The translations under genes were made by a program, and so were the position numbers. Below the pieces are notes generated by a model. It was not told where the DNA came from and ran no database searches. It worked only from the letters and a program-made list of their open reading frames with translations. Below are positions 1-60,471 of a stretch of DNA of 60,471 nt, one piece after another. The DNA comes from a virus (Duplodnaviria; Caudoviricetes): positions 1-60,471 of the IMG/VR virus record IMGVR_UViG_3300027971_000003. One strand, written 5' to 3'. Each line of letters starts with the position of its first letter. Position 1 is the stretch's first letter.

Positions 1-127
1 AGTCGTAGACCCCGGACACGACCCGCTACCTCACGATATTCGGCGTAGTCTTTAGCTCCACCGTTTATCAAGAAGTCCGCAGAGGAAGCAATGTCTTCCT
101 CGAATTTTTCTATCAGCACATCAAAGA
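1..127. repeat. 127-bp terminal direct repeat (copy 1); circular-assembly overlap
   Basis: 1-127 is identical to 60345-60471, and an ORF reads through the junction. Confidence 0.95.
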
Positions 128-140
128 CGGTTTTTGCCAC
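1..140 (-). CDS. 5' part of a 65-aa hypothetical protein spanning the circular junction (ends at TGA 60287)
   Basis: Manual translation from GTG at 140: MAKTVFDVLIEKFEEDIASSADFLINGGAKDYAEYREVAGRVRGLRLAVQSTKDLSRSQMDEEDD*. Lies between portal and the GroES-like gene. Confidence 0.75.
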   Translation of the reverse strand, partial: MAKTVFDVLIEKFEEDIASSADFLINGGAKDYAEYREVAGRVRGLR

Positions 141-143
141 TGA

Positions 144-2624
144 TTAATCCTTTTCTACCTTGGGTTTGGATGTCTCATGCAAGAGCTTCATAGCTTCCAA
201 CTTCAACTTGCTCTTAACCTGTTCTGCCTGTGATTGTGAACGGGCTTCGCTTTGGCGCTCTTGTGATTGAACGCGAGAATCACTCTGCTGCTGTTGTGAT
301 TGAACTCTTGTAGTTTCTTTTTGCAAATCAACTTGAACGCGCTCTTTATCCAACTGCAACTTAGCTGCCGCGATCTGTGCATCTGACTGGTCTTTCTGCG
401 TCTTCCTTTGCACTTCGGATTGTTGAATCTGCACCTTGGCTTGCTCAAGCTGAAACATCGGGTCTTGGGCTTGTTGTTGTGCTTGTTGTTGTGCTGCTTG
501 TTGTTGATGGGCTTGCGTCAACTGCTTACCTGCTTCTGCTACCAACCCAGCCAGCAACACTTCAACTTCCTCTGGCAACGGCGCATCGGGTGCGGGTAGC
601 GGTGCGCCAAGCTTCTCTTCAATCTGTTTGCGGTAGCTAAAGGCCAGATGCTCTGCAATGTGCGCTTGAGATGACGCCATGATCTGCTGTGCCATCGGGT
701 TCTGACCAATAGTCTGGGCAATCATCGGGTCTTGCATGAAGCTGCTGTGCGTAGCGATGTGTGCGTCGTGGTCTTGGTAGATAAACGCTTTGACAGGTTT
801 TCCAACCAGTATTGCCATGTTCTCAGAAACAGGATCACGCGGTTTCTGATCTTCGCTTGTCGGCACAATCTTGTCCGCGTTCCTTATTCCAAGAACTTCA
901 ATCATCTGCCTGTGTAGGTATGGCAGGTCATATATCTGCGGTGCTTGTGTTGCCATCTGAAATACCGCTTGATACTGCACCACCCGTTGCGCCATTGTGC
1001 TGCTGTTAGGATCACTGACCGGTATGACATCAACCATTGCGTAGTCGGCCTTACGAGCGCGAGAAACACCTGTCTCCGGCTCATACTGATATTCCTCCGG
1101 CGCAAAGTCAGAGATGATGCCTTTGAGCAGTTTAAACTCCTGCTTCATGGCGAAGTGAACCCGAGCCTGAACAGCAGCCATCGGTTTTAGAGTTCTTTCT
1201 AACAGGGCCAGAGTCGTTCCAACCGGAGCCTGTGCGCTCATGTCGGAGATGTTCATATCACTAATCGCCCCAAGACGACGACCCTCGTCCGTGATCTTGT
1301 CCAGCAAACTCATCAAAACTTGTGACGGCTCCTTATACGGGAGCGTCATAATGTTGTCTTTAATGGCTCCACTTGGAACGTCCACATCCCTGAACTCGCC
1401 CGGAGCAATCGGTGTATCGTCACCCTTTACACGAAGACCCCTTGATTTCAATCCACCCGGCAAGTTTGATAAAGTCCCCGAATCGACTAATTGCCTGATG
1501 ATTGCTGTTCCTGCCCGAGCATATCCGCCAATAATATGAATTAACCCCAAACCGTAGAACCCAAATCCCGGTACATATACATAATGCACAAAGTGGTTGC
1601 GCTTTAATTTCAAAGTGTCATCCGGTTCCCAATTACGCCGGATAGCTAAAACCTCCCCAGTGCCTTTCTCTATAGTCACGACATAAGGCTTGGCAAGCTC
1701 CATGTCCTCGTCTTTGCTCTCTTCGTCAATCCCCGGCAAACAGCAATCAACGTGGATTTCATATAGGGTGTAGCGATCATCATTTGACAGGGTGTATCCA
1801 CCCTCTGAGGCTTTCTTCTTCTCAATGTCACTGAAAAACGTCTGTGGTTCGCCCAACTCAACATCTCTGTAAAAACCGCTGACCTGAAGCTCTTTAACTT
1901 CATTCTTGGTCTTCCGCATGATGTGTGTGACGCGTTCAGCCATCTCAATATGAGATGCACCATAAGGCACAATCACATCTTCCGCTGGGACGTAAATAGA
2001 TACTTGACGATCAAGAGTGGGGTCGTAGTAGACCTTCTTAAAAGCGGAGCCAGCCAGACCAAGGCTGTAGAGCATTCGCTCATGCTCACTGCGATACTCA
2101 ATCATTCTTTCAGTTAACTGATAATTCATGTCCTCGCTCACGCGAAGCGAAGCTTCTTCTTTCTCTTTGGTGACCCTGCCTAGAATCTTGGTCTTTACCG
2201 GCCCAGAAGCCGGAAACGTCTCGCTCATGGTCTCAGCTTGGAACCGGATGGCTGCTTCTGCCAACACGGTGGAATACACGCCACAAGCCCCGTCCCACGG
2301 CTGGGTTCTTTCCTCATACTTAAACCCTACGACCTCTAACCCTTTGGCAAAGGTATCTGCCCATTCTTTCCGAGCGTTTAGGTCAGCATCAATCTCTTCA
2401 ATTAAATCACTGGCAAATGTGGATAATTCGCTTGAATTCATTGTGTCAGCGATATTCTCGTCAAACTCGCTTTCATCTTCTTCGGAGTTTGGAATTAACG
2501 TGATTTCAACGCTGCCGTCGTCCAGTGTGACCATCTCGGGATTAACGATATCAATCTGAAGACCTTCTTCAGTCGTTTCTTCCAACCCCTGCGGTGCCTG
2601 ATATAAACTTTTATCCATGATCAA
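144..2624 (-). CDS. Portal protein (P22-like, long C-terminal coiled coil)
   Basis: 826 aa directly downstream of TerL; GFYGLGLIH and LSNLPGG motifs typical of this portal family; Q-rich helical tail. Confidence 0.85.
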   Translation of the reverse strand: MIMDKSLYQAPQGLEETTEEGLQIDIVNPEMVTLDDGSVEITLIPNSEEDESEFDENIADTMNSSELSTFASDLIEEIDADLNARKEWADTFAKGLEVVGFKYEERTQPWDGACGVYSTVLAEAAIRFQAETMSETFPASGPVKTKILGRVTKEKEEASLRVSEDMNYQLTERMIEYRSEHERMLYSLGLAGSAFKKVYYDPTLDRQVSIYVPAEDVIVPYGASHIEMAERVTHIMRKTKNEVKELQVSGFYRDVELGEPQTFFSDIEKKKASEGGYTLSNDDRYTLYEIHVDCCLPGIDEESKDEDMELAKPYVVTIEKGTGEVLAIRRNWEPDDTLKLKRNHFVHYVYVPGFGFYGLGLIHIIGGYARAGTAIIRQLVDSGTLSNLPGGLKSRGLRVKGDDTPIAPGEFRDVDVPSGAIKDNIMTLPYKEPSQVLMSLLDKITDEGRRLGAISDMNISDMSAQAPVGTTLALLERTLKPMAAVQARVHFAMKQEFKLLKGIISDFAPEEYQYEPETGVSRARKADYAMVDVIPVSDPNSSTMAQRVVQYQAVFQMATQAPQIYDLPYLHRQMIEVLGIRNADKIVPTSEDQKPRDPVSENMAILVGKPVKAFIYQDHDAHIATHSSFMQDPMIAQTIGQNPMAQQIMASSQAHIAEHLAFSYRKQIEEKLGAPLPAPDAPLPEEVEVLLAGLVAEAGKQLTQAHQQQAAQQQAQQQAQDPMFQLEQAKVQIQQSEVQRKTQKDQSDAQIAAAKLQLDKERVQVDLQKETTRVQSQQQQSDSRVQSQERQSEARSQSQAEQVKSKLKLEAMKLLHETSKPKVEKD

Positions 2625-2627
2625 TCC

Positions 2628-4136
2628 TTAATAATATGCTTGACGCCGCTTTGATTTGAAATACTTCGTTTCTTCAGGCTCATCGGACAAAGACCTAATA
2701 AAACCACCCTGTCTAAAGCGCAAAAGAGCTTGGGTGGTTGAGTCAACAAGGTCGTCATGATCCCCATGAGGGAAAGATGCACACTCCTCAACCACTTCTT
2801 CTGCCCATCGAGTAGGGGGTGCCCATACCAAACCTGAAGCAAACATATCTGATACCGCGTTTACACGGGCTATCTTATCCGAACCCTTGCCCGGGGTGTA
2901 TTCGGACATTGGAATGCCCATTTTTCGCATCTCATAGATCAAAGGAGCGCCAGCCGCCTTCTTTTCCACGATCAATGTGTCTGGATTCCACTGCTTCCAC
3001 AGCTCATAAGCTGCCTTTTTGAGGTCTGGGAACTCAATTCGCTCTTTAAAGGCGTCTAAAAGGATGATATTCGCCAATTCTTTGCCGTTATCATCCTCCT
3101 GATAGAAGATTCCCCATGTGGTGCAAGCACTAAAATCGGCTCTGTTGTGTTTTTCAAAGGCGGTATCCCAAGATTGGATGATGTAGCTGCATTTGGGGGC
3201 GTAATCATTGTCCCAAACCTTCCACATATCCCTCTTGATGATCGCCCCTTCTTCAGAGGTCGGATTTTGCTGATACTGGGCTTGCCATTTCGCTACAGGC
3301 AGCTCTGCCCTGATCGCTTCAAGCTCTTCTTTAGCCCAAAACTCAGGCCATAAAGGGGTTCCAGATGGCATCAGGGCTGGAAACTCTATGACTTCCCAAT
3401 CATCGCCGCCTCTAGCGGCGGAATGCTCAAGGATATGCCCTGTTAAATCTCGCTTTGCCCATCGGGTCATAACGAGAACAATGGCTCCTCCCGGTTGCAA
3501 CCTCTGCCTTGGGCCTGATGAATACCATTCAAAGACTTTGTCATACACATCAGGGCTATTCTGCATAGCCTCCTGCTCACTGTGTGGATCGTCAATGATT
3601 AATAGATCAGCACCCTTGCCCGTCACAGCTCCGCCAACGCCAATAGCGAAGTAATCCCCGCCAGCATGGGTATTCCACCGTCCTGCTGCCTTTGAATCTG
3701 CGGATAACTTGGTCGGAAAGACATCCTGATAATCCTGCGAACTCACCAAGTTTCTAACCTTCCGTCCAAAGCCAACCGCTAACTCGGCTGTGTGCGCGGT
3801 CTGAATAACCTTCTTCTCGGGAAACTTACCCAGAAACCATGCCGGTAACAGGTATGAGGCAAACTCAGACTTGGTATGTCTGGGCGGCATGTTGATGATT
3901 AATCGCTTTAATTCGCCACTGGCAACACGCTCAAAAGCGTTTGCCATGATCTGATGGTGCTTACCCGGTATAAAGGCTGCCCACATATCCTTAACGAAAG
4001 CCATGAAGTTATCCTGATTCATGGCTTTCTTATGCAGCTTGAAGAGCTGCCTTATCTTCTCTACCTGTTTTGACTTAGGCGGAAGAACAGTCAACAACTG
4101 ACTGTATTTTCCAAGTTCTTCTCTGGAAAGAATCAC
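2628..4136 (-). CDS. terL: Terminase large subunit
   Basis: Walker A-like MPPRHTKSE, Walker B LLIIDDPH, VMTRW, nuclease SWDTA and FPHGDHDDLVDS motifs. Confidence 0.95.
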   Translation of the reverse strand: MILSREELGKYSQLLTVLPPKSKQVEKIRQLFKLHKKAMNQDNFMAFVKDMWAAFIPGKHHQIMANAFERVASGELKRLIINMPPRHTKSEFASYLLPAWFLGKFPEKKVIQTAHTAELAVGFGRKVRNLVSSQDYQDVFPTKLSADSKAAGRWNTHAGGDYFAIGVGGAVTGKGADLLIIDDPHSEQEAMQNSPDVYDKVFEWYSSGPRQRLQPGGAIVLVMTRWAKRDLTGHILEHSAARGGDDWEVIEFPALMPSGTPLWPEFWAKEELEAIRAELPVAKWQAQYQQNPTSEEGAIIKRDMWKVWDNDYAPKCSYIIQSWDTAFEKHNRADFSACTTWGIFYQEDDNGKELANIILLDAFKERIEFPDLKKAAYELWKQWNPDTLIVEKKAAGAPLIYEMRKMGIPMSEYTPGKGSDKIARVNAVSDMFASGLVWAPPTRWAEEVVEECASFPHGDHDDLVDSTTQALLRFRQGGFIRSLSDEPEETKYFKSKRRQAYY

Positions 4137-4363
4137 AAGGCAGCAATGTTCTGCACAGAGCGGTCAGCAATCTGAACGCTTCTGAACTTATGACTCCGCA
4201 AAGACAACATGCCTTCCCGTCTCAGCTTATGCACCATCCGGTGAATATTGCTCCGAGCCTTCATGCCAAGACCCTTTGCAATATCCGCATATGAAGGCGG
4301 GAACCCGTGAATCTTCACGTAAGCTCGGATGAAGTCGTAAACCTGCGTCTGCTTGTTTGTCAT
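4133..4363 (-). CDS. LexA N-terminal-type winged-HTH DNA-binding protein (no peptidase domain)
   Basis: MTNKQTQVYDFI...HGFPPSYADIAKGLG...L..EG.L matches the LexA DNA-binding domain pattern; stop overlaps the TerL start (GTGA). Confidence 0.8.
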   Translation of the reverse strand: MTNKQTQVYDFIRAYVKIHGFPPSYADIAKGLGMKARSNIHRMVHKLRREGMLSLRSHKFRSVQIADRSVQNIAAL

Positions 4364-4375
4364 TCAGTCTGCCCT

Positions 4376-4424
4376 GTTTAAACTGCGAACGTTCGCACTC
4401 TACCTCGTTAAGCGTTTAAACGCT
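4376..4424. promoter_or_regulatory. Cluster of three palindromes upstream of the LexA-like gene (candidate operators)
   Basis: GTTTAAAC 4376-4383, TGCGAACGTTCGCA 4384-4397 and AGCGTTTAAACGCT 4411-4424 are perfect palindromes. Confidence 0.5.
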
Positions 4425-4762
4425 AATTGTTTTTTAAATATATATACGGCAAAACATATTTTTCAAATATATATACCCCCGGGGGTGGGGAAGGGAGAGA
4501 GAAGGGGGGGGTGTTTTTTAAATCGATGGGATTGGACGAGTGGATACGAGCGTAAGGCGTGAGGCGTAGGAGGTAACGCAAATCTGGGGGGTGGGGCGTG
4601 GGTGGGGCATCGCCATAGCGCCTCTAGGAACGGCTGCGCGGTGCGTCTGGCGCTGTGCGTCAGAGGGATGCGCGTCTTACAACGTATCACGCGCCTGTTT
4701 ACCCCTGAAATCATAGGGAAGAGCCTAGATTAGGCTCCTCCGCACTTTCTGCAATGCCCTGA

Positions 4763-5368
4763 TTATTGGACGCTTTCATGGGCGTCATAGGACGTTTCTC
4801 CCAGCAAATGCAGGGAAGACTCCAGCTCTGCCTTGAGTTTCTCCGTGGATATCTCCTCGACCTTGCTCTCGACCTTGTCTGTAAACATCCCGACTGCTCT
4901 GCCCATAAGCTCCAGCGCCTTGAGCTTCGCGCTGTCCTGTTTCGCGCTGTCGGCGTGTTTCTTCAGCTCTCCCATGACGTATCGACGGGTAGCGATTGCG
5001 TCATCCACAATATTTTCTGCGACACTGCTCCAGACGTCCTCGGTGAGAGCTTGTATGCGTACGTCTCGCATCAACCTATTCGCCCCCGTAATAATCAGGT
5101 GTTCTTTCCTGTCTCCTACGTTATACGCAGTGCGATACGCCTCCCTTGGACTCTTACCTTGTGCTACCAGTGACGCGAAACATCTCATCTTGGCGGTGAC
5201 AACTCTCTTCCCCTTATTCACCCCTCTTACCCTTCCATTCTTAGTCTTCTCTGGTTTACTCTCGGCGGCAGCTTGCTGTATCGCTTCGCTTATCCCATCG
5301 CTTGTATCGTTCGCAGCGAACGTGCTTTCCTCGCGTAGGATTTTCAGTTCTTCCTTGGACAATGGCAT
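4763..5368 (-). CDS. terS: Terminase small subunit
   Basis: HTH-like FASLVAQGKSPREAYRTAY and KLKALELMGRAVGMFTDKVE motifs typical of TerS; upstream of TerL; ATG 5368 chosen as start. Confidence 0.75.
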   Translation of the reverse strand: MPLSKEELKILREESTFAANDTSDGISEAIQQAAAESKPEKTKNGRVRGVNKGKRVVTAKMRCFASLVAQGKSPREAYRTAYNVGDRKEHLIITGANRLMRDVRIQALTEDVWSSVAENIVDDAIATRRYVMGELKKHADSAKQDSAKLKALELMGRAVGMFTDKVESKVEEISTEKLKAELESSLHLLGETSYDAHESVQ

Positions 5369-5780
5369 GATCTTTCCCTTCGGTCGTTTAAACACATATC
5401 AACCCTGAGTCTACCTGCTTTCCCTCTGCATCATCCATCTTTTCCCTCTGTTCTCATTCTGACCGTGTTTTATCCCTCCCTCTAGTCATCCTGAAACCCC
5501 CTCTGGAACGCATCAGGACGCGATTACAGCGTGTCTGCCCTTGTGTCTGATACCCATGCGTCAGGAGCTTTCGCCTGTTCGCCTTCGGCCTTTTAAACCC
5601 TTCCCCGCGCAGTTGCATGTTCTTCCCTCTGTGTGCAATCAGTCTTCCCTCTGATGACCTTCTGCGGCTCCCTCTGACAGCCGGTTTCCAGCGTCTCCGG
5701 CTTAACAATTCTTAACAATTTTCTTTCCTCAATCAATCAACAACTTATCGATTTTCTGGGCTTGACACTATCTTTCATGC

Positions 5781-5810
5781 TTGCATCGTTTAAACGGGTG
5801 ATGCTATCGT
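5781..5810 (+). promoter_or_regulatory. Sigma70-type early promoter P1
   Basis: TTGCAT-N18-TATCGT with TG extension; GTTTAAAC in the spacer; same architecture at 8203, 10445 and 17650. Confidence 0.65.
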
Positions 5811-5816
5811 TCGTTT

Positions 5817-6185
5817 GCGTCAAGTTTCAAGTCACCTGCTGCTGCCAGATACCGAGCCGAACGGCTCCGACAGCGAATCTCACGAGGTGACCGACGCCGC
5901 AGCTCTCAAGGCACCGAAAGCTCCCAGCCATCCTGCACCATGCTGTTGAATTTCACTGGCACAGTCAACGACTCCCTGCTTGCTGATTAGTAGACGCGGT
6001 TCAGGCTCTCCCTGACGAGTGACCGTAATTGCTGAAACGCCTCACGCGGAGGGGCAGAGACTGAGTAGGGCATAAACGGGTAGAGCCGTCCCATTTTGAA
6101 GGAGCGCGTCATCGCTGGCGCGACTCTTGGAGCGCATTCATTTGAGTGCGCTGCACGGGTCAATAACGACTCATCACTCACACGA
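5817..6185 (+). ncRNA. Candidate structured RNA or long 5' leader
   Basis: About 370 nt with no convincing ORF after P1 and many helices, e.g. GTCACCT/AGGTGAC, GAGCCG/CGGCTC, CCCTGCT/AGTAGGG, AGCGCATTCA/TGAGTGCGCT. Confidence 0.4.
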
Positions 6186-6195
6186 GGAGGCATAA

Positions 6196-6651
6196 ATGAG
6201 CATATCTAGCATACACGACAATTACCTAGACCCAGATAAGCATTTATGGCAGGAAGAACCGCCAGAGGCATATCAAACAGTGCTTGACTTCTTTTCTGCG
6301 GAAAACGAAGAACAGTGCAAACATCGAATCTACAAACACACCAGCTGCGGCGCTTGGATTGAGTTCAGAGAATCCGGCATCGCCATAGGCTCCATCGTGG
6401 AGGGTTGCGATTTTGGCACCGCAACCTACCTGCTGCACTACTCCAACAAATTCGCCAGCACCGACATTCAGGCTCGCATTGATGCGGTAGAAAAAGAGGC
6501 TTCCGCGATTTGGGAATGGTCAAATCGTCCATGCGATAAAAACGGAAAATGGAGGAAGAACGGAAGAACCACGCAAGCGGATTTAGGATTCGATGCACCG
6601 GACGTATCTTACGACTACGATCATTTTGAACAAGGGGAGAGGTCATCATGA
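6196..6651 (+). CDS. Hypothetical early protein
   Basis: 151 aa with GAGGAGG RBS; first gene of the early operon. Confidence 0.7.
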   Translation: MSISSIHDNYLDPDKHLWQEEPPEAYQTVLDFFSAENEEQCKHRIYKHTSCGAWIEFRESGIAIGSIVEGCDFGTATYLLHYSNKFASTDIQARIDAVEKEASAIWEWSNRPCDKNGKWRKNGRTTQADLGFDAPDVSYDYDHFEQGERSS

Positions 6652-6812
6652 CGTTTCGATTTGAACGCACACAATACGGCTGGTCTTGCTACGCCAAACA
6701 GGGCGCGGCATACCAGTATTTCGGGCATTTCCTGACTCAGCGCGAGGCAAAGGAACGCTTCGCCTTTGAGGGGCGCTGCCTAAAATTTCTCGCAACCCAG
6801 AAGGGGGTATGA
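6648..6812 (+). CDS. Small hypothetical protein (54 aa)
   Basis: Manual ORF MTFRFERTQYGWSCYAKQG...; ATGA overlap with the upstream gene and GGAG RBS. Confidence 0.55.
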   Translation: MTFRFERTQYGWSCYAKQGAAYQYFGHFLTQREAKERFAFEGRCLKFLATQKGV

Positions 6813-6813
6813 C

Positions 6814-6981
6814 ATGGACAATTACACCGCAGTCGGTATCGCAGAGGGTTTCATCGAGGGCACTGTGCAGGAGCAGATCGAGGCGTGGCAATACCTGCAC
6901 ACCTCTGGCTTGGCGTATCAGCTTCAGGGTTCTTTCGGACGCACCGCTCAATCCCTGCTGTCGCAGGGCATCATTTCATAG
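6814..6981 (+). CDS. Small phage protein (55 aa)
   Basis: Manual ORF MDNYTAVGIAEGF...AWQYLHTSGLAYQLQGSFGRTAQSLLSQGII; I recognise the LQGxxGR motif from phage early genes. Confidence 0.7.
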   Translation: MDNYTAVGIAEGFIEGTVQEQIEAWQYLHTSGLAYQLQGSFGRTAQSLLSQGIIS

Positions 6982-6989
6982 GAGGCAGC

Positions 6990-7220
6990 ATGGACAAATT
7001 CAAGAGATACACCAGAGCGCAGGTCGAGTTGGCCTTGGCAGACTGCCATGAAACACTACGTGTCGGGGGGTATTCAGTTGATCACCCCTATGGCAAGAAG
7101 CTGTGGGCAGAGATAGATGCACTGCGGGACAGGTCTGCTGTTCTGCTTCGCAGGAAAGACTGCGCGATCTCAGCGCAGGATGTGGCGCGGCTATCTTGGA
7201 TATTCCAAGGCAGCAACTAG
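6990..7220 (+). CDS. Hypothetical protein (76 aa)
   Basis: GGAGG RBS then ATG 6990 (MDKFKRY...); the stop abuts hammerhead 1. Confidence 0.65.
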   Translation: MDKFKRYTRAQVELALADCHETLRVGGYSVDHPYGKKLWAEIDALRDRSAVLLRRKDCAISAQDVARLSWIFQGSN

Positions 7221-7271
7221 ACCGAAACCTCCGCGAGGAGGTCTGACCGTGACGCGGTCACTGACGAGGTC
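7220..7271 (+). ncRNA. Type II hammerhead ribozyme 1
   Basis: GACC-GAAA-CCTCC gcga GGAGG-TC^-TGACCG tgacg CGGTCA-CTGACGA-GGTC: complete catalytic core, three stems, predicted cleavage after C7243. Confidence 0.9.
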
Positions 7272-7296
7272 AGCAACGTTTAAACGGAGGCTCACT

Positions 7297-7647
7297 ATGA
7301 ACAAGATCAATCTTGAATTACGTTGCACCAATCACTTTTCATCCGGCTGGGATTCACTGGATGAGTGGCAAGACATTGGCCCTGTCAAGGTGCTGGCGCG
7401 ACGCAACGTCGTGCAGGACAACGAACACCACACGGGATACAACTGGACTGAGCGCGTTGTCGTTCCCCGTGCGACCCTCGTGCGCTACGGGGCAAGGGTT
7501 ATCGAACAGGCCATCAGCAACACCCTGACCTACTCGCACTGCCGACATGACCATGACTGCTGTGGCTGTGTGTCTTACTCTGGCTATGCGGAACACAAGG
7601 GCGGCAGGGAATTCTTGGTGCGTGGTTGCGCTAGTCGTAACGTTTAA
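7297..7647 (+). CDS. Hypothetical protein with HCRHDHDCCGC metal-binding motif
   Basis: GGAGGCTCA RBS, starts MNKINL; its TAA stop lies inside a GTTTAAAC. Confidence 0.7.
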   Translation: MNKINLELRCTNHFSSGWDSLDEWQDIGPVKVLARRNVVQDNEHHTGYNWTERVVVPRATLVRYGARVIEQAISNTLTYSHCRHDHDCCGCVSYSGYAEHKGGREFLVRGCASRNV

Positions 7648-7658
7648 ACGGAGGCAGC

Positions 7659-7742
7659 ATGAGCGACACAGAGGCAGTGCTGGCAGTGGTAATTTTCTTC
7701 GCAATCTTCGCAGTGAAATGCTGGATTTTATTTAAATCATAG
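7659..7742 (+). CDS. 27-aa single-TM microprotein
   Basis: GGAGGCAGC-ATG; MSDTEAVLAVVIFFAIFAVKCWILFKS*. Confidence 0.5.
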   Translation: MSDTEAVLAVVIFFAIFAVKCWILFKS

Positions 7743-7752
7743 GAGGCTCACC

Positions 7753-8160
7753 ATGAAAATCAAGATAAGTAGCAAGAATTTTGACCCAATCCACGCCGCT
7801 CTCGCAGCGGTCAACGGCACGGCGGTGGGTCACACCTACCGAGCCAGCGACATCGTGCGTCTGGCGGAGGAGGCAGAGACATTCGCAGTCACGCTCTTCG
7901 ACAACAAGAAACAAGTTGTCGGGGCGCGATACCGCGCAGAGAGCGGCGGCAAGGTGGCGGCGGCGTATGAATTCACTCGCATCTCAACCGTCGTTACGTT
8001 GGAAAGGTATTCGACAGGTTGGTTTTTAATTGAGGTATCCAGAGGCGCAATCTGGAAAGGCGGCGGGTCACAGCGATTGATTCTCGACGCATCGCAGGAT
8101 GTTTTAGCAACAGCAAAGGCGCGGTCACGCTACACCGTCCGCCCTTCTTCAATAACGTAG
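7753..8160 (+). CDS. Hypothetical early protein
   Basis: 135 aa with GGAGGCTCA RBS. Confidence 0.7.
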   Translation: MKIKISSKNFDPIHAALAAVNGTAVGHTYRASDIVRLAEEAETFAVTLFDNKKQVVGARYRAESGGKVAAAYEFTRISTVVTLERYSTGWFLIEVSRGAIWKGGGSQRLILDASQDVLATAKARSRYTVRPSSIT

Positions 8161-8202
8161 TGCCTAGCGGAGAGGGGCAACCCTCTCTGATGTGCATTGC
8201 AG

Positions 8203-8231
8203 TTGCATCGTTTAAACCCAGATGCTATTAT
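8203..8231 (+). promoter_or_regulatory. Sigma70-type early promoter P2
   Basis: TTGCAT-N17-TATTAT with TG extension; GTTTAAAC in the spacer; preceded by a GCAA-loop hairpin at 8169-8188. Confidence 0.7.
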
Positions 8232-8258
8232 CCGTTCTCACCTACTAGGAGGCTCATC

Positions 8259-8831
8259 ATGACGACACAGACACGCGAAGAGTGGTTGAACAAATTCCTC
8301 GGGGAGATTCGCCCCGTCTTTCAATCGGCAGGGTATCCGCTGCCTGACCGTATCCGCCTCACCTGCGGCTGGCCCTCAAAGCTGGCGCGGTCTGAGGCAA
8401 AGCGCCGCATCGGTGAGCATTGGTCACCCAAGGCGTCGGACGATGCGACGCACGAGATCAGCGTCAGTCAGGTCGTAGACGATCCGTTGGAGGTTTGTGC
8501 CATCCTCGTGCATGAGCTTTCCCATGCAGCCTGTGACGGTGACGGTCACCGTGGTCGCTTCCCCAAGTGCGTCTCTGCCCTGTCTCTTGAGGGCAAGCCG
8601 TCCGCTACCATCGGTGGCACTGCGTTTAAACAGGCATACGGTGAGTTGATCGACTCGCTGGGTGCCTACCCTCACAGCCGCATCAACGTGAAGGGTGAGC
8701 AGAAGACGCAGTCAACCCGTCTCCTGCTGGCGAAGTGCAACTACTGTGGATACCCCGTTCGACTCACGAAGAAGTGGGCGGCGGCTGGTCTGCCCAACTG
8801 CTACTGCGGCGGGGCATTCACGCTGTCATAG
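8259..8831 (+). CDS. SprT-like zinc metallopeptidase
   Basis: HELSH...H..F zincin motif and C-terminal CxxC/CxCG zinc ribbon; GGAGGCTCA RBS before ATG 8259. Confidence 0.8.
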   Translation: MTTQTREEWLNKFLGEIRPVFQSAGYPLPDRIRLTCGWPSKLARSEAKRRIGEHWSPKASDDATHEISVSQVVDDPLEVCAILVHELSHAACDGDGHRGRFPKCVSALSLEGKPSATIGGTAFKQAYGELIDSLGAYPHSRINVKGEQKTQSTRLLLAKCNYCGYPVRLTKKWAAAGLPNCYCGGAFTLS

Positions 8832-8882
8832 ACCGAAACCCCTGCGAAGGGGTCGTGCCGTTACGCGGTGCCTGACGAGGTC
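8831..8882 (+). ncRNA. Type II hammerhead ribozyme 2
   Basis: GACC-GAAA-CCCCT gcga AGGGG-TC^-GTGCCG ttacg CGGTGC-CTGACGA-GGTC; stem changes relative to copy 1 keep pairing; predicted cleavage after C8854. Confidence 0.9.
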
Positions 8883-8911
8883 AGTAACGCAACACAATGG
8901 AGGCTCACACC

Positions 8912-17655: not shown

Positions 17656-17678
17656 TGTTCTCATGCTGTTGCTATTAT
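17650..17678 (+). promoter_or_regulatory. Sigma70-type promoter P4 for the recombination operon
   Basis: TTGCAT-N17-TATTAT with TG extension, 27 nt before the TTG start at 17706. Confidence 0.65.
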
Positions 17679-17705
17679 CTTTTTTCTTAACCACTGGAGT
17701 CTCCA

Positions 17706-18575
17706 TTGAAGATCACAAACAAACACAATGTTCCCGAAACATTAGTCGCTCTTGCGACGAGAGACTACTACAGCAAGGGCAAGGTTGACTACTCTGTCAC
17801 CGAGTTAATCTCTCCGCCTCGCGTTCAGAGGCTACGCAAGCAGCACGTAGAAGAGATGGAGACGGATGTCTCAGACATGCTGTGGCAGTTGCTGGGTTCT
17901 GCCTTGCACGTAGTGGCAGAGCGCGGTCAGGCCGAGGGTCACACTACCGAAGAACGCCTCTTCACTGAGATCAACGGCGTCACGATGTCGGGCGCTATCG
18001 ATATCCAGCGCGAGACGCCCGATGGTCTGGTGTTGGCGGATTACAAGTTCACATCCGCGTGGGCAGTCCGTCAGGAGAAGCCCGAATGGGAGCAGCAGCT
18101 AAATATGTATGCGTGGCTGGTCAGGCGCGTCAAGGCGCGTCCCATTGCGGGTTTGCAGATAGTGGCCCTCATTCGGGATTGGAGCCGCAGAGAGGCGCTT
18201 GTGAAGCCCGATTACCCGCAGTCACCCGTCCACATGGTCAACCTGCCTGTTTGGGATCAGGAGACAGCAGAACAATTCATTCTTGACCGGATTGGTCATC
18301 ACAACGATGGCAAGGTCGCTATCGACATGGAAGATGAGCTACCGCGTTGCACAGACGAGGATCGGTGGATTCGCAGCACCACCTATGCAGTCAAGAAGGA
18401 AGGCAGGAAGACAGCTATCAAGGTCTTTGATAACGAGGTTGAAGCCCAAGCAAGGGCGGAAGTGGAGAAGGGGTTTGTCGAAACAAGGAAGGGCGAAGCA
18501 ATCAGATGCTCCGGCAATTACTGCGGAGTCAACCAATGGTGCAGTCAATGGAAGGAAGAAAATGACAGTCTATAA
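17706..18575 (+). CDS. PD-(D/E)XK exonuclease (Cas4/RecB-like)
   Basis: GSALH, E, GAID, DYK and QLNMY motifs, C-terminal Cys cluster; next to ERF. Confidence 0.8.
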   Translation: MKITNKHNVPETLVALATRDYYSKGKVDYSVTELISPPRVQRLRKQHVEEMETDVSDMLWQLLGSALHVVAERGQAEGHTTEERLFTEINGVTMSGAIDIQRETPDGLVLADYKFTSAWAVRQEKPEWEQQLNMYAWLVRRVKARPIAGLQIVALIRDWSRREALVKPDYPQSPVHMVNLPVWDQETAEQFILDRIGHHNDGKVAIDMEDELPRCTDEDRWIRSTTYAVKKEGRKTAIKVFDNEVEAQARAEVEKGFVETRKGEAIRCSGNYCGVNQWCSQWKEENDSL

Positions 18576-19206
18576 GAAGTTGCAAGAAGCTCGTTACCGG
18601 CTGGTGAATACCCAGCTTAACAAGTCTGGCAAGAACAAGTTCGCCGGTTTTGAATACTTTGAGCTGGGGGATTTCATTCCCCAAGTCCACAAGATATTCA
18701 ACGAGGTCGGGTTGTGTGGCGTCGTGTCGTTTGCGGACGTTGCAGTCCTGACCGTCTATGACACAGAAGACTCCACTTGGGTCAGTTTCCAGACCCCGAT
18801 TGTCAATGCTGAGAACGCCAAGGGTCAGGCCATTCAGTCCTTGGGTGCAACACACACCTACCTGCGGCGCTACCTGTGGCTGCTGGCGCTGGAGATTGTG
18901 GAGCATGACGCGGTCGATGCTGTTGCACAGGAAGAGAAAGTGAAGGCCAAGCCGGTAGAAAAGCCGGTTGAAAAGCCGGTTGAGCCAGCACGGTCACTGG
19001 ATGAATCCCAAATTCTGTTCATTCACAAGATGAAGGAATGGGGTAACGCTGTCAAGACACCGGCAGAGTTGTCCAGCCTGTGGAAAGCAAACCTTGTCGA
19101 GTTGGAAAAGATTGGCAAGATCGATACAAATTCCCATGCAGGTTTGTTGGAGTTTTTTAAACAATTGAAGACCACCTTGAAAGGTAAAGAAAATGGAACG
19201 TCCTAA
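18562..19206 (+). CDS. ERF-family single-strand annealing protein
   Basis: KSGKN.F..FEY, QSLGATHTYLRRY...EHD motifs; ATG 18562. Confidence 0.85.
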   Translation: MTVYKKLQEARYRLVNTQLNKSGKNKFAGFEYFELGDFIPQVHKIFNEVGLCGVVSFADVAVLTVYDTEDSTWVSFQTPIVNAENAKGQAIQSLGATHTYLRRYLWLLALEIVEHDAVDAVAQEEKVKAKPVEKPVEKPVEPARSLDESQILFIHKMKEWGNAVKTPAELSSLWKANLVELEKIGKIDTNSHAGLLEFFKQLKTTLKGKENGTS

Positions 19207-19471
19207 GTTTGAGAACAAGCCGAATTTCGGGTCGCTGTTTGCGGCAAAGACCAAGACCGCTGTGATGTCACCGGACTACCACGGCGAGATACTGGTTGAC
19301 CTGTCTACCGTCGAGGTGAACGACGGCAAGGTGTTGGTCAAGCTGTCTGGCTGGAAGAAGACGGGTGCCAGCGGTATCAGTTGGCTGTCGTTGTCGGTTA
19401 ACACGTTCAAGCCTGACCCCAACTACAGGTCAGAGAAGACTGCAACTAAAGAAGATGACGAGTTCTTCTGA
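19193..19471 (+). CDS. Small SSB-like protein (DUF736-like)
   Basis: GSLF...PDY.G...GWKK...LSL and acidic EDDEFF tail. Confidence 0.6.
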   Translation: MERPKFENKPNFGSLFAAKTKTAVMSPDYHGEILVDLSTVEVNDGKVLVKLSGWKKTGASGISWLSLSVNTFKPDPNYRSEKTATKEDDEFF

Positions 19472-19887
19472 TGAGCGCAATGCAGTTTGAGACAGTGAAG
19501 GTGGCTCTCAAGCAGGACGCCACTGGCTTTGTCCTCACTCTGAAGATTCATCCCGACGAAATCCCAGAAGAGTTGTTGCGGGATTTTGTCGGGGCTAGAT
19601 ACATGATTGCTATGGTGCGTTTAAACGACGATGAGCAGCCGGTCAGATACAAGAGCAGGACGCAACAGGCCGGAATACTTTGCAGGGATATCAGGTTCCA
19701 CCAGTGGTTGATCGATGGTGTGAATCTGCCTGTGAAGGTTAACGAGAAGACTGCTACGGAGTATTTATACGAGACCTGTGGAATCAAATCTCGCACTGAA
19801 TTGAACGGCAATAAAGAGGCACAAAAACTATTCGATCAGATGATCGTGGAATATGACAAGTGGAGAAATGATGATGAGCCGTTTTAA
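19471..19887 (+). CDS. Hypothetical protein
   Basis: 138 aa with CGIKSRTEL motif; acidic DDEPF end. Confidence 0.65.
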   Translation: MSAMQFETVKVALKQDATGFVLTLKIHPDEIPEELLRDFVGARYMIAMVRLNDDEQPVRYKSRTQQAGILCRDIRFHQWLIDGVNLPVKVNEKTATEYLYETCGIKSRTELNGNKEAQKLFDQMIVEYDKWRNDDEPF

Positions 19888-20221
19888 GAATGTTCACCCG
19901 TTGATGGTTTATATGCCCATCAAGCAACGAGCCAACCTCAAGGTGTTTGCGCGGAAGAATCGTATGCCTGTTAGTCAAGCTGTGAGAGAAGGCATTCTGA
20001 TGCGTATGGCTGGCGGTAATGACTATACCAGTGGCTGGAATGATGCCCTCGACGCCGCTATGGAAATCACCAAGAACTCTAGCGCAGGAAAGATGATGTT
20101 TCCCAGCGGACGATCATTTAGTCAGATGATCAACGAAGAGATATCAGCAATTGCCAGAGAAAACACGAAGCCTATTTCAGCGGAAGTTAAGGAAGTTAAC
20201 GAGGTTCCAAATGAAAATTGA
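19868..20221 (+). CDS. Putative ribbon-helix-helix DNA-binding protein
   Basis: LMVYMP...LKVFARK.RMPVSQAVREGI resembles the RHH beta-alpha-alpha pattern. Confidence 0.5.
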   Translation: MMMSRFKNVHPLMVYMPIKQRANLKVFARKNRMPVSQAVREGILMRMAGGNDYTSGWNDALDAAMEITKNSSAGKMMFPSGRSFSQMINEEISAIARENTKPISAEVKEVNEVPNEN

Positions 20222-22762
20222 CATGACACACAAGTATAAAGGCGCGGTGACGCACACACTAATTGATGCGTTTAAACGCCGCATGAGGGGTTATGAGGTC
20301 AAGGTGTTGGCGGAGAAGAAAGCGCGGGATAAAGCGGAGAGGGTAAGGAAATGAAGGACACACTTAAATTTCTTGGAACCTGTTGTTTGCTTGCGTTCCT
20401 GTCGGTCAATGCGCTGATCTTACTGGTGCTGTATGTGAAGTGGGTATCTAAGATGGTAGGGGCGATATGACACGCGAAGAAGAACGGTTGTTCAAGGTGC
20501 TGACTGAGTATATCCGGCAGCGTAAGAACTTCTTCAAAAAAAGCACACAACCTGCGCTGCGTGAATGGAAAGGTGCTGATGTGAAGTTGGCCGAGGCGTG
20601 GAACAGATACCAAGCTGAGATACACAAGACGAAGGAGAAGAAGTAATGTTGGACTTCTGGGACGACAAAGAATGGGACAAGGTGCTGCGCCACAGGAAGA
20701 TCGCCTACCGTGAAGGTGTGCGGGATGGGGTTGCGTGTGGCGCGGTGCTAGTCACTGTGTTCGCATATATCTGGTGTTACTTTGGGAGATGACATGAGAC
20801 ACAAACACGCAGACTTGATTCATAAATGGGCAGATGGGGCGGAGATACAGTATTACGACGCGATTATGTGCCGCTGGGCAGATGATAAAAATCCAAAATG
20901 GCTTGAAGATACAAAATTCCGCATCAAGCCCGAGCCAAAGCCGGATGTGGCGGAGCATTACTACGCCACTATTTACGCAGTATCTCCTGCTGTGCATTTT
21001 AATGGCACACCAAATCTGAAGCTCACGTTTGACGTTGAAACGTGCGAACTGAAAGCGGCGGAGGTGTTGAAATGAGCGATGAGTGTAACCACGATTTATA
21101 TGAACAGGAAACGGCTTGTGCGGATGGATTCTGCCCGATATGTGCAACAGCCGAGATTGTGCGGCTGAAGGGCGAAGCTGAAAATTGGGAGAAAGTGTTC
21201 GACCGGACTTGTGAGCATTTAGCGGAAGCAAAAGAGGAACTGAACGACAGGAGAAAATTTGCGTATGCAGTTGAGCAAGCCCTTGATGGGCTTAAGGGTG
21301 ACTACGTTGAGATAATTTCGGCGCTGCGTAAGGACGCCGCAATCAGAAAGGGTGAAAAGGAATCCTTAACAGTTGCGGAACAGGAACCTGTGGCGTGGAT
21401 GAGTGACAGTGATGTTGGCTTTTACAAGGAAGAATTTGGTAATTATCCTTGTGTTCCGCTTTACACCGCTCCACCCGCAGCACAGCCATCGCAGGAGCCA
21501 ATGCATCCCGAAATAAAGAAGATGTACGAGGATTACTTTGACAAGTGCTTCAGAGAATCGTCCACACAACAGCGTCAGTGGGTTGCGCTGACTGAAGATG
21601 AGATAACGAAGTTGCACCACGAAATTAAAACCCAGCTTATGGGTACATACAAAACCGAAGACATTTATCGCGCCATTGAAGCCAAGCTGCGGGAGAAAAA
21701 CACATGACCAAGATACATTTGCAGTCAACGTATTCAGACATTGTTTCAGATGGTGGTCTTGATCCGCGAAATGAATACGAAAAGAAGTTTAAACAGATGC
21801 CGCTGACGCAGGAACAGATTGAAAAAATATATTATTCGGTGCCGCTTAATACTGGAAAATTTTGGTGGGATTTTGCAAGAGCAATTGAACAAGCACACGG
21901 GATAGGGGTGGAAGATGAACCTGACTCAAGCGTCACTTGAACAAGCCGTGATTGAAATAAAAAGCTGGACGAAAGAGCGTGAAAAGTTAATTGCGTTGAA
22001 GCCGACAAAGTTGCTTATGTTCCGCTACCCAGATGAAACGGAGGATGAGTTTAAACAGCGATGCGCGGATGCGAAAACGATAGCGAACTCAATGCTTAAG
22101 GAGAGAAACAATGAGTAAACCAATACTGAACTACGACGAGCAAGCAGCAAGAATCAAAGTGCTTGAAGCAGCGTTGATAGCATCAGAGCAGGACTACGAA
22201 AAGCTATTGAAAGAACGGGGAACAGTCGAAGACGCGTGGCAGAAATACTGCGAGGAGATGATGCCGCAGAAGACCGCTCACGTTTACCCGTTAGAAGGGG
22301 CGATGTATAAGACGTTCGTGACAGGGTGGAACGCAGCACTCAAGGAGAAGAAATGAAGCTTGTAATGGAGGCTTATGACTTGGAGTCTTTAGAGACTTCT
22401 TCTGGTATACAAGAACTACTTGGGACATTCAGCACGTTTAAAAAAGCAGTAGATTATGGCAATTGTTTGATAGAGGCCGGAGAAGAAGTCTGTTGGACTG
22501 ATAAGGGTAGCGATGGCTTGTCGGTTAGCGGCCCGTATAAATTAATCATTAACCCAGATTTTGAACAGGAGAAGAAATGACTTCAGAAGAAATGGAAATG
22601 GCATACAACCGGTCGTCTATGCTACGCAGTGAGGCCTTGCTGCATTCAATGGATTTGCAGGATCGTATTAACAAGCATGACTATAGAAAGAATGGGTGGA
22701 TCGGCATCGGGTTTGCGGTCGGTCTGATGGTTGGTGTGCTGATTGGGATGGCGCTGAAATGA
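20211..22762 (+). other. Cluster of about 11 short, overlapping hypothetical genes (nin-like accessory region)
   Basis: Chained ORFs start near 20211, 20351, 20467, 20646, 20794, 21072, 21704, 21915, 22111, 22353 and 22577; include QEPVAW/PLYTAP and LTEDEI phage motifs and several single-TM peptides. Confidence 0.6.
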
Positions 22763-23553
22763 ATATCAACACTGTCTTGAATGAATACTCAGAACACCTT
22801 GTTCACACTATCTCCAGACGCCGGTCTTTACTTGCGGTCAAACAACTTCGCAAACTGGGCAAACACGGGATACGGGAGGTCTCCGCCCATGTGCAGGACT
22901 ACATCAACAAGCGCGGGGTAACGGCGGGAACTATCAACCGAGAGCTAGGCGTCCTGCAATCCGCCCTGAGATACGCGTTTAAACGGGGCAATATAGACTT
23001 TCTGCCCATCCTTCAAAAACTGCCTTCTCCGCCCCCGCGTTCCCAGTTCTTCACTGAGGAGGACATTATCATCCTGCTTTCCCAGACCCAGAAGAACCCA
23101 GAGCTGGACAAGTTCACCCGTATCGCATTGATGACAGGTCAGCGGAAAGACGCCATCCTGAAACTGCGCTGGGATCAGATCGATTTCAAAGCCAACATAA
23201 TTGATTTTAACGACCATACAGCGCCTCTAGCCCACAGGATGAAGGGTAGGGGCATTGTGCCGATGTCCAGTGCGCTACGGGCCTTCCTGAAGGGTCTGGG
23301 AGGGGTCTCTGGCAGGGTTCTGAAGGTCAAATGCATCGACGAGCAATGGAAGACCGCCATGAGGCGGACTAAGTTTAAAGCCACTCCCCATGTCCTGCGA
23401 CACACAGTGGCTACGCAGCTTGCCCAGAAGTCCGTGCCGATGGCTCAGATCGCCAGAATCTTGGGACACCGGAATACCCAGATTACCGAACGTGTCTACG
23501 CAAAATACTCCCCGGATTTCTGCCGGGAAGCCGTCGAACACTTGAGCGTTTAA
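22759..23553 (+). CDS. Tyrosine recombinase/integrase (no N-terminal arm-binding domain)
   Basis: TGQR (catalytic R), K, HVLRH, LGH and Y; TINREL core-binding motif; ATG 22759. Confidence 0.9.
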   Translation: MNINTVLNEYSEHLVHTISRRRSLLAVKQLRKLGKHGIREVSAHVQDYINKRGVTAGTINRELGVLQSALRYAFKRGNIDFLPILQKLPSPPPRSQFFTEEDIIILLSQTQKNPELDKFTRIALMTGQRKDAILKLRWDQIDFKANIIDFNDHTAPLAHRMKGRGIVPMSSALRAFLKGLGGVSGRVLKVKCIDEQWKTAMRRTKFKATPHVLRHTVATQLAQKSVPMAQIARILGHRNTQITERVYAKYSPDFCREAVEHLSV

Positions 23554-23564
23554 ACGGGGTATAT

Positions 23565-24455
23565 ATGATAACGGCTCGAAATTATGCGGCGCAGGTAGAA
23601 AGAGATATGAAGAATTGGGTTGATCAAGCCAAGAAAATTGGTCGTCCGCACAAGGCTGCGGAAATGTATTTCAACATGATTAAAGACGCGGTTCACTTTG
23701 CTTTGCCGGATAACGGAAGAATTTTAAATGACAACTTGAAAGGGTTGTTTGGTAAAAAGGTAAGGCTACCATACCCAGTTATAACGATTGAATATTATGT
23801 TCATCAAAAACCAACATTTACAGAAAATGGAATTGAATATCAAGCAATATGCCCAAAGCGTTTTGCGTTAGCGTCAGAAAGAAAGGTTGGGGAAAAATAT
23901 GTAATAGATTTATGTGTTGTTAATTACATTTCAACATTTTCTAAATGGTTGCCGCAACCATTAGGTTTTGTTCTTGATTGGGAAGAGAAAGAAACATTTA
24001 GCAAAGATGGCAGGGTAAACATATCTGGATATCCATTTACCGTTGATGAAACGGCAATTAATCTTTTAAGAAAAAAGGTGGGCGATGACAAAGCTCACAG
24101 AATGCTTACCGATGATATCTCCGATGAGGTTAGCGCAGTTTTAGAAATGTGCGAGGCATTGACTTGTGGGAATGTATCAACTGAACCTTTAGAAAAAATA
24201 GACGTTGCCAAACAAGCTAAACGCGCTAGGCAAGGAAAGCTTCCAATGTATGAGACGCGTGTATTAACCATATCCGGCGAAGTATCTGGTCGGCGGGATA
24301 GTCTCGGCGGAACTCATTCCAGCCCTAGACAGCATTTGCGTAGAGGTCATATACGTCGTTTACCAAAAGGTAACATATGGGTTAATAGCGCGGTTGTAGG
24401 TAACCCACTAAAAGGCATTATAGAAAAGTCTTACGAAATTGGCGTTGGAGCTTAA
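23565..24455 (+). CDS. Hypothetical protein, AT-rich
   Basis: 296 aa; C-terminal SPRQHLRRGHIRR...WV...VG motif common in phage proteins. Confidence 0.7.
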   Translation: MITARNYAAQVERDMKNWVDQAKKIGRPHKAAEMYFNMIKDAVHFALPDNGRILNDNLKGLFGKKVRLPYPVITIEYYVHQKPTFTENGIEYQAICPKRFALASERKVGEKYVIDLCVVNYISTFSKWLPQPLGFVLDWEEKETFSKDGRVNISGYPFTVDETAINLLRKKVGDDKAHRMLTDDISDEVSAVLEMCEALTCGNVSTEPLEKIDVAKQAKRARQGKLPMYETRVLTISGEVSGRRDSLGGTHSSPRQHLRRGHIRRLPKGNIWVNSAVVGNPLKGIIEKSYEIGVGA

Positions 24456-24468
24456 ATAGGACGGGGTT

Positions 24469-24615
24469 ATGATGAATGAATCTAACATAGACAGGTTAAG
24501 CAGAGAGGTTGAGGAGCTAGAAGCAAAGCTGGGTAGGAAACCCCTGTGGCAGGAAATACTGGCTGAGATCGATGAGTATGTAGAGGATCAGGATGAAGAT
24601 CAAAGCGTGGTTTAA
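24469..24615 (+). CDS. Small hypothetical protein (48 aa)
   Basis: Manual ORF MMNESNIDRLSREVEELEAKLGRKPLWQEIL.... Confidence 0.45.
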   Translation: MMNESNIDRLSREVEELEAKLGRKPLWQEILAEIDEYVEDQDEDQSVV

Positions 24616-24880
24616 CGCCCTATCCGACATGGGTTGCATAGTCTGTTTAAACGAGTATGGCGTTGTTTCCCAGCCCGATATCCACCACCTTACCAAGAGC
24701 GGTAAGAGGATTGACGACTTCCACACCATCCCCCTGTGTCCTACGCACCACCGGTCAGGGGTGAACAATGACTACGCTGCGTCCAGACACCCTTGGAAGA
24801 AGGAGTTTGAACGCAGGTATGGGTCAGAGCTTGACCTGTATCAGCAGGTCAAGGAGATCATTGGAGAGCGTTCTTCTTGA
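24593..24880 (+). CDS. Ref-like (P1 recombination enhancement) HNH nuclease
   Basis: GCIVC...IHH...TIPLCPTHHR...FERRYGSE motif. Confidence 0.75.
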   Translation: MKIKAWFNALSDMGCIVCLNEYGVVSQPDIHHLTKSGKRIDDFHTIPLCPTHHRSGVNNDYAASRHPWKKEFERRYGSELDLYQQVKEIIGERSS

Positions 24881-27800
24881 TCTCTTTGATGTTCTCTGTG
24901 ATGGCAATCTCAGCGTAGCGGATGTTGTCCAAAGTCTCCCGCTTTTCCTGCGGATCAAGCGAAGAGAACTGAACCTTGTTACGCAGCATTCTGAAGTTAG
25001 TTAACTGCTTGTCGATGCTTGACACTAGTCCTTTTAGACCCAGAAGCTGACCGTTCTTCTCCATGTATTCTGCGTATTGCTCTGGATTGCCACGGTTCTG
25101 TAGCTCATGCTGCGTTCTCACCACCACATCCACCTCCTTCTTCAGCGAGTAGAAAGCGTCGATAGTGCCTCCTGCCTTGTCTGAAGCAAAGAACCTCTTA
25201 AGGACGGGGGTCTGTTCTATGCTCATGGCAGGACGGGTCTCCTCGCTGACGGTGTTAATCACAGCGCCAATCATCTGAGCCATATACATTCCCATGCTGC
25301 CTGTATAGGCCGAGAGAACATGGTCAATCCTGATAGGCGAAAGATTAAGCTGGTCACCCAACATGATTGAAAGCTCTGTGGTCGATGAATTTCTTTGATA
25401 CGGAGCAGCGACGTTCTCCATTCCTCTGCCGACAATAGGCATCCCTGTGAACAAGGAATAATTGACTGATTCTTCCAATATTGGCAAGAACGCTTGAGGA
25501 ACAGGGTTGATCTTCAGCGTTGAAATAATATTCCGCAGAGCAGATTCAGCAAGGTCTCCCCCAGTATCATTACCAAAGGCGGCCTCAAGAATCCTCTCTG
25601 GAGCAACCTTGAACAACACGCCGATCTCAAACGGAATCGGTATCTTCACATTGCCAATAAGCCAGTAGTTATCCCGTACCTCTTTGCTGGCGCGTTTCCA
25701 TTCATCCGTATCACGCGCCATGAACCAATACAGGGAACTCATGGCAGCAATGAATAGCGCCCGATGCATGAATGCCTTGTGCTGGGCTTTGGAATTTTGA
25801 GTAGCCATCCTGCCAAACCCTGCGCGGTAGAGAACATCCATGCCTTGAACCCGCGCATTGAAGAACGGAACAAGGGCAGAGATCACTTGGATCATGGGAC
25901 TGGAACCCATCCGCCCGAAGTTCATCACCTCCAAGGACTGATAGATTGCCTCTGCCTCGTTGCCTGTTTCAGCCAAAACCTTCTTGTATATCTCTGCGCG
26001 AGTAGCCAAGTCAGACGCATTGGAACCCTTATCCAGCGCATCCCAGACCTTACTGACAGGCCACATCGCTTTTTGCCAACCGGTCTTGATCCCAGCACGG
26101 TCGTTTAAAGCATCAGCCACCGCCTTGGCACTTGCTTTAACATCCCCTGAAAACTCATACCCCGTGCCGATACCTGCGGCCCTGAGAGCTTTGGCTTCTG
26201 GGGATTGATTAGCCAAGACCTTACCAAACTGTTTAAACGTGTCAACGAGAGGGGTCATGGAGACCCCGGACGTAACCCATGCTTGCATGGAGTCACGGGC
26301 AAGGTTGGCAAGGATGAAGCTGGGTTCTTTGGTAACCAAATTCCGTAACAACTGGGTCGGGTAAGACATGAGCGTCCAGAAGCTATTGATCCCCATGTTA
26401 TGCAGGGACTTCATGGACTCCACCAGCAAGGGGTCTGCAACCCGATAGCGAACATCATCGCCATTCTCGCGGACGGTCACAACATCAGAGCCACCCTTCT
26501 CATGGGGTTGTAGCTTCCGGCCCATGTCGTTCATGCCTTGCGTGTTTAAACGCATCACATCCCGCACAACTCTCTGCGCCGCCACGTTCTTCATGCCCTG
26601 CTCAATGGCAGAGCGAGTATTCCTGACCACTGTCTCAAGGTAGTCACCGATCTGTGCGTCACCACCCTTTAGCTCGGGTGTTATCTTAACGCCGGAAAGG
26701 TTCTGGAACATCTTTGGGCCAACGGTTGTTTCGCCATCTATTTGGCGATAGAACGGGAGGTAGTCTCCATACTTAGTCCACTCAGCCCCCATCGCTTTAG
26801 ACAGAACGCCGGTATCAATCAGGAACTTGACCAGCCCTTCATTGAACTTCTGATACTCATCATAGGCAGTCTTGAATTCAGGATATTTGGTTTCAAAGGC
26901 TTTGCCCAAAGCAAAGTCGGCTGGCGTCAAGACGCGCTCTCTGCCTTCGCTATACAGCCGGATACCACGACGCGTAGCACTGTAGAACTGGAACATCTGC
27001 AAGATTTTAGGACTCTGGTATTTCTTGAGTAACGGTTCAAGGATAGGGATCAAGCCCTTAACCTTGCCACCCATGTCAGTGACCTTGGTGTAGCCATTTT
27101 CATAGACCGGTATACCGTTCATCAAGGCTTCGGCAGCAACCCCTGCTGCGCGGTCAGCCTGAAGCGCAGCAGCATTGGCAGAGACATCCGCGAGAAGCTC
27201 TTTAGCCCCTAAGAATCCCGGCCTTGTATCGGCTGCAACCATCTTGCTGAGACGCTCAACGGCTTCATATTTATTGAGCAGCTTCTGGCGGATAGCTGTA
27301 ACGCTATCAGGAGAGATTGCTTCAGCTATGCGCTGTGCAAACCCCTTCTCTTGGCGAACATAGGTGGCGCGGTTAAGCGCATCATTCCCAGCCTGTCCGA
27401 AGTTGGCGTTGAAATCGGCATCGAAGGCATCGCGTATGGAATACCGGATGTCAGGGTTATTCTCGTCAAACGTGCCACGGTTGCCGGTAGCCGATTTGAT
27501 TTGAGTGGGTTCAAACGCAACCCAATCATCACGGATCACATTGCCATCAGTGTCACTGCCATAGATAACAATACCATCGTATCCTTCGCTTTCTAAATGC
27601 TTTCTCAACGCTTTCCACGAACCATATTCATCGCGGTCATCCATCAGAGATTCATAATCTCCAGCATCATATGGGTTTTTTATAGACAAATAAACGGGCA
27701 TGACATTTGCCCCCGTTTTGTAGTCATCTAACTTAGCGGAAGGAGAAGTATCTTCTGTAAAAGACGAGGCTATATATTCCGCATTTCCTTCGTCGTATTC

Positions 27801-30800
27801 TTTAGTGGACGGAGCAGCAAACCACGACCCCAACTCACCGGCATTTGTTTTTCTGCGCGGCTTGCCAAGCTGGACTTGCTTTGTTTCAAACACATTGAAC
27901 GAAGAAGTGGTTCCGTGATACGCCACCAGCGGCTTACCGCCCTCGTCCACTACCTTGCTGTCACCAAACCAGCGTTTAAACTCAGGTGTGTCTGGGGAAT
28001 TGATGGAATACCGGATGTCTTTGTTAGACTCCGAATATGTCCCACGGTTACCGATGGCAGACTTGATCTGCGTTTGATCAAAGGCATTGACCTCCACGAA
28101 ATTACCATCAACATCTCTGACAATAATCCCGTCATAGCCAGCCTTTTGTAACGCCCTTTTGATGGAAGCCCCAGACATATCCATCATGCGCTTACCGGTG
28201 ATGGCTTGTATCTCAGCGTTTAAACTGTTGCTGATCTCTCTGGAGCCATTGCCATCCAACCTCAGATAGTCCACTTCCCTAGACGGTTCTTCACCGGCAA
28301 TCTTTGAACGCAAGATGTCCCTTGCGCTTATGCCTTTTTGGATTGATGCGGTCAGGTCGAGGTATAGCGGATTCTGGATAGAAATCCAAAGCGGCATCAC
28401 CACCCCATCGGGGGCAAAACTCTCGGCGTATTTCTCCACCGCCGTGGTGTAAATGCCTTGGCCTAACTTGCCATCGTCTGACTTGTTAAACACGCTGAAC
28501 AGGTCAGCGCCCTCTTCCGGCGTCTTGGTTGCGTGATACATGACCAGCGGATTGCCGTCTTTATCAACCACCCGGCTGTCCTTGAACCAGCGTTTAAACG
28601 CTGGAGTTTCTGGGGAACTGATTGAATACCGGATGTAACCTTCTTCCTGTCTTATCTTGGCTTCTTTGGCGGTGATAGTTCTGCCTTCTCTTTTGCCTTC
28701 CGCTTTACGCTCTTCCTGCGTTAATTTACGCTGACCGAAAGCACCGAGGTTACCCACCGCAGACTTCACATTAGTGCGTTTAAACACGGCATAGTTCTTA
28801 TCCGCCATGTCTTCTCGCATGGTGATGCCGTCGAAGTCTAGATTCTTGATTGCAGCAATTGTCTCTGGGTGTTCTATGTAACCCCAATCACCCATCGACA
28901 GATAGCCATCCAGTTGCTTCTTGGAGATCGTTGTCTCTATCAGATTTAGAGTATCTGTTTCAAACTTATGGGTATTGCCACCCCAATCCTTGGTCATCTC
29001 ATCGACAACCCTCTTCACATGATCTTTGTTTTGATAGTTAAACGGATTCTCAAGCTTCACATACAGAGGGACTGTGTTTGCCCTAGTCTCTGCGCGATTG
29101 AGGACAGCGGTTCGCCATTCATCAATACCATATTCAATAAACTTCTGGGGATCGGTCTTCATGTTTAGACCGTATTCACGCCGAGTCAGATCGTCCATCT
29201 TGCTAAGGGTTTCGCGTTTGGCGTCTTTAATGTCTTCATCCGTCAGGCCAACAGATGGATCATCGTAGTTCTTGGAAATCCAATCTTCGGATAACTGAGA
29301 GAAGTTCTGAGCAAAGAATGGTTCGTCTGTTACAAAGATGGCTTCAGCCTGTTTAGGCATAAAGCGTTCAAAGTCACGGGCTGTCCCATGCATCATTACC
29401 CTTGGGAAACCTTTGCTGTCTACCATAATGGAGTTGCCAAACCACCGCCAGAAGTTCTGAATACCCTCTGGGGTAGTGGCAATAAAAGCACCCCTGCTGT
29501 TGCGGGTCGGACGCATCACCCCGTCAACATTGATACGGGCTTTTATTTCTGGTTGTTCGGCTTCTGTGAGCTGGAACTTTGGCTTGACTCCCGTTTTTTC
29601 AACGGCTGTCCTTGCCGCATCAACGAAGGATTTACGGAGGCTATCCAGCCCTGCTGATATATCGGGTCTGTCGGGTCTGCCATTTTGAATGCTTTTGACA
29701 AGAGTCTTTCCTGTGGCTTCGTTTTCCCAATCATAATATCTATACTCCGATTCTGCGCCAAAAGCGCTTGAGTTCTCTACGCCAACAATGGCCTGTGCCT
29801 TGTCTCTAAACTTAACCAGCGCAGCTTCAAACGACGCATCATCCATCAAGAATGGTTTGCCGTCATCGCCACGGTAATTAATCAAGATGAATTCATTGCT
29901 CTTGATTTTAGAATATCCAGCTTCAGTTCCCAACTCTTCTTGCAAAGCTTTAAACAGCTTCTTCTCTTGGGTAATGGTTAGGTTAGCAGGTTTAAACTGT
30001 ATACGATACCCAAGCTGCCCGGTGGCATTGGGGTCTGCGCGGAAGAACGGCGTAGCATCCTGTTGAAAGACATAAGACATTGCGTCAGACAACGTCTGAG
30101 CGTCAGCCTTGGCAACCTTTGGGTTGAAGTTGACGATCCTGACAATCATGTTAGGGGATACAGCGCTGGCGTAACCGCCCGTTCCTTCAGATGCGCGTAT
30201 GGTGCTTTTCAGCCCAAGTATGTCGGCAATTTTTTCAACGGTCTTTTCTTTGATTACCTGCTTGTTGAATTCAAGCTTTTCCTTAAAAACCATTTCAGAA
30301 ATCTGAACCATCTCGCCTTTGGTTGACGGGATAGCTTCTCCGGTAATGATCTCAGTCCTTGCGCGAATCTCTGCGGACGGTTCACGCAACGCAGGGGTAG
30401 ACGGTAACGAAGTGACCCCCTTGGCTTTAAACGAATAAGCATAATCACCCAACGCCCTTTCAAAGCAAAGGAAGCGCAGTTGCTCATCGTTCATTTTCTT
30501 ATGCTGCCCTTTTTCCCTAAACTGTTTAAACAAGCCCTTGGCTTTCTGGGTAACCCATGAAGCAGCCTGTATCTGTCTGGGAGGGACATTGACCTTGCTG
30601 GCAAGTAACCTGACCATCTTCTCAGCAAGTTCATACTGAGCATCTGTCGGGGCATCTCTGTTGAACAGCATCCGAGTCATGTGCAGGTCGATAGTAGAGC
30701 GGCCTGAGTCCTTGCCTTCCATTGCCTCCATCAGGTTCAAATAGAAGGTATTGGTTTTACGGCCTTCCCAATCAATACCAAAGTTCAAAAGATCGGATAT

Positions 30801-33746
30801 CCTTTTATTCTTTTGCTCCGTTGCCACCTTGATTGGCTTACCTTCGGCGGCTTGTTTCCAAGCGTTATACGTCATGGTGAAGTTAGCTTTGACTTCAGTA
30901 GCCGCCGATGTAATGGCAATGATCTGGAAGAACTTCTCAGCCAAGACTTTGTCTTGATTGAAGACATCAAGCACTGCCTTGGCAGACTTCTCATACCACT
31001 CGGCACCTTGGATGCCATCATCCGCATACTGCTGGAGCTTTTTAACCCCAGCACGAACGTCAGCAAGGGTCTTACCGCTGGTCAGACCTGCAATACGATT
31101 GCCTATGTTCTTAACGATATCCTCAAGCTCTTTCTCGTAGATACGGACGCCCTTTAAATCAAAGGGTCGTTTGTCGCCGGAGTCATCTATGTTTAAGGAA
31201 AAGCGGGGAGCTTCACCAGTTTCCACACCCTCATAGCGCGGAGCATTGCCTTCAGGCGCAGCCCGAGTCGGGCGCATCTGACCCATCTCTACCCGTTTAA
31301 ACACTTGATCAGAGGTCTGGAAGCCAAGCCCTGAGAATTGATTGCCAAGGGACTCAAGGAAAGCTTTGATCTTGGCAAATATCCGACTTAGCATCCCGGG
31401 CGGAGTGCCGTTGGCGTTGAAGTATTTAAACGCATCAGCAATGGCTTCTTCGGTGATGTAGCTGTCGAAACCTTCCAAGTTGCCCTTGTCCTGTAGGTAG
31501 ATCGCCTTGTAAGCCTCGTAAAGGCTTTTGCCATCTTGGGTATTGCGGTTCTTGATAAAGCGGTTAATCCAGTCCTTCTTGGCTGTGGATTCAAGAAGCT
31601 TCCATTCCTGATCCGTGAAAGCACCCAGTTCCTTCAAGGCATGGATCGTTTCGTGACGCAGGGTTGCCATCGGATTGGGGGCTGACAACGCAATTGCAAT
31701 CAGGTTCTGAGCGTAGTAACCATCCCCAGAACCCTGTGCGCTCTCGATAGAGTCCATGATCCGCAGACCCGTTCCTTCTAGTCCTACCTGCTTCATAAAA
31801 GGCAGAAGGGTTTGACGAAGGGATTCTTTGGCGGCTATGGCTTCCTGCGTTGGGACACTAGTTGGCGCGGCATCAACTGTTTCTTCTGCCTGTTCCAGTG
31901 TCGGAAAATAATAAAGCGGCTTACCGTTCTGAAAGACTGTAAACCCTTCGTCAGAAGATTTTGCTGGCCTAACCAGCAAAGGCGCAGTGAAAGATGTCTT
32001 CTTGGCGGTCAGTTCTTCAATGCTCTTTTGGATCGCAAGGTTGTCTTGGGCTACCTGTTGAGACAGGGTTGCATATTCAGGGGTATTGGCCTGACCCTCT
32101 GCCTCCATGCTTTCCACAGACAGATTGTTCTGGTCAGTCTTCGCCTGAAGCCCTTTGACCTCCTTGTCGATACCCTTAATCCCGTCCTTCCTAATCTCAG
32201 CCAGACGCTGGGCCTTTTGATCCACCTCGTCCATAGACATGGGCTTGGGCGACAGGACGGTATCCCCGGAGACAATATCAAACCCCTGCTGTTTAAACAG
32301 CCCTTGCTTGATGTCATAACCGGGCGGATACCCGGCATTGTTCCTCAAAGTGGTTATTTCAACAGGGACGACAGAGGCTTTATTCGCCTCTTCAGCGTTT
32401 AAACGCTCTGCTGCTTTGTCAGCAATTGCTTGTTCAGTCGTCCGAAACAGGGTGGTTCCATCCGCATTTTTGACATCAAAGAACGGGCTTATGTGAGCTT
32501 TTATGTCCCCATTATCTGTGGCCTGTTTGACGTAGGAGCTGATCTCTGCTTCATCTTGGATACCGGCAGTCTTGAAGATGTCGGCAATCTTTTGGGCATC
32601 AGATATCCCAGCCTCTGGAATGTTTGCGCGAAGCTGCTCAATTGCGCTCCTATACTTGTCAGGATCGATCTGGGGCGCTTCTGGGACTATGGGTGAGGGT
32701 TGGGTAGCCTGAACCGGTTGCGGGGCTTCTTGGGGCGCTCTAAGCCCTCCAGCCACGCCGCCAAAGCCAGCGCCACCAATTGCCGCCATACCTGCCGTAG
32801 CGCCCAAGCCTTGGGTCAGTTCCTGCTCTGGGCTGACCTGTCGCATCGCCACGTTCTGGGCGAACTTACCGCCCGTTTCTTCAGCCACTTCACTGGTCGC
32901 TTCGCCCAAAGCGCCTTTTGCAGCGCCTAGCAAACGACCTGTGGTGCCGGGAACCCCAGCAAAAGATTCTTCCAGAGTCTTGGCTCCGGGCAGTTTCTGG
33001 GCTAACAGGGAAATTATTGCGCCTGAAGCACCTGAAGCACGGGCTAGGTTTAAAGCTTGGCTCTTAGCTTCTTCTTGCGGAGTGCCTTTATCCACCAAGG
33101 TTTTATAGACGTTCTCATATGTGCCTGTCCCAATGTCCGCGCCTTGTTGAACCGCACCTGCACCAATAGCCGCACGAGTTCCTGTTGTGCCAGCCGCTTG
33201 AGCGGCTTCTTCCGCAGCAAGACCAGCACCCAGCCCTTTACCCATTGTTAAGGCTTTACCCACCTTGGCAGCGCCAAATGGGACAATCATCTGAGGAGCT
33301 TGTTCAGCAAGGAAACTGGTTAACAGAGCGGGGTCTTTGATGGTTTCACCGGCAGCAGTCTTAAAGGCTTCCCATTGCCCTTTCTTTTCTGCCTCTTGAA
33401 TCCTTTGTGAGCGTTGAGCTTCCCGCTGTTTCAACGCTTCAGATTTCATCTCTTCGCCGGATTTGGCAATGCTTTTACCAAGGCCAAGTAGTCCGGTGTC
33501 TTCAAAATTACCAGTAGCTAACCCATAAAGCTGTCCCGGCAATTGAACCAAAGAACCAACGCCAGATGTGATGCCAGCACCGATATCTTTGGCAGCTTCA
33601 CCAAAAGTTCTTTCTAGCGGAGCGTCTGGTTGTTTATTTGCAAAAGATGATGAAATTAAATTTTGAGCATCTTCTGGGCTTAATCCGGCAGGAACTTCAA
33701 ATCGAGCAACCCTGCCATCTGGCATCTCGAAACGGGCTATAGGCAT
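24858..33746 (-). CDS. Giant polyvalent internal virion protein (HExxH peptidase-like, glycosylase-like, 3x ART-like, LPD38-like)
   Basis: 2962 aa. LRHETIHAL near 31650; WYE...TIDLHM...QAASWV at 30550-31010; three FxxWFxxSxxVD..GxPxxxxH(G/A)T...PxxxxxxNP...xDGI...KSAxGN repeats at 27440-29460; C-terminal VPFFNA/KIPIPFEIG region. Confidence 0.75.
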   Translation of the reverse strand: MPIARFEMPDGRVARFEVPAGLSPEDAQNLISSSFANKQPDAPLERTFGEAAKDIGAGITSGVGSLVQLPGQLYGLATGNFEDTGLLGLGKSIAKSGEEMKSEALKQREAQRSQRIQEAEKKGQWEAFKTAAGETIKDPALLTSFLAEQAPQMIVPFGAAKVGKALTMGKGLGAGLAAEEAAQAAGTTGTRAAIGAGAVQQGADIGTGTYENVYKTLVDKGTPQEEAKSQALNLARASGASGAIISLLAQKLPGAKTLEESFAGVPGTTGRLLGAAKGALGEATSEVAEETGGKFAQNVAMRQVSPEQELTQGLGATAGMAAIGGAGFGGVAGGLRAPQEAPQPVQATQPSPIVPEAPQIDPDKYRSAIEQLRANIPEAGISDAQKIADIFKTAGIQDEAEISSYVKQATDNGDIKAHISPFFDVKNADGTTLFRTTEQAIADKAAERLNAEEANKASVVPVEITTLRNNAGYPPGYDIKQGLFKQQGFDIVSGDTVLSPKPMSMDEVDQKAQRLAEIRKDGIKGIDKEVKGLQAKTDQNNLSVESMEAEGQANTPEYATLSQQVAQDNLAIQKSIEELTAKKTSFTAPLLVRPAKSSDEGFTVFQNGKPLYYFPTLEQAEETVDAAPTSVPTQEAIAAKESLRQTLLPFMKQVGLEGTGLRIMDSIESAQGSGDGYYAQNLIAIALSAPNPMATLRHETIHALKELGAFTDQEWKLLESTAKKDWINRFIKNRNTQDGKSLYEAYKAIYLQDKGNLEGFDSYITEEAIADAFKYFNANGTPPGMLSRIFAKIKAFLESLGNQFSGLGFQTSDQVFKRVEMGQMRPTRAAPEGNAPRYEGVETGEAPRFSLNIDDSGDKRPFDLKGVRIYEKELEDIVKNIGNRIAGLTSGKTLADVRAGVKKLQQYADDGIQGAEWYEKSAKAVLDVFNQDKVLAEKFFQIIAITSAATEVKANFTMTYNAWKQAAEGKPIKVATEQKNKRISDLLNFGIDWEGRKTNTFYLNLMEAMEGKDSGRSTIDLHMTRMLFNRDAPTDAQYELAEKMVRLLASKVNVPPRQIQAASWVTQKAKGLFKQFREKGQHKKMNDEQLRFLCFERALGDYAYSFKAKGVTSLPSTPALREPSAEIRARTEIITGEAIPSTKGEMVQISEMVFKEKLEFNKQVIKEKTVEKIADILGLKSTIRASEGTGGYASAVSPNMIVRIVNFNPKVAKADAQTLSDAMSYVFQQDATPFFRADPNATGQLGYRIQFKPANLTITQEKKLFKALQEELGTEAGYSKIKSNEFILINYRGDDGKPFLMDDASFEAALVKFRDKAQAIVGVENSSAFGAESEYRYYDWENEATGKTLVKSIQNGRPDRPDISAGLDSLRKSFVDAARTAVEKTGVKPKFQLTEAEQPEIKARINVDGVMRPTRNSRGAFIATTPEGIQNFWRWFGNSIMVDSKGFPRVMMHGTARDFERFMPKQAEAIFVTDEPFFAQNFSQLSEDWISKNYDDPSVGLTDEDIKDAKRETLSKMDDLTRREYGLNMKTDPQKFIEYGIDEWRTAVLNRAETRANTVPLYVKLENPFNYQNKDHVKRVVDEMTKDWGGNTHKFETDTLNLIETTISKKQLDGYLSMGDWGYIEHPETIAAIKNLDFDGITMREDMADKNYAVFKRTNVKSAVGNLGAFGQRKLTQEERKAEGKREGRTITAKEAKIRQEEGYIRYSISSPETPAFKRWFKDSRVVDKDGNPLVMYHATKTPEEGADLFSVFNKSDDGKLGQGIYTTAVEKYAESFAPDGVVMPLWISIQNPLYLDLTASIQKGISARDILRSKIAGEEPSREVDYLRLDGNGSREISNSLNAEIQAITGKRMMDMSGASIKRALQKAGYDGIIVRDVDGNFVEVNAFDQTQIKSAIGNRGTYSESNKDIRYSINSPDTPEFKRWFGDSKVVDEGGKPLVAYHGTTSSFNVFETKQVQLGKPRRKTNAGELGSWFAAPSTKEYDEGNAEYIASSFTEDTSPSAKLDDYKTGANVMPVYLSIKNPYDAGDYESLMDDRDEYGSWKALRKHLESEGYDGIVIYGSDTDGNVIRDDWVAFEPTQIKSATGNRGTFDENNPDIRYSIRDAFDADFNANFGQAGNDALNRATYVRQEKGFAQRIAEAISPDSVTAIRQKLLNKYEAVERLSKMVAADTRPGFLGAKELLADVSANAAALQADRAAGVAAEALMNGIPVYENGYTKVTDMGGKVKGLIPILEPLLKKYQSPKILQMFQFYSATRRGIRLYSEGRERVLTPADFALGKAFETKYPEFKTAYDEYQKFNEGLVKFLIDTGVLSKAMGAEWTKYGDYLPFYRQIDGETTVGPKMFQNLSGVKITPELKGGDAQIGDYLETVVRNTRSAIEQGMKNVAAQRVVRDVMRLNTQGMNDMGRKLQPHEKGGSDVVTVRENGDDVRYRVADPLLVESMKSLHNMGINSFWTLMSYPTQLLRNLVTKEPSFILANLARDSMQAWVTSGVSMTPLVDTFKQFGKVLANQSPEAKALRAAGIGTGYEFSGDVKASAKAVADALNDRAGIKTGWQKAMWPVSKVWDALDKGSNASDLATRAEIYKKVLAETGNEAEAIYQSLEVMNFGRMGSSPMIQVISALVPFFNARVQGMDVLYRAGFGRMATQNSKAQHKAFMHRALFIAAMSSLYWFMARDTDEWKRASKEVRDNYWLIGNVKIPIPFEIGVLFKVAPERILEAAFGNDTGGDLAESALRNIISTLKINPVPQAFLPILEESVNYSLFTGMPIVGRGMENVAAPYQRNSSTTELSIMLGDQLNLSPIRIDHVLSAYTGSMGMYMAQMIGAVINTVSEETRPAMSIEQTPVLKRFFASDKAGGTIDAFYSLKKEVDVVVRTQHELQNRGNPEQYAEYMEKNGQLLGLKGLVSSIDKQLTNFRMLRNKVQFSSLDPQEKRETLDNIRYAEIAITENIKEIKKNALQ

Positions 33747-35488
33747 TATTCATATCCCAAAAATTTCGGAGCTTTCGCATTAGAGGTTTGCGGAACGGCA
33801 GAAGTTAAACCTCGCATTTCACTAAGTTGTTTTTTAGCACTTTCTACTTGAGCCGCTATAGCTGGGTCTTTTTTAGCGGCAGACGTATTCGACATTATAA
33901 AGTTATTTAAATCCTCCGCTTTATTTGCATCATATTTAGGCGCTGGTTTTTTGCCAGCAGGATACATATCCGCATAAACTTCGGCAAAAGTTTTCCCCGT
34001 TGATGACGCAAGTTTTTCAATAAGCTGAACCTCTGCGGCAGGTAGTTTTGCTAGCGCCGCCCTTGCAGCATTATCTGAAGCATGAATCCTTTCCATTGAC
34101 TTCATCTTCTCACGTTCCGTCTTTGTCTGTTCTTGGGTATTGAACAGATGCGCTCCGGTCTTCAGGTATTCTTCACGGGCCTTCACAGCCTCTTGATAAG
34201 CCTTGCTGCCAACGCCATAGAGCTTCTCTTTCAAAGCAATGTCGCGGTTGTAATCTTCTTCACTCATGCCCTTAAGGACGCCCAAGTTCTCTGCTTGTTT
34301 GGCAGCATGTGAGGCCTCCAGACCGCGAAGCTTTGCGCCACCAGCGACACCCTCAGATATCCAGTTACTACCACCACGCACACCACCCATAGCACCCTGT
34401 GCCATAGCACTGAGACGATCAGACCAATCCAGTGGGGCGTTCTGTTTCTCAAGGGCGGCCCTCAATGCGTCAGAGTCTTTCTTGCGCTGATCCACAAGAC
34501 CTTGATCTTGTGGAACCATCCGCTGGTATTCTTCAAGAGCAGCCTTTTTAGCGTCAGCAGGATTAGCTTTAATGCTGGCTGTAAGCTCCGATTGAAGCAA
34601 AGAGCCAAGACCTTGAGGTTCGTTACTTACATTTTGAAGCGTAGCGGCAGGACGCGTAGCAACAGGACGTTGAGCAGCAGGAGCAGCAGGACGTTGTGCC
34701 GGAGGTCTTTGTTCACCTTCGCCAATACCAAACCTATCGTTTAACGGTTCGGTTGCCACAGCCGGTTGATTTACTGCGGCAGGTTTGGCGGCAGCTTTAG
34801 GATCATAGCCTTTCAAATACTCATAAGCGTTTTTTAACGCAGCAACTTTAGATTCAGATAACTGCCTCTCTTCTGGCGTTGCGCTTTCAAAATAACCCAA
34901 ACCTTGCTTTTGCATTGCTTGACGCAATTCAATCAAATCTTGATTGCGCTTGTTAATTGCTTTGCCTTCTTCTTCTTTGGCAAGGCGATCCAATCGGAAT
35001 TGAGATTTAGCTTCACCACCCTCATCAAACGCAACAATCCCACCAGAAGCCATTGCTTCAGGTTGAGCAGCTTGATTAGCACCGGGAGCGGAGGCTATGC
35101 CACCAGCCATAGGAGAGGGTTGTGGAGCTGCCTTTTGAACGCCACCTGAAAGCTTTTCTGTCAAAGTTTTCTGGATTTCGTCCATTGCGCCTTTTTCAAC
35201 GCCTTCTTCCATCTGCTGGACTACAGTCTTCTTGTCTTCCCCAGAGGCGGCTTGTTGCTGCGCCATCTTCAACTCAAGGTCTCTCTTGGCAGCATCCTGA
35301 AGCTTTTTAACCCTTGCCATTGCAAGAGCTTTAAGCAGGTCAGGAGGAAGCCCACCCTGCGGCGTGGGTTGCGGTTTTTGAGCGCCCCCTTGTGGCATTG
35401 GCGGAGTTTGCGGAGCGCCGCCTAGCGTTGGACTACCACCCATACCACCCGTGAGTGAGGCAATACCTTGATTGGGTTGACCGTTCAT
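33746..35488 (-). CDS. Putative internal virion/ejection protein
   Basis: 580 aa, helical and low-complexity, MASGGIVAFDEGG motif; position in the ejectosome block. Confidence 0.55.
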   Translation of the reverse strand: MNGQPNQGIASLTGGMGGSPTLGGAPQTPPMPQGGAQKPQPTPQGGLPPDLLKALAMARVKKLQDAAKRDLELKMAQQQAASGEDKKTVVQQMEEGVEKGAMDEIQKTLTEKLSGGVQKAAPQPSPMAGGIASAPGANQAAQPEAMASGGIVAFDEGGEAKSQFRLDRLAKEEEGKAINKRNQDLIELRQAMQKQGLGYFESATPEERQLSESKVAALKNAYEYLKGYDPKAAAKPAAVNQPAVATEPLNDRFGIGEGEQRPPAQRPAAPAAQRPVATRPAATLQNVSNEPQGLGSLLQSELTASIKANPADAKKAALEEYQRMVPQDQGLVDQRKKDSDALRAALEKQNAPLDWSDRLSAMAQGAMGGVRGGSNWISEGVAGGAKLRGLEASHAAKQAENLGVLKGMSEEDYNRDIALKEKLYGVGSKAYQEAVKAREEYLKTGAHLFNTQEQTKTEREKMKSMERIHASDNAARAALAKLPAAEVQLIEKLASSTGKTFAEVYADMYPAGKKPAPKYDANKAEDLNNFIMSNTSAAKKDPAIAAQVESAKKQLSEMRGLTSAVPQTSNAKAPKFLGYE

Positions 35489-35497
35489 AGTGGTTCC

Positions 35498-37756
35498 TTA
35501 TTTCTTAACAGTAGTAACGGAGGCAGTATCGGGGAATAATAGTTTATACAGATCAGTCATATTACTTGCCCCACCAAGCAGTGACGCAAGGGCGCTAGGC
35601 TGTTGATAGTTGTTAGACTGCGCTTGAACCGGAAGACCTTCTAGCAATGCTTTCTGGAATTCAATCTTCTTATACGGGTCTTTTTTCTCTTCCTCAAACT
35701 GCGCTTTGTCTGCGGTAATACCTTCTTGCTCAATAGCGCGTTGCTGACCCCCAAGATCAGCCTGTTTCTGCAAGGCTTGGAGACCGTAGGCGTTAGTGTC
35801 TCTCTGTGACTCAAGACCTCTGTTTTGCTCCGTATTGAACTGACCCATAGCTTTGTCAAAAGCCGTTTGGTAGCCCTTGCCTAACTCTGCATTTTGTTGT
35901 GTTTGCAGGTTACGGTTGGATTCGCTCTCCAACAAAGCTTGACGAGAACCACCGAACCCCCCTGCCTGAGTTAATTTAGCCATGTTGGGCTGTAGGTTTA
36001 ACTGAGACTGACGGCGCATCTCTTCCATCTGCGGGTTAAGGGCAGCGGAGAGGTAGGGATTCATGTAGTTCTGTGCTTGGTCAGCCGTGAAGGTCTGCGG
36101 AGTGAATGCACCCATCTGTGAGGTAGGCACGTTTAAACCAGCAGAGGCATCAAAAGCAGCGGTTTGACCAGCAGATTGACCCGCAGTCAAAGGGCCACCG
36201 TAAGCCTGATACGGAGCAGCAGCAAGTGCTTGGCCTTTACCCAGCATACCCGTGACGTAATCACCCGCCCAGTTTGATAAGTTGGATTCCGCGCCAATAG
36301 CATTAGCAGGGGGTGTAACACCGCCTGTGAGGAAATGCTTAACATCGCCTCCACCGGCATAGCCCACCAAACCACCCGGAAGAAACTTATTGGGGTTGAT
36401 CTGCTTGCCTTGTTTCTTTGTGCCAGTACGAGCTTTACGGATTTTGTCCATCATGCTGTAAAGGCGTTCTGCCCCAGCATCGGAGTTCCCGTTACCAAGA
36501 TGGCTAACCACGTCAGCCGGAATAACAAATTCACCGTGACTCAATCTAGCCTCCTGATTTCCCTCAATATTTGCAGGTAGTTTATCAGCCATTCCATCCG
36601 TCGGGCCAGACAAATAGTTCCCGCGTTTAAGGGCAGTTATGCCACCACCGGAAGCGTAATTATCTTCATAGGTTATTGGTTGTGCGTTGGGATTGGGCGT
36701 CCGTTTAGAGGCATCAAATAAACTACTCAAAAAATTAGAAGAATTTCCTTTTCTATAAACCGGATCATCTATAGCAATCATACCCGGATTTGGATTCTGA
36801 GCGGTCGGACTGTCGTATTTACCCGGCGCAGCGGGTTGAGCCACAGTTTGATTTGCCGGAGTTATAGAACCAATACCACCCGATTGAGCATTTATATCTG
36901 TAGGGGCAGATTCTTTGTTTAGAGGCATCTTCCAGCCATCATCTGTTGATGTTATTACATTTTTTGCGTCTGTTAACGAAGCCAACCCCTTCATTGTCGG
37001 TGCAAGACGATCAATCACAGAAGAAGCAGGGGCGGCGTAAGGCTTTGAAACCATAGAATCTGGAATCACTTTCCCTTCTGGACTTTTTTGTATTTTCTGC
37101 ATAGCTGGATTAGCCGCGTTTAAAGCAGCAAGACCTGTGGCTTGTTCACCGGCAGCAGTTTGAGCGGCAGCAGCGGCGGCAGGATCGGCGTATTTCATGT
37201 CCGTAAGGTAGCGTTGTCCTGAACTACCCGGACGGCGGGTAGGGTCATAGGCTCCCGGAACTTGCTGTTGAACAGCATTAAGGGTTGGTATCTTGCCTTG
37301 ATAGCCAGTAATTGGCGCTGGCTTGTCTTTGTTCAAAAGGCTGGTAGCCAAACCTCCAAGGCCACCACCCACAGCCATTAATTTTTTCCAGTCAGTTGAG
37401 CCATCCTTAGTAAATGCGCTTTTAAGAGACTCCCATGCTTTCTCTGGTAGGCTTTTTTGAAGTGCAGCCAAATCTATTGCGGCTTTACCTTCGGCGCTTG
37501 CTACAGTAACCCATTTGCCGGTATTCAGGTCTTTTATGTAACCTTCTTTTTCAGCGTTTGGATCAGTGTCTTCTGGCGTATCAACAACTGGCAACCCGGT
37601 ATCAGGGTCTATAGGAGTAGTTAGATCATCAGGACGAGTGGGATCAACAGGTTGAGTAATATCTGGAGGCACAGTATCAACAGGTTTTTCTATTATTGGA
37701 AGCGTTTCATCAACTTCATCGTAATATTCGCCGGTTTCTTCATTGATAGCCATCAT
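35498..37756 (-). CDS. Putative DNA ejection (pilot) protein
   Basis: YMNPY and GGFGGSRQ motifs; GPTDGMAD...ARLSHGEFVIPADVV domain. Confidence 0.6.
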   Translation of the reverse strand: MMAINEETGEYYDEVDETLPIIEKPVDTVPPDITQPVDPTRPDDLTTPIDPDTGLPVVDTPEDTDPNAEKEGYIKDLNTGKWVTVASAEGKAAIDLAALQKSLPEKAWESLKSAFTKDGSTDWKKLMAVGGGLGGLATSLLNKDKPAPITGYQGKIPTLNAVQQQVPGAYDPTRRPGSSGQRYLTDMKYADPAAAAAAQTAAGEQATGLAALNAANPAMQKIQKSPEGKVIPDSMVSKPYAAPASSVIDRLAPTMKGLASLTDAKNVITSTDDGWKMPLNKESAPTDINAQSGGIGSITPANQTVAQPAAPGKYDSPTAQNPNPGMIAIDDPVYRKGNSSNFLSSLFDASKRTPNPNAQPITYEDNYASGGGITALKRGNYLSGPTDGMADKLPANIEGNQEARLSHGEFVIPADVVSHLGNGNSDAGAERLYSMMDKIRKARTGTKKQGKQINPNKFLPGGLVGYAGGGDVKHFLTGGVTPPANAIGAESNLSNWAGDYVTGMLGKGQALAAAPYQAYGGPLTAGQSAGQTAAFDASAGLNVPTSQMGAFTPQTFTADQAQNYMNPYLSAALNPQMEEMRRQSQLNLQPNMAKLTQAGGFGGSRQALLESESNRNLQTQQNAELGKGYQTAFDKAMGQFNTEQNRGLESQRDTNAYGLQALQKQADLGGQQRAIEQEGITADKAQFEEEKKDPYKKIEFQKALLEGLPVQAQSNNYQQPSALASLLGGASNMTDLYKLLFPDTASVTTVKK

Positions 37757-40044
37757 TAACTCCTTAACATCTTAATCAGTTCATCGTTTATAGAATACAC
37801 ACTACCACCAGCAGCGTATGGCGCATCCCAGCTAAAAGCATTTTTTGATCTAACAAGAGGAGTCGGCTCCTCCTTTTGCGGCGCTTGTTCTTGGCCCAGC
37901 AAAAGCCCCATTAAGAGCGAGTTTTGCTGGTTCTGTTGAGTTTGAGCAGCAGCAATAGCTGGGTCAACGGCTGGTATGGCTGGAACCAATGGCTTAACTG
38001 GAACCACAGGCTTAACCGGAACCACAGGCTTAACAGGTTTAACGGGCTTAACAGGATTAACGGGTAGCGTTGGACTGACCACAGGATTGGTCACATCATC
38101 TATCGGCATACAAGCGTTGTCCGCAAAGCTCCAAAGCATCCCCGGCCCACAGTCAGGCTCCTCTTCGTCTTCGTCACTGACGCACATATTACCGTTCCAG
38201 TGCCAACCTTCTGGGCAGGTAGTGTCTAATTCGTCGTCATCGTCATCGTCCTCGTCAACAATAACAGGATTTGTAATGACAGGTTCTTCTTCGTCGTCCT
38301 CGTCTTCCTCGTCGTCCTCGTCAACAATAACAGGATTTGTAATGACAGGTTCTTCTATGATAGGTGGTTCTATATCTAAGATAGGTTCTTTTACGATAGG
38401 TTCTTCGTCGTTTATGATAGGTGGTTCTATATCTAAGATAGGTTCTTCTATGATAGGTTTCGGTAATGGCAATGGTTCTTCTATAGGTTTTGGGTCTGGC
38501 TTAACTTCAGGCGTTGGTTCTACAGGATTGTTTACAACCACAGGTTGATTTGTGTTGGGGTCTACATAGGTAGAAGTGCCATCGCCGTTATCAATAACCA
38601 CCGGAGGTGGCGTAGGAACACCGCCCTGATCTGGCGCAGGAGTTAATGTGGTTTCTGGAGTGGTAGGTACAACAGTTGTTTCATTGGTTACTGGGTCTGT
38701 AGACGTTGTAGTGCCGTCATCATGCGTTACCACTATTGGAACGGGGGTTACGGGAGCTTCAGTTGTTGCGGTATTGACTGGGGTTTCTTCAACCGGAGGA
38801 ACGTATACAGGAGGCTGTGGAACTTCACCTTGATCCGGTGCGGGAGTTAAGGGAGTTTCCGCAGCTACCGTAGCGGCAGCGGCTTCGTCATCCGTTACCA
38901 CACCCGATGCGGCTTCTGTAGCTGTTTTACTACCTGAGTTGATTGCCTTCATTGCGGCTGAAGTAAACAGCTTTGCTGGGTCAACTTCGCCGGTCGTTAT
39001 AGCTTGGTTAATGGCTTGAGTGATAGTCGGCATCATTGACGCCGGAATGTCGAGGTCTTTAAAGACGCCCGATAATTCTTTGTTAACTTCACCAGATACC
39101 GCACCAGCCAAAAGAGCTTCTGGACTTATAGTTCCGTTCTTTACCAGTTGAGTAACTGCTTTTGATACTGTATTTGAAATGTCACTACCAATGCCAGCAT
39201 CAGTCAAAGACTGAGCAATTCCACCGCCCAGCATAGAGAACGCGCCACCTGTAATTGTACCTATACCGCCTTTAATGGCAGCGTCAAAGGGGTCTTGCCC
39301 AGACAGAGCAGCGTTTAAACCTGATGTCAGAGCGTTCTTGCCAGCAGCGCCAGCAGCGTCAGTGATGCCTTTTATTACATCGGTGGGTAATCCTTCTAAA
39401 GCAGTGCCAATTGCTGCATTTATGCCCCCAGCCGCATCCGCTAAACCTAGCCCAGCACTTGCGGCATCAGATATCGCGCCCATCATTGGGCCACCAATAG
39501 CCGACATCATTAACTTAAGTGGGACTCCGGCATCCAGCATTTTGTTTATAAAATCGCCACCGCTTCCATACGACCCAAGTCCAGAATTTTTAAAATACTC
39601 TTGAGTTACTGCATTGTGAACATTTGCGGGAAGAACATAGCCGTATTCAGGGTCATACTTTGGTTTAATGCCATATTTATTCAGAACATCGGTATAACCC
39701 TTACGGTCTAGAGACTGTCCAATTTGAAAATCGCCAGACGGGGTCGTGCCACCTACATTGCTTGAACCCCAAGAATCACCAGATTCATCCCCAGACAATT
39801 TATATTCATCTGGAACATAGCCTTGAGAACCAAAAATATTTTTACCAGACTGGTCTGCTGCGTTCATGTAATCCCACGAACTATCCGTAGGAGTCATTTT
39901 GTAAGTAAAACCGTTCTCGCTATCGCCTTGCCTTTGGTTGTTAAATATCTGTCCCGTAGAAGTATCAACAAACGCCTCTACTTTTTCCGTTCCATTTTCA
40001 CTGTCGGATTTACGGTCATATTGTGGTTGTCTGACTAATGCCAT
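37756..40044 (-). CDS. Putative virion protein with glycine-zipper, P/T/E-rich and Cys-rich segments
   Basis: Start placed at MALVRQ (40044); internal duplications; CPEGWHWNGNMC and CGPGMLWSFADNAC modules. Confidence 0.55.
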   Translation of the reverse strand: MALVRQPQYDRKSDSENGTEKVEAFVDTSTGQIFNNQRQGDSENGFTYKMTPTDSSWDYMNAADQSGKNIFGSQGYVPDEYKLSGDESGDSWGSSNVGGTTPSGDFQIGQSLDRKGYTDVLNKYGIKPKYDPEYGYVLPANVHNAVTQEYFKNSGLGSYGSGGDFINKMLDAGVPLKLMMSAIGGPMMGAISDAASAGLGLADAAGGINAAIGTALEGLPTDVIKGITDAAGAAGKNALTSGLNAALSGQDPFDAAIKGGIGTITGGAFSMLGGGIAQSLTDAGIGSDISNTVSKAVTQLVKNGTISPEALLAGAVSGEVNKELSGVFKDLDIPASMMPTITQAINQAITTGEVDPAKLFTSAAMKAINSGSKTATEAASGVVTDDEAAAATVAAETPLTPAPDQGEVPQPPVYVPPVEETPVNTATTEAPVTPVPIVVTHDDGTTTSTDPVTNETTVVPTTPETTLTPAPDQGGVPTPPPVVIDNGDGTSTYVDPNTNQPVVVNNPVEPTPEVKPDPKPIEEPLPLPKPIIEEPILDIEPPIINDEEPIVKEPILDIEPPIIEEPVITNPVIVDEDDEEDEDDEEEPVITNPVIVDEDDDDDDELDTTCPEGWHWNGNMCVSDEDEEEPDCGPGMLWSFADNACMPIDDVTNPVVSPTLPVNPVKPVKPVKPVVPVKPVVPVKPLVPAIPAVDPAIAAAQTQQNQQNSLLMGLLLGQEQAPQKEEPTPLVRSKNAFSWDAPYAAGGSVYSINDELIKMLRS
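37980..38460. repeat. Coding repeats inside the 37756-40044 gene
   Basis: Duplicated EEPVITNPVIVDEDD (about 38247 and 38313) and EPILDIEPPII (about 38359 and 38416); PVK repeats. Confidence 0.8.
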
Positions 40045-40045
40045 C

Positions 40046-40696
40046 TCAAGCTCCCGGCAATGCTGAAACAAAGGACAATGTAGCAATCACAGAGGCTGTG
40101 GTTGGGCGGGTGGGGGTAACTCCGGCAGCGTAGTATTGAAGGGAGACTTGGGCATCATCCGTAGACCACCACAACTCTACATACTGGCTTGCTTGTAGCT
40201 CAACAAAGTAGTTCCAAGCTGCAATGGTATGCCCGTTTACACCGCCATGCTTATTAGGCACCGAAACAAGACTGTTAGACCCAACCACATCTGCGCCGTT
40301 TACACGCATCCAGACACTTGCATCATGTAGTTGGGTATCGGCGTTCTCAAACTGACCAGACCATTGCAGGTTATAGATACCTGCTGTAGTTACCGTTATT
40401 CTAGAGTTACTCACCACAGACACAGCATTAGAATAGTCTGTGACGTTAAACGTCATTGCGGTTGCTGTGTTTACTGTGGCGGTCTGGTCAACCCCGGACT
40501 GAAAAGCGCCATGAGGGAACTGAATATTAGCCCCGCCGTTGACGCTCAGTATGGCGTTTAAACCATTGCACAGCCTATTAAAGAACAAACGAAGCACGTT
40601 GTTAGTCTGATCTTGGTAAGCACGAGCGTAGTCATCCGTTGCTTGTGGAAGGGCGGGAGGGTCTACCTTGCGGATGTAGTTAGTGGTTGTGGTCAT
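40046..40696 (-). CDS. Putative virion protein
   Basis: N-terminal PALP...Y...NNVLRLFFN motif and beta-rich C-terminal domain; follows the nozzle gene. Confidence 0.55.
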   Translation of the reverse strand: MTTTTNYIRKVDPPALPQATDDYARAYQDQTNNVLRLFFNRLCNGLNAILSVNGGANIQFPHGAFQSGVDQTATVNTATAMTFNVTDYSNAVSVVSNSRITVTTAGIYNLQWSGQFENADTQLHDASVWMRVNGADVVGSNSLVSVPNKHGGVNGHTIAAWNYFVELQASQYVELWWSTDDAQVSLQYYAAGVTPTRPTTASVIATLSFVSALPGA

Positions 40697-42789
40697 CTGC
40701 GACCATCTTGCCTGATATCAAGTCTAGGAGAACCCAACTGCCATTGCACACCCAGAGCCGTTGACCGCACCTCCATCACCAACTGCCTACCTCTGACGCG
40801 GGTATTAATCTGACCAGTGAATTCCTCAATTGGCAAGATCGCTGTCCGAGTCACAGCCGCCGCCCCACTAGGGGTCGTAGAACCGCCCACAGAAACTGGA
40901 CTGTTATAGCCAGAACCTGAGTTCTGTAACGGCTTGAGATACATTGTCACACTGGGAGAGGCGGCTGTAGACCCACTGAACGTGATATCAGGTAACACAC
41001 GCCAGACAAAGCCAAACTTATATCCGTCATCAATATCAAACTCAGCGGACGAGATATATGATTCTATGGCTACCGGCGTCCCAGTGGTGTCGTCATCCAG
41101 ACCTAATTCGTGGTCTACCAAGTTTTTGTCATAGGTAGCAGCCAGCGGGTAATTCCGAATCCCCGAGTCTAACCAAGCAGTCCTACCCATCGTGCCGTAA
41201 TACCACGCCCCAGCACCTTGGTTTTCAACATAGTTATAAATCACATAACGGTCTACAACAGTCGAGCCTAACGAACAGTAAAACCACCAAATCTCATTAA
41301 ACCCCTCGTTAGTGGACGCAAAAACTTGAGCATACTGAGCCTTGTCAATATCTTCAAATATAAACCGTAGCAAATCACAGTTAAGCGTCTGGCTGCGTCC
41401 GTCGTATTTGTAGAACTTATCTACCCCCATCCAGTAAGACACACCGTTAGCATAAGCCACTGCATTAGGCCCAGCAATGGAGATGTTATCCGCCATAAGC
41501 TGCGTTCCCCAGATCACGGGTGGGCCAAGATATTGGAGGGAATACAAGGCAGAATCAGTCCAGACCAAAATCTCCTGACGAGACTGATTGGTAGCAACGA
41601 TTTTAGAACCATGCGATAACCGAACATCCCCTGCCTGATTGGTTGGGTCTGGAGTCCAATCGGTAAAAGATTCTTGGTCTGACCACCGAATAAGCAAGGG
41701 GTCTTGAATGGTACTACCAAGCTCATTAGCGCCCATACAAAACACAAACCTGCTTGTATCGGAAATTAACAGGCAGTTCTGGTATATAGGTACGTCTGAG
41801 GCACCACTAATAGAAACAATATTTATACCGCGTGGTGATATGGAATGCACACCAGACTGACTGCCGCTGGTATTGATAGCGGCCCCGCCTACGGTAAGAG
41901 CTAGGCTAAAGGTCGTTCCGGTAGTCCGTACGTAGTAGACAGTTCCAACTAGCAATCCAGTCGGCAAAGCCCCTGTAGTTGTAAGAGTAATGGCTGTGTT
42001 AATTGGTAAGCTAATGGTAGAAGTAACGACACCGGGGGTAGCAATTGTGACGGTAAACGTCTTTGGCAAGGTGCCTATCGTTGCATTCCAGTAGTAGATG
42101 CCGCCGCCCCTTGGCCCGTAGATCAAGTCCTGACCAAAGTTTGCTTGGTTCCATATGCGGATAGGTTCAGTTGAGGAAGTCCCATTGCCCCATGTTCCGG
42201 TATTCCACCCGCCAGCGCCCCAACCAACCAGCGCAGTAGCTATCTCTGGGCCTACATCAATGGTTGAAACCGCATATACAGTGCCTCCACCCGCCGCAAC
42301 AGTAGAAGTTGCATTAGAACTTGCGGTGATAGTGTATGTAGCACCGCTGACATAGGTAATCTGATACTCACCAGATATGGTCAAACCACCCACAGCAGTG
42401 CCGCCAGTGAAGGTCACGAAGTTACCGTTAGAACCACCAGCGCCAGTTACAGTTACGATGGGGGAACCGCTAACAGTAGCAAAAGGATTTGTCAGGGTAA
42501 CAACAGTTTGATTTGGGGTAACGTCGTCGTATGAACCACCTTGGGTGATATAGAATTTAAGGTTGGTACCAACGCCGGTTAATCTAACTGCACCCAGTGT
42601 TATCCATGCCCACAACGAACGACATATACCTAAAAAAGTATTGGTAGAAATACGGCTCCAACCACCGATCTTCTCAGGTGTGCCTTGGCGAAAACGAACC
42701 TTGTCGGATTCATACCAGCCGTTCTCGTTGGTATAGCGAGTGTTCTCTCTATTGACCCCACTTTTAAGTTTTAGTTTTTGTAACGGCAT
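40693..42789 (-). CDS. Tail nozzle/tubular protein (P22 gp10/T7 gp12-like)
   Basis: VRFRQG.PEKIGGW, IRWSDQE, EIWWFY and DGRR end; beta-propeller-like composition. Confidence 0.7.
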   Translation of the reverse strand: MPLQKLKLKSGVNRENTRYTNENGWYESDKVRFRQGTPEKIGGWSRISTNTFLGICRSLWAWITLGAVRLTGVGTNLKFYITQGGSYDDVTPNQTVVTLTNPFATVSGSPIVTVTGAGGSNGNFVTFTGGTAVGGLTISGEYQITYVSGATYTITASSNATSTVAAGGGTVYAVSTIDVGPEIATALVGWGAGGWNTGTWGNGTSSTEPIRIWNQANFGQDLIYGPRGGGIYYWNATIGTLPKTFTVTIATPGVVTSTISLPINTAITLTTTGALPTGLLVGTVYYVRTTGTTFSLALTVGGAAINTSGSQSGVHSISPRGINIVSISGASDVPIYQNCLLISDTSRFVFCMGANELGSTIQDPLLIRWSDQESFTDWTPDPTNQAGDVRLSHGSKIVATNQSRQEILVWTDSALYSLQYLGPPVIWGTQLMADNISIAGPNAVAYANGVSYWMGVDKFYKYDGRSQTLNCDLLRFIFEDIDKAQYAQVFASTNEGFNEIWWFYCSLGSTVVDRYVIYNYVENQGAGAWYYGTMGRTAWLDSGIRNYPLAATYDKNLVDHELGLDDDTTGTPVAIESYISSAEFDIDDGYKFGFVWRVLPDITFSGSTAASPSVTMYLKPLQNSGSGYNSPVSVGGSTTPSGAAAVTRTAILPIEEFTGQINTRVRGRQLVMEVRSTALGVQWQLGSPRLDIRQDGRR

Positions 42790-42790
42790 C

Positions 42791-43237
42791 TTATGCCCCT
42801 AAATATACGGCACGTTCGTCTTTTCGACGGTTTACCAGCCCCTGAAAGACTTTACCCCCTGCCTTGGTATACAGCAAAAAACCGTCCGCAGCACCTTCAA
42901 ACTCACCCCGATTGTGCTTCATGCGGATGCTGGCTCGCTGGAGTCCACCTGCCCCTAAATTAAACGCAAAGGAGACAAGTGCATCAAAGCGAGGCTGAGT
43001 AAGATTAACAGGACATAATCTGCATACCCAAGACTCAAAACGAACAAGGTCTTTTTTAAGAAGCGCATGAACTTCCTCCAGTGTAAGGGTCTTGCTCCAT
43101 TCGTCAGGTAACGACTTCCCATCGCCAATCAGATGCCCGACACCCACCGTCCAGAGGCCAATGCAGTCCTGATAGGGCTTACGACGCACCCCCTCATGGT
43201 GACACAACATCTCAATGGCTTTGTCGGAGACGTTCAT
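42791..43237 (-). CDS. Endolysin, GH24 lysozyme
   Basis: EG...PYQDC.G.WTVGVGH, FDALVSFAFNLG and GLVNRR motifs. Confidence 0.92.
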   Translation of the reverse strand: MNVSDKAIEMLCHHEGVRRKPYQDCIGLWTVGVGHLIGDGKSLPDEWSKTLTLEEVHALLKKDLVRFESWVCRLCPVNLTQPRFDALVSFAFNLGAGGLQRASIRMKHNRGEFEGAADGFLLYTKAGGKVFQGLVNRRKDERAVYLGA

Positions 43238-43740
43238 TTCTTGCTGAAAGCCTGTGTTCCGAACCAGAACGAAACAATGGATGCCCAGATAGTCTGGGTA
43301 TCGTCATCCCACAACTGATCCAGCGCCACGTTGAATTCTACGCCGGTCTTGAATGCGTAGATAAATCCAAACACCTCCACAAACACAAACATAATAAACA
43401 TGCCGTAGGTGATGGCAGGACGCACCATAGCCCTTGCATTGATCACCCAAGTGCTTGCCCCCTGACCTATGGCTATGTCGTGCGCGTAGAGGCTTTGGCG
43501 CTCTTCCAATGCGGCGTGTGTGTTAGCTACGTCCGCGTTGATCTGGAGTTGCTCAGTTTGGATATGCTCAATGCGTTCCTGAACCTCCAACCCTGCCCTC
43601 TTGAGCGTTAGTTCACGTTCCGTTTGCATTTGAGCCAACGTGACTTCATGCTTCTTGTCAGCACGATCCTGAAAGAAATCCAACAGCTTTGGCACACCAC
43701 CGGATAGGAAAGAGATAACCGTAGTGAGGAGAGTAAACAT
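43234..43740 (-). CDS. Holin-like membrane protein (3TM/GTA type)
   Basis: VRPAITY plus TM segments and FWFG motif; adjacent to the lysozyme. Confidence 0.7.
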   Translation of the reverse strand: MFTLLTTVISFLSGGVPKLLDFFQDRADKKHEVTLAQMQTERELTLKRAGLEVQERIEHIQTEQLQINADVANTHAALEERQSLYAHDIAIGQGASTWVINARAMVRPAITYGMFIMFVFVEVFGFIYAFKTGVEFNVALDQLWDDDTQTIWASIVSFWFGTQAFSKK

Positions 43741-43895
43741 TATTTATCACCCCTTTTGTTCCAAAGCTCAAACAGCGTTTTGATCTTTTCTTCAATTACA
43801 GCTACACGCAGGTCGATCTTGGACAGCACAATGATGAGCGTGATTAGGGCAAGCAGGATGGGCCAAGCCTTCACCAGCATATCAAACGTGTCCAT
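43740..43895 (-). CDS. Small membrane protein (51 aa)
   Basis: Manual ORF MDTFDMLVKAWPILLALITLIIVLSKIDLRVAVIEEKIKTLFELWNKRGDK*. Confidence 0.6.
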   Translation of the reverse strand: MDTFDMLVKAWPILLALITLIIVLSKIDLRVAVIEEKIKTLFELWNKRGDK

Positions 43896-44066
43896 CTACC
43901 CCGCCTTTGTCACAAGATGCAGCAGTAACATAATGATGGCACCCGCCGCCGTCAGGCCAACGGCTTCAATGCGCTTTAAACGGGCGTTGATGCTCTCATA
44001 CCGCAATTCGCAAACAGCTTCATGCGTGTTCACGCGGCCCTCAATTTCTGTGACAGATGCCATCAT
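43896..44066 (-). CDS. Small coiled-coil plus TM lysis-region protein (56 aa)
   Basis: Manual ORF MMASVTEIEGRVNTHEAVCELRYESINARLKRIE followed by a TM segment. Confidence 0.65.
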   Translation of the reverse strand: MMASVTEIEGRVNTHEAVCELRYESINARLKRIEAVGLTAAGAIIMLLLHLVTKAG

Positions 44067-44074
44067 GTTAATCC

Positions 44075-44239
44075 TTACGCGGCTTCGATTACGGTTTCAT
44101 CTTTGGGCTGCTCGACTTGCGGCTGCGCTTGGCTTTGAACCTTGACGATCAACGGAAAGCAGCCTGATTTCGACGGTAATTCACCAAGCATGTTCAAGAT
44201 GAATTGCACTTCGTTCTGTTCCAGTTCCAGCTTAATCAT
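44075..44239 (-). CDS. Small hypothetical protein (54 aa)
   Basis: Manual ORF MIKLELEQNEVQFILNMLGELP...; TAATG overlap. Confidence 0.6.
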   Translation of the reverse strand: MIKLELEQNEVQFILNMLGELPSKSGCFPLIVKVQSQAQPQVEQPKDETVIEAA

Positions 44240-44421
44240 TACTTATCCCCTATGGGTTGAGTTGTGAGTAGACGCAAAATAACGATGCCCACCGAGATCG
44301 TAATCCCGACAAACATCTGTGCTACCGGCGTCATCGGCAGCAAACCTATATAGCCCTGAACGATGGACAAGACTGCAATAACAATCGCATACCAGACGGT
44401 TTTAGACTTGAGCAGGTTCAT
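44239..44421 (-). CDS. Two-TM membrane protein
   Basis: KSKTVW...ILRLLTTQP holin-like pattern. Confidence 0.6.
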   Translation of the reverse strand: MNLLKSKTVWYAIVIAVLSIVQGYIGLLPMTPVAQMFVGITISVGIVILRLLTTQPIGDK

Positions 44422-47114
44422 TTAGCCTCCAGTGCGGTGATGCGGGTTGTCAGCGCGGTGATGATGGCTTGTTGTTCTTGGATGGCTTTTACCAAACGGG
44501 CTTCTGTTTTGCTCCACCCAGTAATAGACATAATTTTTTCAGACGAATCATCTGTAGAAATTACATCTGGGTAAACCTGTTGAATTTCTTGTGCAATAAA
44601 GCCAATTTGATGCCCACCGCCATAAGACTCAAGGTAATCAAACTCTACCGGACGCAATGCCATGATGTTAGCAAGCTGTGAAGGCAACTCAGCGATGTTT
44701 TCTTTTACCCGTTGGTCAGATGTTGAGCCAAATGCCGCCGTGTTTGCGCCGTTGGCTGTAATCTTTCCGCAGTTTGCCCCACCATTATTGATTTGAAACT
44801 GAATAAAGTTTTGCGATGTGGTTGAGTCGTTGTCAAACTTGGTTATCAGAATTGCTTGAAATGCTGTATCGCCAGATGTGCCAGTTGTACCAATTGCACT
44901 TTGTGATGCAGAACTTGTTTTTAAAGCTAATTTATATGATGTTCCACTCGTAGTCCCCACCAGCAAGTTACCGCTGGAGTCGAGAATCATGTTTCTTGCT
45001 GGAGAGGCAGTTCCATTAGCTTTTGTGAAAAAATTAAGAGACCCGCCTCGTTGGTTCGCTGTTGCGCCTTCTGAATTGGCTTCAATCAAAGCAACAGTTT
45101 TATGATTTGTAGTATTGGTACTATAAGAAAACAACAACGCCCCAAGAGCTGCCGAACTAGAATCGGCTACAGCCGCATCAGTTTCAATTTGACCTCTTGT
45201 TGATGCGTTAGCAACTGTTAAATATGTTCCAGCCCTCCAATTTTGTACTTGAGGCGAACTCGTCCCAATCCCCACGTCGCCACTGTTTGGTTGTAACAAA
45301 AGAGGAATATAAGCTGTTCCATATTTTGCTGCGTTTATATATGCCGATCCATTAGTTCCAAGAGTAGTGTCAATTCCCATACTCAAAACTATATTGGAGT
45401 TAGCAGAATTTATTATGCTAAAATTTCCATAGTTGCCGGTATAAACCTGTGTTACATCTCGCACATCCAGTTTAGCACTCGGACTACTAGCCCCAATCCC
45501 CAAGTTGCCGGAGGAGTCGAGGGTCATTGCTTGGGTGAAGGTGACTGGGTTACCTGCTGTGCCTGATGCCGCAATATTAAATTGAAATGCACCGCTTGCC
45601 AAAGCAAGTTCAAGAGCCGTACCCGTGGTCAAATAAGTGCGACCTGATGTACCGTATATATAGTTGTTCCCATAATAAGTTCCACCATTTCCGCTGGAAA
45701 TTGACCAAATTGAACCAGTTGAACCCAGTTGAAATCCTTTAAATGTAGATGACCAAGCACTAGGCGTAACCCCCAGACCCAAGTTGCCGGAGGAGTCGAG
45801 GACTAATTGATTTGCAGCAGCAACTTCGTTATAGATGCTTAAATTGCCTTGCTGACCAGACGCACCCTCAGTTTCATAGATGTTCCAATGTTGTGTTCCA
45901 GCGTAGTTATTAAACCGTAGGCCACCTGTTGCACCATTGCCAGCAGCGATGATGACGCTTGCATTGTTGTCCGAACTGCTGACAGTAAGAGACTTTACTC
46001 CAGAGGCAGCGCCTATTGTTGCATTCCCCGTCGCACTCAGCGTCGTAACGCTCGCCGCCGCTGGTGTGGTCGCTCCGAGGACTCCGTTGATGCCGCCAGT
46101 AGTGAACGTGGCGACAACAGTCGAATTAACCCCAATAACAACGCCGTCTGTTGTGTCGGTGGTGATAACCCCATAATTGCCGTAACCACCATTAACGAAG
46201 TCATTACCCGCAGCGCGGGATTTCCCGACAATCAACTGCCCAACAGTTGTTTTTAGCTTTACGGCGGCACCATATGCCACTGTCGATGCTTCAAACGTCA
46301 CGTTCTGCGCTGCTGATGGAACCGTCGCACTCAGCGTCGTAAACGAACCCGCCAGCGGAGTTGTCGTGCCAATGATGACGTTATTAAGCTGATTGCCGCC
46401 ACCTGCTACTGTGCCGCCAAGGGTGAATGCTGGTATGGTTCCCGCACTAGACGGGCTACCCAATGCCCCGCCGTTGACTACAAACGCGCCAGCAGAGCCT
46501 GTATTGACTCCAAGAGCAGTAACGACACCTGTGCCTGTGGTTGTGGTGCTTGGAGCCGCGCCAGCCCCGCCTCCTAAAACCAATGCGCTGGCTGCTAATG
46601 CTGCGGAAGATACCAATGTGCCTGTAGCGGTATAGGCTAGAACACCACCAGATGTGCCTGATGCCAAGCCTGTGCCGCCGTTAGCTACGGGAACAATCCC
46701 AGTAGTGGAGGTCACTGATACCGTTACAAAATCAACACCGTTCCAAACTACAAGAGCTGCGGTTCCCGCAACGATAGTTACGCCTGTGGTTGGGCCAACC
46801 CCGACAATCTTGATGCTTTGGGAACTGCTGGTTTTGTTGATGACAATGTAGGGTTTGCTTTGAGCAGGAGCCGTGATAGTTCTTGTTGCGGTTCCACCGG
46901 CAGTCCACAGGATAACGGCTTGACGCGCTTGGTTAGCTGAAAGCGTCGTTGTGGTAAGCGTTACGTCCGCGTCTGAACTAAGAGTGGTAGTTCCGGCAAT
47001 TGCTGTGTCCAGCAGGTTTGTCAGGGAGGCATTTACAACGTCACCCCAAGTGCCGCTTAGTTCACCGGTAACCGGAAGGGCTAGTCCAAGAAGCGTAGTT
47101 GAGGCAGTCGTCAT
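44418..47114 (-). CDS. Tail fibre with C-terminal intramolecular chaperone (Peptidase S74)
   Basis: Repeated LDSSGNLG/GIGTSSP units; SDQRVKENI...GFIAQE...LVKAIQE. Confidence 0.88.
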   Translation of the reverse strand: MTTASTTLLGLALPVTGELSGTWGDVVNASLTNLLDTAIAGTTTLSSDADVTLTTTTLSANQARQAVILWTAGGTATRTITAPAQSKPYIVINKTSSSQSIKIVGVGPTTGVTIVAGTAALVVWNGVDFVTVSVTSTTGIVPVANGGTGLASGTSGGVLAYTATGTLVSSAALAASALVLGGGAGAAPSTTTTGTGVVTALGVNTGSAGAFVVNGGALGSPSSAGTIPAFTLGGTVAGGGNQLNNVIIGTTTPLAGSFTTLSATVPSAAQNVTFEASTVAYGAAVKLKTTVGQLIVGKSRAAGNDFVNGGYGNYGVITTDTTDGVVIGVNSTVVATFTTGGINGVLGATTPAAASVTTLSATGNATIGAASGVKSLTVSSSDNNASVIIAAGNGATGGLRFNNYAGTQHWNIYETEGASGQQGNLSIYNEVAAANQLVLDSSGNLGLGVTPSAWSSTFKGFQLGSTGSIWSISSGNGGTYYGNNYIYGTSGRTYLTTGTALELALASGAFQFNIAASGTAGNPVTFTQAMTLDSSGNLGIGASSPSAKLDVRDVTQVYTGNYGNFSIINSANSNIVLSMGIDTTLGTNGSAYINAAKYGTAYIPLLLQPNSGDVGIGTSSPQVQNWRAGTYLTVANASTRGQIETDAAVADSSSAALGALLFSYSTNTTNHKTVALIEANSEGATANQRGGSLNFFTKANGTASPARNMILDSSGNLLVGTTSGTSYKLALKTSSASQSAIGTTGTSGDTAFQAILITKFDNDSTTSQNFIQFQINNGGANCGKITANGANTAAFGSTSDQRVKENIAELPSQLANIMALRPVEFDYLESYGGGHQIGFIAQEIQQVYPDVISTDDSSEKIMSITGWSKTEARLVKAIQEQQAIITALTTRITALEAK

Positions 47115-47126
47115 AATGATTCCTTA

Positions 47127-48023
47127 CTAAATAGTTTGTATTTCTTCCCAAACAGGGGTTTGTTCTGTTTCTACAGCGCCCCAAACTGGGACTTGAACCG
47201 TTGTTATTGAAGACCAATTAGGCGTTTGCGTATTCGTTATTGTAGTCCAGCCAGCCGTTTGTGAATCAGTAATCGGTGACCAATTTGGGTTTTGAACTGT
47301 GTTAATAAGTGTCCAATAAACCGCTATTGAATCCCCGACATACCCCGCTGCCGCGTTTCCAGTAAGTGCAAAAGATGTTGCTGCGCGAGAAACTGTGCCT
47401 ACCAACCCCGCTGAATCTACCCCGGTTAGGGCTATTGTCCTGCTCTGAACTACTGTGCCAACAGCACCGTTTGCTTGATTTGACGGCAGCGGGACAATAA
47501 CTTGAGCCACTACACCAGCCGCATCAACCCCTGTTACGTCTACCGCCCTGCTTTGAACAACCGTTCCAACTACACCAGATGCTGCGTTTCCAGTTAAGGC
47601 TAACGATGCCCCGCCGTGCGTTACCGTTCCTACATCACCACTAGCCACATCCCCCGTTAACGCAAAACTCCTTGCTCCCAGAGCTACCGATCCAACCGCT
47701 CCAGTTGCTGCGTTACCGGTTAAAGCTGCTTCTTTGCTATGGACTACCGTTCCAACTGCGCCACTTGCAACAACCCCGGTCAAGGCTATGGTCAGGCTTG
47801 GCGTTACCGAACCTACCGAACCTGTTGCTACATCACCTGCTTCTTCGTCTGTAACGCTGGATATTACAGTTCCTACCGTCCCTGCTGCGCTGACTCCGGT
47901 TAAAGCTATGGTCTTACTTACTCCAACCGTGCCTACATTACCCGCTCCTTCTACGCCGGTTAGACTGAGGGTGCCGCTCCAACCATTAGCACCCCATGTG
48001 CTATCCCCCCAGCCTAAAGACAT
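47127..48023 (-). CDS. Repetitive tail-associated protein
   Basis: About 22-aa ALTG..A.G.VGTV repeats; C-terminal QTPNW repeats. Confidence 0.6.
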   Translation of the reverse strand: MSLGWGDSTWGANGWSGTLSLTGVEGAGNVGTVGVSKTIALTGVSAAGTVGTVISSVTDEEAGDVATGSVGSVTPSLTIALTGVVASGAVGTVVHSKEAALTGNAATGAVGSVALGARSFALTGDVASGDVGTVTHGGASLALTGNAASGVVGTVVQSRAVDVTGVDAAGVVAQVIVPLPSNQANGAVGTVVQSRTIALTGVDSAGLVGTVSRAATSFALTGNAAAGYVGDSIAVYWTLINTVQNPNWSPITDSQTAGWTTITNTQTPNWSSITTVQVPVWGAVETEQTPVWEEIQTI

Positions 48024-48032
48024 AGCTCACCC

Positions 48033-48524
48033 TTAAGTAGTGGACAAGCGTATGAGAGCAGTCGTTGTCGTGTTTGAAGGCATAGTCAAAGTGAACGTGC
48101 CAGCAGTAATCGTTTGTGACCCGAACGTGTGGACAGAGACAGCCTTGTTGGACTGAGTGCTGTTGTAGATCAACACCGTATCAAAAGCGGTTGTCAAAGT
48201 CACGGTCGTGTAAACAATAGATGCTGAAGGCGTCCAATAGCCCACACCCGCCGTAGACGAAGAATTAGTCGAGGTAGGAGCCGTCGCATTAGTAACTGTT
48301 ACGCCACCCGCTGTATAACCAGTGCCTGAAACTTCTCCAGTAGCTGAATATGCCGTAGTGGATGCGTTGTAAGTGGCTGACGCTAGATACAGCGCAGCTT
48401 TAACGGTGTCCGTGGTTGGCGAAGTTAAACTGCCACGAGAAACAATCGTTGAGGTTCCAAACTGGTGCTGACCGAGCATCAGTTCACCGAGAAACGAAGT
48501 ACACATACTTTGAGTGTTTGCGAT
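48033..48524 (-). CDS. Tail-associated structural protein (paralog of 49220-49630); ATC 48524 or ATG 48506 start
   Basis: KAALY...GTGYTAGG...LIYN...FG...FT..MP...ALIR shared with the paralog. Confidence 0.65.
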   Translation of the reverse strand: MANTQSMCTSFLGELMLGQHQFGTSTIVSRGSLTSPTTDTVKAALYLASATYNASTTAYSATGEVSGTGYTAGGVTVTNATAPTSTNSSSTAGVGYWTPSASIVYTTVTLTTAFDTVLIYNSTQSNKAVSVHTFGSQTITAGTFTLTMPSNTTTTALIRLSTT

Positions 48525-48542
48525 GATAGTTCCTTTTTTGGG

Positions 48543-49013
48543 CTACGCCCAATTTAAATTTTTTGCTTTGTGCGATTGATTTCCACTTCGAATAAAACTT
48601 ATGTGTCCTTGAGAAACGCCAAGCGAAGCAGCAATTTCTCGCTGTAATCCCTGCGCTGTTTTTGCAAATTCAACTTGATCGTTTGTTAGTTTAGCTCGAC
48701 CATGTGATTCACCAAAGCAAACACGCATTTTTCTTTTTGCATCTTGCATATTTTCTGCTCTTGTTCCAAGATTTAAATGTTCTGGGTTTACACAAGAAGG
48801 ATTATCACAAGAGTGCATTACATCTCTTTTATCTAACGCACCAACAAAAAGTCTATAGGAAACACGATGCGCTAGCTCGTTTCTTTTAGGGGTTCTAAAA
48901 AATCCATACCCGTTTTTCATGCAATAGGCTTCCCACAGCCAGCAGCCGTTCTCCGCCTTATGCACTTTGGACATAAAACGCTCGGTTTCTGACATCCGTG
49001 GTTTACCAGCCAA
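48543..49013 (-). mobile_element. Free-standing HNH homing endonuclease
   Basis: GCWLW...GYG...AHRVSY...HSCDNPSCVNPEHL..GT..EN and C-terminal HTH; AT-rich. Confidence 0.88.
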
Positions 49014-49022
49014 TTTAAACTC

Positions 49023-49217
49023 CTATCCTATTGATGCGGTTTCGCCACCAGCGAAGGTCGGCATTTTCTTTAGCGTCACATGAGCCGAACGATGCACGAG
49101 TTCACCCTCAAGCCAATACTCGACCCATGTAGTGGATTCATTATCATTATCAACAGAACCTTCCCTCTTCTCCAGCAAGGAATCGTCCATCTCGCCTTTT
49201 GTGGTAGTGACTAGCAT
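49023..49217 (-). CDS. Hypothetical protein
   Basis: 64 aa, WVEYW..GELVHRS motif. Confidence 0.65.
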   Translation of the reverse strand: MLVTTTKGEMDDSLLEKREGSVDNDNESTTWVEYWLEGELVHRSAHVTLKKMPTFAGGETASIG

Positions 49218-49219
49218 GT

Positions 49220-49630
49220 CTATATCCTAATGAGCGCAGAAGTGTAAGTGTTTGCTGGCATCTGAACAGTGAATGTATTAACCGAAGTCTTATCAGCGCC
49301 AAAGTTTATAACTGCCACGGACTTGTTTGCTTTTGAGTAGTTGTATATCAACCCACCTCGTGCCGTCAAAACACCTGCCCACGCAGCATCATCGAAGTCT
49401 ATATATACCGTTGTGCCGTAGGTCAGGACGGTAGCGTTGGTCAAAACAATCCCACCAGCCGTGTAACCTGTGCCTGTAGTCTCACCATTAGTCGTGTAAA
49501 CAGTGGTATCTGCATCCAGATTGGCGGTAGACAAATACAACGCCAGCTTCATTGTGTCTGTGGTGAAGTCGTGGACAGCAAGGGGTAACTGTCCCTTGAA
49601 GCTAGTAGTCAGTGTTTGGACGATAGACAT
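49220..49630 (-). CDS. Tail-associated structural protein
   Basis: TSFK...HDF...KLALY...GTGYTAGG pattern. Confidence 0.65.
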   Translation of the reverse strand: MSIVQTLTTSFKGQLPLAVHDFTTDTMKLALYLSTANLDADTTVYTTNGETTGTGYTAGGIVLTNATVLTYGTTVYIDFDDAAWAGVLTARGGLIYNYSKANKSVAVINFGADKTSVNTFTVQMPANTYTSALIRI

Positions 49631-50283
49631 TAGGCAACCTTATTCCTGACCTGACCAGAACGATAAGCATCCTGACGCTGTTTACCATCCCCGAGGTTTT
49701 TCAGCATCTTCAACGAAATTACATACATGCTCTCATAGTTTGCAATAACGTCCGCTTCGCCCTTCATAAACCGGATAGCCTCAATCAGTGCGCCATTAAG
49801 CAGCGCCGAATCAAAGTTGTCTCCAAGCCAAGTCGTGCCAGCGGTGACAATGGACTCGGGGTAATAGTAGTAATGCAGCTCTGCGTTATAGGTAGCATCC
49901 GGTGTTGGGCCAACAATCAGAGTCAACTCAGTAACGTCATTAGAAGCTGGGCCAAATATCGCGTAATACTTGGGCAACCCTGTTCCACCGGTAGAGCCGG
50001 GGAAAGCTTCACGCATGAAGTTCACATCTTTGTTGATGAGGTAGGTGTAGTCCCCACTGGTCGGAAAGACTGCCAACGAATAGACGGACAGAAAATCTGT
50101 CGGGGTTGCCAGATATTTGTTCCCGCTAGTCAACGTCCCAGTGACATTCTTACGCAGATTGGCAATCTGAACAGTGTTATAAATCTTCTGTTCTGCCTGT
50201 TGCGTGAACATGGCAAGTTGATCCGCTGTGAACGTATTCTCAGTGATGTCTTGAATATTGGTGCAGAGACTTGCGTAGTTCAT
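49630..50283 (-). CDS. Head-tail adaptor-like protein
   Basis: AEQKI, G.PKYYA, PTPD and LLNGAL.EA..FMK motifs. Confidence 0.65.
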   Translation of the reverse strand: MNYASLCTNIQDITENTFTADQLAMFTQQAEQKIYNTVQIANLRKNVTGTLTSGNKYLATPTDFLSVYSLAVFPTSGDYTYLINKDVNFMREAFPGSTGGTGLPKYYAIFGPASNDVTELTLIVGPTPDATYNAELHYYYYPESIVTAGTTWLGDNFDSALLNGALIEAIRFMKGEADVIANYESMYVISLKMLKNLGDGKQRQDAYRSGQVRNKVA

Positions 50284-50293
50284 AAACTACTCC

Positions 50294-50461
50294 CTAACCC
50301 ATTGGGCCACGAGCCATTTTACCCTTGGTTTGGGCTTTACCACCACGGACTAAAATTCCGCCCGAAGCCATACCGTGCAGCTTCTTTTCATGCCCTTTAA
50401 CCTCTTTGTCAGCAATCTTTTTGACCTGCTTGACATCACCACCAGACAGATATTTCTTCAT
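50294..50461 (-). CDS. Small basic protein with xxGG motifs (55 aa)
   Basis: Manual ORF MKKYLSGGDVKQVKK...GMASGGILVRGGKAQTKGKMARGPMG* with AGGAG RBS. Confidence 0.7.
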   Translation of the reverse strand: MKKYLSGGDVKQVKKIADKEVKGHEKKLHGMASGGILVRGGKAQTKGKMARGPMG

Positions 50462-50470
50462 AATAGCTCC

Positions 50471-50860
50471 TTAAGTTGTCACTACTGTTACGGTGCCTAA
50501 CTGTATATCCAACGTCAAATAGTTGGGGGTCAGCCCTGCGTCATTTAGGGAAGCCCCGCCAATCGGGTTCCAGCCCCACTGAATCTGCCTACTACCATCT
50601 CCCAGAGACCCGTTTGCAAGCACTCCAGAGGTCTGATAGGTCGTGTCTGTCCGTGGATTTCTCAGGGCTTGCGGGTCATCGACCGGATACATGCCCAACT
50701 GCAACTGTGGTTGATCTGGTTCAAAACATTCTTGGCAGACTAATATATTAATATTTTTAGTCTTAATAATCAAAGTTTTAAGGTCTCTAAGGCGATATCT
50801 AAACCCGCAACGGTCACATATCGCAATAGCATTTTTACCTGAAGCGTATCTATTCCCCAT
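50471..50860 (-). CDS. Conserved zinc-binding late protein
   Basis: ICDRCGF...VCQEC...PQL...DPQAL..PR motif. Confidence 0.65.
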   Translation of the reverse strand: MGNRYASGKNAIAICDRCGFRYRLRDLKTLIIKTKNINILVCQECFEPDQPQLQLGMYPVDDPQALRNPRTDTTYQTSGVLANGSLGDGSRQIQWGWNPIGGASLNDAGLTPNYLTLDIQLGTVTVVTT

Positions 50861-51341
50861 GTATTGCCCTTGCTGGCAACGCCGGGGTTTTCATGCTTGA
50901 CCTGATGTCCTGTAACATACTACGTAAAGCAACTCGCGAAGCCATTACTTCATCTGGAATTGGATTATCCAATCTTCCGTACTTTTTGCCGTTGGCGGAA
51001 AACATTTGATATTTAAGCGCCGCAGCAATTTGTTCTTTTTTTACTACTGAATACGGTTGTATTTCTTTTAAAAAAGCCAACGCTTCTTCATTTCTTGAAA
51101 CCCAACGATGCTGCACAGACCATCTACGACCATTAGGGGTGCGGGAATTTGATGTGCTAATTGAGCCACCAAAATTTTCTAAAAAAAGTTGTAAACAAGG
51201 AAGGCTGGTTTGCGTTACATTGGCATGTAAACTTGTCCTAAAACCGTGACGGCAACGCGCCTCCTTGGACATTTCTACCATTACACAGCCTTCGCCGTCA
51301 AAAAAACCAGCAGCCCAAGCGAGGAAGAGTTGATCTTTCAT
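50850..51341 (-). mobile_element. Free-standing LAGLIDADG homing endonuclease
   Basis: LAWAAGFFDGEG motif, Q, FGG and PYSVVK; overlaps both neighbours. Confidence 0.8.
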
Positions 51342-52270
51342 TACCCGCCGCCGCTAATATACATCCGACGCGGGACAAACCGAATCGCTGCCTTTTCCCT
51401 GTCCTCACCCGCCGCAAGGTCAAACTGCTCGTTATATACCTGTTTGAGCATATCCAGACGAGGCGCTAAATCCGGCACTTTCATGGCAATGTAGTAAGCC
51501 AAGCCAGCCACAACACAAGGCAGGAACCGGAAGTTCATGTCCGCAGTCTGCACCCCAGCCCCAGCATCTTGTATCCGACGCATCCGCCAGTAGATAAACT
51601 GATAGGTCTGGGTGTTGTCCGGTGTCAGCCAAACGGTAATCGCCGGTAGATTCGGGTTGTAAATAGCCGTTCCGGTGGTGTGCGCGGCTGCTGTGGTGCC
51701 GTTCTGCGCCCTGAAAACACCGCCCAAGGTGTTACCACTCAGGTAGCCGTAGTAAATGTCCTCAGAATCGATCCTGATGAACCCAGCACCGGGAAGCCCC
51801 ACAACCGTAGACAGCGTAATGGTCGTGGTTGTGGCGGTGATTGTTCCACTCAATGTGGAGTTGGTTGGAGACAGAACGCCAGACAACCTCTGGACAAAGA
51901 CTTGAATCGGTCTGCCTTGAGCCAGCTTGTTAGGGATTGTTGCGTAGGTCGGCATACTGATGCGCGTGATGGACAGGTCAGACTGAGTAGACGCCGTGTT
52001 ACTACCGGTGCGGATCACATGATCCATCAGATCAATCGTGTCCAAGGGCAGAGCATAGGTGTTTAAACCTGCTGTCAGGGTTAGCGCACCCTGATCTATT
52101 GTCCACATATTGATGCCACGGTTCTGCCACTCGATGGTCATCAAGTTCATGGAACGACGAGCTGTCCGAAGATCGTAACCCGTCCGCATTTCCTGCCCAG
52201 CGCGTTCCCATGCCTCTTCAGCAATTTCTGCAAAGTCGAGGGTAAACCCAGTTGAGCCGGAAGTTGTCAT
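51341..52270 (-). CDS. Tail adaptor/tubular protein A-like
   Basis: EEAWERAG...ARRSMNL..EW.NRG.N.W and RFLPC..GLAYY motifs. Confidence 0.65.
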   Translation of the reverse strand: MTTSGSTGFTLDFAEIAEEAWERAGQEMRTGYDLRTARRSMNLMTIEWQNRGINMWTIDQGALTLTAGLNTYALPLDTIDLMDHVIRTGSNTASTQSDLSITRISMPTYATIPNKLAQGRPIQVFVQRLSGVLSPTNSTLSGTITATTTTITLSTVVGLPGAGFIRIDSEDIYYGYLSGNTLGGVFRAQNGTTAAAHTTGTAIYNPNLPAITVWLTPDNTQTYQFIYWRMRRIQDAGAGVQTADMNFRFLPCVVAGLAYYIAMKVPDLAPRLDMLKQVYNEQFDLAAGEDREKAAIRFVPRRMYISGGG

Positions 52271-52503
52271 TATCTATATCCTGCGGTTTTTCTAGCGATG
52301 CTCTTGGGTTGGGCTACAAACTGCTTACCTGCTGCCTTACCTGCACGTTTAGCCCTCGTTGTTGCCGCGTATTCCTGCGGACTGAGGGATTTTATAGCTG
52401 CTTCAGGCAGATATCGCTCACCTGTCTTTGACGAGGGCTTACCTGACTTAGTACGCCATTTCTGGGCAGTCCAGTCTTTGAGCGATTGCTGCGGGGCTTT
52501 CAC
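52270..52503 (-). CDS. Small basic protein (DUF5872-like C-terminal half)
   Basis: QSLKDWT.QKW...ERYLP..A...LS..E...T..KR.....GKQFV. Confidence 0.6.
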   Translation of the reverse strand: MKAPQQSLKDWTAQKWRTKSGKPSSKTGERYLPEAAIKSLSPQEYAATTRAKRAGKAAGKQFVAQPKSIARKTAGYR

Positions 52504-52616
52504 TTTTTTGCGTCCTCTTTTTCAAGTAATTCAGCGTTTATTTCTTCGTCAGTCACTGCGTCACAATCACATTGACCAGCTTCTTCAAGCAGACAATCTT
52601 TGGTATGTTCAATCAC
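52500..52616 (-). CDS. 38-aa acidic Cys-containing peptide
   Basis: Manual ORF (GTG) MIEHTKDCLLEEAGQCDCDAVTDEEINAELLEKEDAKK*, overlapping both neighbours. Confidence 0.45.
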   Translation of the reverse strand: MIEHTKDCLLEEAGQCDCDAVTDEEINAELLEKEDAKK

Positions 52617-52884
52617 GGTATCCTCCTCCAGCGGCTTTATAGCGTTTAGCCATTAATTGCGCTTTTCTCGCGCTCCATTTTCCAGCGCCGGTACCTTGAA
52701 CCGCAGCAGCTTTGACGCTATTGAAGATGCTTTTACGAAGCCCCGGCTTGGTGTAGTTACCCGCAGCATTAACCCCGCCGCCAGACGCATACTGGGTGAA
52801 ATCAGTATTGTCGCGTCTGGCTTTGCGCTTACCTGTAGGCATTTTGTTGGGGTTCATATCCCCCATCCCACGGGAGGCTCTCAT
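52609..52884 (-). CDS. Small basic protein (DUF5872-like N-terminal half)
   Basis: YTKP.LR...G.WSARKAQL....YK.AGGGY. Confidence 0.6.
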   Translation of the reverse strand: MRASRGMGDMNPNKMPTGKRKARRDNTDFTQYASGGGVNAAGNYTKPGLRKSIFNSVKAAAVQGTGAGKWSARKAQLMAKRYKAAGGGYRD

Positions 52885-54305
52885 TAGCAGCGAGTCTTAC
52901 CACGTTGAGCGATACCGTCAGCACGGCGTGAAGCAGAGCTAACAGAACCACCGGTAGCCATACGCACCATTGTGCCTTTGGTTTTTCCATGAGACTCAAT
53001 GCCGCCGCCTTTGGCATAGCTGGACATTCCACCCATATTCATTTTCTTCATAAACATAGGTTTGCCATCTTTCATGGGCATACCACCTTTTTTCATACCC
53101 ATCATTTCCGCTTTTTCATGTTTCATCATGGATGCCGGAGCGCCCTTTTTCTTCATGAACGCCATTTCTTTGCCAACCATTGCTTTAGACTCTTTCATCA
53201 TGCCCCCATCTCCAAAACGACGTTTTTTGATTGTTCCACCTTTTTTGTAACTAAGGTCTGTCCCAACATCCATGTCACGCGCTTCTTTTTTCATAAAGTT
53301 AGCATTCTTCAAACGCTCATAAGCCGCATTAGCTTTATCTGTGTCACGATCAGAAGACCTAGCAGATGAACGAGCCGCGCCAGAGTCACCACGAGGCGCT
53401 GGCAATTGACGGCTTGCAGGAATGTATTCTCCGGCTTTAGACTCAGTAAGAAGCTTTGTTTTAGGCCCAGCAAGTTCTCCAGCCCTATACGTCTTTAATC
53501 CTTTATTTGCAGCACTAGCAGCTTTAAGCCCCGCACCTACTCCCAAAGGCATAAGCGTCATAGCTACATCACCAAACTTTTCAGCATTTTCTGCTTTTTG
53601 TTCATCTGTAAGTTTAGAAGCATATCGACCACGACTTGCCATCCCAGTGGCTGCGCCGCCTCCAGTTTCACCAAACCTTCCTTTATCTGCTCTTTGGTTG
53701 GTTGTTTCGTCACTGTATCCCATGCGTTTTTTTGCAGGAGTTTCTTGAGCCGACGGAGCCGGATACCGTCTACGCAACCGTTCACCTTCATCACCATAAT
53801 CAACAATGGCTTTAGGTTTGCGAACCGGTGCGGTAGCAACAGGTTTTCCACGCCCACCACTTGCTTCAGGAAGATCATCGCTATAATATTTATTTACCGT
53901 GGCTGGTGCATCCGGTTTAGCATCTTCTTTTGCGTCAAAATCAATGTTGCCAAGATCACTTGGTGCGCGAGTAAAACTAGCAGCCTTATCCGGCACAGCT
54001 TTTTTCATACGAGCTATGATATATGGATCGGTGCGATCCGCTCCACCAAGGTATTTTTCTTGTTCCTCTGAATACTGCTGCGCGGGGATATCCGCCGGAT
54101 CAGGCATCCGATAACCACCCTCAGTATCTCCACCCATAGCAAAACGTCGTTTCTTCATCATGCCACCTTTATTAAAAGTTTTACCTTTGTCAGCAGCATT
54201 GAAGTCTTTGCCAACAGATTGAGATACCCCAACTTTCTTGGCGAATGAGGGGCTATGAGCTATTGCTGCCATGAAACGATGTTGCTTTGCTGATGTAGAA
54301 GGCAT
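52884..54305 (-). CDS. Low-complexity late protein with repeated [FYM]xxGG motifs
   Basis: Start placed at MPSTSAKQHRFM; eight [FYM]xxGG motifs; ends RADGIAQRGKT. Confidence 0.7.
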   Translation of the reverse strand: MPSTSAKQHRFMAAIAHSPSFAKKVGVSQSVGKDFNAADKGKTFNKGGMMKKRRFAMGGDTEGGYRMPDPADIPAQQYSEEQEKYLGGADRTDPYIIARMKKAVPDKAASFTRAPSDLGNIDFDAKEDAKPDAPATVNKYYSDDLPEASGGRGKPVATAPVRKPKAIVDYGDEGERLRRRYPAPSAQETPAKKRMGYSDETTNQRADKGRFGETGGGAATGMASRGRYASKLTDEQKAENAEKFGDVAMTLMPLGVGAGLKAASAANKGLKTYRAGELAGPKTKLLTESKAGEYIPASRQLPAPRGDSGAARSSARSSDRDTDKANAAYERLKNANFMKKEARDMDVGTDLSYKKGGTIKKRRFGDGGMMKESKAMVGKEMAFMKKKGAPASMMKHEKAEMMGMKKGGMPMKDGKPMFMKKMNMGGMSSYAKGGGIESHGKTKGTMVRMATGGSVSSASRRADGIAQRGKTRC

Positions 54306-54313
54306 TTTATTCC

Positions 54314-54742
54314 CTAACACTTCCACGCTTTTAGCGATTTATCTAAGTATTCTTCCCATTTGGGACTGTTGCATGAAGCGTATAAATACTGTGCAGCAAA
54401 TTCTAAAAGAGTTGGGTCGTCTCTAAAATGTCCAAGCCCACGGTTGCAATGATTGCAAAGCATACCTCTTACCTGTCCAGTAACGTGATCATGATCAACC
54501 ACTAATTTGTCTTGAACGCCACAAATAACACATTTTGTTACGGTTAATTTTAAATCCGCTAGGGCTTCATCAGTAATTGCATTGCGGTACATTCCACGGC
54601 AGTTGGCGTTACGATACTCATTTCGACAGCCACGACACCAACTATCAAATCCAGACTTTGTTTTGTTATGCAATGGGAAATTAACCGCATCAAGCGGTTT
54701 TATTTCTTTACAACGAGTGCAAGATTTTGTTAGCAGTTCCAT
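54314..54742 (-). mobile_element. Endonuclease VII-type HNH homing endonuclease
   Basis: CVICG...LVVDHDH.TG.VRG.LC..CN.GLG.F.D and N-terminal CxxC pair. Confidence 0.85.
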
Positions 54743-54984
54743 GCTTTTAACGATAACGCTTTACGTGTGGGTTTACCATTTGGCTTCTTCATCGGCCCCT
54801 CCATCCCTGTCATCCTCGCACAAAAAGACTTCCTCCTGCCAGCGTCTTTTTCTGTTTTTGGATGGGGAGCAGGTGGTTTCAAACCGGGTTTGCCGGGGTT
54901 GGCTGCGTTGTATGACGCCCTCCCCTTCGCGTTCAAACCACCTTTGGGGTTTTTGCCTTCTTTTCTTGTCCATGCTGCGCTCAT
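54730..54984 (-). CDS. Small basic conserved phage protein (DUF6321-like)
   Basis: W.RKEGKNP.GGLN.KGR...RRKSFCARM...W.C. Confidence 0.65.
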   Translation of the reverse strand: MSAAWTRKEGKNPKGGLNAKGRASYNAANPGKPGLKPPAPHPKTEKDAGRRKSFCARMTGMEGPMKKPNGKPTRKALSLKAWNC

Positions 54985-54985
54985 C

Positions 54986-55174
54986 CTAAACCTCTTGGTA
55001 GGTTGTCATTGGGTAGATGGATTCCGTATCTTCTGTGGCATTGCACTTATCGCACACATGAACAAACGGTTTGGCTTTGTATTTGATGCTGAACTTATGC
55101 TGAAACTCACCACCGCAATCACACATCAAGCGGTTTACAACCCATGTAACCGGCACTGTCTTTATGCTGCTCAT
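54986..55174 (-). CDS. Small zinc-ribbon protein
   Basis: CDCGG...HVCDKC motif. Confidence 0.55.
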   Translation of the reverse strand: MSSIKTVPVTWVVNRLMCDCGGEFQHKFSIKYKAKPFVHVCDKCNATEDTESIYPMTTYQEV

Positions 55175-55923
55175 GCTGCATCACTCATGGTCTGCTGCGA
55201 GATCATCGACGGGTATAAGACATCATTACCAAAATCGCTCTTATGCTCAACCACGCCCATGTGACCCAGCTTGATAGTCGGGTCTATCCACACCTCAAAC
55301 CCAGCTTCCCGCGCACGATCACAGAAGAGGAAGTCCTCGCCAATCATGCCTTCAGGGGTGACCAAGAAGTCAAAAAAGCTGTAGAGCATCTGCGGACTGT
55401 TGGTGTCCATGTGTTTCCACTCAGGATGCTGTTCAGCCAGCGTGGTAAAGACTTTTTTCTGGATCATCATAAAGCCAGTGGCTACGCGATATGCCCTGAC
55501 CAGACCATCTTCATCCATCGTGATGGTGCCGTGAGTGCCGTTGATTCCATTGCCACCGTCAATCGACAGGATGTAGGTCTTGCTTTCTTTACGGGCTACA
55601 TAAGCACCAGCAACAACGCCACGATCTTGATTCCACGCCATCAACCGAATCACTGACTCAGGCTCAAACGTCATGTCTGCATCAATGAACATCAAGTGAT
55701 CACAATCAGACTCCAAGAACTGCTTGGCAATGACGTTACGCGCACGAGAAACAACAGAACAACCACAGATGCTGTTGACCTGTATATCAATCCCATGCTG
55801 CAACACCATTTGACTGAGTTTCATAAGAGACACAGCCATGCTTACTGTTACTTTGTAGTCATACGCCGGAAGTCCTATCATCAACTTCTTACCGGCGAGA
55901 TTAAAGCCTTTGTTAGAGGTCAT
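55171..55923 (-). CDS. GT-A (family 2-like) glycosyltransferase
   Basis: ARN, FIDAD (DxD), TGFMMI, GEDFLFC and GH motifs. Confidence 0.8.
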   Translation of the reverse strand: MTSNKGFNLAGKKLMIGLPAYDYKVTVSMAVSLMKLSQMVLQHGIDIQVNSICGCSVVSRARNVIAKQFLESDCDHLMFIDADMTFEPESVIRLMAWNQDRGVVAGAYVARKESKTYILSIDGGNGINGTHGTITMDEDGLVRAYRVATGFMMIQKKVFTTLAEQHPEWKHMDTNSPQMLYSFFDFLVTPEGMIGEDFLFCDRAREAGFEVWIDPTIKLGHMGVVEHKSDFGNDVLYPSMISQQTMSDAA

Positions 55924-55926
55924 TAT

Positions 55927-56226
55927 TTACCCGTAAATTATAGTTGCGGAACCAAGGTTTGATACCGTTCCATACACGGCAGTTTGGAACAGCAGCCCCT
56001 GTCCCGGCATCAACATATAGGTTGGCTGAGTGGCAGAAGCAACGGTGTTGACGGTAAGTTTAATGGAACTACTTGCCCCGCCATCCCTAAGAACAAGACT
56101 ACCCGCTGAAGCACCGGGAACGATGTAGATTGATTTAATCCTACAACGACCAATATTATTAGTGGCTTGGTCAGTAAATTGACCACTGGCGGTTATAGGT
56201 ATACTGGCTAGAACGTCTGTTTGCAT
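55927..56226 (-). CDS. Putative virion protein
   Basis: 99 aa, beta-rich, PG.G.LF...YG end. Confidence 0.55.
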   Translation of the reverse strand: MQTDVLASIPITASGQFTDQATNNIGRCRIKSIYIVPGASAGSLVLRDGGASSSIKLTVNTVASATQPTYMLMPGQGLLFQTAVYGTVSNLGSATIIYG

Positions 56227-56272
56227 GGTTAATCTCCTAGTGTGTTAACGGGGGGCCGTAGCCCCCAGAAGA

Positions 56273-56788
56273 TTAGCTAAACGGCGTAACAACAGTGCCA
56301 GAACCCACAAACGACCCGTGAATAACCATATATTTACCGGCAGTGTAAGGCATCAAACTCAGGCGGCTACCAGCGGCAGCGCCGCCCGAAGTCGTTGAAT
56401 TCAACGTGATGACCGTTCCAGCCGTTGAGTTAAATGATTGTGAAGTTGTTCCGGCAACTGAAATTTGACCCGTATAAACGTCCGAGCCAGAGGTAGTAAT
56501 AGTTTCAGCAGTCGCGCCAGCCGAAGCTGCGGTAAAGATGAACGTGAAAATAGCGCCAATGTTATTCAGCGTATTTGGATCAGAGCCGGGGCCAGAGGTC
56601 GCAGGGTTTGCCGAAGCATTAACTGCCGGAAGGATAATCGCGCAAGTCGCCGGAACCAGCAGAATCCGTCCAGCGTGAGCGGCAACGGTGAGGGTTGCGG
56701 TAGCGCCGAGAGTAATTGTATTACCCGGCCCTTGAGTATAGAAGCCGTTTAGCGAACGTACCGGCCCTTGAAATGTGGTCAAAGCCAT
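56273..56788 (-). CDS. Putative head-associated protein
   Basis: MALTTFQGPVRSLNGF N-terminus; directly downstream of the MCP. Confidence 0.6.
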   Translation of the reverse strand: MALTTFQGPVRSLNGFYTQGPGNTITLGATATLTVAAHAGRILLVPATCAIILPAVNASANPATSGPGSDPNTLNNIGAIFTFIFTAASAGATAETITTSGSDVYTGQISVAGTTSQSFNSTAGTVITLNSTTSGGAAAGSRLSLMPYTAGKYMVIHGSFVGSGTVVTPFS

Positions 56789-56802
56789 GTGAATCTCCTG
56801 TG

Positions 56803-56869
56803 TTGTAGCACTAACTCACGCTGTCTCTACAAAGTCTGCTGGGGCAGTCCGCGTAAGTAAAAATCCCAG
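56803..56869 (-). ncRNA. Candidate double-pseudoknot RNA element in the leader of 56273-56788
   Basis: Interleaved helices CTGGG/CCCAG, ACTTACGC/GCGTGAGT and TTGTAG/CTACAA. Confidence 0.35.
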
Positions 56870-56877
56870 TAAGGTGA

Positions 56878-56908
56878 AGCAGGAGGGGCGTTTAAACCCC
56901 TCCCTTGA
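56878..56908 (-). terminator. Hairpin after the MCP stop with GTTTAAAC at its apex
   Basis: GGAGGGG...CCCCTCC stem; weak U-tract. Confidence 0.5.
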
Positions 56909-56921
56909 ATCATACTACATA

Positions 56922-57830
56922 TTACGAACCAGACGAACCGAAGATACCCAGCGGGTCGCTAACGCCGAAGCTGTAACGCTCACGGCTCTTATAGCGGCTG
57001 TTGCCGGTGTCGAAGTCTGCATCCATGCTGTTAGCCAGCGGCATACGAACGAAGTGCTTCAGGCCGTTCGGAACGTCCGTCGTCAGGAACCAACCATTGG
57101 TGTCCGTCAGATAGTGGTTAACACAAAAGCCTCCGCCAATTGAACTCATTGACTTCAGCGCGTTAATGTCGTTGTCAGCCGTACCAACACGACCCGGCGT
57201 CTTCAGCAGACGCTCTGACACAAACATCAACGACGGTGGGACAACCAATTTAACTGGTTTGGCGGCGATCAGCAGACCGCGCTCATCCGTCCAACCAGCG
57301 ATCTGAACAACAGCGGCCTCAAGCGAGGTCTCATTCAGGTCAACTTGGGTCGAAGGAGTGTTGGAGTTAACGCCACCAGAAACCAGCGGGTGAGAGGTGC
57401 TGCACAGAACCACACCGTCACCGTAGGTCGGGCCACCGGTAAATGCGTTGTTCAAGATTGCAGCAGCTTTAACCTGCTTGGTATACGCCATAGCACGAGC
57501 AAGTGCCTTCGTGTAGCGGCTCGAAAGACTGTCATACAAGTTGTCTTCGATAGCCTCTTCAGTCAGCGAAAAGCCCATAGCAATGGTTTCGTGCTGGTAA
57601 CGAGCCGTCCAAGCTTCTTGTGCATTGTCGTAAGCGATGGCAGAACCTTCGCCTTTGACCGGAGCAGCGGAGAAACCAGACAGTTTCGTCTCTTCTTCAA
57701 ACGAACGCTCAGAGGTTTCAGTTTCAAAAATCTCTTTGTGTTCTTCGCCATACTTTTTATACTCAAGACCAAACAAGGCGTTCAGGCCGGGAAGGAGTTC
57801 TTTGAGTAGTTGTGCGCGTGAAATAGCCAT
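56922..57830 (-). CDS. Major capsid protein (Mu gpT-like HK97 fold)
   Basis: MAISRAQLLKELLPGLNALFG, EEAIEDNLY, LVVPP and RERYSFG.SDP motifs. Confidence 0.9.
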   Translation of the reverse strand: MAISRAQLLKELLPGLNALFGLEYKKYGEEHKEIFETETSERSFEEETKLSGFSAAPVKGEGSAIAYDNAQEAWTARYQHETIAMGFSLTEEAIEDNLYDSLSSRYTKALARAMAYTKQVKAAAILNNAFTGGPTYGDGVVLCSTSHPLVSGGVNSNTPSTQVDLNETSLEAAVVQIAGWTDERGLLIAAKPVKLVVPPSLMFVSERLLKTPGRVGTADNDINALKSMSSIGGGFCVNHYLTDTNGWFLTTDVPNGLKHFVRMPLANSMDADFDTGNSRYKSRERYSFGVSDPLGIFGSSGS

Positions 57831-57841
57831 TATTTATTCTC

Positions 57842-58456
57842 CTAGACGCCGGTTGCAAGGCGATATTGATGAATGCCTTGGTTCCACGACACCAGAACTT
57901 CGACAAAGGAACCGGTCGCTGGGGCGGTATCAGGCACAACGTCCACAACCTTACACGGGATTGCTGCCGTGGTTGCGGTGCTGTTAAGGACACAATGTGC
58001 GCTGTTGCCGGTGGTGGTGCTACCAGCGTTAACAACCAGCGAAGTATTCCCGCCAACCAGATTTGCACGAGTAGCTTGAGCAACAGTGGTAGTGCCGGAA
58101 ACAATCGCGGTCTTCATCACCAGATCGGGATCATCCGCAACATACGCGGTGATAGCCGACGCGGTGTCCGGGGTACCGGTCGTCAGGGCGGGGTAATATT
58201 GCCCATAAACGCGCTGACCCAATGAGTTGATGTAGCTGCAACCCATAAAGATACCAACGACGTTAACGGTAGTAGCGGTCAGCACAGCCGTAGTGATACA
58301 GCCGTTGGAAGACATCAGAACAACGTCACCAAAGTAAATGCTGGTGCCGTGCGCCGTTTGGATCGGAATTTGCCGGGTTGAGCCAGCAAAGACTTGTCCG
58401 CCCAGCAGATTGACGGGGATTAGCCCGTACGGTGCTGAAACAGTAGGATAAGCCAT
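57842..58456 (-). CDS. Putative capsid cement/decoration protein
   Basis: APYGL.P, GD.V, GIF.GC.Y and V.DDP motifs; upstream of the MCP. Confidence 0.6.
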   Translation of the reverse strand: MAYPTVSAPYGLIPVNLLGGQVFAGSTRQIPIQTAHGTSIYFGDVVLMSSNGCITTAVLTATTVNVVGIFMGCSYINSLGQRVYGQYYPALTTGTPDTASAITAYVADDPDLVMKTAIVSGTTTVAQATRANLVGGNTSLVVNAGSTTTGNSAHCVLNSTATTAAIPCKVVDVVPDTAPATGSFVEVLVSWNQGIHQYRLATGV

Positions 58457-58471
58457 TTAAAACTCCTAAGA

Positions 58472-58921
58472 TTAAGCTCCGGTGCCAAAAGTAACTTTAG
58501 TCCGGTGGTCTTTGAAAAGTGGCATCCGTGGATCGTTTTCCCGCATAAGGTTGTTATCCACAGACTGCATTTGTTTATCCGTTTGATCTTTGAAATACGC
58601 TCTCCGATCATCCGTTATTTCCGTTGGCATCTTGCAAAGCATGAGGCCACCTATCACGACGTTGTCCTTAAACCGTTCGTTCTCAACAGCCGACAGGAAA
58701 ATCTCGGGGTGATCTACAGCTTTAACAGGCTCCCAACCTTCACGAAGCTTAAGGGAAACATTCATGGGGTCAGCTTCACCACGGGTACTTAGGCGCACCC
58801 AGCGAAAGTCATATCCGGCCTCGGGGTTGGGACTAGGCAATACATCTGGCTTAATCCAACTACGTTTCCGCTCTGTCTTTTCACGGGTCTCTAATTCACG
58901 AGCAACTCTGTTCTCAGCCAT
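58472..58921 (-). CDS. Conserved head-module protein
   Basis: RWVR...REGWEPV...GGLMLC motif. Confidence 0.6.
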   Translation of the reverse strand: MAENRVARELETREKTERKRSWIKPDVLPSPNPEAGYDFRWVRLSTRGEADPMNVSLKLREGWEPVKAVDHPEIFLSAVENERFKDNVVIGGLMLCKMPTEITDDRRAYFKDQTDKQMQSVDNNLMRENDPRMPLFKDHRTKVTFGTGA

Positions 58922-59912
58922 TTTGTTTCCTCATATCTTCAGCAACCTGTTTGGCGTAAAGTTCCAACGGAAGTCCCAACCGTTTAGCTAGGGCAACTTG
59001 TGTCTTCGTCAGCGTGATTTTTCTGGGCGCAACGCTGCGGGTTACAGGTGCCACTACGTTATTTCTACGACGCGGTTCCGCTGGTTCATCTGCTCCCTCA
59101 AAATTATCGGGGAAGACTTGGTGCATACGAGAGTTGATCTTCTCGTAGTATTCGTCAGATTGAGGGCTGACGCCCTGTTTCACCAGTTTCTGGTGCAACC
59201 CCAAGGCAAAACTTGTCATCTCATCATCAGGCCCAAACCACGGATTGTTTTGTTGCCAATCCAAAGCCTTTGAATCTACGACCGCTTGTGGGGCGTTTAA
59301 ACGAGCTTCTACATTACTCTCAGGTTCTTGTAAAGAGGGTAAAGTAAAATTATTTATCTTGTCCGCTTTGATCTTGGCGGAAGTGAATTCTTCCTGCGCC
59401 TTAATAATAGCGTCTGGATCACCCGCTTCATAAGCTTGTTTATAGCGATATTTAGCTACATTAATTTCGCCCGTTACTTCCTTTTTAGCTTGCTCAAGAA
59501 GAACTTTTTGATTCTCGTTAACAGCGCCTTTAAGCTGTTTATTCTCTTCGACAAGCTGTTGAGCAATCCGTAGGGCTTCTTCTTTCTCCCTCTGGGCTGA
59601 CTCTGCAAGGCGACGCTGGTCGTGGAATCCTTTGCTGAAGTGTTTAAGGCGTTTGCGGGTTTTCTCCGAGTAACTCTCAAGCTCTTCGTCGGTGATTTCA
59701 TCGGGTTGTTTAGACTGCTTTTTGCCTTGATCTTCCTTGGGGGTGTCATCAATCACCTCAATTTCGACTTTAGGTTCTTTGGCGGGTTCTTCCGTTTGTG
59801 TGGAAGCCAAGCCTTCAACGACGATTTGAATACTATCTTCGCCCTCCACAGCCGGTTGATTCTCTGGTTTTTCGGGGTCTGGAAACTCAAACTCTACTTT
59901 TTCAAAAGCCAT
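58914..59912 (-). CDS. Capsid scaffolding protein
   Basis: Acidic coiled coil, NPWFG, C-terminal LT..QV..AKRLG...E.YAK. Confidence 0.75.
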   Translation of the reverse strand: MAFEKVEFEFPDPEKPENQPAVEGEDSIQIVVEGLASTQTEEPAKEPKVEIEVIDDTPKEDQGKKQSKQPDEITDEELESYSEKTRKRLKHFSKGFHDQRRLAESAQREKEEALRIAQQLVEENKQLKGAVNENQKVLLEQAKKEVTGEINVAKYRYKQAYEAGDPDAIIKAQEEFTSAKIKADKINNFTLPSLQEPESNVEARLNAPQAVVDSKALDWQQNNPWFGPDDEMTSFALGLHQKLVKQGVSPQSDEYYEKINSRMHQVFPDNFEGADEPAEPRRRNNVVAPVTRSVAPRKITLTKTQVALAKRLGLPLELYAKQVAEDMRKQNG

Positions 59913-59922
59913 ATAAAACTCC

Positions 59923-60294
59923 TTATGCGCGGGTTACGCCACGCGGGTCGGCTACGATGGCATCAATGCTGTCATCATTCATCAGGCGGTATTCCACCCC
60001 ATCTACCTTGAAGCGCGTTCCAGAATTTGCCCGAAACAGCACGTAATCCCCTGCTTTACACCACGGGCCTGTTGGATAACGCTCTGCATCAGCATAGGCT
60101 TGTGCGCCCATATCCAAGACCAAACCGACAACCGTCATCAGCTTTTCCTCAAATACAGTCTTGTCTGCCTTGATAATTCCCACTTCACTGAAGGTTTCTT
60201 CCACCTGCGGTAGCGCGATCAGCAACTTGTAACCAACTGGTTTTGGTAGTTGTTGTTCCAATTCGTCGTCGGTTATAGCGATTTGTTCAGTCAT
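59923..60294 (-). CDS. GroES-like co-chaperonin
   Basis: P.GYKLLI, GII, G.V...G, WC..GD.V.F...SG and RLMNDD.I.A; start at ATG 60294. Confidence 0.8.
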   Translation of the reverse strand: MTEQIAITDDELEQQLPKPVGYKLLIALPQVEETFSEVGIIKADKTVFEEKLMTVVGLVLDMGAQAYADAERYPTGPWCKAGDYVLFRANSGTRFKVDGVEYRLMNDDSIDAIVADPRGVTRA

Positions 60295-60344
60295 CTTCTT
60301 CATCCATTTGAGAACGCGAAAGGTCTTTAGTTGATTGGACAGCC

Positions 60345-60471
60345 AGTCGTAGACCCCGGACACGACCCGCTACCTCACGATATTCGGCGTAGTCTTTAGC
60401 TCCACCGTTTATCAAGAAGTCCGCAGAGGAAGCAATGTCTTCCTCGAATTTTTCTATCAGCACATCAAAGA
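60345..60471. repeat. 127-bp terminal direct repeat (copy 2)
   Basis: Identical to 1-127. Confidence 0.95.

What the first reader, a model, noticed from the sequence alone, without database searches (positions are those of the whole stretch)
1130..59302. Highly iterated palindrome GTTTAAAC across the phage genome
Seen: at least 44 exact copies by manual count, starting at 1130, 4376, 4414, 5386, 5788, 7278, 7642, 8210, 8624, 9336, 10987, 11474, 13150, 13546, 14535, 14827, 15064, 15382, 17272, 17523, 19619, 20270, 21787, 22049, 22977, 23548, 24645, 26231, 26544, 27974, 28218, 28592, 28778, 29990, 30524, 31295, 32291, 32397, 36131, 39313, 40556, 52061, 56890 and 59295. About one is expected by chance. 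Most have a 5' C and many extend to CGTTTAAACG. Copies occur in different reading frames (RLN/CLN, FKx, V-stop), in promoter spacers, just before RBSs and in a terminator hairpin, so peptide bias alone does not explain them. Known: phages usually avoid palindromes; cyanobacterial HIP1 is the closest analogue. Inference: a DNA-level code read by a phage or host protein (coating, protection, ejection or recombination). No methyltransferase gene is evident.
Basis: partly seen in the sequence, partly recalled or inferred. Interest (0 to 1): 0.88.

Follow-up and report, generated by a model that had tools for sequence, protein, structure and literature searches.

The report
Iterated GTTTAAAC sites in aquatic phages
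This phage genome carries 44 copies of the eight-base palindrome GTTTAAAC, written even into the silent positions of its genes, and the same word marks hundreds of related and some unrelated uncultured water phages, so it is very probably a protein-binding signal whose reader and purpose are still unknown.

Summary
In detail: 44 exact GTTTAAAC copies at the listed coordinates against about 1 expected. The excess is at DNA level. Shuffling synonymous codons leaves 2.7 of the 36 in-ORF copies, and 36 of 50 places where the protein sequence allows the word carry it.

It is a lineage trait. About 100 IMG/VR relatives (GC 40-56%) share it, complete genomes hold 21-46 copies, and TerL relatives outside the clade have none. 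Positions turn over between distant members but are kept between close ones.

Copies are 3-5 times enriched in non-coding DNA and 3-7 times rarer in the structural module. They peak at 9 per kb just upstream of a 76-aa LexA-N-terminal-like winged-helix gene fused to the terminase operon, often beside GAACGTTC. That gene co-occurs with the motif.

A second, unrelated WhiB-encoding actinophage lineage has the same YGTTTAAACR word but no such gene.

Best reading: a dispersed operator-like binding site, stoperator- or HIP1-like. No methyltransferase was found.

The parts
1130..1137 (.). GTTTAAAC copy in portal gene (EFKL frame)
   Evidence: not conserved in L001-L004
4376..4383 (.). GTTTAAAC copy, 5' leader of the winged-helix gene (12 nt lie between it and the start codon)
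   Evidence: conserved in L001-L003, L109
4385..4396 (.). GCGAACGTTCGC palindrome between the two leader copies (composite operator)
   Evidence: GAAC-N0/4-GTTC within 150 nt upstream of the winged-helix gene in 35 of 77 non-redundant loci
4414..4421 (.). GTTTAAAC copy (AGCGTTTAAACGCT) in the same leader
4437..4466 (-). promoter-like TTGAAA-18-TATATT upstream of the two leader copies
   Evidence: consensus match only
4136..4363 (-). 76-aa stand-alone LexA-N-terminal-domain-like winged-helix protein; ORF end overlaps the TerL ORF start; candidate reader
   Evidence: Pfam PF01726 E 5e-13; PDB LexA chains E 1e-9; found in 28 of the 30 closest TerL loci and 0 of 50 further ones
2628..4136 (-). terminase large subunit
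4763..5395 (-). terminase small subunit-like ORF; its GTG start lies inside the copy at 5386
   Evidence: phrog_51 E 2.8e-9
5386..5393 (.). GTTTAAAC copy
   Evidence: conserved in L002
5788..5795 (.). GTTTAAAC copy, intergenic, just downstream of a promoter-like site
7278..7285 (.). GTTTAAAC copy (TFKR)
7642..7649 (.). GTTTAAAC copy giving the stop GTT-TAA of ORF 7117-7647, followed by GGAGG
8210..8217 (.). GTTTAAAC copy 49 nt upstream of the likely start of the SprT-like gene
8259..8831 (+). SprT-like metalloprotease with C-terminal zinc ribbon; the one specific gene shared with the second motif-rich lineage
8624..8631 (.). GTTTAAAC copy (AFKQ)
9336..9343 (.). GTTTAAAC copy in MoxR/CobS-like AAA gene (RLNK)
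10987..10994 (.). GTTTAAAC copy (RLNG); same position in G001
11474..11481 (.). GTTTAAAC copy (AFKH)
13150..13157 (.). GTTTAAAC copy (RLNT)
13546..13553 (.). GTTTAAAC copy (RLNE)
14535..14542 (.). GTTTAAAC copy in primase-helicase
14827..14834 (.). GTTTAAAC copy in primase-helicase; same position in G001 and G002
15064..15071 (.). GTTTAAAC copy in primase-helicase
15382..15389 (.). GTTTAAAC copy in primase-helicase
17272..17279 (.). GTTTAAAC copy, intergenic, downstream of RusA
17523..17530 (.). GTTTAAAC copy in RusA; same position in G001
19619..19626 (.). GTTTAAAC copy (RLND)
20270..20277 (.). GTTTAAAC copy, intergenic between convergent ORFs
21787..21794 (.). GTTTAAAC copy (KFKQ)
22049..22056 (.). 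GTTTAAAC copy (EFKQ)
22977..22984 (.). GTTTAAAC copy in tyrosine recombinase gene
23548..23555 (.). GTTTAAAC copy: stop codon of the recombinase gene and spacer of promoter-like TTGAGC-16-TATGAT
24645..24652 (.). GTTTAAAC copy in Ref-like RecA-dependent nuclease gene
26231..32404 (.). 11 GTTTAAAC copies inside the 2962-aa polyvalent protein gene, starting at 26231, 26544, 27974, 28218, 28592, 28778, 29990, 30524, 31295, 32291 and 32397
36131..36138 (.). GTTTAAAC copy (GLNV)
39313..39320 (.). GTTTAAAC copy (GLNA)
40556..40563 (.). GTTTAAAC copy (GLNA)
52061..52068 (.). GTTTAAAC copy in a structural gene; same position in G002
56890..56897 (.). GTTTAAAC copy in the loop of an inverted repeat downstream of the capsid gene
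59295..59302 (.). GTTTAAAC copy (RLNA)

Best explanation
GTTTAAAC, more fully YGTTTAAACR, is a dispersed binding site for a sequence-specific DNA-binding protein. Selection keeps it at roughly one copy per kb in the non-structural two thirds of the genome.

Some copies act as classical operators. They lie in promoter spacers, at transcription starts and in 5' leaders. The clearest case is a composite operator (GTTTAAAC, GAACGTTC, GTTTAAAC) in front of the late operon that begins with a 76-aa LexA-N-terminal-like winged-helix gene, followed by the terminase and portal genes.

The many copies inside genes would then work like mycobacteriophage stoperators: extra landing sites that let the same protein block or mark the genome as a whole.

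In this lineage the most likely reader is the phage's own winged-helix protein, which would also regulate itself.

Shown here: the DNA-level selection, the spread across lineages, the turnover of positions, the regional bias, the hot spot at the winged-helix promoter, and the co-occurrence with that gene. Inferred: that a protein binds the word, which protein it is, and that the effect is repression or roadblock.
For: DNA-level selection:
- Synonymous shuffles give mean 2.67 (largest 8 of 1000) against 36 observed in ORFs.
- 17 of 26 [RGSC]LN and 19 of 24 xFK[LPHQR] places carry the word, against 0.48 and 1.8 expected from codon usage.
- The peptides themselves are 2-3 times enriched.
- Synonymous shuffles fall equally short in all six further genomes tested.

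Conservation:
- Purifying selection at short range: 16 of 21 site comparisons are conserved in relatives, against 22% of other 8-mers.
- Complete genomes hold 21-46 copies (44, 43, 36, 39, 46, 21) at GC 40-55%, although few positions are shared.

Operator-like placement:
- 64 of 272 copies in seven genomes are not fully inside ORFs, although only 4-13% of the DNA is non-coding.
- In 77 non-redundant loci the 100 nt before the winged-helix start hold 66 copies (9.0 per kb), with preferred offsets, while the next 1.2 kb hold 0-0.4 per kb.
- 33 loci pair the word with GAAC-N0/4-GTTC there.
- In the second lineage it sits between TTGACA-like and -10-like hexamers upstream of the SprT-like gene in 7 loci.

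Link to the winged-helix gene:
- It was found in 28 of the 30 closest TerL loci and in 0 of 50 more distant, motif-free ones.
- All 94 loci with His at aligned position 45 have at least one copy.
- The eight loci with Lys, Met or Glu there hold 8 copies in 60 kb. In the two with Met or Glu (L028/G006, L027) GTGTAAAC/TKTAAAC is among the most enriched words; L009 and L010 (Lys) enrich CGTTTACA; the other four show none.
- A third variant of the protein in G007 goes with GAACGCATATGCGTTC, 14 copies in 14 kb.
- The protein is a true LexA DNA-binding-domain homologue.
Against: - A second, unrelated phage lineage has the same word with the same Y/R flanks: G016 43 copies in 33.9 kb, G017 42 in 19.8 kb. 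A profile search found no winged-helix homologue in G016, G017 or G020, nor in the L199-L316 pattern-scan loci that include its other fragments. G016 is only 84% complete.
- The link between gene and motif is confounded by shared descent: both follow the TerL tree.
- LexA-type domains of Gram-positive bacteria read GAAC half-sites (recalled, not tested). The protein may therefore bind the GAACGTTC element rather than GTTTAAAC.
- Two 4-bp half-sites with no spacer are an awkward target for two winged helices.
- Stoperators are asymmetric, oriented and intergenic, whereas 36 of 44 copies here are inside genes, 11 of them in one late-looking virion gene.
- No binding experiment exists.
Confidence: 0.4

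Rival explanations
1. The word is read by a host protein. This would be a transcription factor, a nucleoid protein or a defence or repair component shared by low-GC aquatic Actinobacteria. Unrelated phages of those hosts have each acquired many copies to exploit or satisfy that host protein. The phage winged-helix protein would bind something else, for example GAACGTTC.
For: - Two phage lineages share the same 8-mer, the same Y(-1)/R(+8) flanks and about the same copy number, although their TerL proteins are only about 24% identical.
- The second lineage encodes WhiB, a sigma factor and other actinophage genes. Its TerL is 49% identical to those of Streptomyces podophages.
- It resembles the cultured Planktophila phages described in PMC10202952 (whole text read; not compared by sequence).
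- The window shares with it an SprT-like gene that among cultured phages is almost confined to actinophages: Arthrobacter 70, Microbacterium 42 and Streptomyces 9 of 125 records.
- No winged-helix gene was found in the second lineage.
Against: - Motif-rich contigs span GC 31-56% (the window's clade 40-56%, L255 at 31%), and dense metagenome contigs of unknown kinship 27-54%, so one host specificity would have to be conserved across very different hosts.
- Soil actinophages with the SprT-like gene or a related TerL have 0 copies: Maureen, Zeta1847, WRightOn.
This is weak evidence.
- The host of the window is not known, and no host genome could be searched.
Confidence: 0.3
2. The word is the target of a DNA modification or restriction-related process, or the product of a mutational drive as proposed for cyanobacterial HIP1. 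A methyltransferase or hypermodifying enzyme marks it, and biased repair or selection for protection multiplies it.
For: - It is an 8-bp palindrome of restriction-site type.
- Occupancy of synonymous opportunities is near saturation: 36 of 50 in the window, 173 of 258 in six genomes.
- The second lineage carries genes typical of DNA hypermodification clusters (dNMP kinase, amidoligase, glutamine amidotransferase, glycosyltransferase). That these genes are typical of such clusters is recalled from the literature.
- The window has a glycosyltransferase-like ORF.
Against: - No methyltransferase, Vsr-like or restriction gene was found in some 60 ORFs of the window scanned against Pfam or PHROGs.
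- One-mismatch neighbours are not depleted overall: 32 observed against 21 expected.
- Density depends on the region, and copies hold fixed offsets at promoters, which a blind drive would not give.
Confidence: 0.12
3. The copies are hot spots or control sites for DNA transactions rather than for transcription. Possible roles are Chi-like protection against the host helicase-nuclease, start points for the phage's own recombination (ERF, exonuclease, RusA, Ref-like nuclease), priming sites, or recognition sites that license phage DNA for the terminase.
For: - The genome encodes a full recombination set.
- The candidate reader gene overlaps the TerL start and keeps that place in about 100 loci.
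- About one copy per kb on both strands suits a genome-wide process.
- P1, which also encodes Ref, is known to be rich in Chi sites (recalled, not checked here).
Against: - Known Chi and uptake sequences are asymmetric and oriented.
- G011 has 36 copies, but tblastn with the window's primase-helicase found no homologue in it.
- G001 has no hit to the window's tyrosine recombinase.
- Enrichment in promoter spacers and leaders is not expected for these roles.
- Density is lowest in the 24-kb structural block, which must also be replicated and packaged.
Confidence: 0.1
4. The excess is a by-product of codon or peptide usage, of base composition, or of assembly or library artefacts.
For: The word can only be read in two frames, and the peptides RLN and FK[QR] recur.
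Against: - Dinucleotide shuffles give 1.04, codon-order shuffles 0.80 and synonymous shuffles 2.67, against 44 or 36 observed.
- 8 copies are non-coding.
- The same sites occur in independent metagenome contigs.
- The reversed word is absent from eight of the ten tested clade records and occurs once in each of the other two.
Confidence: 0.01

Closest known systems
Stoperators of Cluster A mycobacteriophages (L5-type immunity repressor sites)
   Same: Dozens of copies of one short site are spread over a roughly 50-60 kb phage genome. One or a few double as promoter operators. Site and repressor variants differ between related phages (abstract of PMC9283540 and listing of PMC6550527; the rest recalled).
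   Different: Stoperators are 13-14 bp, asymmetric, oriented with transcription and mostly intergenic, and a two-domain monomeric repressor reads them.
HIP1 (GCGATCGC) of cyanobacterial chromosomes
   Same: An 8-bp palindrome at about one per kb, in coding and non-coding DNA, shaping codon and amino-acid choice.
   Different: HIP1 belongs to cellular chromosomes and contains methylated CGATCG (abstract of PMC6604393). Here the carriers are phages, no methyltransferase was found, the density depends on the genome module, and copies hold fixed places at promoters.
LexA repressor and SOS boxes
   Same: The candidate reader is homologous to the LexA DNA-binding domain. A GAAC/GTTC palindrome lies in its promoter.
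   Different: The protein has only 76 residues and no S24 cleavage and dimerisation domain. Its proposed target is a spacer-less 8-mer present about 40 times per genome, not a 14-16 bp box in front of a few genes.
Chi, DNA uptake sequences and KOPS (over-represented oriented octamers)
   Same: Short words kept at high density by selection for a DNA-processing protein, embedded in coding sequence.
   Different: Those words are asymmetric and strand-biased and belong to cellular chromosomes. This one is palindromic and phage-borne.

Membership tests
Stoperator-type dispersed repressor sites | Many near-identical copies of one site spread over the phage genome | tested here: met
   44 copies in the window; 21-46 in six complete relatives
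Stoperator-type dispersed repressor sites | Asymmetric 13-14 bp site whose orientation follows transcription | tested here: not met
   8-10 bp palindrome. The TKTAAAC variant in G006 occurs in both orientations, 15 + and 25 -
Stoperator-type dispersed repressor sites | Sites lie mainly in short intergenic gaps | tested here: not met
   36 of 44 are inside ORFs. Non-coding DNA is nevertheless 3-5 times enriched
Stoperator-type dispersed repressor sites | Bound by the phage's own repressor, which also controls a promoter operator | not testable with these tools
   Candidate winged-helix gene with 9 copies per kb in its own leader; no binding data
HIP1-type highly iterated palindrome | 8-bp palindrome far above every null model, in coding and non-coding DNA | tested here: met
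HIP1-type highly iterated palindrome | Property of the cellular chromosome | not testable with these tools
   The host is unknown and no host genome was reachable.
HIP1-type highly iterated palindrome | Cognate methyltransferase acting within the palindrome | tested here: not met
   No methyltransferase family hit in some 60 ORFs of the window. A host enzyme cannot be excluded
LexA family (for ORF 4136-4363) | N-terminal winged-helix DNA-binding domain | tested here: met
   PF01726 E 5.1e-13, 49 bits against a cut-off of 23.7; profile hits to LexA chains 3k2z, 8s7g, 1lea
LexA family (for ORF 4136-4363) | C-terminal S24 self-cleaving and dimerisation domain | tested here: not met
   The protein ends after 76 residues, with its stop next to the TerL start
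Chi / uptake-sequence type oriented octamers | Asymmetric word with strand bias | tested here: not met
   The word is its own reverse complement
SprT-like metalloprotease (for ORF 8259-8831) | HExxH zinc site in a small metalloprotease fold | tested here: inconclusive
   HELSH is present in the window's copy but lost in the second lineage and in some clade members. Some homologues carry PF10263. Pfam gave no hit for the window's own copy. The fold matches abylysin only weakly, E 0.04

The most novel reading that the evidence does not exclude
A phage-encoded self-marking system. A minimal LexA-domain protein, expressed with the terminase, reads about 40 copies of a spacer-less palindrome that selection has written into the silent positions of the phage's own genes. 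By binding them it switches off or labels the whole non-structural part of the genome, for late shut-off, superinfection immunity or licensing of phage DNA for packaging. Reader and word would co-evolve into specificity groups (GTTTAAAC, TKTAAAC, GAAC-N8-GTTC), and the word has spread or arisen again in an unrelated actinophage lineage.
Probability: 0.22. Interest if true: 0.85.

Novelty: new variant of a known kind. Interest (0 to 1): 0.72.

Why it matters
Phages normally purge short palindromes, and this one does so strongly. Yet it keeps one octamer at about 40 times expectation and pays for it with rare codons and changed amino acids.

The same word marks hundreds of uncultured aquatic phage contigs and two unrelated lineages. 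It is therefore a widespread, unrecognised layer of information in abundant freshwater and marine phages, probably phages of the dominant low-GC Actinobacteria.

If a phage protein reads it, this is a compact genome-wide control or self-recognition system with an easily assayed site, since PmeI cuts the word. If a host protein reads it, the word is a new handle for host prediction and for finding an unknown actinobacterial DNA-binding activity.

Four full-text searches found no paper describing it.

Tried and rejected
- Codon, peptide and composition explanations are rejected by the shuffles.
- Assembly artefact is rejected. The 127-base end repeat holds no copy, and the sites recur in other assemblies.
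- Primase recognition site is weakened. G011 has 36 copies, but tblastn with the window's primase-helicase found no homologue there.
- Integrase site is rejected. G001 has 43 copies and no hit to the window's recombinase.
- The SprT-like protein as reader was considered because it is the only specific gene shared with the second lineage. It was set aside because the family is common in Arthrobacter, Microbacterium and Streptomyces phages; the two SprT-carrying ones tested (Maureen, Zeta1847), and WRightOn, chosen for its related TerL, have 0 copies, and its active site is not conserved.
- The winged-helix protein as small terminase subunit was set aside, because a separate TerS-like ORF exists.
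- -1 frameshift signal (U UUA AAC) was considered and dropped. Only 17 of 36 coding copies are in that frame, and the word is palindromic and also intergenic.
- Short-range spacing showed no obvious preferred phase.
- Host search: relatives cannot be drawn for a virus record. The TerL scan of GTDB genomes gave six MAG contigs of mixed phyla at 56-66% identity, outside the motif clade and probably mis-binned phage. There is no tRNA.
- No close cultured relative was found by DNA or by the winged-helix protein.
- Complex prediction of TerL with the winged-helix protein gave no verdict, score 0.00. It counts neither for nor against binding.
- Supplementary files of PMC10202952 (host nucleases, phage gene tables) were not seen and might bear on host restriction systems.
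- Not used: the search of protein representatives, the protein-atlas search, the look-up of sequencing runs, read laying.

Full report
THE OBSERVATION

The window is a complete 60,471-base phage genome; it is the only contig of its assembly. Its two ends share 127 bases, the mark of a circular assembly.

Dinucleotide-preserving shuffles give 1.04 (sd 0.93, largest 4). Markov models of order 1 and 3 give 0.99 and 2.73. It is the commonest 8-mer of the genome, and the next palindromic 8-mer has 6 copies.

The same genome avoids ordinary palindromes strongly. GCCGGC, TGCGCA, CCATGG, GCGCGC, CTGCAG, GTCGAC and many other hexamers are absent although 4-19 copies are expected.

The flanks extend the word weakly to GCGTTTAAACGC in the window (C at -1 in 29 of 44). 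Pooled over relatives the extension is YGTTTAAACR.

IT IS WRITTEN AT DNA LEVEL

I made a greedy ORF map of 83 ORFs covering 96% of the genome. On this map:
- 36 copies lie inside ORFs. 17 read xGT-TTA-AAC and 19 read xxG-TTT-AAA-Cxx.
- 8 are intergenic or at gene edges, and two of them supply a GTT-TAA stop.

Null models for the in-ORF copies:
- Shuffling synonymous codons within each gene, which keeps every protein and each gene's codon usage, leaves 2.67 copies on average (largest 8 in 1000 shuffles).
- Shuffling codon order leaves 0.80.
- Of 26 [RGSC]LN tripeptides, 17 are spelled with the word (0.48 expected). Of 24 suitable xFK[LPHQR] tetrapeptides, 19 are (1.8 expected).
- These peptides are themselves 2-3 times commoner than in shuffled proteins, so amino-acid sequence has also given way.

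The same shuffle falls short in the six other genomes tested.

THE GENOME

By PHROGs and Pfam the phage encodes:
- Packaging and structure: portal, large terminase, a TerS-like ORF, capsid and tail-fibre genes.
- Replication and recombination: a T7-type primase-helicase, RusA, a PD-(D/E)XK nuclease, ERF, a Ref-like nuclease and a tyrosine recombinase.
- Others: a MoxR/CobS-like AAA protein with a VWA partner, and a 2962-aa polyvalent protein with three ADP-ribosyltransferase stretches and LPD38.

No methyltransferase, restriction enzyme or Vsr-like gene appeared in some 60 ORFs scanned (the same calls).

The nearest named phages by TerL are:
- at 52-57% identity, phage 023Pt_psg01, the Pelagibacter phages HTVC027P and HTVC023P, and DSL-LC04;
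- at 46%, Synechococcus and Planktothrix phages.

Nothing matches at DNA level.

A LINEAGE TRAIT WITH TURNOVER

I looked at 80 IMG/VR loci found with TerL:
- GTTTAAAC is the top palindromic octamer in 21 of the 30 closest (TerL 68% identity or more, GC 40-56%).
- It reaches at most 2 copies in the other 50.

Whole records:
- Inside the clade: 43, 36, 39, 46 and 21 copies in genomes of 56-65 kb, and 24 and 40 in fragments of 32 and 46 kb.
- TerL relatives outside the clade: 3, 1 and 0 copies.
- The reversed control word is absent from eight of the ten clade records searched and occurs once in each of the other two, G012 and G015.

Between distant clade members most positions differ. One search lists 5 shared positions against 19 window-only and 12 G001-only, and 2 shared against 7 and 8 for G002. 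Some rows are duplicated there by repeated domains.

Between close relatives (about 65-90% DNA identity) 16 of 21 site comparisons are conserved, against 22% of all other 8-mers in the same alignments (the relatives are not independent of each other).

So the copies are kept by selection, are replaced over longer times, and their number stays in a narrow range.

WHERE THE COPIES SIT

In six genomes:
- The structural block (terminase to tail, 23-28 kb) has 0.12-0.30 copies per kb; the rest has 0.54-1.09.
- Occupancy of synonymously reachable places is 26 of 59 in the structural block and 147 of 199 elsewhere (Fisher p 3e-5).

This could reflect function, stronger protein and codon constraint in highly expressed genes (TTA is a rare codon), or recent module exchange. 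I could not separate these.

In seven genomes 64 of 272 copies are not fully inside ORFs, although only 4-13% of the DNA is non-coding.

One-mismatch relatives of the word are mildly enriched rather than depleted (32 against 21 expected in the window). GTGTAAAC, ATTTAAAC and CTTTAAAC stand out in several genomes.

A CANDIDATE READER

Directly upstream of TerL, with its ORF end overlapping the TerL ORF start, lies a 76-aa ORF (4136-4363, minus strand). It is a stand-alone LexA DNA-binding domain (PF01726, E 5e-13; profile hits to LexA structures) with no cleavage or dimerisation domain.

Co-occurrence with the motif:
- It was found in 28 of the 30 closest TerL loci and in none of the 50 others.
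- A profile scan found more than 580 such loci in IMG/VR.
- Of 103 loci examined, all 94 with His at aligned position 45 carry the word.
- The eight loci with Lys, Met or Glu there hold 8 copies in 60 kb. In the two with Met or Glu (L028 = G006, L027) GTGTAAAC is among the most enriched words, and G006 has 40 TKTAAAC in 31.7 kb in both orientations. L009 and L010 (Lys) enrich the related CGTTTACA; the other four show no such word.
- A more distant homologue in G007 goes with a third word, GAACGCATATGCGTTC: 14 copies in 14 kb, mostly at gene starts.

The hot spot at its promoter:
- In 77 non-redundant loci the 100 nt before the start codon hold 66 copies (9.0 per kb), at preferred offsets (-8, -15, -20, -45, -58). 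The gene itself and most of TerL hold almost none.
- In 35 of 77 loci a GAAC-N0/4-GTTC palindrome lies in the same 150 nt (background 0.03). 33 of those also have GTTTAAAC, often 8 nt away.
- In the window the order on the coding strand is: promoter-like TTGAAA-18-TATATT, GTTTAAAC, GCGAACGTTCGC, GTTTAAAC, 12 nt, ATG.

This is the anatomy of an autoregulated operator.

WHAT WEAKENS THAT READING

A scan of IMG/VR for two copies 20-50 nt apart (119 loci) brought up a second group of contigs with up to 3-4 copies per kb:
- G016 has 43 copies in 33.9 kb (84% complete), G017 42 in 19.8 kb, G018 31 in 17.4 kb and G020 37 in 17.4 kb. The copies are concentrated in the early region.
- Its TerL is only about 24% identical to the window's but 49% identical to those of Streptomyces podophages.
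- It encodes WhiB, a sigma-70 region-4 protein, dNMP kinase, a Toprim primase, a DnaB-like helicase, an amidoligase, a glutamine amidotransferase and a glycosyltransferase.
- In size, GC content and gene content it resembles the Planktophila (acI) phages E7 and F5 described in PMC10202952 (whole text read). I did not compare sequences.

The flanking rule is the same in both lineages: Y at -1 in 78% and 84% of copies, R at +8 in 75% of both. In seven loci of the second lineage a copy sits between a TTGACA-like and a -10-like hexamer upstream of the first early gene. Yet a profile search found no winged-helix homologue in G016, G017 or G020, nor in the L199-L316 pattern-scan loci that include its other fragments.

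The one specific gene shared by the two lineages is an SprT-like protein with a zinc ribbon (window 8259-8831). That family is common in Arthrobacter, Microbacterium and Streptomyces phages. The two SprT-carrying ones tested (Maureen, Zeta1847) have no copy at all, and neither does WRightOn, which was chosen for its related TerL and in which a profile search found no SprT-like homologue.

The shared word in unrelated phages of probably related hosts keeps a host-encoded reader in play. No host genome could be reached with the tools. That is only weak evidence.

VERDICT

The best-supported mechanism is a dispersed operator-like protein-binding site. It is closest in logic to mycobacteriophage stoperators and closest in form to cyanobacterial HIP1, but it fails defining features of both:
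- Against stoperators: it is palindromic, not oriented, and mostly inside genes.
- Against HIP1: it is phage-borne and no methyltransferase was found.

The phage's LexA-domain protein is the leading candidate reader in this lineage, at perhaps one chance in three. A host factor is nearly as likely. Modification-linked and recombination or packaging roles remain possible.

Four full-text searches found no description of this motif.

Noticed in passing
whole window: Extreme avoidance of ordinary 6-bp palindromes. 26 of the 64 palindromic hexamers are absent, several of them with 10-19 copies expected (GCCGGC, TGCGCA, CCATGG, GCGCGC, CTGCAG, GTCGAC, TCCGGA, CCGCGG and others). AGCGCT has 2 copies against 25 expected and AACGTT 5 against 21. 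This suggests a host rich in restriction systems.
   Followed up: no
window 4437-4720 (minus strand): About 280 nt of apparently non-coding DNA between the TerS-like ORF and the winged-helix gene. It contains C-rich runs, a CCCCCGGGGGTATATATA element and a block like TTACGCTCGTATCCACTC. These recur upstream of the same gene in many relatives, and several contigs start here. It could be a packaging or regulatory region or an RNA.
   Followed up: partly
window 24858-33746 (-): A 2962-aa polyvalent protein with three ART-PolyVal stretches, LPD38 and DUF7178. It is probably a virion-delivered multi-enzyme. It carries 11 of the 44 copies.
   Followed up: partly
L104 (G007), whole 14.3 kb: A TerL relative carries 14 copies of a 16-bp palindrome, GAACGCATATGCGTTC, mostly at gene starts. 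It also has a divergent LexA-domain gene next to TerL.
   Followed up: partly
G005 (L098-L100) 18.5-28 kb; G004; G003: Other relatives have their own iterated words. G005 has CATAACAWTGTTATG about 9 times, nearly all intergenic. G004 has AACCCCGC 27 times. G003 has ACTTGGCGACA 8 times.
   Followed up: no
L317/L318 (G016), L204 and related loci: A second, roughly 40-kb WhiB-encoding phage lineage has the same motif at 1.3-3 copies per kb. It also has about 1.2 kb of apparently non-coding DNA between TerL and the first early gene, and three motif-bearing repeats about 50 nt apart at G016 14353-14463.
   Followed up: partly
window 8259-8831 and A3 alignment: In the SprT-like/zinc-ribbon family the HExxH motif is lost in several members, while the C-terminal KQSTRLLK...C..C...RLT...P.C block stays conserved. 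The conserved job may not be proteolysis.
   Followed up: partly
window 8160-12359: The block SprT-like, MoxR/CobS-like AAA, 350-aa ORF, VWA protein has hits in five of the six other motif-rich clade genomes compared; in the 51%-complete G002 the 350-aa ORF gave no hit. It is absent from the three motif-free TerL relatives.
   Followed up: no
L348 (metagenome contig, 1.2 kb): Nine GTTTAAAC copies in 1.2 kb, including a run of four 63 nt apart. It looks like a tandem array built around the word.
   Followed up: no
window 1-127 and 60345-60471: The two ends are identical over 127 bases. Relatives flagged as having terminal repeats show 123 or 127. This is most likely an assembler overlap and not a physical terminal repeat.
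   Followed up: partly
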